Positions 1 through 64,000 of a stretch of DNA of 64,000 nucleotides are shown here, one piece after another. Both the position numbers and the translations under genes were made by a program. The DNA lies in the NCBI GenBank assembly GCA_963807065.1, contig CAWDZQ010000004.1:1415017-1479016 (forward strand), in the 5' to 3' direction. The notes below the pieces were generated by a model. The model saw only the letters and a program-made list of their open reading frames with translations. It ran no database searches and was not told where the DNA came from. The stretch is from an uncultured Chloroflexia bacterium. Lineage in GTDB: Bacteria; Chloroflexota; Anaerolineae; Anaerolineales; E44-bin32. Position 1 is the first letter of the stretch, and each line of letters starts with the position of its first letter.

Positions 1-106
1 TGGTGCCCGACGCCAAAGGGAAGCTGCCAGCATGCGTGACCCGGGGGCTGTTGTGGAGGAAACGATCACTTGCTAAATTGGGGCTTGACAGCAGCGCCTA
101 CATAGA
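1..106 (+). mobile_element. Right end of IS110/IS1111-type family A element (copy A1, truncated by window edge)
   Basis: 1-106 is nearly identical to 3711-3816 and 16788-16893 and ends ...TTGACAGCAGCGCCTACATAGA followed by AG-GCGGAG (cassette start). Confidence 0.9.
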
Positions 107-202
107 AGGCGGAGCCGCCGAGGCCGGTAGCTTCGAGCGTCCACGGGCCAGGTATCCTATGCTAGACACCCTCGCAACATCATCTTGTTTCGGAGGATTT
201 GC

Positions 203-689
203 ATGAGCAAGGGAACATCGAAGAAGGACCCGTCCAAAGCCAAGCCGGTGACATTCCGTGCCACGAATTCTGCGCACAGGCAAGAACACAGCAGGAATCG
301 AAGTCCCAGGCGACGTGCTCGACCGTCTCGGGGGAGGCAAGCGTCCTCTTATATGGGTGACGGTGAAGCATCACACCTACCGTAGCGCAATCGGTGCCAT
401 GGATGGAAGGCCGATGATCCCCCTGAGTGCAGCAAACCGGAAATCTGCCGGGGTAGAAGGCGGAGAGAAGTTCGAGATAACCATCAGCCTTGACCTTAAG
501 CCACGCACGGTGACCCCCCCGAAGGATTTGAGGGCCGCGCTTGTCGAGGCGGGGGCGCTTGGAGCATTCGAGAAGTTGGCGCCTTCGATGCAGAAGGAGT
601 ACGTTCGGCAAGTGGTAGAAGCCAAGGCTGTCGAAACCCGCCAGAGAAGGAAAGCAAAGATCGTCGGAAGACTGACCGAAGGCGGTTAG
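203..689 (+). CDS. Cassette 1: YdeI/OmpD-associated (DUF1905 + OmdA-like) protein, one frameshift near 265
   Basis: ATG at 203 after GGAGG. MSKG...VTFRAT joins ILRTGKNTAGIEVP...YRSAIGAMDGRPMIPLSAANRK...FEKLAPSMQKEYVRQVVEAKAVETRQRR, typical of this family. Confidence 0.75.
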
Positions 690-779
690 GGGAGTTCGGA
701 TCCGGCACATTGCGTCCCTCGCCAAGGGGGATCTAGCCCTGCCGGGCGAGCCTCGTCTCCGCCTAACATCTATGAAAGC

Positions 780-1000
780 ACGTCCCCTGTCAATAGCCTC
801 TGTCGTTAAATGAATTTCTTCTCCCCGGTCGGGGAGTTTTCTTTCGTCTGTTGACCTCCAGCGTTTCAAAGCCCAGCCGGTCTCGCCGGAAACATCTATC
901 CCGTAGGACACCGGGACGGTGTTCGCCCTCAATGGGGCATGAGTACGTTCGCCGGGGGCGGCCCAATCATCTCGCGGATCTCAAAGGATCCATGTTAGGT
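780..1000 (-). ncRNA. Putative bridge/seek RNA of IS family B (3' non-coding end)
   Basis: Minus-strand RNA reads CCTAACAT-hairpin-GCGAGATG, matching both halves of target CCTAACATCTCGC. ATAGATG (893-899) is complementary to the donor junction CA-TCTAT. Conserved in all four copies. Transcript boundaries are approximate. Confidence 0.75.
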
Positions 1001-2097
1001 CCGGACCTGCCCCTGGCTGAGCGAGACAGGGGATTTCAACCCTGCAGGGAGCCAATTGGGCGGCTCCCGGTAGGGCTCACCCTTCTTGAGAACCCAGTAG
1101 GTGGCTTCCGCCAAGTAGCGAGCGGTGGCACCCACTGCAACGGCGTGGCCCTTTCGGCGGCGTGTCCGTTCGAAGAGGTGCACGACGTACTTCTTGCGCC
1201 AGTTGGGGTGATGGCGCTGATGGACGATGACGTTGGCGGCTTCGATGAAAGCCCATTTCAGGTAGGTGTTGCACTGTTTGACCATTCGTCCATAGTGCGC
1301 CTTGCCGGCACTTGAGCTGAGCTTGGGAACCAAACCGCAGTAACTGGCGAAGTGTTTGGGGGAGGGGAAACGGTCGATCGAGCCGACTTCCCTGTCGATG
1401 ACGATGGCCAGCACCTTGGCGGGGCCCGGGACGGTCTGAACGAGCTGGATGGTGGGTGTGGTCTGGATGCGTTGGACAATGCGATCTTCCAACTGTTTGA
1501 TATGTACGTTGAGAGCATCCAGGAGCTGAAGCTGCTGGCGAGTGCAGCGGGCGGTCTCGGCCGGCATCTCAACCAGCAGGGCTTCAAGATCCGCCCGCCA
1601 CTTGGCGCTGAAGATGTCACTGGCGGTGTCGAGCGAGAGGGCGAACTTGGCCAGGGTGGAAGAGATGCGGTTCTTGACCCGGGTCCGGTGGCCGGCGAAG
1701 GTCATCCGGGTGCGGGGCAGCTCCCTCTCATCGCGAGGCTGGCAGGAGGGATCCACACAGAGGGGAGCTTGCCCAGGTAGAGCAGGGTGGCCAGGCCCTT
1801 GGCGTCGAGCTTGTCGGTCTTGTGGATGTTGCCCATCATGACCTTGGCCTTGGCGGCGTGGGCCAAGAGGGGAAAGCAGCCGGCGTCTTCGATTTCGTTG
1901 ACGATCCAGTACCAGTTCCCGATCGTTTCGAGGGCGACCGGCGTGCCCTCTGGGAACTGGGATAGGAAGGCTGAAATCGTGCCTGGTGAATGGCCAACCC
2001 TCCTTTGCTGGATGAGCGATCCCGCTTCATCCAGGACGGCAAAGATGGAGAAATGTTTGTGAGCATCGCAGCCGACCGTATAATCGAAGTGAACCAT
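995..2097 (-). CDS. IS110-family recombinase (family B), frameshift near 1740
   Basis: DEDD motifs GCDAHK, ETIG, KTDKLDA, plus C-terminal FASYCGLVP-SSAGK. Split between ORFs 1702..2133 and 995..1756. Confidence 0.9.
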
Positions 2098-2368
2098 GCT
2101 GCACCTCCTGTGGGCGGACAGGGACTTCGACACTCCCAGTCTAGCGGGAGGTGCAGTGCTTTCATCTAATCATCTCGCTGGATCGGACCGGGGATGCGGG
2201 GCGAGTTTGGTGTGTTTGTTGTATGCTCAGGGAGGCTCGGGGGCGGGGCGGATGCGTGGCCCCGGCCGATCAGCTCGAAGGCGTTAGATGCTATGGGGGG
2301 ATGAAGATACGGGTCGCTGCTGATAAGCTCCTTGAAACTCTCAGATCAAGAGAAAGGAGCGCAACATC

Positions 2369-3514
2369 ATGGCAGCGGCCCGCAGTCACGAGTATAGCGT
2401 ATTGGAACAAGTACTGTATCTGGCCTTCGAACTGAGCAACACAAAGTGGAAACTGGGGTTCACGACGGGGCCAGGGCGGCGGCCCCGCGAGCGGAGCATC
2501 ACCGCCGGGGATCTGGAAGCTCTCCAGGAGGAGATCGGGCGAGCGAAGAAGCGGTTCGATCTGCCTGAGAGCAGTCGAGTGGTGAGCTGCTACGAGGCGG
2601 GACGGGATAGTTTTTGGCTTCATCGATATCTGGAGCAGCAAGGGATCGAGAACCTGGTGGTGGACAGCTCGAGCATTCAGGTGAACCGACGGGCCCGACA
2701 GGCCAAGACTGACCGGATGGACTTGGAGAAACTTCTGGGGCAGCTGATCCGGTACCGGGGAGGGGACCGGGAGGTGTGGAGCGTGGTGCGGGTGCCGAGC
2801 GTGGAGGCGGAGGACAACCGGCAGTTACACCGGGAACTGGAAACCCTGAAGAAGGATCGGACGCGGCACATCAACCGGATCAAGTCGTTCCTGGTGGGGC
2901 AGGGCATCCGGCTGAAGGTGGGGAGTGATTTCCTGGAAGAGATTGAACGGGTGCGCAAATGGGATGGCTCAGCGCTCCCGGCCAGTTTGAAAACCCGGCT
3001 TCAGCGAGAGTATCAGCGGCTTCAGCTGCTGCAGGCCCAGGTCAAGGAGCTGGAGCAGGCGCGGGTGGAGGCGATCCGGCATGGGGAAGACGAGAGTGTG
3101 GAGGTGGTGCGCAAGCTGCTGCGGCTGAACGGGATCGGGCAGAACGCCGGCTGGCTGTTCGGGATGGAGTTCTTCAGTTGGCGGAAGTTCAACAATAGGA
3201 AGGAAGTGGGGGCCCTGGCCGGTCTGGTGCCGATGCCGAGGCAGAGTGGCGACAGCTACCGGGAGCAGGGGATCAGCAAAGCCGGCAACCGGCACGTTCG
3301 GGGGATGGCGATCGAGATAGCATGGGGGTGGCTGCGGTTTCAGCCAGAGAGTGAGCTGACGAAGTGGTATGAGGAGAGATTTGGCCATGGGAGCAAACGG
3401 ATCCGGAAGATCGGGATCGTGGCGCTGGCCAGGAAGCTGCTGATTGAGCTATGGCGCTATTTGGAGACGGGGGCCATTCCTGAGGGGGCGGTGCTGAAGA
3501 CACGGTTGATCTGA
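2369..3514 (+). CDS. IS110-family recombinase (family A), 381 aa
   Basis: Motifs AFELS, YEAG, KTDRMD, GLVPMPRQSG, GISKAGN, IVALARKLL. Confidence 0.95.
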   Translation: MAAARSHEYSVLEQVLYLAFELSNTKWKLGFTTGPGRRPRERSITAGDLEALQEEIGRAKKRFDLPESSRVVSCYEAGRDSFWLHRYLEQQGIENLVVDSSSIQVNRRARQAKTDRMDLEKLLGQLIRYRGGDREVWSVVRVPSVEAEDNRQLHRELETLKKDRTRHINRIKSFLVGQGIRLKVGSDFLEEIERVRKWDGSALPASLKTRLQREYQRLQLLQAQVKELEQARVEAIRHGEDESVEVVRKLLRLNGIGQNAGWLFGMEFFSWRKFNNRKEVGALAGLVPMPRQSGDSYREQGISKAGNRHVRGMAIEIAWGWLRFQPESELTKWYEERFGHGSKRIRKIGIVALARKLLIELWRYLETGAIPEGAVLKTRLI

Positions 3515-3554
3515 AAGGGACGGAAAAGGAGAGAACAGGCAAGCAGGACAACAA

Positions 3555-3790
3555 GGCTGGTGTGAGCAGCTCGTTACTCCGCCGGGTCCGAAGGGACCGA
3601 GCGTTAGATGGGGCGCTCACCAGAGCTTCCAGGATCGCCGACGAGCGAACAAAGCATTGGGTGACCGGCCAAAGACGAGCCGGCACGGATAGAAGGTAGT
3701 TCGAGGCACTTGGTGCCCGACGCCAAAGGGAAGCTGCCAGCATGAGTGACCCGGGGGCTGTTGTGGAGGAAACGATCACTTGCTAAATTG
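3555..3790 (+). ncRNA. Putative bridge/seek RNA of IS family A
   Basis: Stem GTGAGC/GCTCAC closes the loop CTCCGCC-(GGTCC GAAG GGACC)-GAGCGTTAG, matching target CTCCGC-CT-AACGC. A second loop AGCAT...ATAGAAG matches the circle junction. Boundaries are approximate. Confidence 0.75.
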
Positions 3791-3888
3791 GGGCTTGACA
3801 GCAGCGCCTACATAGAAGGCGGCTGTCAGTGGTATCCATGAAATCTAGAGATGGCCGCGGATATCTCTATTCGAAAGGTGAGCCAAAC

Positions 3889-4539
3889 ATGACAAAACTA
3901 CGCGTGGACTTCTTTACAATTTCCCTGGACGGTTATGGCGCCGGCCCTAATCAGAGTTTCGATAACCCGCTCGGCGTCGGCGGGGAATCCTTGCACGATT
4001 GGTTCGTCGTAACGCGCTCCTTTCACCAAATGGCTGGGCAAGATGAAGGCGAGACCGGTATTGACAACGATTTCGCGGAGCGTGGCACAAAGAATCTCGG
4101 CGCATTCATTATGGGACGCAACATGTTTGGGCCGCCGCAAGGCGGGGACTGGGTCGATGGCACGTGGAAGGGTTGGTGGGGTGATAACCCGCCCTATCAC
4201 GGGCCTGTGTTCGTGCTCACCCACTATCCGCGTGCGTCAGTCACGATGGAGGGAGGCACTACATACCATTTCGTGACCGATGGCATTCATGCTGCGCTCA
4301 AACTGGCCACCGACGCGGCGAACGGCAAAGATATTCGACTAGCCGGAGGCGTGGCGACAATCCGGCAATACCTTAAGGCAAAGCTGATTGACCAGATGCA
4401 CATTCCAATCTCGCCAATTGTGCTTGGCACGGGTGAATCGCTGTTCTCCGGCATTGACATGGTCAAGCTCGGTTACGTCGTCACTGAACACGTCCCGACT
4501 GCAAGGGCAACACATATTGTTCTGGCGAAACATGAATAG
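3889..4539 (+). CDS. Cassette 2: dihydrofolate reductase family (RibD C-terminal domain) protein
   Basis: Motifs ISLDGYGAGP, GAFIMGRNMF, PVFVLTH, GGVATIRQYL, PIVLGTG. Start ATG follows AAAGGTGAG. Confidence 0.9.
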   Translation: MTKLRVDFFTISLDGYGAGPNQSFDNPLGVGGESLHDWFVVTRSFHQMAGQDEGETGIDNDFAERGTKNLGAFIMGRNMFGPPQGGDWVDGTWKGWWGDNPPYHGPVFVLTHYPRASVTMEGGTTYHFVTDGIHAALKLATDAANGKDIRLAGGVATIRQYLKAKLIDQMHIPISPIVLGTGESLFSGIDMVKLGYVVTEHVPTARATHIVLAKHE

Positions 4540-4568
4540 ACCGAGGCCCTGTTTCCCTCACCCTTCCC

Positions 4569-5916
4569 TGAACGAGCCGGGGACATAGGTAACAGAATCT
4601 TCTAAGGACATCGGTAACACAGATTCTAAGGACATAGGTAACACTTTCTCGAGAGAGGAGGTGGAGCCGATGCCCTGGGAAGGTGTTACCGTGAGCGAGC
4701 AGAAGCAGCGATTCATCGAAGACCACCTGCTGAACTACTACTCCGTGACGGAGCTGGCTGAACGGTTCAGCATCTCCAGAAAGACAGCGCATAAGTGGAT
4801 CAACCGGTACCGGGAGCGGGGCCTGGCAGGGCTTGAGGAGCTGTCGCGCCGGCCGGAGAGCTGCCCATGGCAGACGCCGGGCGCCATCGTCAGCGAGGTG
4901 GTGAATCTGCGGAAGGCGCATCCTCGCTGGGGGCCGAAGAAGCTCCTGGCGTTGATGGGGCGGCGCGATCCACAGCGACGCCTGCCGGCGGCATCGACGG
5001 TGGCCAAGATCCTGTCGGAAGCGGGGCTAGCAAAGCCCAGGCGGCGGCACCGGCGAGCCCATCCCGGCTGTCCGAAGACCCGGCCTGCAGGGCCGAACGA
5101 CATCTGGGCGGCGGACTACAAGGGGCAGTTCAGGCTGAAGAACGGGAAGTACTGCTTCCCGCTGACGGTGAGCGACCTGGCGAGCCGGTATCTGCTGGGG
5201 TGCGATGCGCATCCGGCGATCTCGCTGGAGCGCAGCCAGGCACATTTCAGGCGTCTTTTCGAGATCTACGGGCTGCCGAACCGGATCCGGACCGACAACG
5301 GGGTGCCGTTCGCCTCCAACGCCCTGGCCAGGCTGTCCCAGCTCTCAGTGTGGTTCATTCGGCTCGGGATCTACCCGGAGCTCATTGAGCCTGGGAAGCC
5401 CCAGCAAAACGGTGTGCACGAGCGAATGCACAAGACGTTGAAAGAGGAGGCAACGATCCCACCAGCCAGCAGCTTCAAGGGCCAACAGAAAAAGCTGGAT
5501 GCCTTCCTTCAGGAGTTCAACCAGGTGCGTCCACATGAAGCGCTGGGGATGAAGAGCCCGTCGGAGGTGTACCGCCCATCCAGCCGTCCCATGCCCCAGA
5601 AGATCGAGACCTACGAGTACCCTGGGCACTACCTGGTGCGGAGGGTGAGCCGGTCAGGGACGATCCGGGTGCTGAGGAAGCAGATCTTTGTGAGCAACAC
5701 GCTGCAGGAGGACTTTGTGGGACTGGAGGAGGTGGGAGACGGCGTGTTTGATGTGTACTTCTGCTTCTACCAGATTGGGCGCTATGATTTGCGGGAGGGG
5801 CGAATGCAGGATATTGTGTCGAAGGTGGGCGTGAGCCGAAAGCAGGTCGATCGGCCGGAGCGAGTGTAACCGATGTCCGTAGAACAAAGTGTTACCCATG
5901 TCCTCGGACAGTACCC
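4569..5916 (+). mobile_element. IS481-family element inserted between cassette-2 gene and its attC
   Basis: Three GGACAT(A/C)GGTAACA repeats at the left end (4581, 4607, 4630) and two inverted copies at the right end (5866, 5890), flanking a DDE transposase. Exact termini are approximate. Confidence 0.85.
4661..5869 (+). CDS. IS481-family transposase (HTH + rve integrase core)
   Basis: MPWEG start, HTH FSISRKTAHKW, catalytic WAADYKG, RTDNG, QNGVHERMHKTLK. Confidence 0.92.
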   Translation: MEPMPWEGVTVSEQKQRFIEDHLLNYYSVTELAERFSISRKTAHKWINRYRERGLAGLEELSRRPESCPWQTPGAIVSEVVNLRKAHPRWGPKKLLALMGRRDPQRRLPAASTVAKILSEAGLAKPRRRHRRAHPGCPKTRPAGPNDIWAADYKGQFRLKNGKYCFPLTVSDLASRYLLGCDAHPAISLERSQAHFRRLFEIYGLPNRIRTDNGVPFASNALARLSQLSVWFIRLGIYPELIEPGKPQQNGVHERMHKTLKEEATIPPASSFKGQQKKLDAFLQEFNQVRPHEALGMKSPSEVYRPSSRPMPQKIETYEYPGHYLVRRVSRSGTIRVLRKQIFVSNTLQEDFVGLEEVGDGVFDVYFCFYQIGRYDLREGRMQDIVSKVGVSRKQVDRPERV

Positions 5917-5923
5917 CCACGCC

Positions 5924-6024
5924 GCCCAACAACTCGATGGAGCCGACCCGGCCAGCCGAGCGGTAGCCATTTGTGCGATACTAGTCTTCGGCTGGCCGGG
6001 CGGCTCATCTCGAGGCCGTTAGGG
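5924..6024 (+). repeat. attC2 (101 bp, uninterrupted)
   Basis: GCCCAAC...GTTAGGG with long imperfect palindrome TCGATGGAGCCGACCCGGCCAGCCGA / TCGGCTGGCCGGGCGGCTCATCTCGA. Confidence 0.88.
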
Positions 6025-6047
6025 GGCATTCAGAATAAGGGGCATTC

Positions 6048-6762
6048 ATGGACCAGCCAGCCTCGCCAGGCAGAGAATCAGTGGACCTTCAGAATGCCAC
6101 TTCAGAACTCCGGCAAGAAATCGATCAGGCGGAGCATCTAGCAGGCAATCTCAAGGGAGGGCCGCCAGATAAGACGCGCGAGCAAATCAGTCGCCTACTG
6201 TCTGCGACACGCCCTCCAGCTGGGCAAAGCATCTCTTCTGTGCGCAAATGCGGAACTGCCAGATGCGCTCATTTTGCTTTCCCGGGCGATCTTGGAGACC
6301 CTGTTCTGGGCAAGATATGTCAGCCTATCCGATGAGAACTCCAAGCGATTTGAAGAATTGGCGCTTGAGGATCTGAAGCGTATCTCCCGCAGGAATCTCC
6401 AAGCAGGTTTTGCTCGCATCGTGGATAGCGAAACCAAAGAGGACAAGACAGACGAGTTCCTCGAATCGGATCCAATGAGGTCTGTTCGACCTCGGATGCG
6501 CGTCGAAGAGGTCGCGAATGCTATTGGCTTTGGCCGCTTGTACTCTATGATGTACCTGTTCGACTCGATCTACGCTCACGGAACCTCTTCTGGCCTGCAG
6601 ACAGACTCGAATGTCCACGCACAGCTCTACACATCCGTCTGTGCCGGACTCGGATACATCCACTGCATCAACCTCATTTCATCGGACTGGCTTGGAAGTC
6701 GGAGGCTAACCACTGCTCCCACACTGTCTAGGGTCCTTGGAATTCCCCTCGATGCCCCCTAA
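6048..6762 (+). CDS. Cassette 3: DUF5677-like helical protein, frameshift near 6200
   Basis: LSRAILE-x-LFWARYV and LYSMMYLFDSIYAHG motifs. The stop TAA lies within the attC R'' box. Confidence 0.6.
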
Positions 6763-6764
6763 CA

Positions 6765-8212
6765 TCCATGAAAGCACGGCCCCTGTCAATACCCTCTGGC
6801 GTTAAATGAAGTTCTTCTCCCCCTAGGGGAGTGTTCATCCTTCAGTTGCCCTCCAGCGTTTCAAAGCCCAGCCGGTCTCGCCGGAAACATCCATCCCGTA
6901 GGACACCGGGACGGTGTGCGCCTCTCGATCGAGGCAAGAGTAAGTTCGCCAGGAGTGGCCCAATCATCTCACGGGTCTCAAAGGACCCATACCGCCAACA
7001 ACGCGGCACTTTGTTAGGCGCGGACCTTCTCCTGGCTGAGCGAGACAAGGTGCTTCATCCCTTCGGGGGCCCAGTGAGGGGGCTCCCGATAGGGCTCACT
7101 CTTTTTGAGAACCCAATAGGTGGCCTCCGCCAGGTAGCGAGCGGTGGCGCCGACGGCGACGGCATGGCCCTTGCGGTGTTTGGTGCGTTCATAGAGGTGG
7201 ACGACGTACTTGCGACGCCAGTTGGGATGGTGGCGGTGGCGGACGACAACGTTGGCAGCTTCGATAAAAGCCCACTTGAGGTAGTTGTTGGCTTGTTTCC
7301 CGAAGGACACCGGGACGGTGTGACCATGCGGCCGTAGTGGACGCGCCCTCCGCTGGCGCTGACTTTGGGGACCAGGCCGCAGTAGCTGGCGAAGTGCTTG
7401 GGGGCGCAGAAGCGGTCGATAGTGCCGATCTCAAGAGTGATGACGGTGGCCAGGATGGCACCCACACCAGGGAGGGTTTGGACGAGCTGCATGCTGTGGG
7501 TGAGCTTGATCCGCTGCTTGATTCTCGCTTCCAGTTGGTTGATGTGATCCTGGACCAGCTCGAGCAGTTCGAGCTCCTGGTGCATGCAGCGACCGGTCTC
7601 CTCGGGCAGTGTGTCGATGAGCTTGAGCAGCGGAGGCCGCCATTTGGGGGTGAAGATATCGCTGGTGGTGTCCAGGGAAAGAGCATACTTGGCCAGGGTG
7701 GAATGAATGCGATTCTTGAGACTAGCCCTGGACTTGGAGAAAGCCATACGGGTGCGGGGCAGTTCACGGGCGTCGCGGACGTCGTTGGGTGGGATCCAGA
7801 CCGATGGTAGCTTGCCCAGGTAGAGCAGGGTGGCTAGGCCCTGGGCGTCGAGCTTGTCGGTCTTGTGAACGTTGCCCATCATGACTTTGGCTTTGGCAGC
7901 GTGAGCCAGAAGCGGGATGCAGCCGGCGTCTTCGATCTCGTCGACGATCCAATACCAGTTGCCGACGGTCTCAAGTGCCACCGGGGTCCCTTGGGGGAAC
8001 TGCTCCAGAAACATGCGAATCGCTCCAGGCACGTGGCCGACCCGGGTGCGCTGGACCAGGTCCCCGTTGTGGTCCAGGACTGCAAAGAGCGAGAAATGCT
8101 TGTGAGCATCAATGCCGACCGTATAATCTGAGTGGAACATGCTGCACCTCCTTTGCGGAACGGTGGCTTCGACACTACCAGTCTAGCGGGAGGTGCAGTG
8201 CTTTCATACAAT
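6765..8212 (-). mobile_element. IS1111-type family B copy B2
   Basis: Same IRs and CA core as B1, with ends TCC-ATG and CAT-ACAAT. Confidence 0.92.
7014..8140 (-). pseudogene. IS110 recombinase B2, frameshifted by a 23-nt insertion at 7299-7321
   Basis: HYGRMV|insert|KQANNYLKWAFIEAA. The same insert is in B3, so it is not a read error. Confidence 0.88.
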
Positions 8213-8376
8213 CATCTCGCTGGATCGGACCGGGGATGCTGGGCGAATTTGGTGTGATTGTTGTATGCTCAGGATGGCTCGGGGGCAAGGAGGAGAATGA
8301 CCCCGGCCGATCCCCTTCGGCTGCGCTCAGGATGCTTCGCGAAGCTCGAGGGCGTTAGGCAGATCCAAAGGTAGGT

Positions 8377-9288
8377 ATGGACTACGATCTTTACCATGAT
8401 GAGTCGAAACTCGATGGGTACTGGCATGGAATGCTTCTTGTGCCCAAACCGAAGCGGCAATGGATGCTCGACCGACTTGCCGACGCGAGAGCCAATGCTC
8501 GCTACTCGGAGCCCTTGGGAATAAAGCGAGTACGGAAAGAGAACCGCGTCTTTGATTGCGCGAAATCTTGGCTCACCGTTGCGATCGCCTCGATGCGGAG
8601 CACGGCAGGCGGAGAGCCTGTGCCCATCTATCTCGGCAAGTCAAAGAGGGGTGTTCCTCAGTACCGACTTGTCGAGGAGGCTCCGGGCGCCAAATTCATC
8701 CTCTTCAGGGAAAGCGATGCGCACCAGGAAATGACCAGCCACCCTGACCATGCGAGCAAAATCGAAACTACATTCAGAATTGGGCTCAAGGGTGGACTGC
8801 ACTTCCTCGGCTCCGAGCAGAAGTCAATATGGATCGATAGCTTGCACTTCGACGGCCACGAGCATCTGAAGCGGAATGTCGACGCCTCACGGATCATAGG
8901 CCGATTGGAAGGCCTCAGGAGCTACTGCCACATTCCCGACAAGTCAGACATTCTTCACGACGGCTCAAGTGACCACCGCAGGCCCGACGCGCAATCCTAC
9001 GATGATTGCCAGTTCTTGCAGTTGACGGACTTGCTTGTTGGATCCTTCCGGACAGTGCTTCTCGGGGCCACAAACGATCTTCATCTCCGAGTGGCCTATC
9101 CTGTCGAGTCGCTTGTTCTCCGATATCAAGAAGGCTACGCCAGGATGAAGAACAGTCGATGGTGGAGTTCCTTCTGCATGAGCCAATGCCACCTTGAAGA
9201 TGATCACTGGGTTTTCGAAACCATGGAGTACGAGCCCTACTACGGTGCAGCCCAAATCGCGCTTCCACTGCAAACGGGATCTGCCTAA
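8377..9288 (+). CDS. Cassette 4: DUF3800-like (RNase H-fold) protein
   Basis: N-terminal LYHDES, central FDG and C-terminal LQLTDLLVG motifs. Stop lies in R'' GCCTAAC. Confidence 0.65.
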   Translation: MDYDLYHDESKLDGYWHGMLLVPKPKRQWMLDRLADARANARYSEPLGIKRVRKENRVFDCAKSWLTVAIASMRSTAGGEPVPIYLGKSKRGVPQYRLVEEAPGAKFILFRESDAHQEMTSHPDHASKIETTFRIGLKGGLHFLGSEQKSIWIDSLHFDGHEHLKRNVDASRIIGRLEGLRSYCHIPDKSDILHDGSSDHRRPDAQSYDDCQFLQLTDLLVGSFRTVLLGATNDLHLRVAYPVESLVLRYQEGYARMKNSRWWSSFCMSQCHLEDDHWVFETMEYEPYYGAAQIALPLQTGSA

Positions 9289-9290
9289 CA

Positions 9291-10737
9291 TCCATGAAAG
9301 CACGGCCCCTGTCAATACCCTCTGGCGTTAAAGAAGTTCTTCTCCCCGCAGGGAAGTGTTCATCCTTCAGTTGCCCTCCAGCGTTTCAAAGCCCAGCCGG
9401 TCTCGCCGGAAACATCCATCCCGTAGGACACCGGGACGGTGTGCGCCTCTAGATCGAGGCAAGAGTAAGTTCGCCAGGGGTGGCCCAATCATCTCGCGGG
9501 TCTCAAGGGACCCATACCGCCAACAACGCGGCACTTTGTTAGGCGCGGACCTTCCCTTGGCTGAGCGAGATAGGGTGCTTCATCCCTTCGGGGGCCCAGT
9601 GAGGGGGCTCCCGATAGGGCTCACTCTTTTTGAGAACCCAATAGGTGGCCTCCGCCAGGTAGCGAGCGGTGGCGCCGACGGCGACGGCATGGCCCTTGCG
9701 GTGTTTGGTGCGTTCATAGAGGTGGACGACGTACTTGCGACGCCAGTTGGGATGGTGGCGGTGGCGGACGACAACGTTGGCAGCTTCGATAAAAGCCCAC
9801 TTGAGGTAGTTGTTGGCCTGTTTCCCGAAGGACACCGGGACGGTGTGACCATGCGGCCGTAGTGGACGTGCCCACCGCTAGCGCTGACTTTGGGGACCAG
9901 GCCGCAGTAGCTGGCGAAGTGCTTGGGAGCGCTGAAGCGGTCGATAGAGCCGACTTCGAGACAGGTGACGATGGCCAGGATGGCGCCCACGCCGGGGAGG
10001 GATTGGACGCGCTGCATGCTGTCGGAGAGCTTGATCCGCTGCTTGATCCTGGCTTCTAGCTGGCCAATGTGATCCTGGACCAGCTCTAGCAGTTCGAGTT
10101 CCTGGTGCATGCAGCGGCCGGTCTCTTCCGGCAGCGTGTCGATGAGCTTGAGCAGCGGAGGCCGCCATTTGGGGGTGAAGATATCGCTGGTGGTGTCCAG
10201 GGAAAGAGCATACTTGGCCAGGGTGGAATGAATGCGATTCTTGAGACTAGCCCTGGACTTGGAGAAAGCCATACGGGTGCGGGGCAGTTCACGGGCGTCG
10301 CGGACGTCGTTGGGTGGGATCCAGACCGATGGTAGCTTGCCCAGGTAGAGCAGGGTGGCTAGGCCCTGGGCGTCGAGCTTGTCGGTCTTGTGAACGTTGC
10401 CCATCATGACTTTGGCTTTGGCAGCGTGAGCCAGAAGCGGGATGCAGCCGGCGTCTTCGATCTCGTCGACGATCCAATACCAGTTGCCGACGGTCTCAAG
10501 TGCCACCGGGGTCCCTTGGGGGAACTGCTCCAGAAACATGCGAATCGCTCCAGGCACGTGGCCGACCCGGGTGCGCTGGACCAGGTCCCCGTTGTGGTCC
10601 AGGACTGCAAAGAGCGAGAAATGCTTGTGAGCATCAATGCCGACCGTATAATCTGAGTGGAACATGCTGCACCTCCTTTGCGGAACGGTGGCTTCGACAC
10701 TACCAGTCTAGCGGGAGGTGCAGTGCTTTCATACAAT
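9291..10737 (-). mobile_element. IS1111-type family B copy B3
   Basis: Near-identical to B2, with the same junctions. Confidence 0.92.
9539..10665 (-). pseudogene. IS110 recombinase B3, frameshifted by a 23-nt insertion at 9824-9846
   Basis: Same lesion as B2. Confidence 0.88.
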
Positions 10738-10879
10738 CATCTCGCTGGATCGGACCGGGGATGCGGTGGCATTTTGGCCTGGATGGTGTATTCTCAGAAT
10801 CGGCTACGGGGCTTGAGGGTTCGTGGCCCCGGCCGATCAGCTCGAGGGCGTTAGATCGCCTTGAAGTGGCAGGAGCAAG

Positions 10880-11499
10880 ATGGGGATTCAAGAGATTCAG
10901 CAGTACGTTACTTTGATCAAAGATGTACTAACCGCTTTGGCGGCGGTGAGCGCCGCCTGCATCGGCTTTTTAGGCCTCGCCACCTGGAGAAAGCAGCTCA
11001 GGGGAAGACAGAATATGAGCTGGCAAGGCGCGTGCTTGTAGCGGTTTACAGGCTCAGGAATGCCGTGTCGTACTTCCGAAATCCTTTCATGACCCCCGGT
11101 GAAATCTCCAACTCCATGGAACGCGAAGGAATGAAAGCGGAACCTGCCGACAGGGAATATCGCTTCAGGTCCACATCCGCGGTCTACAAAGTGAGATGGG
11201 AGAAGATTTCGGACGCCTCCACTGACTTGGAAATCAATGCGATTGAGGCAGAGGTTCTCTGGGGGCGGGGAATCCAGGAAACCTTGATAGAAGTGTCGCG
11301 TTTGATTTCCGATCTAAATTTCAACGTGGGATGGTACCTCAGGGAGCTTGCCGGATACGGCAGTGGAAAACCAGACGATATCGAGCGGCTGGAAAAGTGC
11401 GTATTCTCGATGGGTCCGGAAAACGATGAGTTCGCGAAGAAGTTGTCGGCTGCTGTCGAAGCGGTAGAGGACTTTCTCAAGCCGTTTCTAAGAATCTAA
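10880..11499 (+). CDS. Cassette 5: hypothetical protein with N-terminal TM helix, frameshift near 11000
   Basis: ATG after AGGAG. MGIQEIQQYVTLIKDVLTALAAVSAACIGFLGLATWRKQL joins GKTEYELARRVLVAVYRLR of ORF 10861..11499. Confidence 0.7.
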
Positions 11500-11513
11500 T
11501 CGGCGATCTAACA

Positions 11514-12894
11514 TCTATGAAAGCACGTCCCCTGTCAATAGCCTCTGCCGTTAAATGAACATCTTCTCTCTGGTTGGAGAGTGTTTTTCTTCTTGAGTTG
11601 ACCTCCAGCGCTTCAAAGCTAAGCCGGTCTCGCCGGAAACATCTATTCGCCCTCAATGGGGCATGAGTATGTTCGCCAGGGGCGGCCCAATCATCTCGCG
11701 GATCTCAGTGGACCCATGTTAGCCGCGGACCTTCCCCTGGCTGAGCGAGACAGGGGACTTCATCCCTCCGGGAGCCCAGTGAGGAGGCTCCTGGTAGGGC
11801 TCGCCCTTCTTGAGAACCCAGTAAGTAGACTCGGCCAGATAGCGAGCGGTGGCGCCGACGGCGACAGCGTGGCCCTTTCGCCGGCGGTTGCGCTCGAAGA
11901 GGTGGACGACGTACTTCCTGCGCCAGTTGGCGTGGTGTCGGTGAGCCACGATGACGTTGGCGGCTTCGATGAAAGCCCATTTCAGGTAGGTGTTGGCCTG
12001 CTTAACCATCCGCCCGTAGTGGGCACGGCCGGCACTGGCACTGACTTTGGGCACCAGGCCGCAGTAGCTAGCGAAGTGGTTAGGAGCGCTGAAGCGGTCG
12101 ATGGAGCCGATCTCTCGATCGATGACGATGGCCAGCACTTTGGCCGGCCCGGGAACCGTTTGGACCAACTGGATTGTGGGTGTGGTTTGGATGCGCTCGA
12201 CGATCCGGTCTTCCAGCTGCTTGATGTGGCTGTTCAGAGCGTCGAGGAGCTGCAGCTGCTGGGATGTGCAGCGGGCGGTTTCGGCAGGCAGGTGCTGCAG
12301 CAGGTCTTCGAGATCGCTCCGCCGTCTGGAGGCGAAGATATCACTGGCGCCGTCCAGAGAAAGGGCGTACTTGGCCAGGGTGGAGGAGATTCGGTTCTTG
12401 ACCCGGGTGCGGTGGCCGGCGAAGGTCATCCGGGTGCGGGGCAGCTCACGCTCGTCACGGACCTCAGTCGGTGGGATCCAGACAGAGGGGAGTTTGCCCA
12501 GGTAGAGGAGAGTGGCCAGGCCGTGGGCATCGAGCTTGTCGGTCTTGTGGATGTTGCCCATCATGACCTTGGCCTTGGCGGCGTGAGCCAGGAGCGGGAT
12601 GCAGCCGGAAGCTTCGATCTCGTCCACGATCCAGTACCAATTGCCAACAGTCTCCAAGGCAACGGGTGTCGCATCTGGGAACTGGGAAAGAAAGTCTCCA
12701 ATGGCGCCCGGCACGTGGCCGACGCGGACCTGTTGGGCCAGCTGGCCCGCTTCATCCAGCACAGCGAAGAGTGAGAAATGCTTGTGGGCATCACAGCCGA
12801 TCGTATAATCTGAATGAACCATGCTGCACCTCCTTGGGTGGACAGGGAACCAGACACTCCCAGTCTAACGGGAGGTGCAGTGCTTTCATCTAAT
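11514..12894 (-). mobile_element. IS1111-type family B copy B4 (intact)
   Basis: Same IRs and core as B1, and no mini-insertions. Confidence 0.93.
11719..12822 (-). CDS. IS110-family recombinase (family B), intact 367 aa
   Basis: Full DEDD domain and C-terminal Tnp domain in one frame. Confidence 0.95.
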   Translation of the reverse strand: MVHSDYTIGCDAHKHFSLFAVLDEAGQLAQQVRVGHVPGAIGDFLSQFPDATPVALETVGNWYWIVDEIEASGCIPLLAHAAKAKVMMGNIHKTDKLDAHGLATLLYLGKLPSVWIPPTEVRDERELPRTRMTFAGHRTRVKNRISSTLAKYALSLDGASDIFASRRRSDLEDLLQHLPAETARCTSQQLQLLDALNSHIKQLEDRIVERIQTTPTIQLVQTVPGPAKVLAIVIDREIGSIDRFSAPNHFASYCGLVPKVSASAGRAHYGRMVKQANTYLKWAFIEAANVIVAHRHHANWRRKYVVHLFERNRRRKGHAVAVGATARYLAESTYWVLKKGEPYQEPPHWAPGGMKSPVSLSQGKVRG

Positions 12895-13086
12895 CATCTC
12901 GCTCGATGGGACCGGGGATGCGGGGCGATTTTGGAGCGAGCGTTGTGTTATCGGCATGGGCTTGGAGAAGAGATGTTGATCGACCCCGGCCCATCAGCTC
13001 GGACGCGTTAGGGAGCGCCACCAACTTCATCGGCCGCTCCTTTCCCTAAAGTCGGCCTGAACACAATAATGCACACCAGCATGGTT

Positions 13087-13114
13087 TTGTGCTTAGAACA
13101 TTTGTTGCTATAAT
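13087..13114 (+). promoter_or_regulatory. Sigma70-type promoter of the R-M cassette
   Basis: TTGTGC-16 nt-TATAAT with extended -10 TGn, upstream of RBS GAGGAGG. Confidence 0.6.
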
Positions 13115-13153
13115 CTCTCCCGAAATCATTCTGAGGAGGAGAAGTTTCAAACT

Positions 13154-14044
13154 GTGCCTGGGACACACACATCAAGCTTTGGCACCGGCAAGCGCGAGTC
13201 TCATGACTCAAGTGATTTTTACTCTCGCAGCATGCTTTCTTCCACGAGCCTCGCCCCACTCTCGCACACGGACCTAGGCGAAATCCAGGTTCCGTCAGTC
13301 GGTTCATGGGCTGACAATATTTACTGCTCCTCTGCCACAGACATGAAAGAGGTCCCAGACAACTCTGTAGCGCTCTCGTTCACGTCACCCCCATACAATG
13401 TGGGGAAAGACTACGACGACGACATCAATGTGTCAGAGTATCTCCAACTCATTGAGGATGTTGGCAGAGAGGTCTTTAGGGCTCTGCGTCCCGGAGGAAG
13501 ATACCTGATCAACATCGCCAATGTCGGCAGGAAGCCATACATTCCCCTCCACTCGCTCTTTTGGAATCTACATCTAGGCATCGGATTTCTTCCGATGGGA
13601 GAGATAATCTGGCAAAAGGCCAAGGGCGCCAACGGAAGCTGCGCATGGGGTAGTTGGATGAGCGCGAAAGCTCCAAGGCTGAGGGATGTACACGAGTACA
13701 TTCTTGTGTTGGCCAAGCATTCCTATTCCAGGCCCGACAAGGGTGTATCGGACGTCTCCCGAGAGGAGTTCATGGATTCAACACTCTCTGTTTGGCCAAT
13801 TCCACCGGAGTCAGCCAAGAGAGTGGGTCATCCGGCACCATTCCCCATCGCCTTGGCCTCAAGAGTCGTCAAACTCTACAGCTACGTCGATGACGTTGTG
13901 ATTGATCCATTCGCTGGCTCCGGGACGACTTGCGTAGCTGCCGCACAGTTGGGTCGCCACTTCGTGGGATACGACATTTCGCAAGAGTACTGCCAGCTGG
14001 CCGAAGAAAGGCTGCTTCTGGAGGGGCACAAGTCACTAGTTTAG
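13154..14044 (+). CDS. Cassette 6: beta-class N4/N6 DNA methyltransferase
   Basis: Motif IV TSPPY precedes HPAPFP and motif I DPFAGSGT. Confidence 0.92.
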
Positions 14045-14058
14045 GCACACAATTAGCC

Positions 14059-15108
14059 ATGCCCACTCCACGGACCGAAGCATCCGAGTTAGCCGTCGCC
14101 TTTGGAATTCTCTCTCTGAATCCTTCTGAACCACTCTCAGACCAAGAGAGGGAGTATCACTTTCAGTCGACCCTTCCCCTTGCAAGCTATGTATCGTTCG
14201 TGAGTGAGTATTCGAATAATGTGGATCTCCACAGCAGGATGTACAGTGTTGGAAGACGGCTCCGTTCTTCCTTCTCAGAGTTCCAAAGAGTTCGACTCTT
14301 CTCAGATGGGCTGGACCTAACCAACAAGCATCCACTATTTCTGCGGCGTCCGATCTTCTGGTTTCCAACACGCCGGTAAGCGTAAAAGCTATTAGCGACG
14401 TAGTGGCCAATCCGTCCCCCTACAATCTGATCTACAATCTCCCCAGCGGGCAGGCGTTTTCTCAGAACGAACAGAACTGGTACTTGGAACAAGCACCTGC
14501 CGAATTCCAAGATGTGTATGGATTCGTTCGCAATTCAGATTCGAGATTGGCGTATCTTCCATCGCAAGTTGCCGACTTTGAGGCCGGTGCGTCACGACAA
14601 GACCGCAAACTCGTCCAGTTGGCCATAAGCGAATATGAACAGGGTTCCAAGGATGCGTTCATCCGCTTCTACCTAGACATGTGTCACGCCGTTGCGAATT
14701 CATCTGCGCACGAGTTCAACTCGAGGATGTCTGCGTCCCTAGGAGGAAGATCAAGGACGGCGATTGTCGAAAACGTCATGCGCTGGTTCTTTCGGCCTCG
14801 ATGCAGTTCCTTATGTCCTGTGCGGCATCAATTCCAATGACGAGTTTGGGTTGCAGATACCTTCACTGACGGACTTCAAATTCAAATGGGAGCTCACGAC
14901 TATTCACGCGTTGGCTGATTTGAATCGCCGCCAGAGCGTCGTAGGATTCAGGCTGGAATTCAATTCCAAGTCTGGACATCTAAGGCATGTCGCGAACTTC
15001 CACACAGAATTGCGTTGGTCTCATGGCAGATTCTGTGGGGTTCCCGAGGCAAAGCTCTACAAGGACTTCCACTACTACGAACTGCCCTTCTTCCAGCGTC
15101 TAATCTAG
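14059..15108 (+). CDS. Cassette 6: putative type II restriction endonuclease (several frameshifts)
   Basis: Follows the MTase directly. Fragments 13930..14379, 14403..14840 and 14764..15108 join, and an alternative frame reads SDLLVSNTPVSVK (PD-x-K-like). Confidence 0.6.
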
Positions 15109-15120
15109 CCTCTAGGGGCT

Positions 15121-15294
15121 CTCTAACATCTCGCTGGATCCCTGGAGGAACACCAGGATCTTCGACGGACCGGGGATGCCGGGCGAGTTTGGCGTGATTG
15201 TTGTATGCTCAGGATGGCCCAGGGGTTAGGCGGTGACTGGCCCCGGCCGATCCCCACAAAGAACGCGGGACTTCGCAGTTCGAGGGCGTTAGAT
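15121..15294 (+). repeat. attC6, carrying two mini-insertions and IS A3 at R'
   Basis: CTCTAACATCTCGCTGGAT...CGGACCGGGG...CCCCGGCCGAT...GCGTTAG. Confidence 0.85.
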
Positions 15295-16893
15295 GCTATG
15301 GGGGATGAAGATGCGGGTCGCTGCTGATAAGCTCCTTGAAACTCTCGGATCAAGAGAAAGGAGCGCAACATCATGGCAGCGGCCCGCAGTCACGAGTATA
15401 GCGTATTCGAATCGGTGCTGTATCTGGCCTTCGAACTGAGCAACACAAAGTGGAAACTGGGGTTCACGACAGGGCCGAGTCGCCGGCCACACGAGCGGAG
15501 CATCACCGCCGGGGATCTGGAAGCTCTCCAGGAGGAGATCGGGCGAGCGAAGAAGCGGTTCGATCTGCCTGAGAGCAGCCGGGTGGTGAGCTGTTACGAG
15601 GCGGGCAGAGACGCCTTCTGGTTGCACAGGTACCTGGAACAGCAGGGGATCGAGAACCTGGTGGTGGACAGCTCTAGCATCCAGGTGAACCGACGGGCCC
15701 GACAGGCCACACCTGCCCTGGCGGGCGGTGCCAGGGAGACTGACCGGATGGACTTGGAGAAACTTCTGGGGCAGCTGATCCGGTACCGGGGAGGGGACCG
15801 GGAGGTGTGGAGCGTGGTGCGGGTGCCGAGCGTGGAGGCGGAGGACAACCGGCAGTTACACCGGGAACTGGAAACCCTGAAGAAGGATCGGACGCGGCAC
15901 ATCAACCGGATCAAGTCGTTCCTGGTGGGGCAGGGCATCCGGATGAAGGTGGGGAGTGATTTCTTGGAAGAGATCGAACGGGTGCGCAAATGGGATGGCT
16001 CAGCGCTCCCGGCCAGCCTGAAAGCCCGGCTTCAGCGAGAGTATCAGCGGCTTCAACTGCTGCAGGAGCAGGTCAAGGAGCTGGAGCGGGCGCGGGTGGA
16101 GGCGATCCGGCATGGGGAAGACGAGAGTGTGGAGGTGGTGCGCAAGCTGATGCGGCTGAACGGGATCGGGCAGAACGCCGGCTGGCTGTTCGGGATGGAG
16201 TTTTTCAGCTGGCGGAAGTTCCCTGGCCTGCGCCTAGGGCAGGCAACAATAGGAAGGAAGTGGGGGCCCTGGCCGGTCTGGTGCCGATGCCGAGGCAGAG
16301 TGGCGACAGCTACCGGGAGCAGGGGATCAGCAAAGCCGGCAACCGGCACGTTCGGGGGATGGCGATCGAGATCGCATGGGGGTGGCTGCAGTTTCAGCCG
16401 GAGAGTGAACTGACCAAGTGGTATGAGGAACGATTTGGCCATGGGAGCAAACGGATCCGGAAGATCGGGATCGTGGCGCTGGCCAGGAAGCTGATGATTG
16501 AGCTATGGCGCTATCTGGAGACGGGAGCTATCCCTGAAGGGGCGGTGCTGAAGGCACGGTTGATTTGAGAGAGATCCAAAGAGGAAAGGACGGGCGAAAA
16601 GGGACAACCAGGCTGGTGCCCTGGTGCCCAGGATGGGTATGAGCAGCTCGTTACTCCGCCGGGTCCGAAGGGACCGAGCGTTAGATGGGGCGCTCAGCAG
16701 AGCTTCCAGGATCGCCGACGAGCGAACAAAGCATTGGGTGACCGGCCAAACAAGAGCCGGCACGGATAGAAGGTAGTTCGAGGCACTTGGTGCCCGACGC
16801 CAAAGGGAAGCTGCCAGCATGAGTGACCCGGGGGCTGTTGTGGAGGAAACGATCACTTGCTAAATTGGGGCTTGACAGCAGCGCCTACATAGA
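15293..16893 (+). mobile_element. IS1111-type family A copy A3
   Basis: Same ends and AG core as A2. Confidence 0.92.
15373..16568 (+). pseudogene. IS110 recombinase A3 with a 27-nt in-frame and a 23-nt frameshifting insertion
   Basis: Versus A2: insert 15710-15736 (KT becomes TPALAGGARET) and insert 16221-16243. Confidence 0.88.
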
Positions 16894-16913
16894 AGGCAGA
16901 CTGATTTCTTCAG

Positions 16914-17687
16914 ATGAAGAAGCACCATGAACTAGTCGCAAGGTTACTGTTCGAAGACTGGCTTGCTGAGCAGTTGCCTGGCGCTAACATCAAATGGACT
17001 GAGTCAGAAGACCCCCATCCGGATTGGTATCTGTCAATCAACTCTGACGAATACTGGGTTGAGGCAACCACAATAGTTCCAATTGTTCGACATGGAAGGA
17101 ACCTGATCCTTGAGCCATCTCTCTCTGCCTCAATCCACGACTTTGTTGACAGGATCGAAAGCCAAGCCAAGGCTGCAGGCATACTTCATGGCGGCTATGT
17201 ACTTGCGTGTGGCCCAATGCCGAGACGAGGTGGGTTCCGTGACAAGATCGCAGCGGCTGCAATTCAGTACATCGACGACACCAGCCAGCTGGACAGGGCT
17301 CAGCCTCTGGTGTTGGATGACTCTGGCGAATATCGCATTGAAATTCAGAAGTTGAGCAATTTTCGAGACTATCTCGTGGAAATGGTTGATTTGTCTTTCG
17401 TGTCAGAAGCACAGACCAACCAAGACTTCGCAGCTCAGCTTCACCAAATGATCAGTAGGAAAGCAAGGAAATATGCCCATCACACTGTCCCTACGGTGCT
17501 GCTGTTGCTGGACGGCTTCCATATCGTGGACGAAGACACTTGGCTCGCGGCCGCGAAGGAAGTTGATGAGTTAGAGAAATTCGAGGCAGTCTTTCGCATC
17601 AAGCCTGCGAATTCTCCTCTCCTCCTGTTCTCACAGTCCAATCTATGGCCACCGGCCCAGCTTCCACCGGCTTGGCCGTCAATCTAA
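16914..17687 (+). CDS. Cassette 7: hypothetical protein, PD-(D/E)xK-like
   Basis: EDPHPDWYL...YWVEATT motif. Stop lies in R'' ATCTAAC. Confidence 0.65.
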   Translation: MKKHHELVARLLFEDWLAEQLPGANIKWTESEDPHPDWYLSINSDEYWVEATTIVPIVRHGRNLILEPSLSASIHDFVDRIESQAKAAGILHGGYVLACGPMPRRGGFRDKIAAAAIQYIDDTSQLDRAQPLVLDDSGEYRIEIQKLSNFRDYLVEMVDLSFVSEAQTNQDFAAQLHQMISRKARKYAHHTVPTVLLLLDGFHIVDEDTWLAAAKEVDELEKFEAVFRIKPANSPLLLFSQSNLWPPAQLPPAWPSI

Positions 17688-17805
17688 CAAATCGCTGGAT
17701 CGGACCGGGGATGCAGGGCGAGTTTGGCGTGATTGTTGTATGCTCAGGATGGTCCGGGGGCAGGATGGTGCGTTGCCCCGGCCGATCAGCTCGGATGCGT
17801 TGGGC
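17682..17805 (+). repeat. attC7 (124 bp, uninterrupted, last of the array)
   Basis: ATCTAAC-AAA-TCGCTGGATCGGACCGGGG...CCCCGGCCGATCAGCTCGGA-TGC-GTTGGGC. Confidence 0.9.
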
Positions 17806-17885
17806 GGCCAGACTCCCTCATTCGTTGCAACCCTTTTGCCAGAGGGCAATTCTCTGAAGTCGGCCCATATGCGAGGAGCCATTTC

Positions 17886-18356
17886 ATGAATAGATCCAAT
17901 ATCGCTGATGCACTTCTCTTCGCAGTCATTCTTTCGGCCTGTGGAGGTCCAGCAGAACCGCCGACCCCTACGTTGATCCCAACTCCTGCGTTTACCCTCA
18001 CTCCAGTAGCCACCCCCACTCCAAAGCCTCCAGTCGAGATACAGATCACCGCATGCGGATATGGTTCCTTTGGGATCGTCACAATGGCCGGGACTGCCAC
18101 GAACGACACAAGCGCGGACATTACGTTTCTGCAAGCCACAGTTGCGCTTTTGAAGAACGGGCAGGTCGTTCGTACTGATGAAATCTACATCACGAGTGCC
18201 ACCGGTGTGAATGCCGGCATGCTTTACGGTCTAGACTACAAATCTAAGGCAGGGGGACTTGTGGCAGGCGAGACAATTGCCTGGAGTGTCGCTTATCCTC
18301 TCGACAAGCTTTCTCAGCCGTTCGAATGCGAGGCGTCCGTCACAAACGTTCAGTAG
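17886..18356 (+). CDS. Putative lipoprotein with Pro/Thr linker
   Basis: Lipobox LSAC, PTPT repeats and a beta-rich C-terminus. RBS GAGGAG. Confidence 0.7.
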   Translation: MNRSNIADALLFAVILSACGGPAEPPTPTLIPTPAFTLTPVATPTPKPPVEIQITACGYGSFGIVTMAGTATNDTSADITFLQATVALLKNGQVVRTDEIYITSATGVNAGMLYGLDYKSKAGGLVAGETIAWSVAYPLDKLSQPFECEASVTNVQ

Positions 18357-18377
18357 CCGATTTGCGGAGGACGATCT

Positions 18378-18770
18378 TGAACCAAATCAGGACATAGGTA
18401 ACACAAATTCTAATGACATGGTTAACACTTTGTCGTGAGAGGAGGTGGCGCCGGTGCTTTGGGAAGGCGTGTACGATTTCACGACGACTAGCTGCACAAC
18501 TACTACTCCATCCCGGAGCTAGCGCAGCGGTTAAACATTTCCTGTAAGACAGCAGACAAGTGGATCATCCAATTCAGGGAGCACGGTGAGAGCGGCTTTG
18601 ACGAGCAGTCGCGCCGGCCGAAGAGCTGCCCCTGGAAGGTCGAGGCGGCGATGGCGGCTGAGTCAGCTCAGGTAGGCGAAGCCCACGCGGGAAGGGGGCC
18701 GCAGAAGCTGCTTGCCCCAATGGACTGGCAGAACCCAGGGATGCAAACTCGCCCGGTGCCAACGGCGCTT
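18378..18770 (+). pseudogene. Degenerate IS481 left end and transposase 5' remnant
   Basis: GGACATAGGTAACAC repeat and decayed similarity to 4581-5030, with stops. Confidence 0.75.
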
Positions 18771-18790
18771 GGGCTTCAACATCGCTCGCC

Positions 18791-19285
18791 TCAAAAGACC
18801 ACAGTCAGAAACCAGTTGGCGATCAAGATTGAGGAGAAGGTCAGGATGCCGCCTAGAATGAGGATTGCCAGCCGTGTCATAGATCGTGCCACTACGACCG
18901 GTGATCCCAATAGGTGACTGGACTGGGCTCCCAATCCGGCAAATACGACACTAACCGTCGTCACTACTCCCGCTCCCCCAAGCACGACTGCAACCACAAA
19001 GCGGGCCAGTCCCTCCCAGATCAGAAACGCCTGCTGCGCGGTTTGAGGTGACCTCTCGGGAGCCAAGTACCCTTGGAGTGCGGGCACAAGAACTCCTGCC
19101 GAGCCCGCCACCGCGAGCATGATCACGCTTGCGATGCCCTGCTGAAGTGCGTGGGCGTACCCGAGGCTGTCGCCTGTAGCCGTCGAAATCTGAGCCTGGG
19201 CGAGGTTCACAACAAGGGAAACGAAGAAGTACAACGCGATCAGCGCTGAGGTGATCGATACGAGTTCACCGACCGTGGTGCTCAA
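18791..19285 (-). CDS. Hypothetical 4-TM membrane protein at the end of the Tad-associated cluster
   Basis: Four hydrophobic segments and RBS GAGGGG upstream. Confidence 0.65.
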   Translation of the reverse strand: MSTTVGELVSITSALIALYFFVSLVVNLAQAQISTATGDSLGYAHALQQGIASVIMLAVAGSAGVLVPALQGYLAPERSPQTAQQAFLIWEGLARFVVAVVLGGAGVVTTVSVVFAGLGAQSSHLLGSPVVVARSMTRLAILILGGILTFSSILIANWFLTVVF

Positions 19286-19312
19286 CGACTGGATGGTGCA
19301 CCCCTCATCGAA

Positions 19313-19775
19313 CTACCATTCCTCGTCAACACCGGTAGCTGCTCGAGCTCTGGACTCCGCAACCGCGCTGAACCCGCTGACGCCGATCAAAGGGAAACCC
19401 CCAAAAACGGTGCTCGCAGTCCCGTTCACACGCACGAGGACTTCGGCGCCCTCTACTTCCACTGCCAGAAGCGTAAGGGTCATCCACGGTTCATCGAGAT
19501 GAGCGCTCAGCTCCTGAAACGAATCGACCGCGCGCTGGCGTGCCCAATTCTCATTGATGACGAAGTTGCCTTGACCAGCCTGATTTGCGTCAAGCGCACC
19601 TGCCGCAGCGAGCGCTGCCGAAATCCGCCACGATTCGGACCTGATTGCGCATGATCTGGTATCTGCCCAGGTCGAGGACTATGAACAGAGACAGGATGAA
19701 CACCGGAATCAAGACTACGAAGCCAGGCAGAGCCTGTCCACGTTCCGAGGGGCGGTATAAGGGTAAAGAGTTCAC
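19313..19775 (-). CDS. TadG/TadE-like pseudopilin (frameshifted)
   Basis: ERGQALPGFVVLIPVFILSLFIVLDLGRY...AD..ALAAA motif. Ends ...ARAATGVDEEW. Confidence 0.7.
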
Positions 19776-20269
19776 TAAGGTCCGTAAGGGGTTTGCCATC
19801 CGCTCGGCCCAGCTGAAATGAAGGGGGAGTACATGAAGAAGGCCGTCCCGCTCGGATCGTCCTCGGGCCCATTTGCCTGGAAAGCGGACCAGAAATCGGA
19901 CCACGCAAGCCCCGAAACATAGACGGTCATGCCGCTGCCGCCTATTCGTGACCATCCATGCGGCCATGAGTGAATACCTCCACAACGCTCGATTCCCACA
20001 TCCGCTTCATGCCCTCGTCGGCGAACAGTGTCGCCTGCTGCGCATACGTGTTGCCGGCATAGCCGATCCGCGATCGGGCGTTGAACACCATCCCGCTGTA
20101 GGCAGCATTCTGCGTGGCCAGCTTCTGGTAGTTCCAGTAGCCGGCGAAGGCGATCACCAGGATGAACAGGCCCATGAGTGGAAGCACTAATGACAAACTC
20201 GAGCGTCGCCTGCCCGCGCTGTCCGTCTCGTTGCATTGTCAAGATAAGCAGCTGCCTAAGTGCTCTCAT
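19775..20269 (-). CDS. tadE: TadE-like pseudopilin (two compensating frameshifts)
   Basis: QRGQATLEF then LVLPLMGLFILVIAFAG...TQNAAY in the alternative frame. Confidence 0.72.
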   Translation of the reverse strand: MRALRQLLILTMQRDGQRGQATLEFVISASTHGPVHPGDRLRRLLELPEAGHAECCLQRDGVQRPIADRLCRQHVCAAGDTVRRRGHEADVGIERCGGIHSWPHGWSRIGGSGMTVYVSGLAWSDFWSAFQANGPEDDPSGTAFFMYSPFISAGPSGWQTPYGP

Positions 20270-20278
20270 CGTGTTTGC

Positions 20279-20701
20279 CTAAGGCGCGCCATTGAATTCC
20301 CAATTAGGCGTGTACGTAGTGCCTCGCACGGGGGCATCAAGCGCCAGCCCGAACGGAGCCCAGGGGATGTGCGTTGCCCCACGGACGGTGAAGCGTTCCC
20401 CGCGGACGCCCGATCCGGTTAGCCAGGCGTATCCAAAATTGGCCACTTCGGATGTGAAGTCGGCGCTGGGCGCTGCCAGCTGGCCGGTGCTGCGGACGAA
20501 GCCAACCCCTTGTCCGGGCACCGCAGATTGCAGCGACGCCCCCTCCAGAGACAATGAGGCTGAAAGGTGATGCACGTTCCAGCCTGCAGCAAAGGCCAGG
20601 CCCAGGAAAAAGACGCCCACCAATACAGGCAGAATGATGGTGACCTCCAATACCGCCTGGCCGCGTTCCCTTGTCCTCGCGCAAGCCCGGGTCATGTTCA
20701 T
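20279..20701 (-). CDS. tadE: TadE-like pseudopilin
   Basis: ERGQAVLEVTIILPVLVGVFFLGLAF prepilin motif. Confidence 0.78.
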   Translation of the reverse strand: MNMTRACARTRERGQAVLEVTIILPVLVGVFFLGLAFAAGWNVHHLSASLSLEGASLQSAVPGQGVGFVRSTGQLAAPSADFTSEVANFGYAWLTGSGVRGERFTVRGATHIPWAPFGLALDAPVRGTTYTPNWEFNGAP

Positions 20702-20747
20702 TTCCTGTCCCGCCATCTCTATCTGGGAGCTTGCAGACAAGGATTGG

Positions 20748-20906
20748 CTACCAGGTGATCTCGGCAGCGCGCTGCTTGACGTAGGCGCCCACGATCGCGA
20801 TGACTGCAATGGCGACGAGAACGATCAAGGCGGCGATGGCCGTCCATTCGAGCGTGTCCTGACCGGACTGATCCGCCAGGATGCCCTGTTTAAGTAAGTT
20901 CTTCAT
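20748..20906 (-). CDS. flp: Flp family type IVb pilin (52 aa, missed by the ORF track)
   Basis: MKNLLKQGILADQSG|QDTLEWTAIAALIVLVAIAVIAIVGAYVKQRAAEITW with RBS GAGGAGG. Confidence 0.85.
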   Translation of the reverse strand: MKNLLKQGILADQSGQDTLEWTAIAALIVLVAIAVIAIVGAYVKQRAAEITW

Positions 20907-21074
20907 ACGCGCCCTCCTCAACAGACAAAGAGTTCTTCCCCAAGTTGGGTTTCAAGCATGAATGTAGCACCGGGGGATGCGAGTGGGCGTTACGTCTGCG
21001 TTATATCCAGCTCTTTGCATGAAAGGGTGTTCGCTCAGGCTTATGCTGGAAACTTGTAGGCGCAAAGCAGACGG

Positions 21075-21875
21075 TCATTCCAAGGGTGTCGGGGCAAGAG
21101 TCCAGATAGCGATGGCCAACTCTACTTCACCATCGACAATCTCAAACCACAGATAGTCTGAGTCCACGTCAAGTGAGCTGACGTGAAAGTAGCTCCATCC
21201 ATCTGTCAGGCAATAGTGAGTTGGTGAATGAAACTCCCCAAAGTTTTCGGCCGATCGGCTTAGTGAGATGACCGAGGATTCGCCATATCCCGGATATGAC
21301 ACCCGAAGGACCTTGCGTAATTCGTTCACCAGGTGTCTGACAGCCTGCCACTTCGGCTGGCGGAAGCTGTCAGCTTCAGGCTCAACATCGATCTTGACCA
21401 TCACCAGCGTCGAATTCGGCGGAATGAAAACGCCCGTGTTCTTGCTGAAGTCGAACAGGTTGGTTCGAAGCCCTTCAGGGGCCGCACGCCGGTTTCCCGT
21501 CGCCGGCTCATAGACGATGGCGTAGCGTTCGCCCGGGACGAGCATGGCTTCCTGGACGGTGAAGGTCTTCCCCGCTATCAAGGCGGAGTCACCCAGGTAG
21601 CGCATGGGAGGCCAAGCCGCGAAATCCTGGTCGACCACGCGGCCGGGGAAGAGCCCCGTGGACTGGGTTGCTCCTGGATGGAAACCGGGGAAGGCGAGCC
21701 GAATCCTTTCCGCCGACGGAAGGGCAGGAGACTCCAGAGTAGGCTGTGGAGATGTGGTACCGGCCGAATCATTCATCGTAGATCCAACCGCGCTTGGAGA
21801 AGGTTCCAGCGCCAATGAAAAGATCGAAAACGCAGCAGCCGCGGCCAGGATCCTCGGCATGAAAGGCCTGCTCAT
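21075..21875 (-). CDS. Hypothetical secreted protein
   Basis: Signal-peptide-like N-terminus, and it abuts the upstream gene stop. Confidence 0.6.
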   Translation of the reverse strand: MSRPFMPRILAAAAAFSIFSLALEPSPSAVGSTMNDSAGTTSPQPTLESPALPSAERIRLAFPGFHPGATQSTGLFPGRVVDQDFAAWPPMRYLGDSALIAGKTFTVQEAMLVPGERYAIVYEPATGNRRAAPEGLRTNLFDFSKNTGVFIPPNSTLVMVKIDVEPEADSFRQPKWQAVRHLVNELRKVLRVSYPGYGESSVISLSRSAENFGEFHSPTHYCLTDGWSYFHVSSLDVDSDYLWFEIVDGEVELAIAIWTLAPTPLE

Positions 21876-23749
21876 CTACTTGAGCCTCCAGGCCGGTCCG
21901 GTGTTGCCCATCACCAGGAACACTTCACCCAGGGGGACGCCGGCAGGCAGGGCGCCGAGCAGCGCGTAACCTTCATCGCCGCGCCTGGTCTCGGCGTGCG
22001 CGTCATAGCGGACCACAAGCGGGCCGGTGGCGCCCTCGTAGTAGGTGACCATTTCGAGGGGCCCGACGGCAAAGCCTCCGGAACCGTCAGGGTAGAGCAG
22101 GAAGGAGTTTTGAGCCCGGTCGTTGACGGTGGCGACGTCAATCAGCACCCAGGGATCCGACATGCGCCTGGGGAGGAAGTCCTGACCGTGCAAGTTGTCG
22201 TTGACCAGAATCTCCCCTGCGATCCTCCGTACCGACCTCGGCTCAACACCGTGTCCCAACTCACCTAGCGCGAGCAAGGGGACAGGCATCTCGAGGTGAA
22301 GGCTTGTTTGATCGGATGTGGGGAGGGCGAGCTCCTCGATGTTCAGACACTCATGTACCAGACAGACTCCGTCGCGGGTGTCCACCAGCCCGAATGCCGC
22401 GTCGTACAGCGGGATTTCCCAAACCGGTGTCCGGCTGGACCAGCCTCCCGGGGCATCGGATCTCATGACGGCCCAAACAGTTGAAGAACTCGAAGGCAGG
22501 TCTGCCTCCGCCCAGCTGCCTTCGGATTGGATCTCCAATCCCTCGGCGGTGGCGAAGAGGCCGTCCGGCGAGTCCTGCACATATAGGTCAACTGAGACCC
22601 TCTGGGCAAGGGCGAGGCGATCCCAGTCCGCCTGCAGCTGCTCGAAGCCGGGGAAATAGAACTGCAGGGCGAACCGGCCGATGCGGTCCTCGCCCGTTGG
22701 GGGACATTCGACCCCGCGGTCTCGATACCAGACGCTCACGCCTGGACAATTCCCGGGGGCGCGCCGCGCCCGGGTGATGTTTCCCAACGGCGCCTGTACG
22801 GATGCGTCTTCGACGTCGCTTCGGTAGGAGAACCCAGCCCCCATCGATACCCACACCGGACCCTGGTAGACAATCTCCACGCCAGACTCGGGTACGGCGC
22901 TCGTTGGGGTGGACGAACGCGAGGCGGGCGGCCCCGGAGTTTCATCTCGGGCACCTGCCGACCCGGCTACATTCCAGCCCAGGACCGTTCCGTTCGGAAT
23001 CAAGTGCCACGCGCCGACCGGCAGACGATCGAGCGGAGTCCAGGCTGGCGCCGAAAACGAAGAGCCATCCGCTGAAGAGAACACCCACTCCAGCGCCGGC
23101 GAATCTGCGCTAGCCGAGGAAGCCAAACAGAGAACCCATCCCTCGCGCACTTCTCCCGGAGCCAGAGATGACTGGGCGGGTTCATACCTCGGCTCGGGCG
23201 GGCCGGCCTCTGATGCGTCCTTTGACGCTGCAGCGACTGGCACGCAAGGAAGATTGAGCCCGGAACCGGCATCGACGACGGTCAGCGGCGGCCAGAACTC
23301 GCCGGCACCGGCGGTCGACGAGCGGGGAACTTGCATGGGATCCGCCGCGGGTGCGTCCTCCGGCGCTGCGCACCCGGATGTAGACGGCGAGCGTACGTTG
23401 TTGCGAATCCGGGAACGCCTGCCGGATTTCGGATGCCTCCGGATGGGTCACTGTTTCGCCCGAAGGGCGAGTGTAGGAGAGGAAGGGGTCAAGCGGGAGC
23501 GCTCGAGGATCCTTGAGGACCCGCAGCACCTGCAGTTGCGCGCCGCCGGGCGAGGTGGCGGCAGGCGCCAGGACCGTGCCCGCCGTCGGCGCCGGCACGT
23601 CGGAAAGTGGCAGTTCTACGACCGCAATCCTCGGAACGGCTCGTAGGTGTGGCCGAGATTTCACTATTGCCCTGCGGCCCGGGCCCACAATTGGCCAGGA
23701 TCAAGGCTGCTGTAAGGAGGGGGATCCCCCATCGAGTGTGTTTGGACAC
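21876..23749 (-). CDS. Large putative lipoprotein (frameshifted N-terminus)
   Basis: VSKHTRWGIPLLTAALILANC lipobox-like start joins, via shifts, the 486-aa ORF 21876..23336. Confidence 0.55.
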
Positions 23750-23769
23750 CGGCTCTCCCACTCCCGATC

Positions 23770-24670
23770 TTATATCACCCCCTCGCTGGTGAGAAGTATG
23801 AGCGTGGGCACGATGGTGACGATCAGACTGGCCAGCAGGATCACGATCGACGTCAGGAGCGTGACCTTGATCTTGGCCCGGTTGGCTTCCTCGACGATGG
23901 CCAACTTCAGCCGACCCCGCATGGCCCGGGCCCGCGATCTGAAGGGGCCGGCCAGGGTCTGCCCCTTCTGGATCGAAATCGTGACCATGCCCAGGAACTC
24001 GTCGAACGCCGGCGTGTGCGGCAGGTCCTTGCGCACGTCTTCGGTGGCCTCCAGGATCGAGCGGCCCATACTGAGAACTCGAAGCCAGCCGGCCGCAGGC
24101 TTCGCCGAACAGCCCCACATTCCGGGTCTGAGCCAGGGCGTCGGCGATGTCGGCGCCCGAGGCGAGGAAGAGGGCGATGCGCTCCAGCCCGAAGCCCATC
24201 TCCTTGAGCAGCCTCTCCCGGCGCCGGCGGATGGCAGCGTTGATCGTGCGCTCGGGCAGCCAGAAGCCGTAGACCGCACCCAGGGTGGTCAGCACGGCCG
24301 ATCCCAGCGGCACCACCGGTGCCGCGAAGACGAAATCCAAGGCGACGCTGACGGCCAGAGCGGTGATCATGAAGATGAGCGCGGCGTACATCCGCCGGGC
24401 GTAGAGCTCGGGGAGCGATCCGTAGATCCAGCCGGATCGGCGCAGCCGGCCGAGCAGGTCGTCGCCTTCCGGCTTGATGCGCCGGCTCAGGTCGGTGATG
24501 GCCGCTTCCAGAATCCCCGCCTCGGCCACGCCGACGACACGCGGCCCCGCCCCGGTCCCTTGCAGCCGGCGGAGCGCCGCGTGTGGGACGGCGAAGGCGG
24601 CGAAGATCAGAAAGACGCCGAACCCGGCCAGCGACGAAAGGAGCAGCGAGACCAATATGCCGGTGGTCAT
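23770..24670 (-). CDS. tadC: TadC-like T2SS F-family protein (frameshift near 24080)
   Basis: GFWLPERTINAAIRRRRERLLKEMGFGLERIALFLASG, then a C-terminal EEANRAKIKVTL TM. Confidence 0.85.
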
Positions 24671-24677
24671 GACGTCT

Positions 24678-25625
24678 TCACGCCTCCTCGATTTCGAGCA
24701 CCCTGGCCACGCCCGCCAGAGCCCGCTGGCCGAGTATGAAGCCCACCAGCGCCAGGGCGTAGGCGGTGATCTGAACGACCTGGCCCGTGAGCGAGGCGTA
24801 AATGTGCGCCATGGCGGGGCTGGAGAAGCGGAGCAGCCCGACGAAGATCAGCGGGGCGACGGCTACCAGGCGCATCTGGTTGCGGGCGAGCGAGAGCTCG
24901 GCGACCATCCGCTTGCGCTCGGCGGCCGTTTCCCGGATGGTGGTGCTGAGCGGCTCCAGGATCTCGTGCAGCGGGATGGTCGCCCCGCGGCCCTGCCAGA
25001 CGGCGAGGGTGTCGACCAGCAAATCCAGCGAATAGCTGGCGCGCGCTTGCTGCACGCCTTCGAAGGCCGCCCGCAGGCTGGCGCCGCCTGTGATCTGGCT
25101 GGCGATGGCGCTGAAATCGTTCTTCACGGCTTCGGGGGCCATCTCGGCGGCGTGGGTCACGGCGCCTTTGAGCGTCCCGTACAGCTGCGCGCCCACCCCC
25201 AGGCGGTCGCACAGGTCGGCCAGCGCCTCTTCGTATTCCAGCCGGTGGGCGTCCCGGCGCTGGAAGAGCCACTGTACATACAGTACGAAGCCCAGTGCCC
25301 CGACAAAGGCCGACACAAGCACCGCGCCGGACAGCAGTAAGGCGACAAGGAATGACAGCAGGCCGACGGCGGCGCCGACCCTGAGAAAGCCGGCCGGTGT
25401 CACGGGGAGATCGGCCAGAGCGATGGCAGCCGCCAGACCGCGCTTGCGGAGCGTGCGGGCGAACCCATCCTGCGTGTCGTGCGGCCCTTCGGCGACCTCG
25501 GCCTGGCCACGCGACAGCCGCTCGATGCGCTCGAAACTCGAGGGACGAGGCTGCGTGCTGATGGCCAGGAAGATGAGCAGGATCCCGACCCCGGCGATGA
25601 ACGCCAGCAGAAGGTTGGTGAGCAT
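24678..25625 (-). CDS. tadB: TadB-like T2SS F-family protein
   Basis: TM-T2SSF-TM topology, located between tadA and tadC. Confidence 0.85.
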   Translation of the reverse strand: MLTNLLLAFIAGVGILLIFLAISTQPRPSSFERIERLSRGQAEVAEGPHDTQDGFARTLRKRGLAAAIALADLPVTPAGFLRVGAAVGLLSFLVALLLSGAVLVSAFVGALGFVLYVQWLFQRRDAHRLEYEEALADLCDRLGVGAQLYGTLKGAVTHAAEMAPEAVKNDFSAIASQITGGASLRAAFEGVQQARASYSLDLLVDTLAVWQGRGATIPLHEILEPLSTTIRETAAERKRMVAELSLARNQMRLVAVAPLIFVGLLRFSSPAMAHIYASLTGQVVQITAYALALVGFILGQRALAGVARVLEIEEA

Positions 25626-25635
25626 GCGGCCCCCC

Positions 25636-27079
25636 TCAGTTTGCCATGGCCGGAGCGGGGTGCAGTCCGGCCTGCTTGAAGCGCCCCGTATGGGCCGAGG
25701 CGGCCAACGGGCCGTCGAGCCGGTTCCCGGCGGCGCGGAACAGGGTCTGCATTTCCGGCTCATAGGCGCCGCCGCGCTCCACGACCGCGCCCGTCAGCTC
25801 GGCAATCGTGTGGGCCCGCCGGATGAGCCGGCCGCCCACCCGGTGCATTTCAAGCGCCACCACGATGTGCAGCGTGGAGGCCACCATCTGCGCTGCGCGC
25901 CAGGTATCCAGGTAGCGGCCGCGCTCGCTCTGGGCCAGCATCAGGTAGATCCGGGAGAACAGCTCCTCGGCGCCGTACGCGTGGACGCTGGTCAGGCCGT
26001 TCTTGTGCCCCGTGTTCAAGGCATTGAGCAGGTCGAAGACCTCGCCACCGCGTGCCTCGCCCAACGTCAGGGCGTCGGGGCGGTGGCGAAGCGCCAGCTT
26101 GACCAGGTCCTCCTGGGTGATCGGTGGCACGCCTTCGAGTGAAGGCGGCCGCGTGCGCAGGTAGAGCACGTTGTTCGGCTTGTCGGAGTCCGGATGCAGG
26201 ACGATCTCGGGCGTGTCCTCGATGATCAGGATCCGCCGTCCCCGGGGGATCTTGCGGCCCAGGGCCATCAAGAGCGTCGTCTTCCCGACTCCCGTCGGGC
26301 CGACGACGACAATGTTGAGCCCGGCCAGGACGGCGGCGTGCAGGTAGCCGGCCGCCTCCGGCGAGAGCAGGCCTTCCACCTCGCCATCGAGCAGAGATCG
26401 GTAGTCGGGCAGATCGGCTGCTGGCGCCTGCATATCATGGTGGTCATGGGTTGTCGACCGGACCATGTCCTCCAGGTTGAGACGGCGCGCCCGCGGGCTG
26501 CGGATCACGGCGCTCGGCCACGGGCTGGCGATGGGGTGGGTGACGACGCCGATGCGCTCGCCCCCCGGGAGAACGGCGTCGGCGATGGGCATGACGATGT
26601 TGGCCTGGCGGTTGGAGCCGGCGATGCCCCGGTTGAGCAGCTCGAGCAGGCGCGGGGCGGACTGGAAGGTGGTCCCGGTCTCTTCCCACCGGCCGCCGCG
26701 ATAGGCCATCACTTCGTTCGGCCCGTTCACGGCGATGTCCTCGATCGACTCGTCGGCCAGGAGGGGTTCGAGCGCTCCCATCCCCAGGATGTCGGCCAGC
26801 GCCTTCTCGACGAACACCTCCGGGTCGCCGGCCAGAGTTCGGCCGGCTGTCCTGCAAGGCCTGATCATTGTAGGAGCGGAACACCTCTCCCGCGATCCGG
26901 TGGGCTTCGTCCGTGACGTGCGGCCCGGCGTTGTTGATCTGGCCAGGGCCGAACTGCCGAGTGAGACGCTGCCGGATCAGCTCGAGCGCGGGCGGATACG
27001 GATCGCCGACGGACTGCATGCCAGGGCGACCGGGCGCATGGTCAGCTGAGAAGGATTCTTCGAAGTAGTCGCCTCGCAC
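25636..27079 (-). CDS. tadA: TadA/CpaF pilus ATPase (frameshift near 26840)
   Basis: GMGALEPLLADESIEDIAVNG, Walker A GPTGVGKT, IEDTPE, LRHRPD..LGEARG, NTGH. Confidence 0.93.
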
Positions 27080-27096
27080 GTCCTCCTCCGCAGATA

Positions 27097-28473
27097 TCAC
27101 CGGTTGAAAAGGCTCAACCGGCGCTTGCCTTTGCCCTGCTTCAACCGCGCCGACCAGGCGGCGGCGATAGGTGGGTAGAACTGGCCCGCCAGCTCCGCCA
27201 TCCCCTGCAGCGTGGCCTCTGTGCCTCGGGCGTGGGCGCGACCGTTGGCGAACATGGCGGTGTAGGAGCGGCCCTCGTTGCCTGCCCGGGTCACGTTGCC
27301 GCTGATGTCCAGCGGCACGATCCCCAGGGCTGAAACCCTGGCGAACTTGGCCGCCTCCTGCAGCGAGACTCCCAGGTCGTCCTGCCACTTGTTAATCACC
27401 AGGCCGAAGCGCCCGGCGTCGATCCCCACCCGCGGGATCACGGTCTGATGGACGCCCTGGCGCACATCCGAAATGCTGGTCATATCCGGCTCGCAGATGA
27501 CCAGGATAGTGTCGACGGCGTGCAGCGCGCCCTGATGCAGGCCGACGTTCATGGAGCTGCCCATGTCCACGATCACGAAATCGTAGTTGCGCGACAGCAG
27601 GGGCAGTAAGTACTGAATGAAGGCCATCCCCTTCTCGCCGGCGATGTGCTCGTGGCGAGACTGCTCCATGTTCATGACGCCCGGCAGCACCTTCAGATTG
27701 GGGGCGCCTTTTACAGGGCTGAGGTAATTGTCGATCAGGCGCGACATGTCGGCTTCGCTGGAAGGGTGCCCAAGGCTGGTGTGGAAGACGGAGGCCGCTT
27801 GCAGGATCCCGCTTTGGGAGTCCACGTTGAGCCGCATGCGCACGTGCCCACCGTTCATGTTGGCGTCGACCAGCGCCACGGTTCGTCCCCCGATGGCGGC
27901 GAGCATGGCCCCCAGCTCGCAGGCGATGGTGGTCTTGCCCACCCCGCCCTTGGGAGCCCAAACGGCGATCACTTGCCGCTGCCATGCGGCTCCGCCGCCG
28001 GCGGCCGTCGCCTGGCGGATTGTTTCCGGCGCGGCCGCGCCCCAGGCGCCCTTGCCCCATTCGCGGGTCAGTCGCATGAACGCTGGGGGGAGCTCCTCGC
28101 AGATCCGTTCCACGCCGCCGACGGTCAGGGGCAGGGTGTAGACGGCGTCGAGCTGAACCCCGAGCATTTCTTCCATCTCACTCGACCCCGACTGCGCCAG
28201 CCCAACGAGCAGCAGGGGGAAGTCCACCGCGTGCCGAAGCCGGAGGAGATCGGGCAGGCTGTACCCGTCGACGTCGGCGTCAACCACCAACGCTTGCGGA
28301 CGCATCTGCCGGATGGTCCGGAGCGCGCTGTTCTTCTCAAAGATCGGCAGCGTAGTCAGGACACGCACCGGCTTGTCGGTGGCCACGTGCAGCTCGGAGG
28401 TGAGTTGCTGACCCACATCCGGCCTGACGAAGGCAAGTGCGCCAAGGTATTCGAGCGCCACTGGCTGACTCAA
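27097..28473 (-). CDS. cpaE: TadZ/CpaE MinD-like ATPase with degenerate receiver domain
   Basis: PKGGVGKTT, located upstream of tadA. Confidence 0.85.
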   Translation of the reverse strand: MSQPVALEYLGALAFVRPDVGQQLTSELHVATDKPVRVLTTLPIFEKNSALRTIRQMRPQALVVDADVDGYSLPDLLRLRHAVDFPLLLVGLAQSGSSEMEEMLGVQLDAVYTLPLTVGGVERICEELPPAFMRLTREWGKGAWGAAAPETIRQATAAGGGAAWQRQVIAVWAPKGGVGKTTIACELGAMLAAIGGRTVALVDANMNGGHVRMRLNVDSQSGILQAASVFHTSLGHPSSEADMSRLIDNYLSPVKGAPNLKVLPGVMNMEQSRHEHIAGEKGMAFIQYLLPLLSRNYDFVIVDMGSSMNVGLHQGALHAVDTILVICEPDMTSISDVRQGVHQTVIPRVGIDAGRFGLVINKWQDDLGVSLQEAAKFARVSALGIVPLDISGNVTRAGNEGRSYTAMFANGRAHARGTEATLQGMAELAGQFYPPIAAAWSARLKQGKGKRRLSLFNR

Positions 28474-28516
28474 GCCGTTTCTCCTCGCTCCGCCAAGCTC
28501 CTCTTGCCTATCCCCC

Positions 28517-29560
28517 TCACGGGGCAGGTGTCGATGTTATCGGTGCATCGACCGACAAGGCAGACGGCGTGACGGTCGGAGTCGCCGTTGGGGTCGCCGT
28601 CGGGGCCAGCGCCTGGCGATCGGCGTAGAAGAGATCGAGCAGATCCTGCAGTGTTGCACCCATCGTCGGGCCGTCGAACTCGCCGTCGGCCAGCGGCGAG
28701 AGAAGACCGACCTGCAGCAACCCGGCGCTGGATGCCATGGCCACGGTTTCGAACGCCTCCCTTGGGATCACCACCTCAAGCCCGGTCACGTCCCCGAGGA
28801 CCACGGTGGCGTCGCCTTGAGATGTGAAGGAGGAGACACCGTGCTCGCGAATCACGCGTACGACGGGAGCGCCGTGAACGAGCGCTTTGGCCAAAGGCTC
28901 GCGAATATCGGGGCGCGGCGTGGCGGTGGCCGTCGCCGTGGGGGTTTCGAGCAAGGATCCGAGGTCAACGCCGCTCTGGGCGGCCAGTTCCTCCAGCAGC
29001 TGTTCTGGCGATCCGACCGGGTTAATCAGGCTGGCTCCTTGGGGCGAGGCGGGCGCCAGCTCGGTCCGGTCCATCAATACCGGTTCGGCAATGTTGCTTA
29101 CGGCCACGACCAGGTCGACCCTATCGCCGATGGCCACGCTGTCCGGTACCGCTCCAGCGGCGGAAATGGTCACGACCATCAAATCGGGATCATCCAGGGC
29201 GAGCCTGGCGATCCGGGAGGCGGCAGGATTGTCGGCTGAGACTACCGAACTGAGCAGGATGGGCTCGAAGCGCATGGCCGGCCGGATCAGCACGCCTCCG
29301 GCGGCGCGCATCGCCTGCAGGCCTTCGGGCCGCAAGATGGCATCAACCATGGGGCGCGCGTCGGACTTGAGCTGAAGAGGAACCAGGACGAAGGCATCGT
29401 CGGGCAGGTCGGCCAGACGAGTGCCGGCAGGAATGTCCTGCCGCGCGGCGACGACCACAAGCGGGGTCGGGTTGAGCGTTCGAGAGAGGTAGAAGACGGA
29501 GCTGCCGCCTATGACTGCGAAAAGGGCGCCGACGATCAGAAGCACTCGATTTATGCTCAT
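28517..29560 (-). CDS. cpaB: CpaB/RcpC SAF-domain protein
   Basis: N-terminal TM, VVVAARQDIPAGT (SAF domain) and GDRVDLV. Confidence 0.85.
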   Translation of the reverse strand: MSINRVLLIVGALFAVIGGSSVFYLSRTLNPTPLVVVAARQDIPAGTRLADLPDDAFVLVPLQLKSDARPMVDAILRPEGLQAMRAAGGVLIRPAMRFEPILLSSVVSADNPAASRIARLALDDPDLMVVTISAAGAVPDSVAIGDRVDLVVAVSNIAEPVLMDRTELAPASPQGASLINPVGSPEQLLEELAAQSGVDLGSLLETPTATATATPRPDIREPLAKALVHGAPVVRVIREHGVSSFTSQGDATVVLGDVTGLEVVIPREAFETVAMASSAGLLQVGLLSPLADGEFDGPTMGATLQDLLDLFYADRQALAPTATPTATPTVTPSALSVDAPITSTPAP

Positions 29561-29898
29561 ACCCCCACCTCCTGCTGCGGCGAGTCCGCTTCTTGCGCTA
29601 CATCGATCTTCTGGCTGAGCCCGCTCAGCATGTGAGCGATCACCAGGTGGAGGCTTTCAAGCTGCATGGGCGAAAGCACGGCAAGATCCTGGGCGTCAAG
29701 GGTTCTCCAGCCCCTCAAGAGGCGTTCAAGCCCTCGACCGATTTCGTGGTTTCGGCTGAGATCCCGTGCCCTCGAGGCGGCGATGGCGGCGGGGCATCCG
29801 GTGATCTCACAGATCGCCTCACCGAGGGAAAGAACCCACTCGGGCGCTTCGCCTAAGGCCCGCAAATGGTCGGCGACCGTGGGCTGTCGCATCGTCAC
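29557..29898 (-). CDS. Hypothetical protein
   Basis: Translationally coupled between parB and cpaB. Confidence 0.55.
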   Translation of the reverse strand: MTMRQPTVADHLRALGEAPEWVLSLGEAICEITGCPAAIAASRARDLSRNHEIGRGLERLLRGWRTLDAQDLAVLSPMQLESLHLVIAHMLSGLSQKIDVAQEADSPQQEVGV

Positions 29899-31083
29899 CT
29901 AGGCTCCGAAGAAGACCGTGCGGAGAAAGTCGGCCATCTCATGGTCTTCCTGGCGGGCGATGAGCCCCCGAGCGCGCTCCAGGTGCCGGACATGGCCGCG
30001 GAGGATCGAAGCCAGCCGCCGTTTCTTCCTGGCTTGCATGGCAATGGACAAGGCGGTCTTCTTGTCGCCTCCACGGGCAAGGTAGACGGCGGCGAAGGTG
30101 AGGGCTTCGTAATCAGCCCCGGTTTCTATGGCTTCACGAGTCAGCCGGCGACCGACCTCACTGGAGACTCCTGTTCGCTCGCACAAGGCCTGTAGATCGC
30201 CTTCATCATCTGGATGGGCCTTCGCCGAACTCCTGGATGCGGCCGCCTCGCTGCCGCGGCCAGCTGATCGGGCAGGATGTTTCCCCTTCTTTCGGGGGCT
30301 CGGGTCAGTTGCCGGGCTGTTGTTTTCGTGAAGCGTGGTGAGTCCGGTGGCGGACCTGGCCGCCGCCTCTGGCTCGACGCCGCCCTCAACGAGCTGCCGG
30401 AAGGACTGCGCCTGACTGATGGAGACGCTATGGAGCATGTCTGCCGCGGCTACCTGATGGTCTTCGTCGAGCGTGCGGAAGACCGGCTGCAGTTCGATGA
30501 TCGTGCGAGCGGCTACACCTTCGGAGAAGAGCCTGCGCAGGGCGGGGGGGCTTTTCTCGTAGGCGGCCACCAGATCCGAAGTGGTCCCGAAGGGTATGCC
30601 CGTCACCTTCGCCAGTCCGCGCAGGCTCAACCCGGGTTCGCTCTTGCGGCGCTCGACCAGGGCGATGGCCTTCTCATACGGCAGCAGATGGCGGTGGCCC
30701 GCGTTCTCCGCCATGTTCAAGGCTTGGAGATCATCACTCTTATTGGCAACGATTCCGGGGATGTGCTCTTGGCCCACCGCTCGAGCGGCGGCCAGGCGCC
30801 GGTGCCCGGAAACGAGTCGGTACTGTGTGTCCGCGCCGAGTTCGGAGGGGAGCCATTCGACATAGACAGGCTCCAGGACTCCGTGTCGCCGGACGCTCTC
30901 GAGTAGCTCGGCATCTTCGGTGATTTGGTCCGGATCGAATGCCACTTGGCGAGTCTGAAAGGGGCTATCTCCGACGATCGCACGGACGGCGATGGGCATG
31001 TACGTACGGGTGAGTTGCCCCTCTCTCGGCTTGTCGGTCTGAGCCCGTCCGGAAACGCCGAATTCGCCGTCTGACAGGCTCAT
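29899..31083 (-). CDS. parB: ParB/RepB/Spo0J family protein
   Basis: PFQTR, LLESVRRHGVLEP, LVSGHRRLAA, AEN, HTH. Probable start at MSLSDG. Confidence 0.88.
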   Translation of the reverse strand: MSLSDGEFGVSGRAQTDKPREGQLTRTYMPIAVRAIVGDSPFQTRQVAFDPDQITEDAELLESVRRHGVLEPVYVEWLPSELGADTQYRLVSGHRRLAAARAVGQEHIPGIVANKSDDLQALNMAENAGHRHLLPYEKAIALVERRKSEPGLSLRGLAKVTGIPFGTTSDLVAAYEKSPPALRRLFSEGVAARTIIELQPVFRTLDEDHQVAAADMLHSVSISQAQSFRQLVEGGVEPEAAARSATGLTTLHENNSPATDPSPRKKGKHPARSAGRGSEAAASRSSAKAHPDDEGDLQALCERTGVSSEVGRRLTREAIETGADYEALTFAAVYLARGGDKKTALSIAMQARKKRRLASILRGHVRHLERARGLIARQEDHEMADFLRTVFFGA

Positions 31084-31111
31084 CTCTTCCAGCAGGCTCT
31101 CGCCACCGCGC

Positions 31112-32053
31112 CTAGCGGCCACCTGCAACTCCTTCTCCGGCAAGTGAGTACGCGTCTTCGTGGACCGGGACGGCCATGCCAAGCGATGCAGACGTCGTCC
31201 CGCGCGGGGCCTTGCCCACGTCGGATGCTCCCGCGCTGTCTGTCCGCCCCTGGGGCCCGACTTCTTTGACGAAATCGAGAATAGCCTCGAAGAAAGGCAC
31301 ATGACGCCGGGGGAAGGCGCCATACCGCCATCGACCACGCACAATGGTCTTGGAGAAAGGCAATGAAGGCAGCACTCCGAATCCCATCCCTGCCAAGGTC
31401 TCGTCTTGGAGGAGCTGCTTTCGCCAGCGGTTGAGCTCCTTGCTCTCCCACTGAGTCTTGCCCATCCCCACGGGGGCCAGAGCCCCATGGGAGCAGCCGA
31501 TCTGGCGGGCCAGCATGAGGGTGTTGATCGTCGGTCGCGCTGTCTGCTGTGAGAACATGATCGGGACCACGAGAGTGTCGGCCGCGTGGATCCCGAGACT
31601 CACCAAGCCCGGCCCAGAGCCGGTGTCCACGATAACCAGTGTGCCGTTGGGGATGGGCGCCTCATCCAGGACATTAGCGAGGAGGGCGGGGTATTCAAGG
31701 GTGACCGATGAACCAAATTGGGCCAAAGACGCGTTTGACGGGATGACGAGGATGCGATCATCAAATCTCGATGGCCGAATGGCTTCCAGGAACATCGCCC
31801 TTGTAGGCATGCCCCGGGACTCTGCCTGAAGGACGTCGGCCACGGTCGGACCCTCGATGGACCCGCCCAGCAGAATGCTTGAGAGTCCGGCTTGAGGGTC
31901 GAGATCCAGAAGGACGACCGGACGAGGATCCCGGCCAACTGCATACCGCGCCAGCATGGCCGAGATTGTGGTCTTTCCCACCCCGCCTTTCATGGAAGTG
32001 AGGGTCAGAACATGGTGGGTTCCCAGGGTTGGTCTTGACATTGCCTGCGTCAA
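31112..32053 (-). CDS. parA: ParA family ATPase
   Basis: KGGVGKTT, DLDPQ, IVDT. Confidence 0.9.
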   Translation of the reverse strand: MTQAMSRPTLGTHHVLTLTSMKGGVGKTTISAMLARYAVGRDPRPVVLLDLDPQAGLSSILLGGSIEGPTVADVLQAESRGMPTRAMFLEAIRPSRFDDRILVIPSNASLAQFGSSVTLEYPALLANVLDEAPIPNGTLVIVDTGSGPGLVSLGIHAADTLVVPIMFSQQTARPTINTLMLARQIGCSHGALAPVGMGKTQWESKELNRWRKQLLQDETLAGMGFGVLPSLPFSKTIVRGRWRYGAFPRRHVPFFEAILDFVKEVGPQGRTDSAGASDVGKAPRGTTSASLGMAVPVHEDAYSLAGEGVAGGR

Positions 32054-32430
32054 ACTCAGTCCTTGCCCTGTAGCGGGGAAAAATGCGGTCGAGGGGATGA
32101 ATTCAATCGGACTTTAGCATTCCGAGATCAGAGAGGCCGTTACGGAGGTGTTACATTGGACGCACGCGTGGCCGTGGATCGTGGTCGTGACCGGCCAGAG
32201 TGGCTTGTACGCGCGCGTACACTGCCAGGCCTTGCGTAGGAAGGATGTGCCGACAGTGAGCACATCCAATCCCCAAATCGTCGCGGCAGAGCGATAGATG
32301 CAGGGGCATAGGCCAAATTGGCGACTTCTGCTGCGCATTGGGCTGCGCGACCATGGAAGGGCGTGGGAATTGCCGGCGCTCCCATGGGAGCGCGGCGGGG
32401 CGCATATGTACCGACCAAGGAGGTGACAGT

Positions 32431-32640
32431 GTGAGATTCGGAATCAGAAAGCCGTCACTCAAACGACGCATCGCCGCCAGGACTTCGTGGAAGCGGGCGG
32501 TGAGGCACCGGATGGGAGTTAAGGCCCCCAGAGGCATGGGCTGGTTCACCAATCCGAAGAAAGCGGCCTACAACCGTATCTACAATCGAACTTCGGTGAG
32601 CGTGGACAAGGTCTTCAAACTTCGAAAACGAAGTAAGTAA
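32431..32640 (+). CDS. Small basic protein of a type seen in prophages/MGEs
   Basis: RFGIRKPSLKRRIAART...GMGWFTNPKKAAYNRIYNRTS, with RBS AAGGAGGTGA before GTG. Confidence 0.75.
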   Translation: MRFGIRKPSLKRRIAARTSWKRAVRHRMGVKAPRGMGWFTNPKKAAYNRIYNRTSVSVDKVFKLRKRSK

Positions 32641-33494
32641 TCACGCGCACATAGCGTTTGGCGGAGTACGAAGAGGTGGTCCGTCACCCGATCGCAGGAA
32701 CCTGAAGATTGTTCCGTAGGGGTCTGGCATAGGCCCGTAGAGCATCCGGGGAGAAAATCAGCCCTGGTTCCGGGAATTTGGGAAACAGGATTTTCGCGCT
32801 GGGGAGAAGTTCCTTCGCCTGCTTCATATACGTCAGTGCTTGGAAAGGCAGGTGTAACAGCCCGACTCATACTAGACGTCCTTCGCAATCCCCGGGTTTG
32901 ATTCGTACCAATGTCCAAGCGCGTGCAGTTTCAGGGTGTCCACGAACCGAAGTCGGACTCCCGAATGCGATCTGAGCTCCTCCTAGACACGCACGGTTGC
33001 CCTTGCCATTCGACTCTTCTCGAATGATGAACCTCGCCAGATCTGAATCCTGTGGTCACTCCAATTCTCGACCGAGTTCTCGCAAACGATCTGTAGTGAC
33101 CTTCCGATCTTCAATCGGTGACACCTTCCGATGGGTGATCCAGGTAGGCGCCTCGCGACGGCAGATAAACCGGACACCCAAAAGGACCTCACTGCAAGTG
33201 GGTGAAACCTCTCGTTATCACGCGTTACCTCGATGTTACTTTCCCCCTCGACCTGTTGACTTCTCCCCGCACTCCACCTAGCATCGAGATTGCCTATTCA
33301 TTTTGAAAAACCGATCGCCAGGAAAAATGCGCCAGGTGGCGGGGCTTTGCCGTTCGGGCAAACCAAGGTCCCACGACTTGGCCGGCAACCCAGAGACTGT
33401 CAGGTCCGCAAGTCATCCCAATGCCCAGAAATGGAATACTCGTTCATCGTCGCGACCCCGCCAATGGTCGGGCGAGCGAAAGGAGGTTAAGATT

Positions 33495-33731
33495 GTGGCA
33501 GAGGCGAGCTCAATGGCAGAGACCGTAGGAGAGATGACCAAGGAGGAGCTGAGGGAAATGCTCGATGTCGTTTTCGAGCAGAAGCTCATCGAACTCTTGG
33601 GAGACCCGGACGAGGGCCAAGAGATCCGGGAAGAGATCCGTGAAAGGCTCTTGCAGCAAATGAGGGAGGTTTCGCGGGGTGAGAGGGGGCAGCCCCTAAA
33701 GGACGTGGCGCGCGATCTCGGGATCGAGTAA
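33495..33731 (+). CDS. Putative antitoxin
   Basis: LLGDPDEGQEIRE...LKDVARDLGIE, directly upstream of a RelE-like gene. RBS AGGAGG. Confidence 0.7.
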   Translation: MAEASSMAETVGEMTKEELREMLDVVFEQKLIELLGDPDEGQEIREEIRERLLQQMREVSRGERGQPLKDVARDLGIE

Positions 33732-33736
33732 ACGCG

Positions 33737-33997
33737 ATGTACCAAATCCGCATTCTCAGTGCGGCCGCCCGTAATCTGTCCAAGTTGGACAAGCCGGTCG
33801 GCCGCAGAATCGTTAATCGACTTGTTTGGCTGGCCGACAATGTGGAACTCGTTCGCCTTGAACGGCTCACAGGGGAACTGGGGGACCTCCATAAACTCCG
33901 TGTCGGCGACTACCGGGTTCTGTAGAACATCCTGTATGAAGAAGAGACGATTGTGGTTCATGCCGTAGGGCATCGTAGGGACATCTACCGCCGCTGA
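33737..33997 (+). pseudogene. relE: RelE/ParE toxin with internal TAG at 33923
   Basis: KLRVGDYRVL*NILYEEETIVVHAVGHRRDIYRR reads through in frame. Confidence 0.8.
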
Positions 33998-34027
33998 CTC
34001 TTCCTGCCCAGAACGTGGCAAAAAGGA

Positions 34028-34073
34028 CTGACCCGACCGCCGGGATACCCCGGCGGTTTTCGTTGTCGGGTCA
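34028..34073 (+). terminator. Hairpin/terminator after the TA pair
   Basis: ACCGCCGGG-ATAC-CCCGGCGGT-TTT nested in TGACCCGAC/GTCGGGTCA. Confidence 0.55.
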
Positions 34074-34211
34074 ACCAGGATTGTGTCGCCTGCGGCTCGC
34101 GACAGAGTTGGGGGCAGCGTGCCTGTTAGTGCCAGGTTCTGTCAGGCGGAAATGCTGCCGGCGCATGCGCCGGAGTTCCTCCTGTGAGGACATCGGGAAA
34201 GGGAGAAAGAG

Positions 34212-35924
34212 ATGCAGTTGATCACGGGCGGACCGGGCTCGGGAAAGACGCAGCGCCTGGTGGACGAGATCGAGTCCCGCATCAAGAACGGGACCTCCCC
34301 GTACGCCGTGCTGGCCACCACCTTCAGCCGCCAGGCGGCGGCAGAAATCTCCAGGCGGCTGGGCGGCGACGTGCCGGTCCGCACGGTCCACGGGACCGCC
34401 TACTGGCTGATGAGTCTGGGCAGGAGGTCGAAGGGGGAACGCGTGCCGAAAGTGATTTCAGAAGACGAGGCGATGACAGTCATGGAGCGAGCGGCGGTCG
34501 AGATCGGCGCCAGATTCCTCGAGCCAAAGGAGGTCATCCACGACATGGACCGCATCCGAGCACGGGGAGGAAGTCTGGAAGCGCTGCACCCGCAGGCCCA
34601 GACGATGATTTAGCGCTACTTCCAGATCCTGAACGCCGAGAACTCGGTCGACTTCGCCGGCATCCTGGAACAAGCCCATCGAGAGCTGAAGGATGGCGGC
34701 CTGCGGACGTTTCTAAGTGGGATGCACCTGTTCGTTGACGAAGGGCAGGACCTCAACCCGGTCACGGAGTGGCCTATCCTGCAGGCGCTGATGGAGGGAT
34801 CGGAGGAGACAGTAATGCTGGCTTCGCCCTCCCAGCAGATCTACGGCTTCCGCGGCGCGGATTGGGAGCGACTGGTCTCGTGCTTCCCCCAGGGACTGCA
34901 GTCCGAGTCCATGCATCGGAACCACCGTTCCACGCCGGAGATCGTCAACGCCGCCCGCCCGCTGGCCGGCCCCGACGCCTGGGCCATGCAGCCGTCGCGT
35001 GACAGCCTGGGGATTCCGGTGCAGGCGGTGGAGGCGCTGAGCCCGGAGGCGGAGTTGGATTTCGTCGGCCGGCAGGTGGCCGAATGGGTCGAGCTGTTTC
35101 AGCGTGAAGGGCACCCGCTGCATGAGATCGCCGTGCTGACCCGAGTGCATTCGCAACAGAACCAGGTGCAGGTGGCGCTCCGGCTGCGCGACCTCCCCTA
35201 CCGCACAATCGGAAGCGGGCCAGGGTTGTTCGAGCGCCCGGAGGCGCAGGCCCTGCTCGCCTACCTGCGGCTGGCGTTCGACCCGATGGATGACACGTCC
35301 CTCGAGACGATCGTGGATTTCCCGCCCTGCGGGATCGGGGTGCGCACGCGCTACAGGCTGCGGGGGAACGCCGTCCTGGGCTGGGACCACCTGATCAGGG
35401 TGCTGGCGGATCCCGAGTCGTGGGGCCCGCAGGTTGTGGGACGGGTTCTGCGCATCCTCGACCTGCGGGAGCTGTTCGACGAGGCGATGGCGAGCCGCCT
35501 GACTCTCCTGCAGCTCGTGGCGCGAGTCGTCGAGTTGAGTGGAATCCCCGATTATCTGAACAGCGAAGGTGACCATGGCGGGGTGCGGGCGCTCAACGAC
35601 CTGGTCCAGCTCAGCCGGGAGTTCGGGCGGGCCGCCGAGTTCGCCCGATACCTGGAGGCGGAGTTGGCCCGCCCCAGCCAGGGCGACGGCATCCAGTTGG
35701 GGACGATCCATGCTTCGAAAGGGCGGGAGTGGAAGGCCGTCCTGCTGCCTGGGTTCAATGAGGGATTGCTGCCGCTGGAGGCCGGCGATCCCCGGGAGGA
35801 GCAGAACATCGCCTTCGTCGGACTCACGCGGGCCAAGGATCGTCTGGTCCTCAGCCTGTCGCGGCCGGTGCCGGTGAGCCCGTTCCTGGCCAGGCTGCCC
35901 GTCGGCCACCGGCGGTGGCCCTAG
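34212..35924 (+). CDS. UvrD/PcrA-like SF1 helicase with one in-frame TAG at 34611
   Basis: GGPGSGKT, TFS, VDEGQD, QQIYGFRGA, NHRS, TIHASKGREW, FVGLTRAK, all in one frame across the stop. Confidence 0.88.
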
Positions 35925-36064
35925 CCGTTGGGCGGGTCCGGGGCGGGGAGCAGGGGTGCATCGGCGAAAAGGCAGCCGCGGAGCGGTCGAGATGATTGAC
36001 CGGACCACAATAGGTTGTAGTATATTTGTAGCGAATTCTGCTACAGCGAAAGGGGAAGACAACC

Positions 36065-36355
36065 ATGCGCTTCGTACCGTATCGCTTCCTGCGCAACCAG
36101 GCCGGGAAGCTTCGAAGGCGGCTGACGGATGAGGGGGAACTGGTCATCACCAGCAGCGGCGAGCCGATCGCGGTGATGATCGACGTCGACTCGGACAGCC
36201 TGGAAGAGACCCTCTTTCTGGTGTCCCAGATCCGGGCGAGGCAGGCGGTCTCCGCGCTGCGGAGACAGGCCAGGGAGGGCGGGCTGGACCGACTATCGGT
36301 CGATGAGATCGAGGCCGAGGTCCGGGCCGTGCGCAGAGGCCGCGGCCAGAGCTGA
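36065..36355 (+). CDS. Phd/YefM-like antitoxin
   Basis: LRNQAGKL...LVITSSGEPIAVM, upstream of a PIN gene. Confidence 0.8.
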   Translation: MRFVPYRFLRNQAGKLRRRLTDEGELVITSSGEPIAVMIDVDSDSLEETLFLVSQIRARQAVSALRRQAREGGLDRLSVDEIEAEVRAVRRGRGQS

Positions 36356-36358
36356 GCC

Positions 36359-36793
36359 ATGCTCATCGTCCTCGATACCAATGTGCTCGTCTCGGGGCTT
36401 TTGAACCCCCACGGGGCGCCGGGAAGGATCCTCGACCTGCTCATCGCTGGCGAACTCACCCTGGCCTACGATGACCGGGTGATGTCCGAATACGCCGAGG
36501 TCTTGAAGCGGCCGAGGTTTGGATTTCCCGAGGCCCGCGTGCAAGCGGTCCTTGATTTCCTCCAGCTGGCCGGCGACCCTGTTTCTGCCCCGCCGCTCCA
36601 GGTGGGGGAGGTCCCCGACGTCGACGATCTCGCCTTCGGTGAAGTGGCGGCCGCCGCACAAGCGGAGGCGGTGGTCACGGGCAACCCCGAGCATTTCGAG
36701 TACCTCGAAGGATCGGCCGTGCGCGTTCTTTCCCCAAGGGCGTTTCTGGACCAATGGCCGGCGATCTCGCCCCGCCCCGATCGGCCGGAGTAG
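36359..36793 (+). CDS. PIN-domain toxin
   Basis: VLDTNVLVSGLL, EY.EVL.RP, PDVDD, VTGN..HF. Confidence 0.9.
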   Translation: MLIVLDTNVLVSGLLNPHGAPGRILDLLIAGELTLAYDDRVMSEYAEVLKRPRFGFPEARVQAVLDFLQLAGDPVSAPPLQVGEVPDVDDLAFGEVAAAAQAEAVVTGNPEHFEYLEGSAVRVLSPRAFLDQWPAISPRPDRPE

Positions 36794-36874
36794 CTCTCCA
36801 GGCCGTCTTGCCCCTGGAGGCGCGACGCCTCTAGTATTTCCCCAACCACCCATTCAATCCGAGGGGGTCGACCG

Positions 36875-37939
36875 ATGGACGACAAGCCCGATCTGGTTCC
36901 CATCATGGCCCTGGCAGGCGTCGAACTTGGAACGAGCCGTGAGCGCGCCCAGATCATGGCGCGCTGCCCGTTTCACGACGATGGCGGCCGTCCCAACATG
37001 AGCGTTAGCCCCAACAGTGGGCTCTGGCACTGTTTCCGTTGCGGTCGAGGCGGCGACGTGTACGACTTTCAGGGTCAGCTGGTCTACGGCGACGCCTGGA
37101 ACAACCGCGACGAGGCGATGTTCAAAGATGTCCTGGTGCGGCTGGGCCGGCTGGACGTGCCGAGGTTGCGGCCGCAGCCGGCTGCGCCGCCCCGCGAGCT
37201 GACCCGGGAGATCGTGCAGGTGCTGGCGCTGGCCAGCCGGGTCTATCACCTGGCGCTGCTGGGCAAAGCAGGGGAGGCGGCGCGGGGGTACCTGGCGGGC
37301 CGGGCGATCGATGGGGAAGCCATCTCCCGCTTCAGGCTGGGCTATGCCGTCCCGGGTGCGCTGCTGGGGGCCCTGGCCGGCTACCCGCCGCAGCTGCGCC
37401 GGGCGGCCGAAGTCGCCGGCCTATACCTGCCCATTGAAAAGGGTGCGCGGCGAGAGCTGATGGCCGATCGGGTCGTCTTTCCGGACCTCGACCGCCACGG
37501 CCGCGTGCTGCACATGGTCGGACGCTCGCTGCTGAAGGACGCCGGCTTGCGCTACCTGTCGCTGAACGGTCTGCCGAAGACCCTCTGGGGCCTGGCCAAC
37601 GTGCGGCCAGGCGAGCCGGTCATCGTGACGGAAAGCATCATCGACGCCGTCAACCTGCGCCAGATGGGGTACCAGGGCGTGGCGGTCAACGGGACCGGCA
37701 TCGCCGGGCACCTTCTGCCCAAATTGAGGCGGAGGAAGCAGCTGTTCATCCTCAGCCAGAACGACGAGGCTGGTCTGGTAGCGGCCCAAAGATGGCTGGA
37801 AAAGCTGCCCAAGGCACGACTGCTCGAACACTCCTTCGATAGTGGCGAGAAGGACCTGAACGATCAGGTGGATCGAATTGGTCTGAGGCGCACCCGAGAG
37901 AAGGTTGGCTCGGCGCTGGCGGCGGTTCACGGTCCATAG
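36875..37939 (+). CDS. DnaG-like primase (CHC2 zinc finger + Toprim)
   Basis: CPFHDD...WHCFRCGRGGD, VTESIIDA, NDEAG, KDLND. Confidence 0.88.
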   Translation: MDDKPDLVPIMALAGVELGTSRERAQIMARCPFHDDGGRPNMSVSPNSGLWHCFRCGRGGDVYDFQGQLVYGDAWNNRDEAMFKDVLVRLGRLDVPRLRPQPAAPPRELTREIVQVLALASRVYHLALLGKAGEAARGYLAGRAIDGEAISRFRLGYAVPGALLGALAGYPPQLRRAAEVAGLYLPIEKGARRELMADRVVFPDLDRHGRVLHMVGRSLLKDAGLRYLSLNGLPKTLWGLANVRPGEPVIVTESIIDAVNLRQMGYQGVAVNGTGIAGHLLPKLRRRKQLFILSQNDEAGLVAAQRWLEKLPKARLLEHSFDSGEKDLNDQVDRIGLRRTREKVGSALAAVHGP

Positions 37940-38039
37940 TTGGGACACCTTGCGGATCGACGATGGGGCTCCCCTACACGGGGAGGCGACCCTGAGGTAC
38001 AATGGGGGAAGATAATCGGAATTGCAGAAAATCGGCACC

Positions 38040-38320
38040 ATGGAGGGCTATTGTGGACACCAAGTGATTCAAATGCGCAAAAAGGGGGTCATCACCGTCC
38101 CCGTCGAATTGAGACGCAAATACGGCCTGGCGGAAGGGGAGATCTTCACATTTGTCGAGCTGGGTGAGGGCGCTTTCATGTTGACGCCAGGGTCTTCTGA
38201 ACTCGCCAGGTTGGGCGACAAGGCAGCCGAACTGCTGCGGGAAGAGGGCGTCTCCCTTGAAGATCTACTGGAAGCCTCGACGAGGAGCGAGAGCAGTACT
38301 ACAAGGAGAAATATGCCTGA
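38040..38320 (+). CDS. AbrB/MazE-type antitoxin (frameshift near 3' end)
   Basis: KKGVITVPVELRRKYGLAEG. Confidence 0.8.
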
Positions 38321-38773
38321 AGTGGAGCTGTTCTTCGACAGCAGCGCTATGGTCGCTGGCATCATTTCGCCTACAGGTGGAGCCCGAGCTCTCCTTCTTC
38401 TGGCTGAGACCGGAGGATATCCATCGTCATCTCGGAGCAAGTGGTCGCAGAGACCGAACGGGCCGTTGCTCGAAATGGGCCGGGCCCGCTGCTTTACTTT
38501 CGACAGGCTCTGAAGCTGGCAGTGGGCCGAATCTTCGCGATCCAGGGCCCAGAGCAGAAATTCGAGGGCACCAACACATCGTCCAGCATGAAGCCGACGC
38601 TCCTATTGTCCTCGCCGCCATGCAGGCAGGCGTCGACTACCTTGTCACCCAAAATCGCCGCCACTTCATGGACGACCCAGAAGTAGCCCATGGATCGGGT
38701 CTCAGACATCGGTACGCCTGGCGATGCGCTGGATTGGCTCAAAGCCAGAGGCATTCTCAAGCAGAACGACTGA
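38313..38773 (+). pseudogene. PIN-domain toxin, several frameshifts
   Basis: FFDSSAMVAGIISPTGG, V.ETER, DAPIVLAA, YLVTQNRRHF spread over different frames. Confidence 0.75.
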
Positions 38774-38789
38774 GCCGGCATTGAACCCA

Positions 38790-39126
38790 TCTTGGGCCTG
38801 TGTACAGGTGGCAATCGTCAGGGGACGAAGATCGTACTAACTCCGAAGAAACGCACGGAAAAGGTCAGGCCTACTTCTGGTCGGAGTCATGGCAGCAGGC
38901 TGAGCGGGACGCAGATCGCGACATCGCTGAGGGTTGTGTGGAAACCTTTGAGACCGTCGAGGATTGGATCGGCACGTTGGATCACGACGGCGCCGAGATC
39001 GTTCGACACCTTCACAAATGGGTTGTTCACGGCCAAAGGAGCATCAAAACCGCGTGGGGGCCCCCTGCCTCGTCCATCATTGACGCCAAGCTGAACCCAC
39101 AAGACAACTTCAGTCCAAAGCACTGA
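38790..39126 (+). pseudogene. Remnant of an AbrB-type antitoxin
   Basis: QAYFWSESWQQAERDADRDIAEG..ETFETVED motif, with a broken N-terminus. Confidence 0.55.
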
Positions 39127-39451
39127 AGTCATCCCTCCTCCACCAACAAACGAAACCATCATTCCGATCGCCTCGGCCCGCGCCGAGGGCGCGGATGAGG
39201 CTGCGCCCTGCTCGCAGCCCCGTATCTGCGCGCCAGCTCGAGACTGGATTTGAGTTTCACAGCTTGCTGCACCTCACCCCTCCCTGAGGTGAAGCCGCAT
39301 ATCGAAGGAGGGAACCGCCGACGTGGGCTGAGCTGCCCCCTACGTCGGCGGTTTGGCGTTAACCGGCAGCGGTCCCCGGGCCGATCGGCTCCTCGGCTGA
39401 GCGCATGGGGGTCCCCAGTCGGGAGCCGAACCGCAATGAAGGAGGCCAGAC

Positions 39452-39874
39452 ATGGCGATACCGGTTGTCAGGATGCAAGGCGTGGGGAGGTTTACCGTCC
39501 CCGGACTGCGCGAGCCGGTCACCGGCTATCACGTGCGCCGGGCGCTGCCGCGGCTCGAGCCGGGCGTTCGCGCGGCGGTGCAGGCGTACCTGAATGGCGG
39601 CGGGCAGGGGACGCTCCCGCCGGAAGCGGTGCTGCGCGTCCTGGGGGAAGCGATCGTGGCCACGGTCTTAAGTGAGCTGCGGGCCTGTCCCCGAAGGGCG
39701 GACCCGCGAGCTGAGAGTGAATCCATTCTATGCCCCTCGCGCCGGCGGCGCAAGGCGAACCGCCGGGTCGATCTCCCCAGGAACCGCAGAAGTGCCGGAA
39801 CAAACCCAAGGACCGATCGGAAGGAAGGGGGCGCCCGCCAGGAGGCGCCCCCTTCACGCATGGAGGTTTCGTGA
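39452..39874 (+). CDS. Hypothetical protein (3' end uncertain)
   Basis: RBS AAGGAGG and a protein-like first ~75 aa. Confidence 0.45.
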   Translation: MAIPVVRMQGVGRFTVPGLREPVTGYHVRRALPRLEPGVRAAVQAYLNGGGQGTLPPEAVLRVLGEAIVATVLSELRACPRRADPRAESESILCPSRRRRKANRRVDLPRNRRSAGTNPRTDRKEGGARQEAPPSRMEVS

Positions 39875-40098
39875 TGAAGCGATGGTCGTCTCTTCAAGGG
39901 CTCCCGGCCTTGAGCTTCAGGTGGCTGGGGGCCGTGATGTCCGCCGGCCGGCGGATCGCCGGGTGGTGGATCGGCCGGCGCCGGGGATGGACCCCCGACA
40001 CCCGCCGCTACGGCGCCGGTTGGGGCTACGAAATCCGCTACGCCGGCCGGGCGTACTGGTGGGATGGCGAGCGGCTGACGCCGATCGCCGACGAATGA
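39874..40098 (+). CDS. Small Trp-rich hypothetical protein
   Basis: RBS GGAGG, MKRWSS...GWGYEIRYAGRAYWWDGERLTPIADE. Confidence 0.45.
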   Translation: MKRWSSLQGLPALSFRWLGAVMSAGRRIAGWWIGRRRGWTPDTRRYGAGWGYEIRYAGRAYWWDGERLTPIADE

Positions 40099-40731
40099 TG
40101 GTTCGCACGGGGCGGCGCTTCGCCGGTTGGCGAGGCCCCGCCTTTGTATGGAAGAACCAGGAGGGCAAAGCATGGATCGGCACAAACCGCTGCACGATCG
40201 CCTCGACCCGCACCCCAGGGCCGACGGCATGCCCCGACCGCAGGTCACGATGACGCTCGACCAGGACTCCCCGCTCAGCGCAGGGGCGCCTGCCCGTGAA
40301 GATGTCGGCTTCGAGCAGGGAGGCTCGAAATCAGGGTCGATGCCGTGGCGCTGGCGGCCCTGCTGGCCAGCGTCGGCCGGTTGTTCACGGTGGCGCAAAC
40401 CGAGGCCTACCTCCGCTCCCGGCTGAAGGTCAGGAAGGAATCGACTCCTGAGGGAACTCCGGGCGAAGGCCTAGAAGGGGAACGGGCATGACCGGGGTGC
40501 GCCTCTCCCCTCCGGCACCGCATGCGTGCCTCCTGGACGCGGCCGGCAGGGCGACGCCGGGGAGGCGCCGTCGGTCGTCATCGGCCTCGACGGCAAGGCG
40601 GAGGTCCCGGCGGGCACCCTGGTCCAGCGTCGGGTCTGTTCGGATGCCGCCCAAGACGAACGCGTCGAGGCCGACTCGCCAAAGGCCGCTTCCCCTGCGG
40701 CCTGAACTCCCCAAGACTGAGAGAGCAAAAG

Positions 40732-41463
40732 ATGAACACACAACGCTCGTTCGAGGGCGATCTCTTCCGCGCCGGGGTTCGCCCCGACGGGACGGGGTTG
40801 CTCCAGGCGCTCCCGGTGCGGGAGCGCCCCGTCCACCGCGTCAGCCACTACGCCAGCGCCTGCAGCCTGGTCGAACTGCTGGCCACCGTCCTGCGCGGCA
40901 GCTCGCAGATCGAAAGCGCCACCGAGCTGCTGCGGCGGTTTGGCTCGCTGGAGCGGCTGGCCAACGCCACCCCCGGCGAGCTGACGACCGTGCCGGGCAT
41001 CGGGCCCGCCCGGGCGGCGGCGGTCAAGGCGGCCGTCGAGCTCGGCCGGCGGATCCTGGCCCCATCGCCGGACGGACGGCCTTCGATCTCCAGCCCCGAG
41101 GACGCCGCTGCCCTCTTGATGCCGATCATGCAGAACCTGGACCAGGAGCATCTGGTCACACTGGTGCTGGACACGCGCAACCGGCTGGTGGGCGAGCCGG
41201 TGGAGATCTACAAGGGCTCGCTCAACACCTCCCTGGTGCGCATCGCCGAGATCTTCCGACCCGCCATCCGGGCCAACGCCGCCGGCATCATCGTCGCCCA
41301 CTGCCATCCCAGCGGCGATCCGACTCCCAGCCCGGAGGACGTCTCCATCACCAAGGCCATCGTCGAAGCCGGCCGGCTGCTGGACATCGACTGCCTGGAC
41401 CACCTCGTCATCGGCCGGGGGAGGTACGTGTCGCTCAAGAGCAAGGGCCTGGGCTTCGACTGA
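40732..41463 (+). CDS. radC: RadC family (HhH + JAB/MPN) protein
   Basis: ELLATVL, VPGIGPARA, LDQEHL, HCHPSGDPTPSPED, LDHLVIG. Confidence 0.93.
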   Translation: MNTQRSFEGDLFRAGVRPDGTGLLQALPVRERPVHRVSHYASACSLVELLATVLRGSSQIESATELLRRFGSLERLANATPGELTTVPGIGPARAAAVKAAVELGRRILAPSPDGRPSISSPEDAAALLMPIMQNLDQEHLVTLVLDTRNRLVGEPVEIYKGSLNTSLVRIAEIFRPAIRANAAGIIVAHCHPSGDPTPSPEDVSITKAIVEAGRLLDIDCLDHLVIGRGRYVSLKSKGLGFD

Positions 41464-41614
41464 AGCGGCACCTGACAGGCCGGGCGCGGACGGGGCGGGG
41501 AGGGATGTAACGGGAGCATAACGGCCGGTGCGGAGACGCCCTTCTAAGATGAAGGCGCCCGTCCGATCTCATCCGGTGAGGGGAGCGGTTGATTTCTCCG
41601 TCGTCGAAAGCGAC

Positions 41615-42727
41615 ATGAACACGATCCCCACCTTCCGCCTGTCGGCTGCGGCCCTGGCGACTGGCCTGCTGCTAGGTTCAGGGATCCAGCGCGCCAGGGC
41701 GGCGCCTCCCCCGCAGTACACCGACGTCGCCTGGCTGATCGAGCACCCGTGCCAGAGCTGGCACCTGCAGGACGACGGATCCGCCCAGCCCGAAGCGCGC
41801 TGTGACGGTGTCTACGCCGGGGATCGGGCGAGCATCAACGTGCCGGCGCCACTTGTCCACGCGCAGCTGCCTGAGCTCGGGCTGGTCGACCTGCCCATCG
41901 TGGTGCAGCTCGGCTGGTCACCGGGGACCTTCGACTACGCCGACAGCGCCCGGCGCACCATCAGCTGGTCCAAGAACCGCATCGAAGGCTACCGGATCGA
42001 GCTGGCTCTCTCCCCCTACGCCGGGCTGCCGACGATCCTTGAGAGCACGGCTCGCCAGGGCAATCTCGCCGTCCACGCCCTCGACGAACGCCTGAGGCTC
42101 TTCAGCCGGGACCGGTACCGGCGAGCTGTGCGCCGCCTCGTCGCTGGACGACCTGCCCGCCAACCTGGGGGGCCTGGAGCTGTGCCCGGCGTCTTCCGTC
42201 GACGCCCGGCTTCCGGGCGGGCTGATCGCCGGGCCGGCGGGCAGCCATGCTCTCCCGCTACAACTGGCAGGGGGCCAATCCCTTCCGCGGCGGGTGGTTC
42301 GCCGGCTGGTCGGAGTGGGCCTCGGTCGGCGGTTCGGGAAGCTACGACGGCCGCCCGGCGTTTCGGCTCGAGGTCGCTACCGGGATGGGCGCTCTTCGCC
42401 CGCGTCCAATGGGACGTCCACTGGCGGCAGCTTAGTCAGACGGAGCAGCACTGCGGCTGGGAGTACTACGGCGAGCCCGGCTGGTACTGGGACTGGGATC
42501 AATGGCCCCCGGTGTGCATCGACGTCACCACCACCACCTGGAAGAAGTACTGCCCGCCCAACAACCCCCAGCCGGGATGCCCCACCATCACCTACGGCGT
42601 GAGCTCGGACTGGTGGCAGCTCATCAACTCCTTCGAAGCCCACACGATCCGCCTTCAGGACGGCGGCTTCGGCCGCTACCTGGACGTGGTCGTGCTGCAG
42701 TCCCAGCCCCTGCTGACCGGCCCCTGA
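41615..42727 (+). CDS. Hypothetical secreted Cys/Trp-rich protein (internal frameshifts)
   Basis: Signal peptide ending ARA-A, and a C-terminus ending VVLQSQPLLTGP. Confidence 0.6.
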   Translation: MNTIPTFRLSAAALATGLLLGSGIQRARAAPPPQYTDVAWLIEHPCQSWHLQDDGSAQPEARCDGVYAGDRASINVPAPLVHAQLPELGLVDLPIVVQLGWSPGTFDYADSARRTISWSKNRIEGYRIELALSPYAGLPTILESTARQGNLAVHALDERLRLFSRDRYRRAVRRLVAGRPARQPGGPGAVPGVFRRRPASGRADRRAGGQPCSPATTGRGPIPSAAGGSPAGRSGPRSAVREATTAARRFGSRSLPGWALFARVQWDVHWRQLSQTEQHCGWEYYGEPGWYWDWDQWPPVCIDVTTTTWKKYCPPNNPQPGCPTITYGVSSDWWQLINSFEAHTIRLQDGGFGRYLDVVVLQSQPLLTGP

Positions 42728-42819
42728 TCTGAAGCTTCTCGCTTGACACCCGGGCCAACGAGTGGCTATCATATAGTCATGAATACATGTAAGTATGACT
42801 TCATGATGAGGAGGTCGAT

Positions 42820-43107
42820 ATGGCTACACCGGCTGTGCGAGTGCAGGAGCGGGGACAGGTGACCATCCCCAAGGACATCCGAGAGAAGCTGGATCTGAAG
42901 AAGGGGGATCTGGTGACCTTCATCGAAACCGAGCAGGGCGTGATCATCCGGCCGGCTGAGATCGTCATGGCGTCGGCGCTGGATGAGATCGGCCGGGCCC
43001 TCAAGGAGCGGGGTATCAGCCTGGAAGAGATGATGGCGCGGGGGCGGGAGATCCGGGGGGAGCTTCTCGAGGCTGACCATGACCTCCCGGCACCCGGGAA
43101 GGCATGA
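42820..43107 (+). CDS. AbrB/MazE-type antitoxin
   Basis: VRVQERGQVTIPKDIREKLDLKKGD. Upstream TTGACA-N18-TATCAT promoter and GAGGAGG. Confidence 0.9.
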   Translation: MATPAVRVQERGQVTIPKDIREKLDLKKGDLVTFIETEQGVIIRPAEIVMASALDEIGRALKERGISLEEMMARGREIRGELLEADHDLPAPGKA

Positions 43108-43532
43108 CGCGGGTCTTCATGGACTCGAGCGTCATCTTCTCTGCCGCGTACTCGGCCCGCGGACACGCGCGTGATCTGCTCATGTCGGCCGTGAAGGGTG
43201 GCGTCGAGCTGGTCGTCAGCCCGACCGTCCTGGAGGAGACGAGGCGCAACCTGTCCGAGAGCGCGCCTCAAACTCTGCCCTTCCTGGAACGGGTGATGGC
43301 AAGTATCGCTCCTGAGATGTCCCGGCCAACCAGGGCGGAGGTGCTTGGGGCCGCCGAACACGTGGCCCTGAAGGACGCCCCCATCGCCGCCGCTGCCAAG
43401 AAGGCGGGCGTTGCGATGCTCGTCACGCTGGACAAAAAGCACCTCCTCGGCCGGCCGGACCTCGCCGGCTACGTCGGCGCGGATATCGTCACCCCGAAGC
43501 AGGCGATGGCGAGGCTCGCCCAGCGGGGCTGA
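43104..43532 (+). CDS. PIN-domain toxin
   Basis: VFMDSSVIFSA, VLEETRRN, KDAPIAAAA, LVTLDKKH. ATGA overlap with the antitoxin. Confidence 0.9.
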   Translation: MTRVFMDSSVIFSAAYSARGHARDLLMSAVKGGVELVVSPTVLEETRRNLSESAPQTLPFLERVMASIAPEMSRPTRAEVLGAAEHVALKDAPIAAAAKKAGVAMLVTLDKKHLLGRPDLAGYVGADIVTPKQAMARLAQRG

Positions 43533-43866
43533 GCCTGAACCACCCCTCCGCCGGCAGTACCCCAGCCTCCGGCCCGGCCCGTCAACCGCCGCCAGGTTTT
43601 CCTGGCCGCTGGGACACAGATACGTCCCCCTAACCCCGTCTTCTCAAGGCAATGCGCACCACCGTCATGCGAGTGTGGGCACCTGGCAGGTCTTCCACAA
43701 CTCAACCAGCACCCCCCTGACACATCCTTACTTGCTCTACCCAACCCCTTCGAACTTGAGCTAACGCCGGCCTAACGGCTGGCACCCGAGAGCGTAATGC
43801 CCGGGCCGGTCCGCGCTTGCTACAAAGGAGCTGACGGCGCCGGCCTGCGCGCCCGAGGAGGGCGAG

Positions 43867-44007
43867 ATGACAGCTTTGGACCTGATTTTCGCCGGGTTGG
43901 CGATCCTGTTTCTGCTGTTGTTCGGCGGGTACGCGTTCAGCCTGCTCAGCTACGCGCTGGGCGACGGCGCCGTCATCCGTGAGCGCTTGAAGCAGGTGAC
44001 CCGGTAA
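43867..44007 (+). CDS. Small single-TM protein (46 aa)
   Basis: RBS GAGGAGG, MTALDLIFAGLAILFLLLFGGYAFSLLSYALG... Confidence 0.55.
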   Translation: MTALDLIFAGLAILFLLLFGGYAFSLLSYALGDGAVIRERLKQVTR

Positions 44008-44164
44008 AGACTGTATGGGGGGTGGCAATGGCGTGCATGGCGGCCGGGGAGGTAGCCTGCCTTCCGCGCACCCCGCTGGTCCGCTCATGCAGCGCACGAC
44101 GAAGCCCATCCGCCGCTGCCCCGGCAGCGGCTTTCTGTTATCCGTCACGCACAGGAGAAGGCCG

Positions 44165-45166
44165 ATGAAGGACGTCCCAATCCGGGGACCCGAGGTGATC
44201 CTGGTGGAAGCTGGGCGCCTGGTCTCCGATCCAGAAAACCCCCGCCGCTTCTATCCCGAAGCGGACCTGCGCGCCATGGCCCAGTCGATCCAGCAGTCGG
44301 GCGGCGTCGACCAGGCGCTGCTCGTCACGCCCATGGACGGAACGGACAGGTACCTGGTGATCGACGGCAACTTCCGGCTGGCGGCAGCCAGGACGCTGGG
44401 CGAGGGCGCGCCGCGCCTGAAGTGCGAGGTGCGCCGGGAGGTAAGCCGCAGGGAGAAGCTGCTCATCATGGCCAGGACCTCGACCCTATGGTTCGCCAAG
44501 GATCCCATCTCCGAGGCCCGGCACTACCGCCGCCTGATCGAAGAGGAAGGCATGAACCAGGCGGAGCTGGCCCGGGAACTCGGCTGCAGCCTGACCAAGA
44601 TCGCCTCCCGCCTCAAGCTCCTCGAGCTGGACACGGCGATCCAGGACCTGGTCGCCGCCGGCCGGCTGCCCAAGATGCCGGAGGTGGTGGAGGCGTTCGC
44701 CCTGGTGACCGACGACGAGGCCCGGCTGAGGCTGGCGCGCGAGCTCGCCCGGCGCAAGGCCTCGGTGCGCTCCGTCGTGCGGGCCTGCCACAGGGTGGCG
44801 GACGAGCTGGGCCGGCGCCGGCTCGAGGCGGCCATCGGATCCGGGCGGCGCCGCGGCCAGCTGCCGAGCCTGGCCATCGCCGAGGCCGTGATGGGGGAGG
44901 CTCTGCCGCCCGGGGAGACCAAGGGCACCCAAGAGCAGATCCGCCAGGCCGCCCGTCAGGCTTGCGGGGCCTGTGACATCAAGCAGGACCTCCTGGATCA
45001 CGTGGCCGAGCCGGCCTGGAGGCTGGTGAAGCGAGCCGCCGGCGAGACCTGCGATCTGTGCAGCCTGAAAGACGTGCTCCGGGCCTGCCACGGCTGCCCG
45101 CTGCCGGAGTTCCTGGTGCGGATGGCCCGGATGGCGGATCGGCAGCAGGAGGAGGGGGGACCATGA
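44165..45166 (+). CDS. ParB/Spo0J-domain protein with C-terminal Cys cluster
   Basis: DPENPRR, VIDGNFRLAA, HTH MNQAELARELG, then CGAC, CDLC, CHGC. Confidence 0.82.
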   Translation: MKDVPIRGPEVILVEAGRLVSDPENPRRFYPEADLRAMAQSIQQSGGVDQALLVTPMDGTDRYLVIDGNFRLAAARTLGEGAPRLKCEVRREVSRREKLLIMARTSTLWFAKDPISEARHYRRLIEEEGMNQAELARELGCSLTKIASRLKLLELDTAIQDLVAAGRLPKMPEVVEAFALVTDDEARLRLARELARRKASVRSVVRACHRVADELGRRRLEAAIGSGRRRGQLPSLAIAEAVMGEALPPGETKGTQEQIRQAARQACGACDIKQDLLDHVAEPAWRLVKRAAGETCDLCSLKDVLRACHGCPLPEFLVRMARMADRQQEEGGP

Positions 45167-46422
45167 GCGGCGGACCGGAGCTTGAGGCGCTGATCGACGC
45201 CGCCGTCACGGCGGCCGAGCTCGAATCGGGTGTGCCGCCTTCGATCGCCGTCAGCCGCTCCAGGCTGAATCCGGCCGAAATCGAAACCAGCCTGGACGAG
45301 GCGCAGGCGGCGGGGCTGGCGCGGCCCAATCTGGGCCGCTGGACCCCGGAGGAGGAAGCCTTCGTCCGGGATCGCCTGGGGAAGATGAGCCTGGAGGCGA
45401 TCGCTACCGCCATCGGGCGGACCGAAGCGGCGGTCAAGGTCCGTTTCACGCGCAAGGGGTGGGCGGCGCCGAGCAAACGCCAGGGTGAGCTGGTGGCCCG
45501 CGACGTGGCCCGGCGGCTGGGGAAGTGCGGCAAGGCGATCAAGGCGCTCATCGAGCGGGGAGTCCTCCCCGGGCGCGTGATCCCTGGAAAGCGGGGCATC
45601 CACGTCGTCAGGCAGGTCACCTTCTACCGCTGGGCCGTCAACCCGCAGAACTGGATCTACTTCAACCCCGGGCGCGTCCGTGACGCGAAGCTGAGCCGCC
45701 TGATCGAGCTGAAGCGCCGGCGCTGGGGGGACGAGTGGCTGACGACCGGGCAGGTCGCCCGGCTGCGAGGGCTCCCGGGTGGCTCCAACGACGTCACGCG
45801 CCAGATCTACGCCGGCAAACTGCCGGCGGTGAAGTACCAGTTCTGGCGCGTGCGGCGCTCGGCCGCCGAGGCCTACCGCTTTCCCGAAGGCCGGGGCTCG
45901 GCCAGCCGGACTCGAGTGGTCGGAGTCGGCCGACGCCTTCCTGGTGCTGTGCGCCGCGGTCGGCGTGCCGCAAAAGACCATCGTCGGGCTGATGAAGTGG
46001 CCGCGCTGGCGGCCGGGATATCGGCTGGGACTGCTCAGGGACGAGGGACGCCTCGAATCCATCGCCGAACAGTCCGGGGGAAGGATAGGGACCAGACGAT
46101 CATCAGCCGGGGAGGTCCTGCTGTTCGCCGACTGGCGCAGCGCGATGGACCGCTTCCCCGGGCTGCGCCGCGCCGCCTTGCGCTTGAGGCGCGGCCAGCA
46201 AGCTGAGCTCCGAGGACCTGCGCTGGCTTAGGGGGGTCCTGCGAGCCTGGGCCGCCTGGCACGCCGGGGACGACCCCGATCGCCGGCGGGTGGTCGGCTG
46301 TCTGCGGGCCGCCGGGCGCGACGGCGAGGCCCGTCTCCGTAAAATGTGGCGGGAGGTCCAGGGCTGGGGTGTGGATCCGTTCGACGTCGATGAGGGCGGC
46401 GAGCGGTCCGTCGGCGAAGTGA
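45163..46422 (+). CDS. Hypothetical multi-HTH DNA-binding protein (frameshifted)
   Basis: RWTPEEEAFV..SLEAIATAIGRT and WLTTGQVARL motifs. ATGA-coupled to the ParB-like gene. Confidence 0.55.
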
Positions 46423-46684
46423 GGCAGCCCGGAGGCTGATGCTCTAAGCCGAAGTTCACAACAAAAACAACTCGCCCAGAGATAGCACGATAGGGCGCAC
46501 GCCGCGGGACGAACGATGTCCGGCGGCGTTTGGCATTGGGCCGGAGAGGTGAGAGAGGCGATGAAGAACGAAGATGTGCTGGAGGTGCTCCAGCGCCGCT
46601 TTGGCGCGCTGGCGGAGAAGCTGGAAGAAGAGAGCATGGCCTGCTCGATGGCGGCGATCGACGTGGAAGGTCGGTGAACGCCAG

Positions 46685-47154
46685 GTGCCGGCGCTGATCG
46701 TCAAGGCAGGGCCGCAGGCGGTTCTGGGGCGTCCGCTGGTGCGGGGTCAGGTCCTGGGGATCGAGACCTCGGAATGCCCGGTTCTGGCTTTGGGCCTGAG
46801 CGTTCCCCGGCCAGGTCGGAGCGCTGGCGGGTTGGACACTGGGCCTGGATCCCGATGCACACGGCGGAGCAGCGCAGGCTGCTTGAGGCGCTGGCCGCCG
46901 CCCCCGCCTGGCTGGTGATCATCTTCAGCGGGGCGGCCATCAGCCGGGCGCTCCTGGTGCGCCTGGACGACGTCGGCCGGGCCCGCTGCCGCCAGCTGAA
47001 ACGGGTGATCGAAAGCTATCCCACCCATCCCGAGGCGGAGGCGCAGCGGGCGATCGACGCCGCGCAGGCGGCCACGGCGGGCGCGCTCGGTGAAGGCTGG
47101 GCGCTGGAAACGGTGCGCGACTTGGGTCCGGATCAAGGCCAGGGGGAGGCGTAG
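46685..47154 (+). CDS. Hypothetical protein (frameshift)
   Basis: VPALIVKAGPQ...GIETSECPVLAL joins ...HWAWIPMHTAEQRRLLEAL. Confidence 0.45.
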
Positions 47155-47166
47155 GGCAGGGGGCGA

Positions 47167-47200
47167 GAGGGAAACGCCCGGTCGGAAGGGCGTTTCCCTC
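47167..47200. repeat. Perfect 13-bp inverted repeat upstream of the yhaM-like gene
   Basis: GAGGGAAACGCCC-GGTCGGAA-GGGCGTTTCCCTC. Confidence 0.7.
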
Positions 47201-47224
47201 ACCTTATGTGAGGGAGCGATACAG

Positions 47225-48264
47225 ATGGAAACCAATGGCAACGGCGCCATGGCCGACAAGGGGCCGTGGGTGGCCGAGCTCGAGGAGGGCAGGGCGTTCA
47301 TCGGCTACTACATCGCCCGCAATCCGCGGCTGGACTCCTTTCGGGACCCGGCGCGGGGCAAGTACCTTCAGGCTGCAGCTGGTGGACAGGACGGGGGCCA
47401 TCGAGGCGCGCATGTGGGAGGGGGCTGAAGACGTCGCCCAGGAGGTCAAAGGGGGAAGTCCGATCAAGGTCGCCGCCATCGTCGAGCGCTTTCGGGAGCA
47501 GCGGCAGGTCAGGATCTCGCGGCTGCGTGCCGCCGGCGATGAGGAAATCAGCCGGGCGGACATGATGCCCACCACCGATCGCGACGTGGAGGTCATGAAG
47601 AGTGTGATCCGGGAGGCGGTCGAGGGCATCCAGGATGAGCATCTGTCCCGGCTGGTTCGCTGCTTCTACGATGACCCGGCGTGGGCCGAGAGGTTCGAGT
47701 CGGCCCCGGCGGCGCGCCGGATCCACCACGCGTACCTGGCCGGCATGCTGGAGCATGTGTACGAGCTGCTGGTGCTGGCCCGGCCCCTGCTGGAGCTGTA
47801 TCCGGAGATACGGCGGGACCTGTTCATCGCCGGCATTCTGCTTGCACGACATCGGCAAACTGGAGGAGCTCACCTGGGGTTGGGAGGCGGACTACACCGA
47901 CGAAGGCCATCTGCTGGGCCACATCGTTTTGGGCGAGAGGCGGGTCAGCCGCGCCATACAATCGATCGATCGCTTCCCAGACCAGCTGGCGCTGGAGGTG
48001 CTGCACCTGGTGATTTCGCATCATGGGCGGCACGAGTGGGGATCGCCCCGGCGGCCGAAGTCCATCGAAGCGGTGGCACTGCACTACCTGGACAACCTGG
48101 ACGCGCAGGTCAACCGCCTGAAGCTGCTGACGAGGGACGCAAGGGCGACCGGTGAAAGATGGACGAGCTACGACAGGATGCTGGGGAGGAGTTTGTACGT
48201 GGGGAATGGTTTGGCCCCAAATGGGAGAGGCGTGGGTCCACACGTCTTGGAGGGGGAGGTGTAG
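47225..48264 (+). CDS. YhaM/Cbf-like OB-fold + HD-domain 3'-5' exonuclease (two frameshifts)
   Basis: L.DRTGAIEARMWE, APAARRIHHAYLAGMLEH, LHDIGK, GHLLGHIV, SHHGRHEWGSP, LHYLDNLDA. Confidence 0.88.
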
Positions 48265-48617
48265 GGCTTGTCAGGGGGGGAGACTGGTCCTGGAGAGGTT
48301 GCAGACTCCCCGGGTCGACGGCGGAGCTGGGCGAAGACGAGCAGGGCAGCCACGTCGGGGTGGCTGCCCTGCTCACGCGTTCGGATTATGGGTCCTCAAT
48401 GAAGGGTTCGCCAAGTCTTGCAGCCTGACTCCAGGGGTGCCTTTCCTTGGGCAGGGGCCCCTTCGCCCATGCACACTCATAGTTCGTTTTCATTTAACGT
48501 GCATGAGGCAGGGCTGTGACCGGCCGATGGGCGGCGAATCCTTGACCGGGCTGGCGATCACTTCTAGAATGGGCGGCATATGGGGAACCGAGCTCTTTGA
48601 GCGAAGTTCCGCCAACG

Positions 48618-48653
48618 CCCCGGGTGTGCCCCCCTCACATCCGGGGTTCTTTT
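48618..48653 (+). terminator. Rho-independent terminator-like hairpin abutting the tRNA fragment
   Basis: CCCCGGGTGTG/CACATCCGGGG stem followed by TTCTTTT. Confidence 0.65.
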
Positions 48654-48692
48654 AATCCGTAGGTTGCAGGTTCGAGTCTGCTGGGGGCGCCA
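48649..48692 (+). tRNA. 3' half of tRNA-Lys(UUU), probable att direct repeat
   Basis: CT-TTT-AA anticodon loop, TCCGT, AGGTT, GCAGG-TTCGAGT-CTGC T-arm (one C short) and TGGGGGCG-CCA. No D-arm or 5' acceptor strand upstream. Confidence 0.8.
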
Positions 48693-49838
48693 CAGAATCC
48701 AGCAATTCCCAAAAATGTCGGCAAACCGTGGCGGAAGAAATCGCTCTCTTCCCCTCTACCACCGCCGGTCGGAAGCGATTGGCTGCCGCGGCCACGACCC
48801 TCACATTCTGGATCTCATCTGGCAGCGCCAACGGATGGCGCAGAAGGTGGGTTCAGATTTGGCACGTTCTCGATTGTCCGAAACATGACTAGAGCATGCA
48901 ACTGCCAGATTTGGTCGAAGTCGGCGTGTAATACACCCTCAGGACCCTCTACTACGTGCACCAAGAATGTGTCGGACCCAAAGGGGATCGTTCGAAGCGG
49001 GCAAGCTGCTGGGCGGGGACAATCCCGATAACTTGGCGGTTGAGAAGGACAGGTTCTTGTCGCTAAATGGAACGGGATTCTGCTTCTGAACTTGGACAGC
49101 AAAGTGCTCAAGAACGGAGTGAGCGACTAGAGCCCTGGCTCCTTGCCTGGGCTGCCCCTTGCCTGTGGCACATGTCGAAAGTCTGGTGGACTGCTATGGG
49201 CTCGAAGCTAACCGTGACTACCGTCGCCCTCTGAACTATGCCGTGTCGCCACTGATCAGGGCAAAGGCTAAGATGCTGCATGACTTGGATGGAATATTGA
49301 GTTGCGATCTGGCGGTCAGCAAATGAGTTCTCGCCGGTTGGCCAGCACGGAACGGCCGCTCGGGAGGGGAATTATACTGGCCATTGTCATGGCTGATCTT
49401 CGGATTTTCTTCTTTCCACGAGACAAGCTAGAATAGCCTTGCGTAAACGTTGAATTAGGTGCCCCATGGGAATTGCTGCAGGTCATTCTCTCTGGTGAGG
49501 GAGAAGAAAGAAAGTGGGTCACGAAGGAAAGCCGCAAAAGTGCAAGCCGCGAACAATCGATCTGGGATAAGACCGTTCCGCGAATAAATCGGTATCCGGG
49601 GGATGGAGATCCAGTCGTCTTTAAGCCTTTGGAAGGGGGACGATCCAGCTGCTCCGAAGGTGGTTGAGTTGTTCTCTGGCGCGGGGTACATCGGTCGGCT
49701 TCGGAGTCCTCGGTAGGTATTCCATGTGGTTCTCGGAAGTGACCATCATGCTCCATCCGTTGAAAGCTACAGGCACTATCACAGAGGGGCACTGCCGTGC
49801 TTGCTGACGGAGGACCCTGATCTGTACTGACAAGGGGG

Positions 49839-50651
49839 ATGCACACCGAGCAGCTTCGCGGCCGCTCGCAGCAGGTGTTCTACGATCTCGACCCAACGAC
49901 GCCCACACCGGCTTCTCGCTTCCCAATGCCTTTGATGTCGATTTCAACAAGCGTGCCGAGATCGACGCCAGCAAGATGCCCCCGAGCGCCGTCAATGGCC
50001 GCATCAGGGACCTGATGGCGGACGGCTACGGCACGATCGTCATCAAGAATCCCGCGCCAAGCATTCGATCGGCGTCGGCATCCTCAACCGGCTCAACCTG
50101 ACGATCGACGGCAGCCTCGGCTATTTCGGCGTCGGCCTGATCGACGGTCCCAACGTGCGCATCGCCGGCCGGGTCGGCTGGTCCTGCGCCGAGAACATGA
50201 TGGCGGGCACGATTCTGATCGAGAAGAACGCCGGCTCGCACCTTCGGCGCGGCGATCCGCGGCGGCGACCTCGTCTGCAAGGGCGACGTCGGCTCGCGCA
50301 CCGGCATCGACATGAAGGGCGGCACGATCATCGTCGGCGGCGGCACCGGCGCCTTCACCGGCTTCATGATGCAGCGCGGCCGCATGGTGATCTGCGGCGA
50401 TGCCGGCAAGAACCTCGGCGACTCCATGTACGACGGCACGATCTATATCGGCGGCAAGACGGCGAGCCTGGGCGTCGACGCCGTGTGGGCCGAGATGACC
50501 GACCTCGACCGCCAATGGCTCGAGCGCAAGCTGCGCCTGTACGACATGGATGCCCAAGACGGCATCGACAACATGCCCAAGATCGTCGGCCGGCAAGCAG
50601 CTGTGGAACTACGACAATCTCGAGCCGACGGAGAAGAAGCTCGTCCTCTAG
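49839..50651 (+). CDS. glxC: GXGXG glutamate-synthase-like subunit (GlxC/MgsB), frameshifted, N-terminus probably truncated
   Basis: GSLGYFG, GRVGWSCAENMMAG, RTGIDMKGGTIIVGG, FMMQRGRMVICGDAG.NLGDSMYDG. Confidence 0.82.
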
Positions 50652-50668
50652 CGATTGGGAGCGACGCC

Positions 50669-52061
50669 ATGAGCGACAGGAGGTCGACGAAGAAAGACAA
50701 GAAGACCGGCAACGGCACGCGCGCGCCGGCAGAGTCCAAGCCGTTCATCCTCGGCCAGAGCCAGATTTTCACGCCGGAGGTCATCGACGACATCCACATC
50801 AAGTCGGAGCTCGGCCGCTACCGCATGCGCGGCTTCTCGCTGTTCAAGAAGATCCCGCACTGGGACGACCTGACCTTCCTGCCCGGCACGCTGACCCGCT
50901 TCGTCATCGAGGGCTATCGCGAGAAGTGCGAGACCAAGACGGTGATCGGCCCGCGCGCCAAGCGGCCGATGGAGCTCGACATCCCGGTCTATATCACCGG
51001 CATGAGCTTCGGCGCGCTGTCCTACGAGGCCAAGATCGCGCTGGCGCGCGGCGCCACCATGGCGGGCTCGGCGACCTGCTCCGGCGAAGGCGGCATGATC
51101 CCGGACGAGCGGCGCTATTCGAGAAGTGGTTCTACCAGTGCATCCAGTCGCGCTACGGCTTCAACCCGCATCACCTGCGGCTGGCCGACGCCTGCGAGTT
51201 CTTCATCGGCCAGGGCTGCAAGGTCGGCCTCGGCGGCCATCTGATGGGCCAGAAGGTGACCGACCAGGTCGCCGAGATGCGTTCGCTGCCGGCCGGCATC
51301 GACCAGCGCTCGCCGGCGCGTCACCCCGACTGGCTCGGTCCCGACGATCTGGCGCTGAAGATCGAGGAGATCCGCGAGGCCACCGACTGGCAGATCCCGA
51401 TCCAGCTCAAGCTCGGCGCCGCGCGCGTCTATGACGACGTGCGCATGGCGGTGAAGTGCGGGCCGGACTCGATCTACATCGACGGCATGGAAGGCGGCAC
51501 CGGCGCCGGCCCGCACATCGCCACCGAGGAGACCGGCGTGCCCGGCATCGCCGCGATCCGCCAGGCCCGTCGCGCCATCGACGACCTCGGCAAGCGCGGC
51601 GAGATCAGCGCTGGTCTATGCCGGCGGCATCCGCAACGGCGGCGACGTGGCCAAGGCGCTGGCGCTGGGCGCCGACGCCGTGGCCATCGGCCATTCCGCG
51701 CTGATGGCGCTCAACTGCAACAAGGAGATCCCGGAGTCCGATTACGAGGCGGAGATGGGCGTCCCGGCCGGCTACTGCTATCACTGCCACACCGGCCGCT
51801 GCCCGGTCGGCGTGGCGACGCAGGACCCGGAGCTGCAGCAAGCGCCTCGACCCCGACGAGGCGGCCGAGCGGGTCTACAATTTCCTGCACACGCTGACCA
51901 TCGAGGCCCAGATGCTGGCGCGCGCCTGCGGCAAGACCAACATGCACAGCCTGGAGCCGGAGGACCTGGCGGCGCTGACCATGGAGGCGTCGGCCATGGC
52001 GCAGGTGCCGCTGGCCGGCACCGACTACACGGTCGGCGTCGCCGACTATCACCAGCTCTGA
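50669..52061 (+). CDS. glxD: FMN-binding glutamate synthase family protein (GlxD/MgsC), frameshifted
   Basis: ITGMSFGALS, SGEGG, GQGCKVGLGGHL, SPARHPDWLGPDDL, CYHCHTGRCPVGVATQDP. Confidence 0.88.
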
Positions 52062-52083
52062 TGGAGCGGAGCGATGGCAGGCA

Positions 52084-52491
52084 ATGGCCAAGGACAAGAC
52101 GCAAGGGCGCCGCAAGGACGTCGACCAATTCCGCAAGGACGCGCCGGCCTCGACACCGAGCGCGAGAAGGAGATCGGCCAGCACATCGGCTATCGCTACG
52201 ACGTCAACCTGGTGCCCGACTACACGCGGCTCACGCCGTTCCTGAAGAAGTACATGGAATTCATGGGCTGGGACGACCTCAACTGGCTCGAGGACGTGCA
52301 CATGGGCTACGAGGAGGGCGAGCCCGCGGTGTTCGACCGCAACATCAACGGCTGGGTACGGTGCCGAAGACATGGCGCTGCCCGACAACCAGCAGGATCG
52401 GGACATGATCGCGCGCGAGCTGCTGATCAAGTTCCAGATGTCGCCGAACCATCCTATGGTGGAGCTCAACAAGGCTTATCGGAAGTTCTAG
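52084..52491 (+). CDS. Conserved hypothetical protein of glx clusters (frameshifted)
   Basis: HIGYRYDVNLVPDY...MGWDDLNWLEDVHMGYEEG...DRDMIARELLIKFQMS. Confidence 0.65.
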
Positions 52492-53069
52492 GAGACTGAA
52501 CGCCTTCGGCTGTGGGGGCCCGGATCGGCCCAGGCCGAAGCCCAATCGGGTTTGAAGGCAAGAACATGGATTGCTTCGGGCAGAGCGGGGTTGAACAACC
52601 GGTTATGCCAGATTGCCGCCTCGCGGGCGGCGTCGCCGGACGGCAACTCCCGAACTGCGCAAGGCAGCCGATAGCGCTGCCGGTACTGATCGAATTCGAG
52701 GACGCAAGTCCCCTCCCCGGTCAGAGACGCGGCGAGCTCCGAGCCCTGAGGCAGCACACCGACGAGGGTGTCGCTGAAGGTTCGGGGCATCTGGAAATAT
52801 TCGGCCTGAAGGAAGGCCAAGGCGCGCTCATAGACGTCGCGAGGATCGACCGTCCGCATCACCTGGTAGCGAAAGAAGGCCGTGCTCTCCTCCGGGCTCC
52901 GCCTGGATCAGGAGCACGGTGAGGGCCGGCGCCAGATCCGGCCCGCGACGGTAAGGACGCGCGGGCGCATGCCGGGCGACGGGCGGCCGCCCTGCTCGCG
53001 CATGGCCATCTGCCTGATCCGGCACTGCCAGGCCAGGAAGTGGTCTCGGATGTCTCCCTTGGCGGGCAT
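52488..53069 (-). CDS. Hypothetical protein (frameshifted)
   Basis: MPAKGDIRDHFLAWQCRIRQMAMR joins ...DPRDVYERALAFLQAEYFQ...WHNRLFNP. Confidence 0.6.
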
Positions 53070-53346
53070 GTCGGGTTGACCTCGCAACTGTCCGATTCCT
53101 TGGGTTTATCCGCAGGAAAGCGAGTTTCTCGTGCGTTGACGGTGTTATGGCTAAGGCTTAGCATCCAGACAAGGCCAAGTATGGGAGGGGACCCGGCAGG
53201 CGTGCGCCAAGCCGGATTAAGTACTGGCACAGGCCTGCGTAACCCAACGAGGAAGGTAAGATGTAGCTGAATTGTCCGTCGGGCGCTGCTGCGTGCGGAT
53301 TATGTGACCAGGCGCAACGGCATTGGGGAAAAGGGGGTAAAATCAC

Positions 53347-54711
53347 ATGGGCGACAATATATCTGCGCTTACGACGATTTTCACCGAGTTCTATTACTGG
53401 GTGACGGTCGTCATCATGTTCCTCATCCATGTCGGATTCTGCATGTATGAGGTCGGCGTCAGCCGCACCGGAACCATCTCCACACCTTGATGAAGAACAC
53501 GATGCTGATCCCGTTGGTCACCATCACCTTCTTCTTCTTCGGCTGGTGGATCTACTGGGCGTTCCCGAACGGGCCGTTCATCTACGAAGGCAAGGGCCTC
53601 ATTCTGGACGGTGCTACCGGCGCCAACCAGTACTGCCGTGGTCGCCGAAGATGGGCCCGAACCTGCAAGACCACATCACCGGCGTATTCTGGGCCGCGTT
53701 CCTGCTGTTCTCATGGACGGCGGCTTCGATCGTTTCGGGCTCGGTGATCGAGCGGATCAAGTCCGGCGCCTTCTGGATCATCGCGGTGATGATCGGGTCG
53801 GTGACCTGGATCATCGATGCGGCCTGGGGCTGGCACTTTGACGGCTGGATGGTGAAGCTGCTCGGCTATCACGACGCCTATGCCTCGGGCGTGATCCATG
53901 CCATCGCCGGCGGAACCGCGCTCGGCGTTCTCATCGTGCTGGGTCCGCGCCTCGGCCGCTTCGCCGCGGACGGGACGCCACGCGAATCGTGCCTCAGAAT
54001 CAATGGCTGGTGACGATCGGACTGTTCTTGATCTATACCGGCTTCTGGGGCTTTTACGCCGCGTGCAACGTGCCGATCATCTCGCCCGAGACCATCGCGG
54101 GCAGATCACCGGCTCGACCTGGACGGCAACCACCATCTATCTCACGCCAACCACCCTCGGCGCCATCACGTTCAACTTCCTGATGTCGCTCTCCGGCGGT
54201 CTGATGGTGGCCTACATCGTCTCGAAGGGCAATCCGTTCTGGACCTACTCGGGCGGCCTCGCCGGCATCATCACCGCTTCCGCGGGCAATGACCTCTACC
54301 ACCCGATCCAAGCCTTCTTCATCGGCGGCATCGGCATCTATCTCGGCTACTACCTCCATGACTGGGTCGAGCGGAAGTTCAAGATCGACGATGCCGTCGG
54401 TGCGGTGGCCGTCCACGGCTATTGCGGCTTCATCGGCGTCGCGATCGCCGGCTTCATGCTCTGGGGTTATCCGTCATCGCCCTATGAAGGCTATGCCGCG
54501 ATCAACCCGGTCGGAAACTTCATCGGCGGCGATCATCATGTTCTTCGTTCTCGGTTTCGTTCCGGGATGGGTCATGGCGAAAATCCTCGATGGCATGGGG
54601 CTCTTGCGCGTGCCGCGGCAGGTCGAGCTGATGGGGCTCGATTTCAGGTCGCTGCATGAGGAAGAAGTCGCGCGGGAAGAAGTCATTCGCGTCGAAAAGG
54701 CCATGGCCTGA
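53347..54711 (+). CDS. amt: Ammonium transporter (Amt) family, several frameshifts
   Basis: IHVGFCMYE, SIVSGSVIER, HDAYASGVIH, GPRLGRF, IDDAVGAVAVHG. Confidence 0.9.
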
Positions 54712-54737
54712 CACGAAGCCGGTAAAGGAGACTTGAT

Positions 54738-54947
54738 ATGGGTAGCACTTGGGCTGTTGATCTCGCCAATGTCGGGGCCGTCTATCCCTGGCTTGGTTAC
54801 GAAGTGATCATGGTCGTGATCGCGATCGTTGCCTGGCTGATCTGGCATTTCGCCCAGATCCGCGAGGAGGAGAATGAGTTTGCCGAGGACATCAAGCTCC
54901 ACGGCAGCAAAGAAAAGATCCAGAAGGCGCTCGACGAGCGCGTCTGA
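54738..54947 (+). CDS. Small membrane protein downstream of amt
   Basis: GAVYPWLGYE plus a TM helix. RBS AAGGAG. Confidence 0.7.
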   Translation: MGSTWAVDLANVGAVYPWLGYEVIMVVIAIVAWLIWHFAQIREEENEFAEDIKLHGSKEKIQKALDERV

Positions 54948-55057
54948 TGCTCGAGCGGGGCGCCGGCGATCTAATGCCGGCGCTCCGCATCTCTTCTCGG
55001 GTTCCCGGCGGACATCCGCCCGTTTGACCCGCAAATCTCCACCAGCCACTCTATGTC

Positions 55058-55822
55058 ATGATCAAGGGTGTGCTGCTTGACCTCGCCGGCGTCATCTACG
55101 ACGCCAATGAGGCGCTTCCCGGCGCCGTCGATGCCGTTGGCCGGTTGCGCGCTGCGGATTTGCCGCTGCGCTTCATCACCAACACCACCCGTTCGAGCAA
55201 GCAGATGGTGCTGGCACGCCTCGCCGGACTGGGGCTGCGCCTCGATCCGAGCGAAGTGTTCACCCCCGCTCGGGCGGCGCAGGAATGGCTGGCCCGGCAC
55301 GACTGCGCGCCCGTGCTCCTCGTTCACCCGAACCTGGTTGAGGAATTTCAAGGAGGCGCGGAACGACCGCACCGCGCCGTCGTCGTCGGCGATGCCGGCG
55401 ATGGGTTCACCTACGCCAACCTCAACCACGCCTTCCGCGCCTTGATCGACGGCGCGCGCCTGATCGCGCTGGCGAAGAACCGGACTTTCAAGGATGCCGA
55501 CGGCCAACTCAGCCTGGACACAGGCGCCTTCGTGACCGCGCTGGAATATGCGAGCCAGTGCACAGCTGTCGTGCTGGGCAAGCCAGCGCCCGAGTTTTTT
55601 GACGCCGCGCTGGCGAGCATGGGGTGTTCGCCGGCAGAGGCGGTGATGGTCGGTGATGATGCTGAGGCCGACGTTGCCGGCGCCTTGCGCGCGGGCCTCG
55701 GCGCCGCCCTGCTGGTTCGTACCGGCAAATATTGCGGCGGCGATGAGGAGCGGTTCGATCCGCGGCCGACGGCGACGGTGGCTGACGTGGCGGCAGCGGC
55801 CGACTGGATCCTTTCGAAATAA
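55058..55822 (+). CDS. HAD-IIA hydrolase (TIGR01458/LHPP-like)
   Basis: LLDLAGV, ITNTT, GKPAPEFF, MVGDDAEADV, VRTGKY. Confidence 0.9.
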   Translation: MIKGVLLDLAGVIYDANEALPGAVDAVGRLRAADLPLRFITNTTRSSKQMVLARLAGLGLRLDPSEVFTPARAAQEWLARHDCAPVLLVHPNLVEEFQGGAERPHRAVVVGDAGDGFTYANLNHAFRALIDGARLIALAKNRTFKDADGQLSLDTGAFVTALEYASQCTAVVLGKPAPEFFDAALASMGCSPAEAVMVGDDAEADVAGALRAGLGAALLVRTGKYCGGDEERFDPRPTATVADVAAAADWILSK

Positions 55823-55955
55823 CCCCAAAAGGCCCAAGCCTGCGAGGCCATTTGCGGCGCCTCCGCGCCCGTAGCGGCACCCGCCTTAAGGAAACCTGAA
55901 CCAACGGGCGATAGCCTCGGCTCTCCGTGTCGAGGGACCTGGAGCTGATCGCCTT

Positions 55956-56765
55956 ATGCAGTCCTTGGGGGAAGAAGGACCGTCCGCTCAGACCGAGCTT
56001 CAAGCGTCGCCGCGCCCTTCGCTCCGCGAAATCAACGCGATCATCAAGGGGCTCCAACTCTGTGCGCTCGATCGCAACGACTACCGCCCCTTGCTGGACC
56101 GCAGGATACCGACGCGCACGGCGCGATTTGTCCAACGGCTGATCATGCGGCGGAGGCGCCGTGTGATCCTGCCGCACCGGTTTCCAGCGTGGTGGGACGT
56201 GGTGATCGCCGAGCCCGAGACGGCGCGAGATCTGCTGTTGCTGGTGCTGTTCACCGGGATGCGCCCGTCACAGTTCACGACGCTGCGCTGGGACCAGGTC
56301 GATGCTGTGGGGCGTGCGCTCTATTTTCCCAGCTCAGCCTCTGGCGATTGGTTCGGTCTACCCATGTCCAGTTTCGTCGCCGAGCTTATCGCCCGGCGGT
56401 TCCAGGGATCCTCGGACTGGGTGTTTCCCGGCCGCGGCCGCGCCGGTCATATCGGCCATACCCAATCCATCGCCAGGCGCGTCGCGTTGAAAGCCGCCGT
56501 GCCGTTTTCATTCTCCGACCTGCGGCGCACGTTCATCGCCGTCGGGGTCAGCCTTGAGGTGCCGGCAGACGTCATCAAGCGCCTGCTCGGATATCAGCTT
56601 GGCGGAGACCCGCTGGCCGTTGCCGACCAGGTGGAGCACTTGCGGGAGCCCGGGCAACGTATCGCCCAGCGCATTCTGAGCCTGGCCAAAGTCCACGAGC
56701 GACGGGGGTTGCTCGGCGCGCGCATGCCGCCGGCGCAGCCGATGATGATGCTCTCCTGGGGCTAG
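55956..56765 (+). CDS. Degenerate tyrosine recombinase catalytic-domain protein
   Basis: FTGMR..LRWDQVD, SDLRRTF, IKRLLGY. Start uncertain. Confidence 0.7.
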   Translation: MQSLGEEGPSAQTELQASPRPSLREINAIIKGLQLCALDRNDYRPLLDRRIPTRTARFVQRLIMRRRRRVILPHRFPAWWDVVIAEPETARDLLLLVLFTGMRPSQFTTLRWDQVDAVGRALYFPSSASGDWFGLPMSSFVAELIARRFQGSSDWVFPGRGRAGHIGHTQSIARRVALKAAVPFSFSDLRRTFIAVGVSLEVPADVIKRLLGYQLGGDPLAVADQVEHLREPGQRIAQRILSLAKVHERRGLLGARMPPAQPMMMLSWG

Positions 56766-56788
56766 ACAACCAGCCGCCGGCGCCTTCG

Positions 56789-58422
56789 TCAGCGGTGCTC
56801 CTCGACGCTCGAGGCGATCAGCTCCTTGTTGAACCTCGCCAGCGCCTTCACCTGGCTCGCCCAGCCGATCTTCCGGCTGCGATCGGCGTCATCGACGACG
56901 GGAATGCGCTCGGCGCCGGAGCTGTCGAAGGCGCGCAGCGCCGCCTCCAAACTCTCGTTGCGGCGGAGCGTCAGCTCCCGTTCGGCTTCGGGAAGCGCTT
57001 CGGCCTCGCCGTCTGCGAGGGGCGCCATGAAGTCGGCGACCGAACCGATCTTCATCACCACCCGATGGGGACCGTCCTGAAGCACGATCCCGCGGGATTC
57101 GAGCTGAGTTTGGAAGAAGGAGCGGCCGAGAACCGCCTGGAAGATGCCGTTGCCGATCGAGATCGTGAGCAGGAGCGCGAGGCTGAGGGCAAAGCCGCCC
57201 GTCAGCTCGAAAACCATGACCGTGGTCGAGATCGGCGCCCCGAGCACGGCGGCGGTCAACCGCGCCCATGCCGAGGATCGCGTAGAGGCCCTCGCTCGAG
57301 CCCATCTGCGGAAACGCAGTTGCGGCAATCAGGCCGAATGCGCCTCCGGTCATGGCCCCGAGATACAGCGCCGGCGAAAACACCCCGCCGCCGAAGCGAG
57401 AGGCGAGCGCGATCGCGGTCGCCGCGGTCTTGGCGACGAGCAGCGCCAACATCATGGCGATCGGCAATTGATCCTTCAGCGCCGCGTCGGTGCTGCCGTA
57501 GCCGACGCCAAGGACCTCGGGAAACCAGAGCGCGATGGCGCCGATCAGAAGGCCGCCGACCGCAGGACGGGCGATGAGCGGCATGTCGATGTTGCGGGCA
57601 ATCCAGTCGGTGGCGACGAGAGCGGTCTGGAAAATGATCGCCACCGCGGCGGCGACGATGCCGAGCAGCACAAACGCCGGTACTTCGAGATATGAGCTGA
57701 TCTGGTAGTCGGGAACGACGAAGGCGGCAATATTGCCGAACCAGGCCTGCGACACGATGGTCGCCATCACCGAGGCAAGCACCAGGGGCACGAAGCTGGT
57801 CACGGCGAAATGGCCGAGGACCACCTCCTGGGCGAACAGGACGCCGGCAATCGGCGCATTGAAGGAGGCGGCAACGGCGCCGGCGACGCCGGCAGCAAGC
57901 AGCGTGCGCCGGCGCGGCATTGGGGAGATTGAGACGGTTGCAGGTCGCCGCGGCGATAGTAGCACCGAAATAGACGATCGGGCCTTCGCGGCCGGCGCTG
58001 GCGCCGCCACCAAGGGAGAGCGCGCTGGCCAGCGTGCTGACCAGCCCCTGCCTCAAATCGAGGTCGCGGCCGGCATTGATCCGCGCCTCCATGACATCCG
58101 GCACCGCGCCGGTGCGCTTGGCGGCGAGGAGATATTGCAGCATCAGCCCGACCAAGAGGCCGGCCACCGCAGGCGCCAACAAGATCACCCACCAAGGCTG
58201 GACGCTGGCGGCGGCAGTGACGCTCTCCGACATGGTGCCGAGCCAGGGCAGCTGGAAGACCCCGATCCCGAGCCGGAACAGAATTGCCGCCCCACCGGCC
58301 GCCAGCCCAATGAATGGCGCGAGCAGCCAGACCACCGGCTGCCGGCTGTGCTGGAACTGCTTCAGATTGGGCACCGTCCAGCGGCCGACGGCGTCGAGGA
58401 GCCTCATCTTGCTAAGGGCCAT
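56789..58422 (-). CDS. ClC chloride channel with CBS domain (two frameshifts)
   Basis: GGASAGREGP, FNAPIAG, GVGY, GGVFSPALYLG, FELTG. Confidence 0.9.
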
Positions 58423-58642
58423 CGCCTCTCTTACCGACGGGGCCGGGCCTGCTCAACCCTTTGGCCCCTCCCCGTCTCTGCGATCGCGGTGTCACCCCCC
58501 GGCTCTGCGACGATCGCTGCCAGAATAGGGTGCACCCCGGGGTTGCCGGGCGCGCGGCCAAGTCGGCTCGAAGGGACCGCTTTGGGCCCGATCGAGCTTC
58601 TAGACCTTCTCGCCCAAGGCGCTAATATGAGACGGCAAGCCA

Positions 58643-59470
58643 TTGTTGCGGAACTTCCACTCGTGGGGCCGGCACGGACCGAGACGGGGGCGGACGACGA
58701 GCTCACATCGCAGCCCAGTTGTGTCGGAGAACCCGGATGGCAGCGGTCCGTTCGCGATCGTTTGCGATCACGCCTCGAATCGAGTGCCAGAGGCCTATCT
58801 GTCGTTCGGGTTCGAGGACGATGCGCTGGCTACGCACATCGCCTGGGATCCCGGCGCGCTCGGGGTGGCGCGGCACTTGTCGGAGCGGCTGGACGCGCCG
58901 CTCATTTGGCCGGACGTCTCCCGCCTCGTCATCGATTGCAACCGCCCGCCCGAGGCTGGCAGTCTCATCGTCGCTGAAAGTGAGGGCCGGCCGGTGCCGG
59001 CCAACCGCGCGGTAACCGAAGCCGAGCGCGCGCGGCGGCTTGCCGACATCCACGTCCCCTATCATGCCGCCATCGATGCCTGTCTCGACCGCAGGCGCGC
59101 TCGGGGACTGGAGACCGCACTCGTCGCCATTCACTCCTTCACGCCGGTCTATCTCGGCAAGACGCGCCCGTGGCATGTCGGCATCGTTTTCGACGACGAT
59201 CGCCGGGTGGCAGACGTCCTTCTCGACGGCCTCAAGGCCGATCCTTCTCTAATCGTCGGCGCCAACGAACCCTATTCGCCGGCGGACCAGGTCTATTACA
59301 CCGTGGCACGCCACGCGGCCCCGCGCGGTCTCCCCGCGACCATGGTCGAAATTCGTAACGACGTGATCGCCGACGCGGCCAGCCAACACGATTGGGCGGA
59401 GCGACTGGCCAACATTCTCAATGCGACCCAGCAGGCTTGGCTGGAGTCGAATGACTACGCCGCGGTGTGA
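58643..59470 (+). CDS. N-formylglutamate amidohydrolase family
   Basis: CDHASN, HIAWDPGA, SRLVIDCNR, IHSFTP, NEPYS, EIRND. Start uncertain. Confidence 0.9.
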   Translation: MLRNFHSWGRHGPRRGRTTSSHRSPVVSENPDGSGPFAIVCDHASNRVPEAYLSFGFEDDALATHIAWDPGALGVARHLSERLDAPLIWPDVSRLVIDCNRPPEAGSLIVAESEGRPVPANRAVTEAERARRLADIHVPYHAAIDACLDRRRARGLETALVAIHSFTPVYLGKTRPWHVGIVFDDDRRVADVLLDGLKADPSLIVGANEPYSPADQVYYTVARHAAPRGLPATMVEIRNDVIADAASQHDWAERLANILNATQQAWLESNDYAAV

Positions 59471-59550
59471 AATCTTGCATTTGGTCTTGGTGCTCGCCTG
59501 TCCGGAATGATTGCACAAACCAGCAGCAGTGACTCGAACGTAGAGAGCGC

Positions 59551-60063
59551 ATGCCCAAGGGGATAAGACTCTTCGTCCGCTATGTCGACGCGGTGAACTA
59601 CGCCGTCGGTCGCTTCGCGATGTATTTGTTCTTCGTGCTCGGCGGGGTGCTGATTTACGCGACGCTGTCGAGGGTCGTCGCCGGAATCCCGATCAACTGG
59701 GCAATCGAGCTGTCGCAATTCGTGCTGTCGGCTTACTACCTGCTCGGCGGCGCCTATTCCATGCAGCTTAACGGCCATGTACGCATGGACCTGCTCTACG
59801 CCAGCCGCTCGCCGCGGGACCGTGCGATCACGGACGCGATCACGATCCTGGTCGTGATCTTCTATCTCGTCGTGCTGTTTCTTGGCGGCATCTCGGCCAC
59901 CGACTACGCCATCACCTACCAGCAGAAGAACTACTCCTCCTGGGCGCCGCTGCTGTGGCCGATCAAGGTGATCATGACCATCGGCATCTTTCTCATGCTG
60001 CTGCAGACGATCTCGATCTTCTTCAAGGACGTGGCTGCGGCGCGGGGGCAGCCGATCGAATGA
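59551..60063 (+). CDS. dctQ: TRAP transporter small permease
   Basis: Four TMs and the HVRMDLLY motif. Confidence 0.9.
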   Translation: MPKGIRLFVRYVDAVNYAVGRFAMYLFFVLGGVLIYATLSRVVAGIPINWAIELSQFVLSAYYLLGGAYSMQLNGHVRMDLLYASRSPRDRAITDAITILVVIFYLVVLFLGGISATDYAITYQQKNYSSWAPLLWPIKVIMTIGIFLMLLQTISIFFKDVAAARGQPIE

Positions 60064-61385
60064 GTTCTGAATTCATCACCCTCTTTATGTTCGCCACGAT
60101 GATGCTGCTGCTGCTGACGGGGCAGCGCGTCTTCGGCGTTATCGGCTTCGTCGGCACCGCGGCCGCCCTGTGGCTCTGGGGCGAAGGCTCGTTCGAGATG
60201 CCGTTCAACGCCAGCTTCCAGGTGTTGAACTGGTATCCCCTGATCACCGTGCCGTTCTTCGTGTTCATGGGCTACATGATGTCGGAGTCCGGTATCGCCA
60301 GCAATCTGTACCGGATGTTCCATGTCTGGTTCGGATCGATCAACGGCGGTCTCGCGCTGGGCACCATCGGACTCATGGTGCTGATCTCCTGCATGAACGG
60401 TCTGTCCGTCGCGGGCATGGCCATCGGCGCCACGATCGCGCTGCCGGAGCTGCTGCGGCGCGGCTACGACAAGTCCATGGTGACCGGCGTGGTCCAGGCG
60501 GGCAGTTCGCTCGGCATTCTGATCCCGCCAAGCGTCGTTCTCGTGCTTTACGCCATGATCGCGCGCCAGCCGGTGCTCCAGCTATGGATCGCCGGCATCC
60601 TGCCCGGGCTGATGATGGCCGCCATCTTCATGGTCTACATCTACATCCGCTGCCGGATCAACCCGACCCTCGGGCCGTCGCTGTCGCCGGAGGAGCTGTC
60701 CCAGATCACGTTGCGCGAGAAGCTCTCGCTGCTGCGCGAAGGGGTCATGCCGCTGGCGATCTTCGGCATCATGATGGGCATGTTCCTGACCGGCACCACC
60801 AGCCTCGTCGAAAGCTCAGCCGTCGGCGCGCTGCTCACTGTGATCGGCGCCGTGATCGAGCGCAAGTTCTCCTGGCAAGTGATGGAGGCTTCGCTTCGGA
60901 ACACGCTGTCGGTGACCTGCATGTTCCTGTGGCTCATCCTGGCGGCGCTTTGTTTCAGCGCCGTCTATGACGGTCTCGGCGCGGTCAAGGCCATCGAGAG
61001 CCTGCTGGTGAACACCTGGGACTTCGACCCGTGGACGATCCTGATCCTGATGCTGATCTCCTTCATCGTCATGGGCGCCTTCCTCGACGACACCGCCATG
61101 CTGGTGATCGTGGCCCCGCTCTACATTCCGCTGGTTATCAAGCTTGGTTTCAATCCGATCTGGTTCGGCGTGCTTTATACGGTCACTTGCCAGATCGCAT
61201 ACATCACGCCGCCGTTCGGATACAATCTGTTCCTGATGCGCGCGATGGCGCCGCCCGAGATTACGCTGATGGACATTTACCGTTCCATCATCCCATTCTT
61301 CATCCTGATGGTGATTTCCTTGATCATCCTCATAATGTTTCCGCAGATCACGTTGTGGCTACCCGAGCTCTATGCCGGAAGATGA
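60060..61385 (+). CDS. dctM: TRAP transporter large permease
   Basis: VPFFVFMG, LGILIPPS, AYITPPFGYNLF. ATGA overlap with dctQ. Confidence 0.92.
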   Translation: MSSEFITLFMFATMMLLLLTGQRVFGVIGFVGTAAALWLWGEGSFEMPFNASFQVLNWYPLITVPFFVFMGYMMSESGIASNLYRMFHVWFGSINGGLALGTIGLMVLISCMNGLSVAGMAIGATIALPELLRRGYDKSMVTGVVQAGSSLGILIPPSVVLVLYAMIARQPVLQLWIAGILPGLMMAAIFMVYIYIRCRINPTLGPSLSPEELSQITLREKLSLLREGVMPLAIFGIMMGMFLTGTTSLVESSAVGALLTVIGAVIERKFSWQVMEASLRNTLSVTCMFLWLILAALCFSAVYDGLGAVKAIESLLVNTWDFDPWTILILMLISFIVMGAFLDDTAMLVIVAPLYIPLVIKLGFNPIWFGVLYTVTCQIAYITPPFGYNLFLMRAMAPPEITLMDIYRSIIPFFILMVISLIILIMFPQITLWLPELYAGR

Positions 61386-61512
61386 CGAGCGGGCGCCAAC
61401 CCGCCATGCCGATGACCGGGAGAAAGTGCGCATGTGGGTGCGTTCGACGGAGTGAGAATTTCGACCAGGCTGTGTGCAGACGCTTCGTTTTGTGGCTCAA
61501 CAGGGAGTAGCG

Positions 61513-62593
61513 ATGATGACCAAAGATGCCAAAGTTAGTACCCCAGTTAGCAAACGTGATTTCTTGAAGAAGGCTGGGCTTGTCACGGCCGGCGCCGCAG
61601 CGGCGACCGTGGCGGCCCCCCACGTGGCAAGGGCCGCACCGATCAAGTGGCGGCTCCAGACCTATGCCGGCCCGGCTCTCGCCGAGCACGTCGTCACGAA
61701 CTCGATCAACGTCTTCAACAAGGCGGCGAACGGCGAGATGGAGATCGAGCTTTTCACCGCCGACCAGCTTGTGCCTCAAGGCGAGCTGTTCCGCGCCGTC
61801 CAGGCCGGCACCATCGATGCCGCCCAGAGCGACGACGATTCGGCGGCGGCCCCGGTCGACGTCCGGGTGTTCGCGGCCTACTTCCCGTTCGCCTCGCGCT
61901 ACTCCCTCGACGTCCCGACGCTGTGGGAGTGGTACGGCCTGAAGGAGATCTGGGAGGAGGCCTATTCCGAGGTCCCGAACGTGACCTGGCTCAGCACCGG
62001 ATCATGGGACCCGTGCAACTTCGCCACCACCAAGCCGATCCGCTCGGTTGAGGATCTCAAGGGCTTGCGCGTCTACATGTTCCCGACGGGCGGCCAGTTC
62101 ATGCAGCAGTTCGGCGTGGTGCCGGTGTCGTTGCCGTACGAAGACGTGCAGCCCGCAATCCAAACCGGCGAGCTCGACGGCATCTGCCTGGTGCGGCATT
62201 ACCGAGTGCTACACCGTGGGCTGGGCCGACGTCACCAAATACTATCTGACCAACAACATCTCCGGCGCGTGGGCCGGGTCCTATTTCGTCAACACCGAAA
62301 AATGGAAGGAAGTGCCGCCGCATCTGCAGCAGCTGTTCAAGATGTGCATCGACTGGTCGCACTACTACCGGCTGCATTGGTATTGGTGGGGCGAGGCGCA
62401 TTACCGCACCACCGGCGGCAAGCTGGAGTTGACCACCATCCCCGACGCCGAATGGAAGACCGTCGAGGACAAGGCCATGATGTTCTGGGACGAGATTGCC
62501 AAGACCAGCCCGCGCTGCGCCAAGGTCGTGGAGATCCTCAAGAAATACAACGAGACCATGGCGAAGGCCGGTCCTCCCTACCGTTGCGCCTAG
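61513..62593 (+). CDS. dctP: TRAP substrate-binding protein with Tat-like signal (frameshift near 62190)
   Basis: SKRDFLK, KWRLQTY, PIRSVEDLKGLR, QTGELDG. Confidence 0.9.
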
Positions 62594-62613
62594 GCTGGCA
62601 ACGCACCATATCA

Positions 62614-62648
62614 ACCCGCGCGGTCCTGGACCGCGCGGGTCCTTTTTG
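62614..62648 (+). terminator. Rho-independent terminator
   Basis: ACCCGCGCGGTCC-T-GGACCGCGCGGGT followed by CCTTTTT. Confidence 0.75.
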
Positions 62649-62674
62649 AACTCTCAAACAATCCGAAGTCCGCC

Positions 62675-64000
62675 ATGACGGGCCTATTGACGCTGGAAGA
62701 GTTGCGGGCGGCGGCCGATCGTGGCGAGATCGACACGGTCGTCGTCTGCTTCCCCGACATGCAGGGCCGCCTGGTCGGCAAGCGCATGCAGGCCAATTTC
62801 TTCCTCGACGGCGCCTACGAGGAAACCCACGGCTGCGACTACCTGCTCGCCAACGACATCGACATGGAGCCGGTGCCGGGCTACGCCGTCGCCAACTGGG
62901 AAAAGGGCTACGGCGACTTCGTCATGAAGCCTGACCTGGCGACGCTGCGGCGCACGCCCTGGCTGCCGGCGACGGCACTCGTGCTCTGCGACGTGGTCGA
63001 CCACCATCATCACCAGCCGCTGGCGCATAGCCCGCGCGCGATGCTGCAGCAAGCAGATCGCGCGGCTCGAGGCCATGAACATGTCGGCGCTGCTTCGCCT
63101 CCGAGCTCGAGTTCTATCTGTTCGACGAGACCTACGAGACGGCGGCGGCGAAGGGCTTGGACCGGACATCAAGACCGCCGGCAGCTACATCCAGGACTAC
63201 CACGTCTTCCAGACCACCAAGGAAGAAGGCGTGATGCGGGCCATCCGCAACGGCCTGCAGGGCGCCGGCATCCCGGTCGAGAACTCGAAGGGCGAATGGG
63301 GCCCGGGCCAGGAGGAGATCAACGTCCGCTACGCCGACGCGCTCGACCATGGCCGACCGGCACGTCATCCTGAAGAACGGCTGCAAGGAGATCGCCTACC
63401 TGCACGGCAAGGCCGTCACCTTCATGGCCAAGTGGCGCTACGACCTCGCCGGGTCATCGAGCCACATCCACGCTTCGCTGTGGGACGCCGCCGGCAAGAC
63501 GCCGCTGTTCCTCGATCCCGACGGCGAGTACGGCATGTCGGCGCTGATGCGCCACTACGTGGCCGGCCAGCTCGCCTATGCGCGCGAGATCACCTGGTTC
63601 CTCGCGCCCTACATCAACTCCTACAAGCGCTTCCAGGCCGGCACCTTCGCGCCGACCAAGGCGATCTGGTCGCTCGACAACCGCACCGCCGGCTTCCGCC
63701 TGTGCGGCGCCGACACCAAGGCGATCCGCATCGAGTGCCGCATCGGCGGCGCCGACCTCAACCCCTATCTCGCCTTCGCCGCGCTGCTCGCCGCCGGCCT
63801 TGCCGGCATCGAGGAGAAGCTCGAGCTGGAAGCCGGCCTTCGCCGGCGACGCCTATCAGGGCAAGACGCTGCCCGAGGTGCCGAAGACCCTGCGCGAGGC
63901 GACGGAGCTGATGCGCGAGCTCGAAGATGCTGCGGGCGGCCTTCGGCGACGACGTCATCGACCACTACGTCCACACCGCGCGAGTGGGAGCAGTTCGAAT
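62675..64000 (+). CDS. Glutamine synthetase family (GlnA-like gamma-glutamyl ligase), frameshifted, runs off window
   Basis: PDMQGRLVGKR, ELEFYLF, EWGPGQEEIN, TFMAK, NSYKRF, DNRTAGFR, ECRIGGADLNPY. Confidence 0.92.

Follow-up and report, generated by a model that had tools for sequence, protein, structure and literature searches.

Two distantly related IS1111-type insertion sequences with predicted guide RNAs occupy opposite ends of integron attC sites in a Chloroflexota genome

Introduction

Integron cassette arrays are among the main routes by which bacteria capture genes, and they can be frozen or reshaped by insertion sequences (IS) hitting the attC recombination sites. Targeting of attC by IS1111 elements is already known for ISPa21, ISPst6, and ISKpn4, and an expansion of IS1111-attC elements within cassette arrays was reportedly described by Tetu and Holmes in 2008. 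The locus studied here, located in the first 17,805 nt of a 64,000-nt stretch of Chloroflexota DNA (in the following, the window), carries two families of IS110-type elements, designated A and B, at opposite ends of the same attC sites.

Results and Discussion

An integron cassette array with six attC sites of one type

Positions 1-17805 of the window represent an integron cassette array on the plus strand, featuring six attC sites of one type which have a conserved core in common:

761..768, plus strand: R'' part of attC1, severed by B1
2173..2287, plus strand: body of attC1 from L'' to R', between B1 and A2
8215..8360, plus strand: body of attC2, R' unoccupied
10740..10856, plus strand: body of attC3, R' unoccupied
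12897..13013, plus strand: body of attC4, R' unoccupied
15121..15292, plus strand: attC5, R'' unoccupied, with an extra internal stretch and R' cut by A3
17682..17805, plus strand: attC6, both ends unoccupied

The inverse core sites R'' (RYYYAAC) and R' (GTTRRRY) were identified at both ends of the six window sites and of the site occupied by the element A1, with R' of attC6 deviating from GTTRRRY by one base. The arm motif of attC occurred 12 times, compared to 1.75 expected occurrences, and this number was reached in none of 100 shuffles. Genome-wide, 67 nhmmer hits for attC sites of the same type were obtained, approximately 19 of them beside an integron integrase gene. The starts of cassettes were found to be complementary to the respective R'' extensions. 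An Rfam search of the window gave no hit.

An integrase profile search of the genome detected intI at C2:23274-24215 with a score of 461 bits (cut-off 265 bits), and none near the window's own array, which is thus to be regarded as a CALIN. The host genome also carries a complete chromosomal integron.

The bottom strands of the attC sites were folded with ViennaRNA using DNA parameters after removal of the IS copies in silico. The folds of attC1, attC3, and attC4 featured paired R'/R'' and two bulged bases in the L stems, attC2 and attC5 showed extra internal structure, and the minimum-energy fold of attC6 left the ends unpaired; the z-scores were weak (0.9 to -2.0). Altogether, inverse core sites, an imperfect bottom-strand hairpin, and short cassettes on the same strand together with intI, by which attC sites are recognized, were all found.

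Seven IS copies at the two ends of attC

Seven IS110-family copies reside in this part of the window, three belonging to family A (all on the plus strand) and four to family B (all on the minus strand):

1..108, plus strand: A1, tail of a family A copy comprising its right end, the whole element being located just upstream in the genome
2288..3818, plus strand: A2, family A, 1531 nt with one AG core counted
2369-3514, plus strand: intact open reading frame of A2, 381 aa
15293..16895, plus strand: A3, family A, frame broken, containing three small additional stretches of 27, 23, and 21 nt
769..2172, minus strand: B1, family B, 1404 nt, transposase frame broken, longest open reading frame 253 aa
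6765..8214, minus strand: B2, family B, open reading frame 7055-8140, 361 aa, Transposase_20 match partial
9291..10739, minus strand: B3, family B, open reading frame 9580-10665, 361 aa, 96% identical to B2
11514..12896, minus strand: B4, family B, 1383 nt, intact open reading frame 11719-12822, 367 aa

As described in the first-pass annotation, all seven copies are located at attC cores. Family B is inserted antisense at CTAA-CA-TCTCGC (R'' end) with CA at both element ends, and family A in sense orientation at GCGTT-AG-GC(G/A)G (R' end) with AG at both element ends. The site of A1, previously judged by its right flank, was substantiated by the whole element (BLAST match G000:C4:1413594-1415128, including a few flank bases): its left flank represents an attC of a different, short type, with R' differing by one base. 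The double occupation of attC1 (761-768 and 2173-2287) by B1 and A2 was likewise found. The opposite orientation of the families holds on the array, but it reflects the mirror symmetry of the hairpin, since the left ends of both elements adjoin the hairpin and both read outward. Most IS copies have broken frames, part of which could be due to assembly errors in this long-read metagenome-derived genome.

Genome-wide (3.85 Mb), 11 out of 11 B copies use one insertion point, and all three A copies are placed at the R' position of attC. Moreover, the two B copies detected in a related genome occupy the same attC point as in the window. For family A, 33 loci from other genomes and metagenomes were surveyed; in 14 of them, identity was 77% or higher and the left junction could be read, and the insertion site was attC R' in all 14. 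Among the right flanks of close A relatives, 3 out of 17 do not start with GC. Repeated placement at attC ends by chance is excluded, because 11 B copies share one insertion point and the arm motif is enriched as given above.

Recombinases and assignment to IS110/IS1111

The reported recombinase lengths (367 aa for B, 381 aa for A) and N-terminal motifs (GCDAHK and AFELS) were reproduced. However, the two proteins, previously regarded as unrelated, turned out to be distant homologues, given their 26% identity over 238 aa (E 4e-14). PF01548 and PF02371 match A2, B2, B3, and B4, the PF01548 match of family A being marginal (29.5 bits, cut-off 29) and lacking the N-terminal part. In family A, Glu is found at the position of the expected first Asp in 118 out of 120 homologues.

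Non-coding regions of 81 nt upstream and 304 nt downstream of tnp are present in family A, compared to 74 nt and 205 nt, respectively, in B4. The subterminal inverted repeat comprises 10 nt in family B and only approximately 5 nt in family A. As the IS1111 group is described as having a downstream non-coding region and subterminal inverted repeats (PMC11208160), both families belong to the IS110 family with an IS1111-type layout, featuring DEDD and Tnp domains, a long downstream non-coding region, and subterminal repeats.

Predicted guide RNAs

In both families, the 3' non-coding region contains segments matching the left target with the core, and the right target. The following features were predicted:

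3560..3715, plus strand: predicted bridge/seek RNA of A2, with two loops and guide segments
3577-3583, plus strand: right-target guide of A2, followed by an inner hairpin
3601-3607, plus strand: left-target guide of A2, followed by the donor loop
3689-3695, plus strand: left-donor guide of A2, within the donor loop
11717-11722, minus strand: predicted right-target guide of B4
11692-11699, minus strand: predicted left-target guide of B4
11640-11646, minus strand: predicted left-donor guide of B4

Among family A relatives at other targets, guide segments and flanks vary jointly. The left-target guide equals the left flank plus core at 7 out of 7 positions in 11 of the 14 parsed loci, changing with the flank, and the right-target guide matches at 8 out of 8 positions in loci L009 and L027, and likewise in L012 and L014 when shifted by one base. 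L014, a 55% relative of A, is located in a non-attC tandem repeat. In total, 173 of 210 guide-flank positions match, compared to a shuffled mean of 140.1 (maximum 169), and the observed value was reached in 0 of 10,000 permutations, a figure overstating independence because the loci share kinship. Of the 32 pairs in the consensus fold of the predicted RNA, 13 show compensatory changes.

In family B, the donor guide follows the element end in all 11 copies, and in a 57% relative, the left flank differs and the guide agrees with it; no convincing placement was obtained for a right-donor guide in this family. B4 lacks the 23-nt donor-loop hairpin present in the other ten. Mismatches are tolerated: the site of A1 deviates from the left-target guide by one base, and for A2 and A3, agreement with the right-target guide is limited to 5-6 of 8 positions. 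At the RNA level, a single metatranscriptome contig covers 3581-3821, possibly as a result of DNA carry-over or read-through.

The covariation of guides and flanks supports bridge/seek-RNA programming of both families. As judged from sequence and by analogy with published relatives, A and B are probably RNA-guided, in agreement with the earlier proposal of two separate lineages whose guides direct them to opposite ends of a single attC hairpin. Alternatively, the recombinases might recognize the folded hairpin or its sequence by protein contacts, the non-coding matches being incidental. The structured nature of attC and the targeting of both ends of one hairpin would fit this explanation, and a single 7-mer match of a 300-nt region to a 38-nt target is expected about once by chance, as estimated from the match lists. 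However, exact matches of 7-8 nt end precisely on the core, in both loops and both families, and where relatives are inserted at targets other than attC, segments and flanks vary jointly. Furthermore, the attC of A1 is of another type and length, with only the R' sequence in common, and published relatives are described as RNA-guided (PMC11187229). Recognition by protein contacts is therefore considered very unlikely.

Relationship to the published IS1111-attC group

It was also considered that nothing new is represented here, B simply belonging to the published IS1111-attC group and A being a divergent member. Members of this group (ISPst6, ISPa21, and ISKpn4, also ISPa25) are likewise described as site-specific and inserted antisense near the attC 5' end, like B (PMC3001079), and the core dinucleotide of B is the same as that of ISPa21. 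However, the identity to the ISPa21 transposase amounts to just 18% for B and 27% for A, by which both appear to lie outside the monophyletic ISPst6/ISPa21 clade. Among plasmid records, no relative exceeded approximately 34% (B) or 50% (A); named relatives may exist in ISfinder. The insertion point and orientation of the group are matched by neither family: B inserts five bases nearer R'' than ISPa21, and A is found at the opposite attC end, in sense orientation and with an AG core. Simple membership in this group is considered very unlikely as well.

Unoccupied sites

The same neighboring cassettes were also detected without IS. A metagenome contig joins position 766 to 2171, omitting exactly the 1404 nt of B1. 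The right-hand cassette of the A copy in L009 has a 99.2% identical counterpart with an unoccupied attC at G000:C3:2278-3471, and for the left flank of L010, a match was found in C2 at a site that is likewise unoccupied. Within the genome, perfect targets are mostly empty (27 empty and 11 filled for B, 16 and 3 for A); in the window, attC6 is two bases off the target of B and one base off the core of A.

That the copies represent cassette cargo placed by the integron integrase rather than self-inserted elements might be suggested by their location within the array and by the start of A three bases after the integrase crossover point. However, the elements are not followed by attC, B resides inside attC between R'' and L'', the 2-nt core is duplicated at both element ends, and one B copy on C3 has merely a short attC-like stretch on its right side; together with the IS-free cassettes, these results leave hardly any room for cargo placement. 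Assembly artefacts in a repeat-rich metagenome-assembled genome are just as implausible: although the genome comprises four contigs, with three arrays reaching contig ends and many broken IS frames, the same junctions occur in independent contigs from other studies.

Proposed mechanism

It is highly probable that two distantly related elements of IS1111 layout invaded the attC sites via guide-RNA-directed, site-specific recombination. From the junctions, the specificity of insertion, the presence of empty sites, and the covariation of guides and flanks, all of which were observed, we infer that the RNA is produced, bound by the recombinase, and directs insertion, with effects on cassette mobility. 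In each element, the region following the transposase gene would encode an RNA comprising two internal loops. The 5' side of the target loop is predicted to be complementary to the top strand immediately right of the 2-nt core, and its 3' side to repeat the left flank and core and to continue into the initial bases of the element (handshake); the donor loop would have the same arrangement for the joined element ends. Family B guides would read the R''/L'' arm, with the core CA on the plus strand, and family A guides the L'/R' arm and the first bases of the next cassette, with the core AG. By separating R'' from the remaining hairpin, B should immobilize the cassette. Family A inserts three bases past the integrase crossover point and thus lies at the head of the next cassette.

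A further idea, considered rather unlikely, is that family A is adapted to ride the integron, leaving the upstream attC usable. The first bases of A would restore a naturally occurring R' variant (as at attC3), IntI could move the IS with the next cassette, and transcription of the array could include the transposase gene, which lies in sense orientation. As the right-target guide would read cassette-specific bases, element variants might be tuned to particular cassettes. The left end adjoins the hairpin in A, B, and ISPa21, representing three independent lineages, and this shared placement may be due to a constraint, of geometry or of strand, on bridge recombination where the DNA forms hairpins.

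As this locus shows, IS1111-type elements acquired attC targeting on at least three occasions, at three different hairpin positions, each origin seemingly representing a change of few guide bases. The locus thus offers a natural, well-sampled case of bridge/seek-RNA reprogramming, in which guides and flanks of A relatives co-vary, and ready guide/target pairs for studying these recombinases on structured or palindromic DNA. If attC remains functional with A but not with B, the pair would offer a single system for comparing how either end of attC affects cassette mobility.

Comparison with known systems

In the literature searched, a scope ending before ISfinder and two founding papers, no report of the R' site of A, its sense orientation, or the double occupation was found; what speaks for the novelty of the R' site is this search result. 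IS1111-type elements are described as encoding an RNA downstream of tnp, and the seekRNAs of ISKpn4 and ISPst6 as matching attC (PMC11187229, PMC11208160), the seekRNA of the IS1111-attC group matching both target strands (PMC11187229). ISPa21 in pME-1a shares the guide-hairpin-guide order with B. Hosts of this group are Pseudomonas and Enterobacteria, whereas those of A and B are Chloroflexota. Group IIC-attC introns, which are unrelated, also target attC near its 5' end in antisense orientation (PMC3001079); however, they are retroelements using a different mechanism.

The IS621 bridge RNA system (IS110) and the ISEc11/ISPa11 seekRNA systems (IS1111) feature, as here, a recombinase with DEDD and Tnp domains and a 2-nt core at both junctions, and they possess target and donor loops with reprogrammable guides (PMC11208160, PMC11187229), an architecture predicted for A and B by covariation only. 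In contrast to these systems, A and B target a structured recombination site at its two ends. ISPa11 and ISPpu9 are also described as being directed by guides to one position within a repeated palindrome (PMC11187229, PMC12288879), as proposed for A and B; their target is a REP element, whereas that of A and B is an integron site.

IS110-family elements at both ends of the attC sites

Self-comparison of the window and reading of the junctions delimited seven copies of two IS110-family elements, A and B, all of them inserted in or just upstream of the attC1-attC6 cassette array.

Copies of the two element families in the window
1-108, plus strand: A1, tail
769-2172, minus strand: B1
2288-3818, plus strand: A2
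6765-8214, minus strand: B2
9291-10739, minus strand: B3
11514-12896, minus strand: B4
15293-16895, plus strand: A3

The insertion point of family B lies between CTAA-CA and TCTCGC at the R'' end of attC (antisense, core CA), and that of family A between GCGTT-AG and GC(G/A)G at the R' end (sense, core AG), with the two core bases present at each junction. Both ends of attC1 are occupied. The first-pass annotation, which had placed all seven copies at attC ends and attC1 between two of them, was thereby confirmed.

In both families, the gene is preceded by approximately 75-85 nt and followed by 200-330 nt, and a subterminal inverted repeat is present, 10 nt long in family B and short in family A. 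Such an arrangement corresponds to the IS1111 type described in PMC11208160 and PMC11187229. Full-length reading frames in the window are restricted to A2, B2, B3, and B4, which all matched PF01548 and PF02371, the Transposase_20 match of B2 and B3 being only partial, and B4 is the sole B copy with a 367-aa frame. The recombinases had been regarded as unrelated; at 26% identity over 238 residues, A and B are instead distant homologues, homologous but far apart. In family A, the first catalytic Asp usual in IS110-family recombinases is replaced by a Glu (A2 residues ~19-24; ORF 2369-3514). The FEL(S/G) motif was present in 118 of the 120 family A homologues and GCDAHK in 106 of the 120 family B homologues, while the N-terminal part of A, including the Glu motif, is not covered by its Pfam PF01548 match.

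Compared with A1 and A2, copy A3 carries three small, partly palindromic extra stretches of 27, 23, and 21 nt, the first of them in frame and shared with three metagenome copies (L017, L024, and L025). A simple palindrome pattern representing these stretches was not enriched in the genome (23 matches versus 8-50 for control palindromes).

Cassette array and attC sites

The source genome comprises 3.85 Mb in four contigs (61% G+C), and its nearest protein matches are named Anaerolineales or Chloroflexi metagenome-assembled genomes. Window positions 1-17805, located on contig C4, contain short plus-strand ORFs whose functions are diverse or unknown (OmdA/DUF1905, RibD_C, DUF5677, and N6/N4 DNA methylase), separated by a repeat of ~115-170 nt whose conserved core includes a 13-mer in six exact copies. 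Each repeat is opened by an R''-type inverse core and closed by an R'-type core, and its arm motif occurred 12 times versus 1.75 expected. Several cassettes begin with the reverse complement of the sequence before their own R'', the hallmark of cassettes being cleaved and rejoined at R'. After removal of the IS copies in silico, the bottom strands of attC1, attC3, and attC4 formed a fold in which R' pairs with R'' and the L stems contain two bulged bases; a similar fold with extra internal structure was obtained for attC2 and attC5, and the minimum-energy fold of attC6 left the ends unpaired. At gathering thresholds, Rfam returned no match in the window, and hence no curated bridge-RNA or attC family.

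An HMM built from the six window sites retrieved 67 sites genome-wide, ~19 of which directly adjoin the integron integrase at C2:23274-24215 (TIGR02249, 461 bits against a cut-off of 265). The array on C4 (C4:1412.7-1432.8 kb) comprises nine attC sites, one short and of another type, and, having no integrase nearby, represents a CALIN.

Within this array, attC5 is 50 nt longer than its neighbours because ~45 nt of additional, palindromic sequence (15130-15170) separate L'' from the conserved core. Cassette 2 contains an IS481-like element at 4661-5869, whose 402-aa ORF has HTH, rve, and rve_3 domains; a segment of ~250 nt spanning the start of the element (4605-4870) recurs with 74% similarity just beyond the last attC (18389-18635).

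Putative guide segments matching the attC flanks

In the non-coding region of A2, the left-target guide (3601-3607) is a 7-mer equal to the left flank and core, with the element's initial three bases coming after it, and the right-target guide (3577-3583) is a 7-mer complementary to the G of the core and the right flank of A1. A hairpin separates the two segments, and another precedes the donor 7-mer (3689-3695), which equals the right end of the element plus the core. The same plan was found in B4, where the right-target guide (11717-11722) overlaps the stop codon, the left-target guide (11692-11699) is followed by three element bases, and the left-donor guide (11640-11646) by two target bases; no convincing right-donor guide was located in family B. 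A top-strand match lying 5' of the bottom-strand match, as in A2 and B4, is reported for ISEc11, ISPa11, and ISKpn4 in the excerpts of PMC11187229, and the same guide order was recovered for ISPa21, used as a control.

Covariation between guides and flanks was evaluated for 16 family A loci parsed automatically, 14 of them successfully, the remaining two (L013 and L026) matching by eye. The left-target guide agreed with the left flank and core at 7/7 positions in 11 loci, 6/7 in two, and 5/7 in one, and single-base differences among attC types were mirrored in it. For the right-target guide, agreement amounted to 8/8 in L009 and L027, 7/8 in L023, and 5-6/8 in nine others, and reached 8/8 in L012 and L014 after a one-base shift of register. 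In total, 173 of 210 positions matched versus 140.1 on re-pairing of guides and flanks (sd 6.9, maximum 169), a value reached in 0 of 10,000 re-pairings, which is not a clean probability, since the loci are related. RNAalifold on 12 A loci yielded an outer stem and an inner hairpin round each loop, with 32 pairs, 13 of them showing compensatory changes.

Concerning family B, the left-donor guide exists in two forms, agreeing with the right end of the element in 11/11 copies. In L056, a 57% relative of B with a different left flank, the guide matches that flank at 7/8 positions. Together, the junctions and the guide-flank covariation support, in its main line, the proposal that two IS110/IS1111 lineages are guide-aimed at opposite ends of attC, as far as sequence comparison can indicate.

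In the donor-loop region, the other 10 B copies contain a 23-nt hairpin that is missing from B4. A B1-like copy on a contig from a soil run carries a 23-nt insertion in its coding part, at 1674, which by eye resembles the reverse complement of this hairpin.

The four sequencing runs compared with the window consisted of contigs and are therefore uninformative on RNA ends and levels. An RNA-library contig covering 3581-3821 does not count as evidence of a small RNA. In a salt-marsh metatranscriptome library, attC-body contigs over 2082-2309 had a summed depth of 82-190 versus 0-7 for the flanking IS, which may only reflect many attC copies in the community. The small shares detected in salt-marsh and wetland runs were not taken as evidence of habitat.

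Occupied and empty sites across the genome

In total, the genome harbours three A and 11 B copies. The junctions were identical in 11/11 B copies, including one on C3 with only a short attC-like stretch on its right, and the complete A1 resides in an attC of a different, short type, with an R' one base off the usual sequence. Genome-wide, 27 uninterrupted family B target 13-mers were counted versus 11 filled, and 16 uninterrupted family A 12-mers versus three filled. A supposed difference between empty and filled attC sites at the guide positions was rejected, because these 27 B and 16 A targets are perfect and empty.

Uninterrupted counterparts of occupied sites were also recovered. The 1.2 kb to the right of the A copy in L009 are 99.2% identical to C3:2278-3471, where the attC is uninterrupted, and the left flank of L010 matches an uninterrupted site in C2. 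A soil-run contig joins 766 to 2171, skipping 1404 nt, the exact length of B1, and in ten contigs the attC body follows other R'' ends that are uninterrupted.

Only 1/16 B-target sites was filled in the integrase-proximal C2 array versus 4/5 in the C4 array. The overall IS load was very uneven, with one B and no A copy in ~19 attC sites beside intI (C2:800-21600) and four B and three A copies in the nine sites of the integrase-less array (C4:1412700-1432800). A cycle of infection, expansion, and decay is reportedly described for Pseudomonas arrays in the abstract by Tetu and Holmes (2008); the clustering of IS copies, many of which are broken, in the array without an integrase (C4) is consistent with such a cycle.

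Relatives in other genomes and metagenomes

The family A survey covered 33 loci from other genomes and metagenomes, with L038 left out as ambiguous and ten having no readable left junction. Among loci of at least 77% identity, the left junction was an attC arm ending in (C/T)GTT-AG wherever readable (14/14), and, of 17 right junctions, 14 started with GC, one started with GT, and the remaining two differed. Both flanks are shared by L021 and L022, which are probably one and the same locus. Eight A-related loci at 48-63% identity retained the core and element ends next to other flanks. A 55% relative of A (L014 in G302, locus 1300-3050) resides within a tandem repeat of ~100 nt that is not attC-like in appearance, and its target is found uninterrupted one repeat further along.

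For family B, both copies (2/2) in the related genome G301 occupied the same insertion point as in the source genome. No relatives at E 1e-60 or better were detected in 300 other genomes of the phylum, nor were any found in viral contigs, and 300 genomes of the class gave one match, on a contig consisting of the IS alone. As few B relatives have flanks, the evidence for its site specificity outside the source genome comes from the two copies in G301, and that for its reprogramming from the single 57% relative, whose left flank comprises only 9 nt.

Proposed mode of action and comparison with known elements

The left end of A, B, and ISPa21 alike adjoins the hairpin, with the element reading outward, and the opposite orientations on the array mirror the symmetry of the palindromic target. 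According to the proposed model, the left-target guide in each of the three lineages would read the conserved arm, and the right-target guide would cover the R core together with cassette-specific bases. By parting R'' from L'', B should keep the site from folding. A is located three bases past the crossover point, its first bases leaving an R' variant that is also natural at attC3; the attC upstream of A may thus still work, and the next cassette would then start with A.

The literature searched contained no description of R'-end targeting or double occupation, nor of new attC-targeting IS110 lineages; relatives of A or B may be named in the supplementary IS and target tables of PMC11187229 and PMC11208160. 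Insertion near the 5' end of attC, antisense to the cassettes, is reported in PMC3001079 for IS1111-type elements such as ISPst6 and ISPa21, and in PMC11187229 at the same position for ISKpn4 and the 46%-identical ISPa25. ISPa21 (plasmid pME-1a) and B are both antisense and have the core dinucleotide in common, but the insertion point of ISPa21 lies five bases further into attC, and its transposase shares 18% identity with B and 27% with A. For IS4321, the identity to each of the two is 24-25%, and plasmid records contained no relative above about 34% (B) or 50% (A). The low identity to these elements, together with the insertion points, indicates that B and A are independent lineages, B at the end of attC already known as a target and A at the opposite one. 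The two would offer a naturally occurring case in which guide reprogramming has converged on a single structured site, and an element pair that should affect cassette mobility differently.

Follow-up and report, generated by a model that had tools for sequence, protein, structure and literature searches.

What does the interval at positions 880-1000 (minus strand) of this DNA encode, where the end of a recombinase gene runs into non-coding sequence: an RNA that guides the recombinase to its target and to the ends of its own element, or only relics of those sites? The window, which is the whole stretch of 64,000 nucleotides analysed here, carries four copies (B1 to B4) of an element designated family B, and the first-pass annotation had read the interval in B1 as part of a bridge RNA. 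This reading was borne out by compensatory changes in a conserved fold, by guides that covary with flanks and ends, and by a strand order like that of IS1111 elements. The interval is very probably the core of a bridge/seek RNA that belongs to an insertion sequence of the IS1111 group, with the 5' end of attC sites as its target. The coordinates given earlier for the 7-mers and ends of B1 to B4, for the target loop and for the target were all correct when read back in the sequence. The identity of the target as attC, the TG core and a 23-nt hairpin in the donor loop of B1, B2 and B3 had gone unnoticed.

Family B is an IS1111-group insertion sequence with a DEDD recombinase on the minus strand, 10-bp subterminal inverted repeats and a core TG. 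Four copies were found in the first 13 kb of the window, all on the minus strand, and 11 in the whole genome (four contigs, 3.85 Mb), with B4 as the only one of the 11 free of insertions. The boundaries of B1 were taken from an alignment of the 11 genome copies with their flanks and the empty site. The B4 protein matched the Pfam domains PF01548 (DEDD_Tnp_IS110, 8.2e-12) and PF02371 (Transposase_20, 6.6e-19), and its C-terminal domain was homologous to the IS621 transposase 8wt6 (E = 3.2e-10). In sense orientation, all 11 copies read ...GCGAGA-TG-ATTAG-ATGAAAGCAC ... gene ... GTGCTTTCAT-AGA-TG-TTAGG..., and all were inserted between ...GCGAGA and TTAG or TTAA in one orientation, with one shared TG and no target duplication. 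With the core TG assigned to the left end, 7 nt separate this end from its subterminal repeat and 3 nt separate the right end from the other; IS1111 elements have a 3-bp extension at the right end. The non-coding ends of B4 comprise 74 nt before the start codon (left) and 205 nt after the stop codon (right). Thus the domains, the subterminal repeats within the range of 7-17 bp given for the IS1111 group in the available text of PMC11208160, the long downstream non-coding region and the site- and orientation-specific insertion of the group were all present. The available texts of PMC11208160 and PMC11187229 likewise give a short left and a long right end with subterminal repeats as the IS1111 layout, and the latter adds a 7-bp extension at the left end.

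Many copies of family B are degenerate and recombine, with insertions patchily distributed among them, and a perfect palindrome of 17 nt (GGTAATCACTGATTACC), flanked by repeated ATGAT, was seen inside the recombinase gene of four copies. As for the core, a 5-nt version, AGATG, was considered and rejected: relatives with switched targets have only TG in common, and the core was therefore taken to be TG. One relative (L007, G008:C78) has the right junction CATAGA-GG-TTAGG and keeps TG at the left junction, and GG is also what its 5' target guide (CCUAACCU) matches. Such naturally unequal cores could reveal the side of the core on which each strand is cut.

The target of family B was identified as the 5' end of integron attC sites. 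Each copy splits an attC unit of about 125 nt that starts with GCCTAAC (RYYYAAC), ends with GTTAGAT or GTTAGGC (GTTRRRY) and has imperfectly paired arms, and the element lies near the 5' end of this unit, antisense to the cassettes. The uninterrupted sequence CTAACATCTCGC occurs once in the window, at 15123. Genome-wide, 54 attC-like units were found in five clusters, each of a single orientation and with a spacing of 0.6-2.5 kb. The small ORFs between the units lie on the plus strand, and an integron integrase (TIGR02249, 461 bits against a cut-off of 265) directly adjoins the cluster on contig 2. Cassette arrays cover about 760-17800 of the window, C2:887-24215, C1:238-262 kb and 408-412 kb, and C3:2-7 kb; integrase genes were intact at C2:23274-24215 and broken at C1:264939-265661, none was found near the array of the window, and several arrays extend to contig ends. 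A second IS1111-like element, family A (381-aa recombinase, plus strand), lies directly after the attC core GTTAGAT, so that each end of the same attC sites has its own IS1111-type family. The downstream region of family A (~300 nt) holds GAGCGTTAGATGGGG, which matches its own left junction, and a TTGACA lies near its end, which reads CCTACATAGA. Colonisation of a chromosomal integron array at both attC ends should block cassette recombination at the occupied sites.

Relatives were searched with the B4 protein as query. Matches were found in 11 of 61 related genomes, at 79 loci of species-representative genomes (mostly MAGs labelled Chloroflexota, Anaerolineae, Thermoleophilia, Rokubacteria and others) and at 80 metagenome loci, and the landmarks downstream of the gene were kept at 58-85% protein identity. 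No plasmid-borne relative above 34% identity was present among 72,556 plasmids. Forty-five relative sequences without large insertions, 41 of them distinct, were aligned (alignment A1) and folded with RNAalifold, which gave the five helices P1a, P1b, P2, P3 and P4 (Table 1); the final codons of the gene contain the 5' strands of P1a and P1b. The conserved RNA begins in the last ~40 nt of the recombinase gene with P1, followed by an internal loop that holds P2, then by a strand, P3, a second strand and P4. In the first loop, the 5' strand (G)CCUAACAU and the 3' strand GCGAGAUGAUU stand on either side of P2; downstream of P1 come the strand GUACUCAU, hairpin P3, the strand AUAGAUGUU and hairpin P4.

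Over the 41 distinct rows, 98.0% of the cells formed standard pairs compared with 86.4% after shuffling, and 12 of the 23 pairs were altered on both sides, including seven of the ten in P1. The covariation score was 0.334 as against 0.115 for shuffled alignments, with none of 500 shuffles as high and slid controls at no more than 0.064, and pairing fell to 24-43% when the partner was slid by 1-3 columns. Single-sequence folds of B4 and B1 reproduced P1, the loop, P2 and P3 (z ~ -1.9). No conserved closing stem for the donor loop was found by RNAalifold on the 45 sequences or in the single fold of B4. A candidate donor-loop stem past the terminator hairpin, GAACAU/AUGUUC, was seen in B4 alone, appeared unconserved in the relatives by eye and was dropped. 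An Rfam search of positions 1-14000 (E up to 1) returned chance-level hits only and no bridge RNA family.

Table 1 Positions of the family B elements, the parts of their RNA and neighbouring features; window coordinates unless another contig is named.
Feature	Position	Strand	Remarks
Copy B1	769..2172	-	frameshifted recombinase gene; right end 769 (sense ...CATAGA), left end 2172 (sense TGATTAG...)
Copy B2	6765..8214	-	end GGA; guide AUGGAUG at 6888-6894 (+); insertions present
Copy B3	9291..10739	-	near-twin of B2; guide at 9413-9419 (+); carries insertions
Copy B4	11514..12896	-	sole intact copy; 367-aa recombinase 11719-12822
B4 RNA parts	11689-11723; 11663-11670 and 11638-11646		target loop; donor-loop strands; without hairpin insertions
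Right subterminal inverted repeat	772..781	.	plus strand ATGAAAGCAC; partner GTGCTTTCAT at 2156-2165; conserved in relatives
TTGACA, -35 half of junction promoter	788..793	-	promoter complete only once the element ends join; columns invariant in A1
GC-rich hairpin downstream of RNA	821..836	.	likely transcript end; read directly for B1
Hairpin P4	877..889	-	CCGG-CGAGA-CCGG; helix 5, 100% paired, invariant
Donor loop 3' strand (D3)	891..899	-	RNA AUAGA-UG-UU = sense right junction (element end, core, 2 nt of target)
23-nt hairpin hpA	900..922	-	sense ACACCGUCCCGGUGUCCUACGGG; between P3 and donor guide; absent from B4
hpA, further copies in window	6895-6917, 7305-7327, 9420-9442, 9830-9852
Hairpin P3 between donor-loop strands	925..938	-	helix 4, 98.2% paired, 3/4 pairs changed on both sides
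Donor loop 5' strand	939..946	-	RNA GUACUCAU; proposed partner = joined ends A-TG-ATTAG; 6/8 pair, C opposite T at position 5
P1 3' strand	952..964	-	from RNAalifold, pair counts and single-sequence fold
Target loop 3' strand (T3)	965..975	-	RNA GCGAGA-UG-AUU = sense left junction (left target half, core, 3 nt of element)
Hairpin P2 in target loop	976..991	-	GGAUC / GAUCC; helix 3, 99.5% of cells paired, 2 pairs changed on both sides
Target loop 5' strand (T5)	992..999	-	RNA CCUAACAU, complementary to sense right junction A-TG-TTAGG; holds stop UAA (995-997)
P1 5' strand	1001..1016	-	within recombinase CDS; helices 1 and 2 pair with 952-964
Remainder of attC split by B1	2173..2289	+	ends in core GTTAGAT (2283-2289)
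Unoccupied attC	15121..15294	+	R'' CTCTAAC to R' GTTAGAT; insertion point would lie between CTAACA and TCTCGC (15123-15134)
Family A	2290-3822, 15295-16900; third copy ends at 112	+	
22-nt hairpin (AAAGTGCCGCGTTGTTGGCGGT)	6990-7011, 9515-9536		six other genome copies
17-nt palindrome	C1:238458, 251601, 259467; C2:11228		genome

Each half of the target has its counterpart in one strand of the first loop. In B1, positions 968-999 read CCTAACAT-GGATCC-TTTGA-GATCC-GCGAGATG on the minus strand, and the same arrangement was found in B4. The pattern CTAACAT-N14-18-GCGAGATG occurred twice in the window (B1 and B4) and in none of 100 dinucleotide-preserving shuffles; B2 and B3 fall outside this pattern because a 22-nt hairpin splits their 5' strand. 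Among the relatives, 51 distinct loci had both junctions, and each strand was compared with its own junction and with 2000 shuffled assignments. At these loci, which are related lineages whose shared ancestry is left uncorrected by the shuffles, T3 was identical to its own left junction at 10.41 of 11 positions (9.35 shuffled) and T5 was complementary to the right junction at 8.29 of 11 (7.70 shuffled), with no shuffle out of 2000 as high for either strand. Together with the conserved, covarying fold, these values upheld the earlier claim that the RNA matches both target halves.

The signal of this comparison stemmed from lineages with a switched target. At least eight distinct guide/target pairs were present among the relatives, such as GACGAAGC with GCTTCGTC, GACAAAGC with GCTTTGTC, CUUGAAGC with GCTTCAAG, CCCAACA with TGTTGGG, UUGAACA with TGTTCAA and CAUAACA with TGTTATG, and the left-side guides GGAGAU, UUGAC, GAACC and UUUUC matched their own flanks. 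Misses were also recorded: some CCCAACA guides stand at TGTTAGG sites, at one locus (L178) two strands carry a single mismatch each, and another (L183) deviates in the left guide. T3 runs past the core with AUU, the start of the element.

The TAA in the 5' guide had been taken for the stop codon of the recombinase gene, and this was correct for both copies: in B1, the minus-strand ORF 995..1756 has the TTA at 995-997 as its stop, and in B4 the stop at 11719-11721 closes the intact 367-aa ORF. Across the relatives, the stop fell on the guide TAA at 26 of 50 loci by an automatic anchor and at four more, with a displaced anchor, when counted by hand. Loci with the CCCAACA guide have lost this stop and read on to a later one, and at loci with other targets the stop lies 8-10 nt upstream; translation passes through the 5' strand of P1 at all 50. 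The 5' guide is a copy of the attC inverse core RYYYAAC (GCCTAAC) and therefore contains TAAC, which accounts for the stop codon in the guide, and the overlap is evidently a by-product of the target sequence. The cassette ORF 8377-9288 (plus strand) also ends on the TAA of an attC inverse core GCCTAAC (9283-9289), and it is a copy of this motif in the RNA guide that stops the recombinase ORF, which lies on the opposite strand. In the running text of the literature searched, an IS1111-type RNA whose closing stem and 5' guide fall within the coding sequence, with a stop codon inside the guide, was unmentioned.

Downstream of P1, the 3' strand of the donor loop followed the right junction closely. 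Over the same 51 distinct loci, D3 was identical to it at 8.84 of 9 positions compared with 8.60 after shuffling (0/2000 as high), and the 2 nt after the core in D3 tracked the target (TT with TT, CT with CT at five loci and TA with TA at two), with one miss. The 5' strand, which the first-pass annotation had called not clearly readable, is still the weakest part of the RNA, but the 8 nt 5' of P3 can now be assigned to it. Its complementarity to the joined ends amounted to 6.96 of 8 positions as against 6.89 shuffled, a weak signal with 96 of 2000 shuffles as high. In relatives that carry GUAAUCAU or AUGAUCAU, 7-8 of the 8 positions pair with A-TG-ATTxx, GUAAUCAU being complementary to the A-TG-ATTAC of joined ends, and C stands opposite T at position 5 in about half of the lineages, including every copy in this genome.

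The donor guide had also been proposed to change together with the end of the element. CATCTAT is found at 893 in B1 and at 11640 in B4, and both elements start with TCTATGAAAG after the core CA (769 and 11514); CATCCAT is found at 6888 in B2 and at 9413 in B3, and both of these start with TCCATGAAAG (6765 and 9291). The third base from the right end and the internal 7-mer, A in B1 and B4 and G in B2 and B3, were concordant in all 11 genome copies (six A, five G). This concordance holds, but as evidence of pairing from within the window it is weak, because one matched change at a single pre-named pair is expected by hitch-hiking about 7% of the time (an estimate of 0.2 x 1/3, the right ends of B4 and B2 being identical at 145 of 181 positions, so that ~20% differ); the weight comes from the relatives. 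A maximum-likelihood tree of 27 coding sequences grouped the seven G-bearing elements, namely two relatives and five copies of this genome including B2 and B3, as a single clade (support 100/100), and no further independent change at the third base was found in this 27-row tree. In the larger alignment that had been suggested, the correlation of end and guide was unbroken and no extra events appeared. The A/G change is a single event, in agreement with the earlier count of one independent substitution pair.

The sequence near the right end points to a way in which such an RNA could be expressed. When the element ends were joined in silico, TTGACA-17-GATGAT or a near variant was present in 81 of 83 elements, as against none of the 83 integrated forms, and a sigma-70 scan of integrated B4 gave no promoter-like sites. 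A junction promoter, with no promoter-like site scored in integrated B4, fits the published junction-promoter model, in which, according to the available text of PMC11187229, the RNA is cut from a long transcript. The B4 counterpart of the GC-rich hairpin (11566-11581) was terminator-like on the plus strand only. Two salt-marsh metatranscriptome contig sets contained small shares of this sequence; their RNA-library contigs on 11450-12950 covered parts of the CDS only, at a depth of 1-3, and are uninformative for the 3' region.

By analogy with ISEc11/ISKpn4 and IS621, the element would excise as a circle, and its joined ends would create the promoter TTGACA-17-GATGAT, from which the recombinase gene would be transcribed together with the RNA. 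The recombinase would bind this RNA. Loop 1 would engage both strands of the target, which in sense orientation reads GCGAGA-TG-TTAGG: CCUAACAU would pair to the right of the core with the top strand, and GCGAGAUG to the left of the core with the bottom strand. Loop 2 would pair likewise with the joined ends CATAGA-TG-ATTAG, and strand exchange would take place at the core TG. Each 3' strand extends 2-3 nt past the core into the sequence of the other partner.

Two further explanations were weighed against this two-loop RNA. The RNA might serve the choice of target only, as a 'seek' RNA, with the ends recognised by the protein through the subterminal repeats and AUAGAUG conserved for another reason, for example as RNA scaffold. 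The nearly unspecific 5' donor strand (96/2000 shuffles as high for 6.96 vs 6.89) would be at home in such a model, as would a donor sequence so nearly invariant that its covariation is thin and comes down to one A/G event, and end recognition may differ between families, as Siddiquee et al. state in the available text of PMC11187229. The 3' donor strand, however, fits the right end at 8.84 of 9 positions and follows the single end change in seven of seven G-clade elements, and its next 2 nt, which track the target (TT, CT, TA), are hard to explain unless this strand lies on junction DNA. Donor loops were moreover predicted in IS1111 elements by Durrant et al. (PMC11208160, text available in part), and we consider an RNA confined to target choice improbable.

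That there is no functional RNA at all, the internal copies of target and ends being DNA relics (for instance nested ends or a captured target) kept alike by gene conversion, is very hard to credit. Many copies are degenerate and recombining, their insertions are patchily shared, and the contigs from RNA libraries leave the 3' region uncovered, all of which relics could accommodate. Yet the stems beside the matches keep pairing through two-sided changes (12/23 pairs), the matches are to opposite strands in a fixed order, and guides switch with targets in at least eight pairs from unrelated samples. The same layout is also functional in ISEc11 and ISKpn4, as far as the available text of PMC11187229 goes.

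The bridge/seek RNA of family B is interrupted by small hairpins in most copies of this genome. The insertion hpA, a double hairpin with the sense sequence ACACCGTCCCGGTGTCCT[T/A]CGGG, lies between P3 and the donor guide in 10 of the 11 copies, including B1, B2 and B3; B2 carries it in both the donor loop and the coding sequence, in addition to the 22-nt hairpin in the 5' target strand. The 17-mer core of hpA had 31 matches in the genome, 27 of them within family B copies. These occupy four sites in family B, one in the donor loop and the others in the recombinase gene (three sites, one inverted), so that four independent sites fall in a 1.4-kb element as against four in the other 3.8 Mb. One hpA abuts the breakpoint of homology in a broken intI-like gene (C1:264914). 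Variants of hpA keep their stem by paired changes (ACATCG/CGATGT and ATATCG/CGATGT), the exact 17-mer was found in 10 of 41 related genomes in up to 24 copies, and two of seven sites examined in these genomes were intergenic according to Pfam matches on the flanking frames. hpA looks like a very small mobile or REP-like repeat. It is rather unlikely that it is a miniature mobile element that lands preferentially in family B and thereby disables copies; if true, it would be a parasite of a parasite or a means of silencing family B. One contig from the RNA libraries, with a loose end at 12003, runs from the recombinase gene into hpA, at the site in the coding sequence where B2 and B3 also carry it. 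hpA would stay in the transcript if this contig derives from RNA; DNA carry-over is possible.

The 22-nt hairpin lies within the 5' target-guide strand, between CCUAAC(A) and P2, in 8 of the 11 copies and nowhere else in the genome. Since 10 of the 11 copies are broken or have a hairpin in the donor loop, most of the RNAs here may be inactive. Hairpins of 18-21 nt were also seen in the 3' target strand of the relatives L033, L111, L114, L128, L164, L167 and L003, exactly between the left-target guide (GCGAG) and the core with its extension (UUGAUU), and at least L033, L111, L164 and L167 have full-length reading frames. Some hairpin insertions may be tolerated, because intact relatives carry small ones in the 3' target strand too, and their position suggests that the two parts of this strand may act as separate modules.

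An IS1111-attC group with ISPa21, ISPst6 and ISKpn4 as members has reportedly been described by Tetu and Holmes in 2008 and by Post and Hall in 2009. According to the available text of PMC3001079, these elements insert near the 5' end of attC, antisense to the cassettes, and family B resembles them in its attC target, position and orientation. For ISKpn4 and ISPst6, the seekRNA comes from the region downstream of the gene (PMC11187229, text available in part). The insertion point of family B, between CTAACA and TCTCGC, lies 5 nt nearer the inverse core than that of ISKpn4, between CTAACAATTCG and TTC, as obtained by reverse-complementing the target that Table 1 of PMC13604230 gives for ISKpn4. 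The hosts also differ, an uncultured Chloroflexota-type genome with chromosomal arrays compared with a proteobacterial plasmid integron. As judged from its target and insertion position, family B is IS1111-attC-like, with plasmid-borne relatives at most 34% identical.

With the seekRNA or predicted bridge RNA of ISEc11 and ISPa11 (Siddiquee 2024; Durrant 2024), family B shares an RNA encoded downstream of the recombinase gene, a circle-junction promoter, and subterminal repeats with a 7-nt extension at the left end. It also shares a match to the top strand that lies 5' of the match to the bottom strand, the two overlapping at the insertion point (available text of PMC11187229). Unlike in those elements, the closing stem and 5' guide of family B lie inside the CDS, with the stop codon in the guide in 30 of 50 relatives, and many copies have small hairpins inside the guide strands. 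The bridge RNA of IS621 (Durrant 2024; Hiraizumi 2024 and 2026) has two guide loops that each pair with both strands around a dinucleotide core, as is proposed for family B, and its handshake guides, whose core-adjacent nucleotides match the non-cognate partner (PMC11208158, text available in part), resemble those of family B. No description of handshake-type guides in IS1111-type elements was found, the literature search having given reference-list or IS621 contexts only. In contrast to IS621, family B encodes its RNA on the 3' side of the gene instead of the 5' side, has the opposite strand order and uses TG, not CT, as core; its donor strands have no enclosing stem of their own, and the protein is alignable over the C-terminal domain only.

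Family B is thus an ordinary, well-documented new case of the known IS1111 bridge/seek RNA class, specialised on attC, and leaves unchanged a mechanism that was first described in 2024 (available texts of PMC11187229 and PMC11208160). Its ~80 natural relatives offer a ready-made mutational series for an IS1111-type RNA, which indicates a core TG, target guides of ~8+8 nt, cross-matching extensions of 2-3 nt and sites where hairpins may be tolerated. With family B, the attC-targeting RNA-guided recombinases gain a lineage outside Proteobacteria whose insertion point is not that of ISKpn4.

Follow-up and report, generated by a model that had tools for sequence, protein, structure and literature searches.

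Discrete insertions of 21-30 nt from several sequence families occupy insertion sequences in a Chloroflexota genome and recur in its relatives

Our comparison of repeated copies in the genome of an uncultured Chloroflexota bacterium, centered on a stretch of 64,000 nucleotides (the window, to which coordinates refer unless stated otherwise), supports the existence of discrete, very small insertions. They have fixed ends and shared junctions, belong to several families, nest in one another, and recur at unrelated sites and across genomes. The reading we favor, with a probability of about 0.55, is that they are small elements mobilized in trans, like REPs or the small dispersed repeats (SDRs) of cyanobacteria, and that here they are mostly passengers of insertion sequences. 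When repeated copies were compared genome-wide, the clean indels separated by length into two groups, with 134 places of 1-5 nt and 42 places of 22-27 nt; outside these groups, there were only 2 places of 6-21 nt and a single longer one.

The insertions were recognized in two sets of sibling IS110-family copies, which provide both filled and empty sites. Four of these copies have their transposase on the minus strand: B1 (763..2179), whose transposase frame is broken; B2 (6759..8221) and B3 (9285..10746), both hosts of mini-inserts like B1; and B4 (11505..12905), which carries no mini-inserts and therefore serves as the empty-site reference. The intact 367-aa transposase of B4 matches the Pfam families DEDD_Tnp_IS110 and Transposase_20. 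The other two copies lie on the plus strand, where A1 (2285..3830), with an intact 381-aa transposase, is the empty-site reference for A2 (15290..16897), the host of three mini-inserts. When the siblings were aligned (B1-B4 with each other, A1 with A2), each motif appeared as a clean gap in a motif-free sibling. All motif positions given in an earlier note on this DNA, which was made from the letters alone, were recovered, where chance would be expected to yield none: the 23-mer matched at 900, 6895, 7299, 9420 and 9824 (5 matches, compared to 0 in 100 shuffles) and a 22-mer at 6991 and 9516 (2, compared to 0 in 100 shuffles).

In B1-B3, these matches resolve into three sites, all filled on the plus strand. 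Site a, in the non-coding end, holds the commonest unit, which we call fam1, at 900..922 in B1 (23 nt, an exact match, with a gap in B4), at 6895..6917 in B2 and at 9420..9442 in B3. Site b holds a 22-nt insert at 6991..7012 in B2, just 3' of the transposase stop codon, and at 9516..9537 in B3; related inserts are found in other genomes. Site d holds fam1 again. Its 23-nt copy at 7299..7321 lies within the B2 transposase reading frame, and tblastn shows that it puts the last 94 codons out of frame; the copy at 9824..9846 in B3 is supported by exact match, sibling alignment and tblastn. The three inserts of A2 are each a gap in A1. The transposase gene contains a 27-nt fam2 unit on the minus strand (15710..15736), which is in frame, and a 23-nt fam3 unit on the plus strand (16221..16243), which shifts the frame, and the non-coding end contains a 21-nt insert on the plus strand (16619..16639) that is the only copy in the genome. 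The fam2 unit has two near-identical copies elsewhere in the genome and hosts fam1 in other genomes, while relatives of the fam3 insert are present both at C3:19075 and at IS110-B site c. In addition, contigs from an independent run (X3) contain the filled form at 16221 and 16619 and both junctions of the insert at 15710. Some of the insertion sites had been ascribed to donor loops of guide RNAs; this identity was not confirmed, as Rfam gave no match and single-sequence folds were uninformative.

For the genome-wide survey, fam1 was defined as a 23/24-mer with its exemplar at 900-922. It has 30 copies in the genome, all within mobile elements: 27 at four IS110-B sites, 2 at an rve/IS481-type gene (fragments), and 1 in a Phage_integrase ORF adjoining an IS91-type gene. 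Fourteen of the 30 lie within protein-coding frames, and 2 more by the IS481-type gene fragments. The earlier note had found no units outside the array, which proved wrong: 25 of the 30 copies lie outside the window, and the unit is also present in 10 of 41 relatives and in 13 of 301 genomes of the order, at a low load of at most ~27 copies per genome. Outside this genome, fam1 is often nested within other mini-repeats, having been found inside a fam2 unit and inside two other small repeat types; conversely, one fam1 copy is split by a fam2-like unit. The 5' half of fam1 is directly joined to the 3' half in 100 of 117 cases, and several of the others are split by another mini-element. Many of the nested copies of one genome share long flanks, and these are copies of a composite rather than separate events. 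Among 22 IS110-B copies from 11 genomes, we counted about 14 insertion sites, 3 of which hold different families, and these sites fall in stretches conserved among subfamilies. The IS110-B copies of the present genome are filled at site a in 10 of 11 cases and at site b in 8 of 11. Mini-inserts occur in both orientations relative to the host gene, and most of those in IS110 transposase genes shift the frame.

The junctions are highly regular. In 98 fam1 instances from many genomes, the base at -1 is T in 97, the base at -2 is C in 77, and the base at +1 is G in 90. In line with what had been read from the window alone, no target bases turn up duplicated when filled siblings are compared with empty ones. 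A duplication is absent at 8 of the 9 IS110-B sites of this genome, the exception being site g, where a 22-nt insert contains a 14-nt palindromic remnant and has an 8-bp direct duplication on its flanks. The direct duplication of target bases that characterizes MITEs is confined to site g, and the constant C-T before and G after the units, with no duplication, match the pattern of miniature elements derived from IS200/IS605. The hairpin folds proposed for the units held up modestly: six of nine window inserts have z values of -1.3 to -2.05, and the other three fold no better than shuffles. The window inserts (21-30 nt) form one stem or two overlapping stems, and a compensatory stem change was seen once in fam1 and once in fam3. 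A GTAG head directly before the stem occurs only in some fam1 variants. The second-place base among 112 instances is A in 84, C in 18 and T in 6, the commonest variants having A or C there, and neither GTAG nor GTGG heads were found in the other mini-insert families.

Three further inserts, all on the plus strand, lie in the arms of attC-like repeats, and these too are real, as the earlier note had held. A 30-nt insert (8313..8342) directly follows GATC in a right arm; a 26-nt insert (15140..15165) lies in the left arm of a repeat that measures 169 nt in all; and a 24-nt insert (15253..15276) lies in the right arm of that same repeat, again after GATC. The genome has 39 full attC-like repeats, of which 30 are 119-120 nt and 9 are longer; the repeat with the insert at 8313..8342 measures 149 nt, compared to the standard 119. 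The same 30-nt insert is found in the same place in 5 of the 39 repeats, and inserts related to that of 15253..15276 in the same place in 4 of the 39. For the insert at 15140..15165, there are contig branch points at 15166/15167. The base before the attC-arm inserts is C, not T. Two of the three show no better folding than their shuffles, and this group may be distinct from the other mini-inserts.

Sequence comparison indicates that the inserts either postdate the divergence of their host IS copies or are reversible. Between subfamilies, inserts are 93-100% identical, compared to 74-91% for the 30 nt on either side, and flanks are no more alike in filled-filled pairs than in filled-empty pairs. 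In copies that share the same frameshifting inserts, most differences fall on the third position of codons in the frame as it would read uninterrupted. This excess extends downstream of the inserts (examples of differences at the three codon positions are 2/4/18, 4/5/30 and 7/1/16) and has p values of 8e-4 to 1e-9 in 8 of 9 pairs. In addition, the insert-free B4 is 93% identical to a copy with five inserts. At site d of the copy at C1:259123, the local flank is a mosaic resembling the C2 copy, which points to gene conversion between IS copies, and some of the shared sites may have spread in this way. The earlier note had described the class as active. The apparent youth or reversibility of the inserts agrees with this, but the genome has no plausible mobilizing enzyme and all 30 fam1 copies lie in mobile elements, so the units possibly arrived as passengers.

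Indeed, none of the enzyme groups searched (Y1/RAYT, Y2, RT, TnpB and TopIB) tracks the elements. The co-occurrence with HUH genes that the earlier note proposed to look for came out negative, as RAYT-like genes and fam1 are not associated: of the 25 sampled genomes that share the window's bacterial family, 4 have both, 5 have only fam1, 7 have only the RAYT-like gene, and 9 have neither. In the present genome (G000), the only Y1-like domain is a sub-threshold match in a 439-aa protein (22.5 bits, with a cut-off of 23), and we found neither an IS200/IS605 TnpA or TnpB nor, at 91% completeness, an RVT_1 match. Y1_Tnp was also absent from our search of the fam1-bearing G008, G111 and G326, incomplete MAGs (97, 96 and 87% complete) in which a gene may be missed. 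A search of the neighborhoods of fam1 copies, 130 loci in all (766 kb), gave no RAYT-like match. In the fam1-rich relative G007, the RAYT-like gene lies between 29-nt palindromes of its own, which differ from fam1, and we saw no REPtron in which a RAYT gene is flanked by mini-inserts as its cognate repeats. IS91-type rolling-circle elements are not supported as the mobilizer either. Among 41 genomes, Y2_Tnp was found in 7, which do not include the fam1-rich G007, G014 and G024, and its sole copy in the present genome is split.

According to our preferred reading, the units would be non-coding elements of 21-30 nt, most of them with a CCC start, a short stem closing on GGG, and a tail of 4-8 nt, on which a mobilizer encoded elsewhere would act in trans. 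They would enter at a pyrimidine-rich C-T-G, either after the T or between C and T (a one-base ambiguity), duplicating no target bases and keeping their own ends exact. Landing would favor small hairpin repeats of other kinds and a small number of hot spots within IS110-family elements, so that units would pile up and nest, and in IS110 copies would break the transposase frame. Gain and loss would outpace the divergence of the IS110 copies, through repeated insertion at the same site or precise loss. In the present genome, the units would most likely have been carried along by insertion sequences and cassettes, with local activity the less likely case. As to the chemistry, we tentatively prefer, by analogy, a cut-or-copy-and-paste of the folded single strand by an HUH-type nuclease, which is possible rather than probable; such a scheme has been put forward for REPs and demonstrated for IS200/IS605.

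Considering that no enzyme family follows the elements, they might have no dedicated enzyme and owe their spread to short-patch ectopic gene conversion, or to switches of template while DNA is being replicated or repaired. In the latter case, a nascent strand would use short flank homology (C-T / G, or conserved IS110 flanks), and the hairpin would make the polymerase switch back. This would suit the low copy numbers, the location of IS110-B sites in subfamily-conserved stretches, which would allow homeologous exchange, and the mosaic at site d of one copy. However, the ends are exact at unrelated sites that share only three flank bases, where microhomology copying should leave ragged ends and donor flank; between subfamilies, filled copies have flanks no more alike than filled and empty copies do; and one site can be occupied by different families. 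We therefore consider such spread unlikely. Slightly less likely again, the units could be site-specific single-strand elements that excise precisely and switch IS110 and other transposases off and on, or a host tool for disabling mobile-element genes. The enzyme would then have to come from a family so far without a known role in transposition, because Y1, Y2, RT, TnpB and TopIB all fail to track the elements.

It is improbable that the inserts are excision footprints, in other words terminal inverted repeats left by larger cut-and-paste transposons at shared hot spots. Most units do consist of a short inverted repeat plus a few bases, different families are found at the same sites, and the site g insert is truly footprint-like in its palindromic remnant and duplication. 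Elsewhere, target duplications are absent, identical 23/24-mers with conserved loops recur in many genomes, the two halves are mostly contiguous with no long element seen bracketed between them, and the nesting of units goes both ways. More improbable still is the copying of a small structured RNA by reverse transcription, with insertion of the cDNA. Some reverse transcriptases add C residues, and the small size, hairpin and fixed C-rich end of the units would fit such an origin, but this end is constant and part of the stem rather than made of ragged added bases, units are found in either orientation with respect to the host gene, and RVT_1 has no match in this genome, which is 91% complete. 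We give a little less credence again to the view that inserts are tolerated, being removed at the RNA level or skipped in translation so that transposases stay functional. The purifying selection on the uninterrupted frame of copies sharing frameshifting inserts speaks for it, as does the X subfamily, which has six inserts and a broken frame and is nevertheless present in three different cassettes at 97-98% identity. Against it, the insert at site h supplies an in-frame stop, inspection by eye revealed no take-off and landing codons that match, the same data are explained if insertion is recent or reversible, and we know of no bacterial mechanism that fits the removal or skipping of a unit of 22-24 nt. 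Finally, repeats are error-prone in a four-contig assembly from a metagenome-like source, but the chance of assembly or binning artefacts is negligible, given the same units at the same sites in independent genomes, filled junctions in contigs of another run, and regular sizes and ends.

Ever since small dispersed repeats were described in cyanobacteria, it has been asked how DNA of ~23 bases can move, and the way in which REPs spread is likewise still debated. The present lineage offers clean material, with exact pairs of filled and empty sites, a strong three-base target, family-shared hot spots, mutual nesting, and a signal of insert turnover faster than host divergence. Since dozens of related genomes contain these units at very different loads, the missing enzyme can be searched for by phyletic profiling. 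In addition, the silent breakage of transposase genes by the inserts will mislead anyone annotating IS110-type (bridge-RNA) recombinases in genomes of this kind.

Among known systems, the Rickettsia palindromic elements are likewise palindromic repeats within reading frames, but according to the excerpts of PMC3733652 they are several times longer, are in frame, and leave host proteins thought to be functional, whereas most inserts here shift the frame. IS200/IS605 elements (in part after excerpts of PMC3333891) are similar in needing no terminal inverted repeats, in lacking target duplication next to a short specific sequence, and in having hairpins at their ends and precise excision as a rule, but they are far longer and depend on a subterminal hairpin at each end. 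The mini-inserts do not show such a distinct left and right pair, nor was a cognate TnpA found in this genome, where Y1_Tnp has no match above the cut-off. REPs and REPINs with their RAYT (TnpA-REP) Y1 HUH nucleases were compared after PMC3333891, PMC8266576 and PMC3733652. The E. coli TnpA-REP is described as acting on single strands only, needing the REP hairpin in cis and little else beyond C^T at the cut, and cutting over >400 nt around a resident element (PMC3333891, excerpts). An enzyme with these needs would account for the clustering of the units and for their C-T target. REPs can also lie within reading frames, and one Chloroflexota species has REPs that entered small palindromes (PMC3733652). 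Shared features are the short length of the units (20-40 nt in REPs), whose hairpins are modestly supported here, C-T in the target, clustering at resident copies and, in some fam1 variants, GTAG directly before the stem. The mini-inserts differ from REPs in having no RAYT gene flanked by them and no RAYT-like co-occurrence, in the lack of a GTAG head in most families, and in occurring as single units rather than doublets and in tens of copies rather than hundreds; fam1 does not show the high copy number and mostly extragenic location of REPs.

The likeness to cyanobacterial small dispersed repeats, to which the earlier note had pointed, is apt because nesting was seen in both directions. The repeats SDR1-8 of Nostocaceae cyanobacteria are reportedly 21-27 nt long. 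Judged by their description only, they share with the present units (21-30 nt) the size range, the dispersal, the existence of several families that are little alike in sequence and may have a similar small fold, and the nesting in each other and in other small repeats. The units described here differ in their host phylum, Chloroflexota, in apparently having no HIP1 context, in their low copy number per genome, and in that their clearest targets are transposase genes and attC-like repeats. Apparently, they add to the cyanobacterial repeats a second example of mobile DNA that is too short for any coding capacity.

The mini-insert observation is real and extends well beyond the window. The first 17 kb of the window form a cassette array with spacers of 119-nt repeats, which are putative attC sites by their form, and the array contains six IS110-family insertion sequences: four copies with the transposase on the minus strand (B1, 763-2179; B2, 6759-8221; B3, 9285-10746; B4, 11505-12905) and two with the transposase on the plus strand (A1, 2285-3830; A2, 15290-16897). 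The Pfam domains DEDD_Tnp_IS110 and Transposase_20 were matched in the intact B4 and A1 proteins, and Rfam matched nothing in window 1-18000 at E-values up to 0.1. An earlier note had read several short motifs in this array as mini-insertions, and this reading was borne out: all listed motifs were recovered in place (5 matches for the 23-mer and 2 for the 22-mer, each against 0 of 100 shuffles), and sibling alignments have a clean gap in whichever sibling is without a given motif. The guide-RNA and donor-loop labels of the note are putative. The three inserts reported in attC arms are also real, as 30 of the 39 full repeats of the genome measure 119-120 nt and 9 are longer, with one 30-nt piece recurring at the same position in 5 of the repeats and 4 sharing a 24-nt piece. 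Contigs of one of four sequencing runs from a single study that may include the source sample (X3) contain the filled junctions 15710, 16221 and 16619. At 16221, contigs of the other three runs (X1, X2 and X4) leave out 23 nt; we rejected an empty allele as the explanation, since these contigs differ at 16-43 other places, and judged by those differences they are sibling copies resembling A1.

Within the genome, at least 39 attC-like repeats of highly uniform 119-nt form are distributed over four places (window 2168-17800; contig C1, 242-260 kb and 410-412 kb; C2, 1-22 kb; C3, 2-7 kb). IS110-family copies occupy the 5' end of many of these repeats, in what we take to be a resemblance to the attC-targeting IS1111 group. 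The window also holds an IS481-type element (rve, HTH_32) at 4560-5900, with a 402-aa ORF at 4661-5869 and a thrice-repeated short motif preceding it; a degraded second copy of its start lies at about 18380 (18380-18800).

To characterize the sizes of such insertions, we ran a self-alignment of the whole genome (3.85 Mb in 4 contigs) and collected gaps with flanks at least 80% identical over 40 nt. This yielded 134 gap places of 1-5 nt, 2 of 11-12 nt, 42 of 22-27 nt and 1 of 71 nt, while a first pass restricted to 15-60 nt found 41 places, with gap lengths of 22 nt (12 places), 23 nt (24), 24 nt (3), 26 nt (1) and 27 nt (1). An indel-size distribution with a gap like this is not what ordinary slippage yields. 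An all-against-all indel search of 130 loci gave only 9 events, as these loci have few repeats in common.

We named the sequence families after window copies: fam1 (900-922; 23 nt, with a 24-nt form elsewhere), fam2 (15710-15736, minus strand) and fam3 (16221-16243). The earlier note had identified no units outside the array, which proved wrong, as fam1 is found in 11 B-type IS110 copies (IS110-B) across the genome, in other elements and in other genomes. It is the second most repeated 14-mer family in the genome, after the attC-like repeats, and totals 30 copies: 27 at four sites of the 11 IS110-B copies; 2 in the transposase gene of two rve/IS481-type element copies; and 1 in a Phage_integrase ORF immediately upstream of an IS91-type transposase gene. 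Among relatives, the fam1 23-mer with up to 2 mismatches was present in 10 of 41 genomes (the window's genome counted), and the reversed control pattern in none. Its 18-nt core with at most 1 mismatch was present in 13 of 301 sampled genomes of the order (same genome counted), at no more than about 27 copies per genome. Setting the window's genome aside, 9 of 31 genomes in its family have the core. A scan of species representatives gave at least 113 stretches with the core; among the 80 listed, 74 are named as Chloroflexota groups, mostly Anaerolineae or Anaerolineales, which suggests Chloroflexota as the host lineage, and 4 of the 6 matches not named as Chloroflexota are missing the head of fam1 and look like chance 18-mer matches.

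In relatives, fam1 mostly lies within other small repeats, one of them a fam2 unit, and conversely a fam2-like unit splits fam1 copies. Many nested copies within one genome have long flanks in common and therefore reflect copying of a composite, not independent events. The halves of fam1 were contiguous in 100 of 117 cases, and among these 117 none was seen to bracket a long element. At several loci of relatives (L013, L018, L021-L024 and others), the mini-elements are surrounded by runs of a 7-nt motif and of short GC-rich hairpins; the runs recall the heptamer-repeat context reportedly found around cyanobacterial small dispersed repeats (SDRs).

When the 11 IS110-B copies of the genome were aligned with 11 loci that come from 10 further genomes in the family, 15 blocks resulted; about 14 represent real sites, 21-27 nt long and distributed over both the non-coding end and the transposase gene. 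At three of these sites, the family that fills the site depends on the genome, and one copy (L158) has three or four inserts of a single family. For the sites labeled a to h in the window's genome, the numbers of filled copies among the 11 are 10 (a), 8 (b), 3 (c), 7 (d), 7 (e), 3 (f), 4 (g) and 3 (h). B4 is the sole copy with an intact 367-aa frame, and it has no mini-inserts. The 23-nt inserts at d and e and the 22-nt inserts at f and g all shift the frame, the 24-nt insert at h introduces an in-frame stop, and in X, one of the IS110-B subfamilies (another is Y), the stretch from e to c is read out of frame. Three X copies (C1:11532-13070, C1:254733-256269 and C3:995465-997003) have all six inserts in common, are 97-98% identical, lie in three different cassettes and have a broken frame; they therefore either spread once broken or were broken in identical fashion three times.

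Most of the units were proposed to begin T/CCC, to fold into small hairpins with a 3' tail and to lack target-site duplications. Judged by eye, and with boundaries ambiguous by 1-2 nt, a CCC start is possible in 12 of the 15 insert types of the genome, and in the same 12 (again by eye) CCC is followed by a stem that ends in GGG, with a 4-8 nt tail behind it; a T precedes CCC at about 11 of 18 distinct sites. Outside this scheme are the inserts of site b (window 6991-7012) and site g and the 21-nt left-arm insert of one attC-like repeat. The site g insert is of a different kind, consisting of a 14-nt palindromic remnant and an 8-bp direct duplication, and has the appearance of the excision footprint of a cut-and-paste transposon. 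It measures 22 nt and is found in the C1:238494-238540 region and three sibling copies. Apart from site g, target bases are not duplicated, as empty siblings show. The proposed fold is supported modestly by single-stranded DNA folding in 6 of 9 units (z -1.3 to -2.05), but the other 3, two of them attC-arm inserts, folded no better than shuffles. A pair-keeping double change recurs in fam1 over several genomes, and one occurs in fam3 too; of the single changes in fam1, two are wobble-compatible and four or five pair-breaking (by eye). Across 98 fam1 instances taken from public genomes, of which 75 have the 24-nt and 23 the 23-nt form, the preceding base is T in 97, the base before that C in 77 and T in 18, and the following base G in 90. 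As the unit itself ends in T, one T is unassignable, and the target is cut either after C-T or between C and T. The attC-arm inserts come after GATC, hence after C, and may therefore constitute a separate class.

Inserts common to many copies could be old shared characters, or could have been transferred along with their surroundings. The subfamilies are 72-79% identical overall, with inserts 93-100% identical and the 30 nt on either side 74-91% identical, and flanks are no more alike in filled-filled than in filled-empty pairs, so that neither explanation holds. Between copies with identical frameshifting inserts, most differences fall on third positions of codons in the uninterrupted frame, within the part that the inserts put out of frame: differences by codon position number 2/4/18, 4/5/30 and 2/3/20 in Y pairs and 7/1/16 and 7/3/18 in X pairs, with p < 0.002 in 8 of 9 pairs. 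G+C content by codon position (0.65, 0.44 and 0.78) is too flat to explain this bias. B4 is also 93% identical to a copy carrying five inserts. Taken together, these observations indicate that IS110-B copies diverged as working genes, so that the inserts are either recent, arriving repeatedly at the same sites, or precisely lost. Conversion between IS copies also occurs, as indicated by a local mosaic at site d of copy C1:259123.

Exact ends at unrelated sites, a three-base target, absence of duplication, nesting and fast turnover together suggest, with a probability of roughly 0.55, that a site-specific nuclease acting in trans cuts and joins the units. Among enzymes whose chemistry has been worked out, HUH Y1 enzymes come nearest. 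Passages of PMC3333891 describe TnpA-REP of E. coli, the Y1 HUH nuclease (RAYT) of short palindromic repeats (REPs), as active on single strands only, requiring a folded REP in cis and C^T at the cut with little else, cutting across more than 400 nt around a resident element and capable of strand transfer, and IS200/IS605 transposases as excising precisely without duplication. Under such a model, a DNA segment already holding one unit would collect further units, small hairpin repeats would be favored as targets, and precise loss would be plausible. The model leaves the missing co-occurrence with Y1 genes unexplained, and we therefore consider HUH Y1 chemistry, by analogy, a rather doubtful candidate for the cutting and joining step.

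The earlier note had proposed examining co-occurrence with HUH genes, and neither Y1_Tnp nor RAYT-like genes follow fam1. Most genomes searched are incomplete MAGs (that of the window is 91% complete), so a miss is not absence. Y1_Tnp occurs in 29 of 41 relatives, with a distribution that does not track that of fam1, and was not found in the fam1-bearing relatives G008, G111 and G326; 25 genomes of the window's family divide into 4 with both a RAYT-like gene and fam1, 5 with fam1 only, 7 with the RAYT-like gene only and 9 with neither. A RAYT adjacent to the units was rejected, with 0 RAYT-like matches in 130 loci around fam1 copies. In the fam1-rich relative G007, an Anaerolineae-type genome, the RAYT-like gene has 29-nt palindromes of its own at its flanks and thus forms a classical REPtron, whose repeat differs from fam1. 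This gene (L144, contig C41, 4740-5380; a 190-aa Y1_Tnp protein) lies between membrane-protein and helicase genes, with near-identical 29-nt palindromes on both sides. The window's genome has a single, sub-threshold Y1-like domain (22.5 bits; cut-off 23). It is C-terminal in a 439-aa protein with a long proline-rich middle (L143, C4:1339537-1340856), whose gene adjoins a response-regulator-like gene; several relatives have open frames of 450-700 aa with similarly weak Y1_Tnp matches.

Other enzymes fared no better as mobilizers. The sole IS91-type Y2 transposase gene of the genome is split, and Y2_Tnp was not found in fam1-rich relatives. This element (L177, C1:262434-265793) comprises the Phage_integrase ORF with a fam1 insert followed by the Zn_Tnp_IS91/Y2_Tnp gene, in which profile positions 127 and 129 are separated by about 1.26 kb. 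The genome, at 91% completeness, gave no match to the reverse transcriptase domain RVT_1 and none of TnpB type, and type IB topoisomerase (PF01028), considered because the target is pyrimidine-rich, was found in none of 5 genomes (the window's and four fam1-bearing relatives). Since all fam1 copies of the window's genome lie in mobile-element genes, no RAYT-like gene was found in its genus, and the same filled sites occur in IS110-B of other genera, the units are probably passengers there.

The SDRs of Nostocaceae are the closest parallel to the mini-inserts: they are reportedly 21-27 nt long, fall into several families and nest. Among the cyanobacteria examined there, the later paper PMC5861425 reports none outside Nostocaceae. 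REPs are the other neighbor, and 4 of the 5 REP-RAYT features tested are not seen in the mini-inserts. Passages of PMC3733652 describe GTAG-headed REPs inserted in small palindromes in one Chloroflexota species, as well as REPs within genes. In the literature covered, outside subscription journals and supplementary files, such units are described neither for Chloroflexota nor for IS110 elements. The mini-inserts represent a new form of a type of mobile DNA that is known but little understood, and they are useful as tractable data on an old question.

What the first reader, a model, noticed from the sequence alone, without database searches (positions are those of the whole stretch)
3555..3700. 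Family A bridge RNA can be read directly: target and donor loops around a CT/AG core
Seen: stem GTGAGC(3562)/GCTCAC(3615) encloses CTCCGCC (3577-3583), hairpin GGTCC-GAAG-GGACC and GCGTTAG (3601-3607). The target bottom strand is CTCCGC-CT-AACGC, so the first guide equals its left half (exact for the A1 flank GGCGGAG) and the second is the reverse complement of its right half. A second loop has AGCAT (3653) and ATAGAAG (3689-3695) around a CCGGC/GCCGG stem, matching the predicted circle junction CATAGA-AG-ATGCT. The same layout is in A3. Known: this mirrors the LTG/RTG and LDG/RDG layout of IS621. Inference: a new programmable bridge system with an intact copy (A2).
Basis: partly seen in the sequence, partly recalled or inferred. 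Interest (0 to 1): 0.85.

Follow-up and report, generated by a model that had tools for sequence, protein, structure and literature searches.

The report
Bridge RNA of an attC-targeting IS
The stretch encodes the guide ("bridge" or "seek") RNA of an IS110/IS1111-type insertion sequence that steers the element into the recombination sites of an integron, which is a well-supported new example of a mechanism described in 2024 and not a new system.

Summary
The element (A2, window 2288-3818) carries an intact 381-aa IS110-family recombinase gene (2369-3514) and a conserved structured RNA region in its long right end (about 3559-3745).

Comparison with about 90 related loci shows that the guides co-vary with the DNA they should read:
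- The 3' target guide matches the left flank: mean 4.2 of 5 against 1.55 for mismatched pairs.
- The 5' target guide matches the right flank.
- The 5' donor guide matches the element's left end: 76 of 102 positions.
- The base after the 3' donor guide equals the first flank base in 68 of 71 loci, like a handshake guide.

The stems also co-vary. The recombinase model best matches the ISCro4 and IS621 bridge recombinases.

The guide order is the reverse of IS621: the match to the top strand lies 5' of the match to the bottom strand. That order, together with the RNA lying 3' of the gene, is the published IS1111/seekRNA layout.

It is the R' end (GTTAG|GC) of 120-bp integron attC sites. The genome holds 63 such repeats, an integron integrase and the cassette signature.

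Verdict: a real bridge RNA and a new member of a known kind. No RNA or biochemical evidence was obtained.

The parts
2163..2287 (+). Right-hand part of a 120-bp integron attC site ending in the R' core ...GGCGTTAG. Its last 7 nt (2281-2287, with AG core at 2286-2287) are the left half of the A2 target.
   Evidence: Profile hit C4:1417179-1417303. There are 63 copies in the genome, in arrays. Cassette signature. Integron integrase.
2288..3818 (+). Family A insertion sequence, copy A2 (1531 bp). The terminal AG (3817-3818) repeats the target core.
   Evidence: Boundaries from the three copies. An orthologous empty site for relative L006 lies in the window's own genome at C3:2279.
2288..2368 (+). 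Short left end. ATGCT (2288-2292) is read by the 5' donor guide. CTATG (2291-2295) is half of the subterminal inverted repeat with CATAG in the right end.
2369..3514 (+). Recombinase gene, 381 aa, intact. Candidate active-site residues are E21, E76, D115, D118 and S293.
   Evidence: Pfam PF01548 + PF02371. NCBIfam NF033542 at 181 bits, cut-off 140. AF2 model pLDDT 86, with best PDB matches ISCro4 and IS621 at E about 1e-12. The SG motif aligns with the IS621 S241 region. Invariant columns in 78 sequences.
3559..3745 (+). Conserved bridge/seek RNA region in the right-end non-coding region. RNA ends are not determined.
   Evidence: nhmmer with the 54-sequence alignment, E 3.9e-42. Structure covariation.
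3562..3620 (+). Target-binding loop closed by the stem GTGAGC(3562-3567)/GCTCAC(3615-3620) plus an inner stem.
   Evidence: Helices 1-2: 92% and 98.7% of cells paired, with compensatory changes in 5 of 7 pairs.
3577..3583 (+). 5' target guide CTCCGCC. [quoted passage not shown]
   Evidence: Longest common substring between the guide region and the reverse complement of the flank: cognate mean 6.29 against 4.19 for non-cognate pairs. It always lies directly before the GGGTY hairpin.
3585..3598 (+). Hairpin inside the target loop, between the two target guides (GGTCC GAAG GGACC).
   Evidence: Helix 3 (92% paired, 2 of 4 pairs with compensatory changes).
3601..3609 (+). 3' target guide GCGTT-AG (3601-3607). 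It has the same sequence as the left flank plus core, so it pairs with the bottom strand. It is followed by AU (3608-3609), which equals the first two bases of the element.
   Evidence: 39 distinct guide/flank pairs: 4.2 of 5 matches against 1.55; 0 of 10,000 permutations reached the observed sum.
3635..3648 (+). Small hairpin between the two loops (UCG/CGA).
   Evidence: Helix 4.
3653..3657 (+). 5' donor guide AGCAT. [quoted passage not shown]
   Evidence: 76 of 102 Watson-Crick matches at the two variable positions; 0 of 10,000 permutations. In ISRel9 the guide is GGGAT and the left end is ATCCC.
3661..3686 (+). Hairpin inside the donor loop (GUG-A-CCGGC ... GCCGG-CAC).
   Evidence: Helix 5: 98.4% paired, 6 of 8 pairs with compensatory changes.
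3689..3696 (+). 3' donor guide ATAGA-AG (3689-3695), with the same sequence as the right end. It is followed by G3696, a handshake-like base equal to the first base of the target's right flank.
   Evidence: The guide and the right end are invariant in the clade. They change together in family C (ATAGGAG / CATAGGA) and in ISRel9 (ATGTGAG / CATGTGAG). The next base equals the flank base in 68 of 71 loci.
3701..3720 (+). 3' hairpin UCG-A-GGCAC UUG GUGCC-CGA.
   Evidence: Helices 6-7 (71-74% paired, 5 of 7 pairs with compensatory changes). Weaker than the others.
3795..3800 (+). TTGACA box exactly 18 nt from the right end. It is a candidate -35 of a promoter completed by the left end in the excised circle.
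   Evidence: The distance is 18 nt in 63 and 19 nt in 5 of 68 loci. Promoter function is inferred by analogy with ISEc11 and ISEc21 (figure legend).
3811..3818 (+). Right terminus CATAGA-AG.
3819..3825 (+). Right half of the A2 target (GCGGCTG), which is the first bases of the next gene cassette. It matches the 5' guide at 5 of 7 positions.
15293..16895 (+). Copy A3 (91% identical). Its recombinase gene is split and its RNA region is 16636-16822. It is inserted at the R' end of an attC (15125-15292).
1..108 (+). Right end of copy A1. The rest lies upstream of the window and its recombinase gene is split.

Best explanation
Window 2288-3818 is an insertion sequence of the IS110 family with the IS1111-type layout: short left end, recombinase gene, long right end.

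The right end is transcribed into a structured RNA of roughly 190 nt with two internal loops. [quoted passage not shown] The two overlap on the AG core. In the donor loop, AGCAU and AUAGAAG do the same on the junction of the excised circle (CATAGA-AG-ATGCT). The base after each 3' guide matches the partner DNA, as the 'handshake' guides of IS621 do.

The recombinase has a RuvC-like domain and a serine-bearing C-terminal domain. Bound to this RNA, it exchanges strands at the AG core and so places the element between GTTAG and GC. That site is the R' core of integron attC sites plus the first bases of the next cassette.

Shown here: the anatomy, the co-variation of all guide positions with their DNA, the stem co-variation, the fold of the protein, an empty orthologous site, and the attC identity of the target.

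Inferred: that the RNA is made and bound by the recombinase, the excised circle, the junction promoter and the chemistry.
For: Anatomy and chance:
- All motifs are at the stated places.
- In shuffles, both target words occurred in 36 of 200,000 and all four words in 1 of 200,000.

Relatives examined:
- 7 loci from genomes.
- 80 kept of 576 metagenome relatives.
- 5 matches in the window's own genome.
- 2 named plasmid loci.

Guide co-variation:
- 3' target guide against left flank: 39 distinct pairs, 21 perfect 5 of 5, mean 4.2 against 1.55, 0 of 10,000 permutations.
- 5' target guide against right flank: 52 records, mean longest match 6.29 against 4.19, with 16 of 52 at 8 nt or more, at one fixed place before the hairpin.
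- 5' donor guide against left end: 76 of 102, 0 of 10,000 permutations.
- Handshake-like base: 68 of 71, and 19 of 22 where the flank base is not G.

Close relatives with changed guides:
- L006 (95% aa) has guide TTGCTGCC and flank GGCAGCAA.
- ISRel9 (38% aa) differs in all four guides, and each fits its own DNA.

Structure: 29 pairs, 90.1% of cells paired against 81% in shuffles and 32-44% when slid. The covariation score is 0.343 against 0.178, with 0 of 500 shuffles reaching it.

Protein: NF033542 'IS110 family RNA-guided transposase' at 181 bits. The model best matches ISCro4 and IS621 synaptic-complex chains.

Empty site: own genome C3:2279 reads ...GGGCGTTAG|GCAGCAATGTTC..., identical to the two flanks of L006.

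Target is attC: 63 repeats, IntI TIGR02249 at 461 bits against a cut-off of 265, and the cassette signature of 6.6 of 8 against 3.45.

Published layout: the same order of top- and bottom-strand matches and the same 3' position as IS1111 seekRNAs.
Against: - No direct evidence that the RNA exists. Rfam has no matching family. No sigma-70-like promoter or intrinsic terminator was found in 2150-3900.
- The single-sequence fold is not unusually stable (z -1.49).
- The one RNA-library contig covering 3581-3821 belongs to a relative, runs on into flanking DNA and may be DNA carry-over.
- Guide matches are imperfect in some loci. A2's own right flank fits at 5 of 7 and A3's at 5 of 7. 9 of 39 distinct left-flank pairs match at 3 or fewer of 5 positions. 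10 of 52 right flanks give a longest match of 4 or less. The family C left-end guide fits only 3-4 of 5.
- The 3' donor guide and the right end are invariant within the clade. Their pairing therefore rests on family C and ISRel9 only.
- Two loci (L009, L011) need the 5' guide register shifted by one base.
- The first catalytic acid is Glu, not Asp. Its equivalence to IS621 D11 was not shown by alignment.
Confidence: 0.88

Rival explanations
1. Only the first loop is an RNA guide (a short 'seekRNA' for the target). The element's own ends would be recognised by the protein through the subterminal inverted repeats. The AGCAT and ATAGAAG matches would then be conserved sequence without RNA-DNA pairing.
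For: The 3' donor guide and the right end never vary within the clade, so they give no co-variation. The 5' donor guide fits only 76 of 102 positions. Siddiquee 2024 found a short RNA (82-96 nt) carrying only the target matches to be the predominant species. A weak subterminal inverted repeat exists (3.77 against 3.14 of 7).
Against: The left-end guide does co-vary with the left end (0 of 10,000 permutations). In ISRel9 and family C both donor guides change together with the ends. The base after the donor guide tracks the target flank (68 of 71), which makes sense only if that loop meets DNA. The donor-loop hairpin is the best-supported helix.
Confidence: 0.07
2. The internal copies of junction sequences act at the DNA level as extra recombinase-binding sites or relics of nested ends, and not as an RNA.
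For: GCGTTAGAT and GGATAGAAGG repeat the left and right junctions in the same sense. No transcript was shown.
Against: A DNA site inside the element has no reason to follow the sequence of flanking host DNA, which is not part of the element, yet both target guides do. Compensatory changes keep the stems. The homologous systems IS621 and ISCro4 use RNA.
Confidence: 0.03
3. The matches are chance, in a GC-rich 3' untranslated region.
For: Short words are involved, and the single-sequence fold z-score is only -1.49.
Against: Both target words occurred in 36 of 200,000 shuffles and all four in 1 of 200,000. The same arrangement recurs in more than 60 loci with different guide sequences.
Confidence: 0.01

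Closest known systems
IS1111-group elements with a right-end seekRNA / bridge RNA (ISEc11, ISPa11, ISKpn4, ISPst6; Siddiquee et al. 2024, PMC11187229; Durrant et al. 2024, PMC11208160)
   Same: The non-coding RNA region lies downstream of the recombinase gene. The match to the top strand lies 5' of the match to the bottom strand. Subterminal inverted repeats are present. The GL-P----SG motif is present (GLVPMPRQSG). The target is a specific short site. ISKpn4 and ISPst6 likewise target one end of integron attC sites.
   Different: The recombinase is 381 aa, against 330-350 aa reported for IS1111 transposases. Enterobacterial plasmid IS110-family genes are only about 24-29% identical to it. The first catalytic acid is Glu. 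The inverted repeat beyond TATG/CATA is weak. The host is an uncultured Chloroflexota-like genome. The relationship to ISKpn4 and ISPst6 themselves was not tested.
IS621 and ISCro4 bridge recombinases with bridge RNA (IS110 group; PDB 8wt6, 8wt9, 9t56)
   Same: A two-loop RNA in which each loop reads both strands around a 2-nt core. Handshake-like bases follow the guides. The protein fold is the same (Foldseek E about 1e-12, TM 0.5-0.64). The catalytic Ser lies in an SG motif.
   Different: In IS621 the RNA is in the left end, upstream of the gene. The order of the guides within each loop is reversed. The core is AG here (CT on the other strand). The protein is about 55 aa longer and 18-20% identical.
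ISRel9 (Rhizobium etli p42a) and an unnamed IS110-family element of Cupriavidus necator N-1 pBB2
   Same: These are the nearest annotated relatives (38% and 50% aa). They have the same RNA architecture, with all guides fitting their own flanks and ends.
   Different: Their targets are different and are not attC. No bridge RNA is annotated in those records. Whether it has been described for them is unknown, because the supplements of Durrant 2024 could not be seen.

Membership tests
IS110 family (DEDD / RNA-guided recombinase) | Recombinase with an N-terminal RuvC-like DEDD domain (PF01548) and a C-terminal PF02371 domain | tested here: met
   PF02371 E 2.5e-14 and PF01548 E 7.6e-07 (29.5 bits, just above the 29-bit cut-off). 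NF033542 at 181 bits against a cut-off of 140. The fold matches IS621 and ISCro4.
IS110 family (DEDD / RNA-guided recombinase) | Catalytic D-E-D-D tetrad and catalytic Ser (IS621: D11, E60, D102, D105, S241) | tested here: inconclusive
   E76 and D118 are invariant and D115 nearly invariant in 78 sequences, and S293-G294 is invariant. SG aligns with the IS621 S241 region. E76, D115 and D118 align with the family B counterparts. The first position is an invariant Glu (E21) at the end of predicted strand 1. Its equivalence to D11 is inferred and was not shown by alignment.
Bridge RNA / seekRNA system | Non-coding RNA with loop segments complementary to both strands of the target, co-varying with the target | tested here: met
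   (and single cases).
Bridge RNA / seekRNA system | Second loop complementary to the element's own joined ends (donor) | tested here: met
   Left-end guide 76 of 102. The right-end guide changes with the right end in family C and ISRel9.
Bridge RNA / seekRNA system | The RNA is expressed, binds the recombinase and is required for transposition | not testable with these tools
   Only one low-depth metatranscriptome contig of a relative was found. This is not evidence of transcription.
IS1111 group | Longer non-coding region downstream of the recombinase gene; short left end | tested here: met
   Left end 81 nt, right end 304 nt.
IS1111 group | Subterminal inverted repeats of 7-17 bp | tested here: inconclusive
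   CTATG/CATAG (5 bp) is conserved. The next 7 positions are complementary slightly more often than in mismatched pairs (3.77 against 3.14, 0 of 5000 permutations). In A2 the match is about 7 of 10.
IS1111 group | Transposase clusters with IS1111 transposases (330-350 aa) | not tested
   No tree with reference IS1111 and IS110 proteins was built. The length of 381 aa is outside the reported range. The closest named relative is ISRel9.
IS1111-attC group (name recalled; Tetu and Holmes 2008, cited in PMC11187229) | Inserts at a fixed position and orientation in integron attC sites | tested here: met
   A2, A3, L006, L007, L022, L013, L014 and L017 lie directly after an attC-like repeat. A1 lies after a shorter site with GCCTAAC ... 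ATTAG|GC (read by eye). attC identity.
IS1111-attC group (name recalled; Tetu and Holmes 2008, cited in PMC11187229) | Sequence relationship to ISPa21, ISKpn4 and ISPst6 | not tested

The most novel reading that the evidence does not exclude
The 381-aa ISRel9-like clade may be a third, uncharacterised branch of bridge recombinases. Its features are an invariant Glu in place of the first catalytic Asp, a -35-like box fixed 18 nt from the right end, and a donor-loop handshake base that reads the target. In this Chloroflexota-like lineage three separate elements have specialised on three positions of one integron attC site: A at GTTAG|GC in R', B near R'', and C in the middle. If so, they would act as site-specific 'locks' that split attC sites and freeze cassettes.
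Probability: 0.25. Interest if true: 0.5.

Novelty: new member of a known kind. Interest (0 to 1): 0.32.

Why it matters
It adds a well-documented natural series to the catalogue of RNA-guided recombinases. The series has dozens of relatives with readable guide, target and donor triplets. It includes near-identical pairs whose guides have been retargeted: CTCCGCC in A2 and TTGCTGCC in a 95%-identical copy. It also includes a handshake-like position visible by co-variation alone. This is useful raw material for anyone choosing new bridge recombinase orthologues or studying guide rules in the IS1111-type layout.

It also shows that the first about 18 kb of the window is an integron cassette array, whose attC sites are colonised by three different IS110-family lineages. 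It does not reveal a new mechanism.

Tried and rejected
1. An outer stem closing the donor loop (CGAAC/GTTCG) has no co-variation. It is 75.7% paired against 75.6% in shuffles, with 0 compensatory pairs. I dropped it.

2. My own earlier reading was that the about 190 bp left of A2 and A3 is the long left end of a second IS ('family B'), and that A lands on B's end junction. I rejected it after one search showed about 30 solo copies. The repeat is an integron attC site, and B proper is inserted inside it.

3. Rfam gave no family at gathering thresholds for the whole window. At E up to 10 it gave only a chance lncRNA hit.

4. The promoter and terminator scan of 2150-3900 found nothing.

5. The single-sequence fold of 3515-3822 is not significantly stable (z -1.49). 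The minimum-free-energy fold did not reproduce the comparative structure fully.

6. Public runs: all runs are contigs. The one RNA-library run (X20) has a 330-nt contig over 3581-3821 that carries the guide variant of a relative and continues into flanking DNA. The ratio of attC depth to element depth is similar in the RNA and DNA runs. I make no claim about expression or habitat.

7. Alignment of the N-terminal strand of A2 with family B or with IS621 failed. The E21 = D11 equivalence therefore stays an inference.

The Tetu and Holmes 2008 paper is not held. Supplements of the 2024 papers, which may list predicted bridge RNAs for ISRel9-like elements, could not be seen. The claim that this clade is undescribed is therefore not made.

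9. No complex-prediction job, no covariance model and no protein-database search (search for homologous proteins, the search of protein representatives, the protein-atlas search) was run.

Rows dropped before counts:
- parsing needs the motifs GGATAG[AG]AG, AGAT[GT]GG, AGATnnTATG and TTGAC[AT]...CATAG[AG]A[AG]. Loci lacking a motif or cut by a contig end are absent from the respective test. As a result, 64 records had both guide and left flank, 52 had anchor and right flank, 51 of 54 aligned RNAs had a left end, and 71 had a right flank.
- L030 and L079 were left out of alignment A6 because the contig ended.
- The motif-based selection favours loci that resemble A2.

Full report
**1. The observation**

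These are the stem GTGAGC 3562 / GCTCAC 3615, CTCCGCC 3577-3583, the hairpin 3585-3598, GCGTTAG 3601-3607, AGCAT 3653-3657, the stem CCGGC 3665 / GCCGG 3679, and ATAGAAG 3689-3695.

They lie 45-180 nt downstream of a 381-aa open reading frame (2369-3514). That frame carries both Pfam domains of IS110-family transposases. It also scores 181 bits on NCBIfam NF033542, 'IS110 family RNA-guided transposase', against a cut-off of 140.

**2. The element and its copies**

Self-comparison of the window and a search of the whole genome give three copies:
- A2 at window 2288-3818.
- A3 at 15293-16895 (91% identical).
- A1 (98% identical), which ends at window position 108 and otherwise lies upstream of the window.

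Alignment of the ends fixes the junctions:

| Copy | Left junction | Right junction |
|---|---|---|
| A1 | GCATT-AG\|ATGCT | CATAGA-AG\|GCGGAG |
| A2 | GCGTT-AG\|ATGCT | CATAGA-AG\|GCGGCT |
| A3 | GCGTT-AG\|ATGCT | CATAGA-AG\|GCAGAC |

CTCCGCC is the reverse complement of G+GCGGAG. GCGTTAG equals the left flank plus core. AGCAT is the reverse complement of the left end. ATAGAAG equals the right end.

In 200,000 shuffles of the right-end non-coding region, both 7-nt target words appeared in 36 and all four words in 1.

Only A2 has an unbroken recombinase gene. A1 and A3 are each split into two frames.

**3. Comparative test of the guides**

I collected relatives from four sources:
- 7 loci from genome collections.
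- The best 80 of 576 metagenome matches.
- A 65%-identical second family in the same genome (family C: L004 and L005).
- Two annotated plasmid elements.

Ends and guides were located by conserved anchor motifs. Results:
- **3' target guide.** The 5 nt before the AG core match the left flank at a mean of 4.2 of 5 in 39 distinct guide/flank pairs, 21 of them perfect. Mismatched pairs give 1.55. None of 10,000 permutations reached the observed sum.
- **5' target guide.** The longest common substring between the region before the hairpin and the reverse complement of G plus the right flank averages 6.29 nt in 52 records, against 4.19 for non-cognate pairs. 16 of 52 are 8 nt or longer. The match sits directly before the conserved GGGTY hairpin in nearly all of the good cases.
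- **5' donor guide.** It pairs with the two variable bases of the left end (ATnnT) in 76 of 102 cases, with 0 of 10,000 permutations.
- **3' donor guide.** It is invariant in the clade, as is the right end. In family C both change together (ATAGGAG with CATAGGA). In ISRel9 both change together as well (ATGTGAG with CATGTGAG).
- **Base after the 3' donor guide.** It equals the first base of the right flank in 68 of 71 loci, and in 19 of 22 where that base is not G. None of 10,000 permutations reached this. This is the behaviour of the handshake guides described for IS621 (passages of PMC11208158).

Results against the reading are also on record:
- A2 and A3 flanks fit the 5' guide at only 5 of 7 positions.
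- 10 of 52 right flanks give matches no better than chance.
- Two loci need a one-base shift.
- The family C left-end guide fits only 3-4 of 5.

**4. RNA structure**

A MAFFT alignment of 54 distinct RNA regions gives an RNAalifold consensus of 21 pairs, 14 of them with compensatory changes.

I then tested a hand-extended structure of 29 pairs:

| Measure | Observed | Shuffles | Slid by 1-3 columns |
|---|---|---|---|
| Cells paired | 90.1% | 81.0% | 32-44% |
| Covariation score | 0.343 | 0.178 | not recorded here |

None of 500 shuffles reached the observed covariation score. The stem closing the target loop and the hairpin inside the donor loop are the best supported. A possible outer stem for the donor loop has no support. 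The fold of A2 alone is not unusually stable. Rfam holds no matching family.

**5. The protein**

An AlphaFold2 model built on 78 sequences has mean pLDDT 86. Its best PDB matches are chains of the ISCro4 and IS621 synaptic complexes (E about 1e-12, TM 0.5-0.64).

A profile of the family aligns its PyqSG motif with the IS621 region that holds catalytic S241. E76, D115, D118 and S293 are conserved.

The first acidic position is an invariant Glu (E21) in all 78 sequences. It lies at the end of the first predicted strand. I could not align this strand with a canonical Asp-bearing relative.

**6. What the target is**

I first took the conserved DNA left of A2 and A3 for the end of another IS. A genome search then found 11 long and about 30 short (116-120 bp) copies. 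A profile search found 63 copies, arranged in co-oriented arrays with 0.4-2.6 kb spacing.

The evidence that these are integron attC sites:
- One array of 19 repeats on contig C2 ends 1.6 kb from a gene matching the integron-integrase model TIGR02249. It scores 461 bits against a cut-off of 265, and none of 14 control genomes passes. The gene is transcribed divergently from the array.
- The repeats run CTAAC...GTTAG, with flanks fitting the attC core consensus RYYYAAC / GTTRRRY. That consensus is recalled, not taken from a call.
- The 8 nt after one repeat are the reverse complement of the 8 nt before the next. The mean is 6.6 of 8 in 15 adjacent pairs, 11 of them at 7 or 8, against 3.45 in 687 other pairs. 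By my own knowledge of integrons, this is the signature of integron gene cassettes.

The repeats are therefore attC sites. The first about 18 kb of the window is a cassette array with co-oriented single genes.

Family A inserts between GTTAG and GC, inside the R' core. Its 3' guide reads the conserved R' end. Its 5' guide reads the cassette-specific bases that follow.

The genome holds one perfect, unoccupied site for A2's guides, on contig C2 near 15749. It also holds the empty counterpart (C3:2279) of the site occupied by the 95%-identical element L006 in a related genome. Together these confirm the element boundaries.

Eight of 76 loci with enough upstream DNA have the element directly after an attC-like repeat (L001, L003, L006, L007, L013, L014, L017, L022). 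A ninth, L020, sits 14 nt inside one, with guides that fit that position. Family C sits in the middle of the same repeat.

**7. Comparison with what is known**

Durrant et al. 2024 (PMC11208160, passages read) describe the two-loop bridge RNA of IS621. They state that IS1111-group elements carry the predicted bridge RNA in a long right end.

Siddiquee et al. 2024 (PMC11187229, abstract and sections 6, 9, 12, 13 read, plus passages) show experimentally that IS1111 members use a downstream seekRNA. In it the match to the top strand lies 5' of the match to the bottom strand, which is the reverse of IS110-type elements. They also report that ISKpn4 and ISPst6 target one end of attC sites.

Family A has exactly this order and position. 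It works like these systems and belongs to the IS110 family. Membership of the IS1111 group proper is likely but not settled:
- The protein is longer than the reported range.
- It is only about 24-29% identical to enterobacterial plasmid relatives.
- The inverted repeat is weak.
- No tree was built.

**8. Verdict**

The bridge-RNA reading is strongly supported by co-variation, though not by any RNA or biochemical data. The novelty is that of a new member of a known kind, in a new host group and with a nicely readable natural guide series. It is not a new system.

Noticed in passing
window 763-18000 and own genome C2:829-24215, C1:236000-262000 and 408000-412500, C3:2159-7483: A large chromosomal integron or several cassette arrays. 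The genome holds 63 copies of a 120-bp attC-like repeat. An IntI gene lies at C2:23274-24215 (TIGR02249, 461 bits). Co-oriented single-gene cassettes lie between the repeats, mostly without Pfam hits; one is an N6/N4 DNA methylase at window 13154-14044. Several contigs begin or end in these arrays.
   Followed up: partly
window about 771-2170, 6767-8240, 9293-10735, 11516-12890 (minus strand genes): Family B is a second IS110-family element with perfect 10-bp inverted repeats (ATGAAAGCAC / GTGCTTTCAT). It is inserted near the R'' end of attC sites. Read by eye in the alignment, its right-end non-coding region has the same target-loop design. CCTAACA(T) is the reverse complement of the flank TGTTAGG. 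GCGAGA equals the left flank and is followed by TGATT, the first bases of the element. There are 11 long copies in the genome. B1, B2 and B3 have frame-shifted genes.
   Followed up: partly
L004 (own genome C2:9380-10426) and L005 (C1:240486-241532): Family C is a 65%-nt relative of A, inserted in the middle of the attC repeat at GCATAC-AA-CAATCAC, with guides fitting that site. Its core reads AG at the left junction and AA at the right, as if donor and target cores differed at the second base.
   Followed up: partly
window 2369-3514 and 77 relatives (alignment A7): The position expected for the first catalytic Asp of the DEDD tetrad is an invariant Glu (motif [AL][FIL]EL[SG]) in all 78 sequences.
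   Followed up: partly
window 3795-3800 and 68 related loci: A TTGAC[AT] box lies exactly 18 nt from the right end in 63 of 68 loci and 19 nt in 5. Together with TnnTAT at the start of the left end, it would form a promoter only in the excised circle, with a spacing of about 19 nt.
   Followed up: partly
window 2134-2334 in public runs X1, X5, X6, X20: The attC-like repeat is 16 to 160 times deeper than the neighbouring element in soil and salt-marsh contig sets. Related repeats are therefore abundant in those communities. Many contigs break at window 2171, which is the attC/family B junction.
   Followed up: no
window 4661-5869: A 402-aa gene with rve / HTH_32 / IS481-type domains is another, unrelated transposase. 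It lies just downstream of the RibD_C-domain cassette gene at 3889-4539.
   Followed up: no
L047 582-1364 and L070 77-853: In two metagenome loci a distant IS110-family gene (28% identical to family B) lies right beside the A-like element. This suggests that nesting of such elements is common.
   Followed up: no
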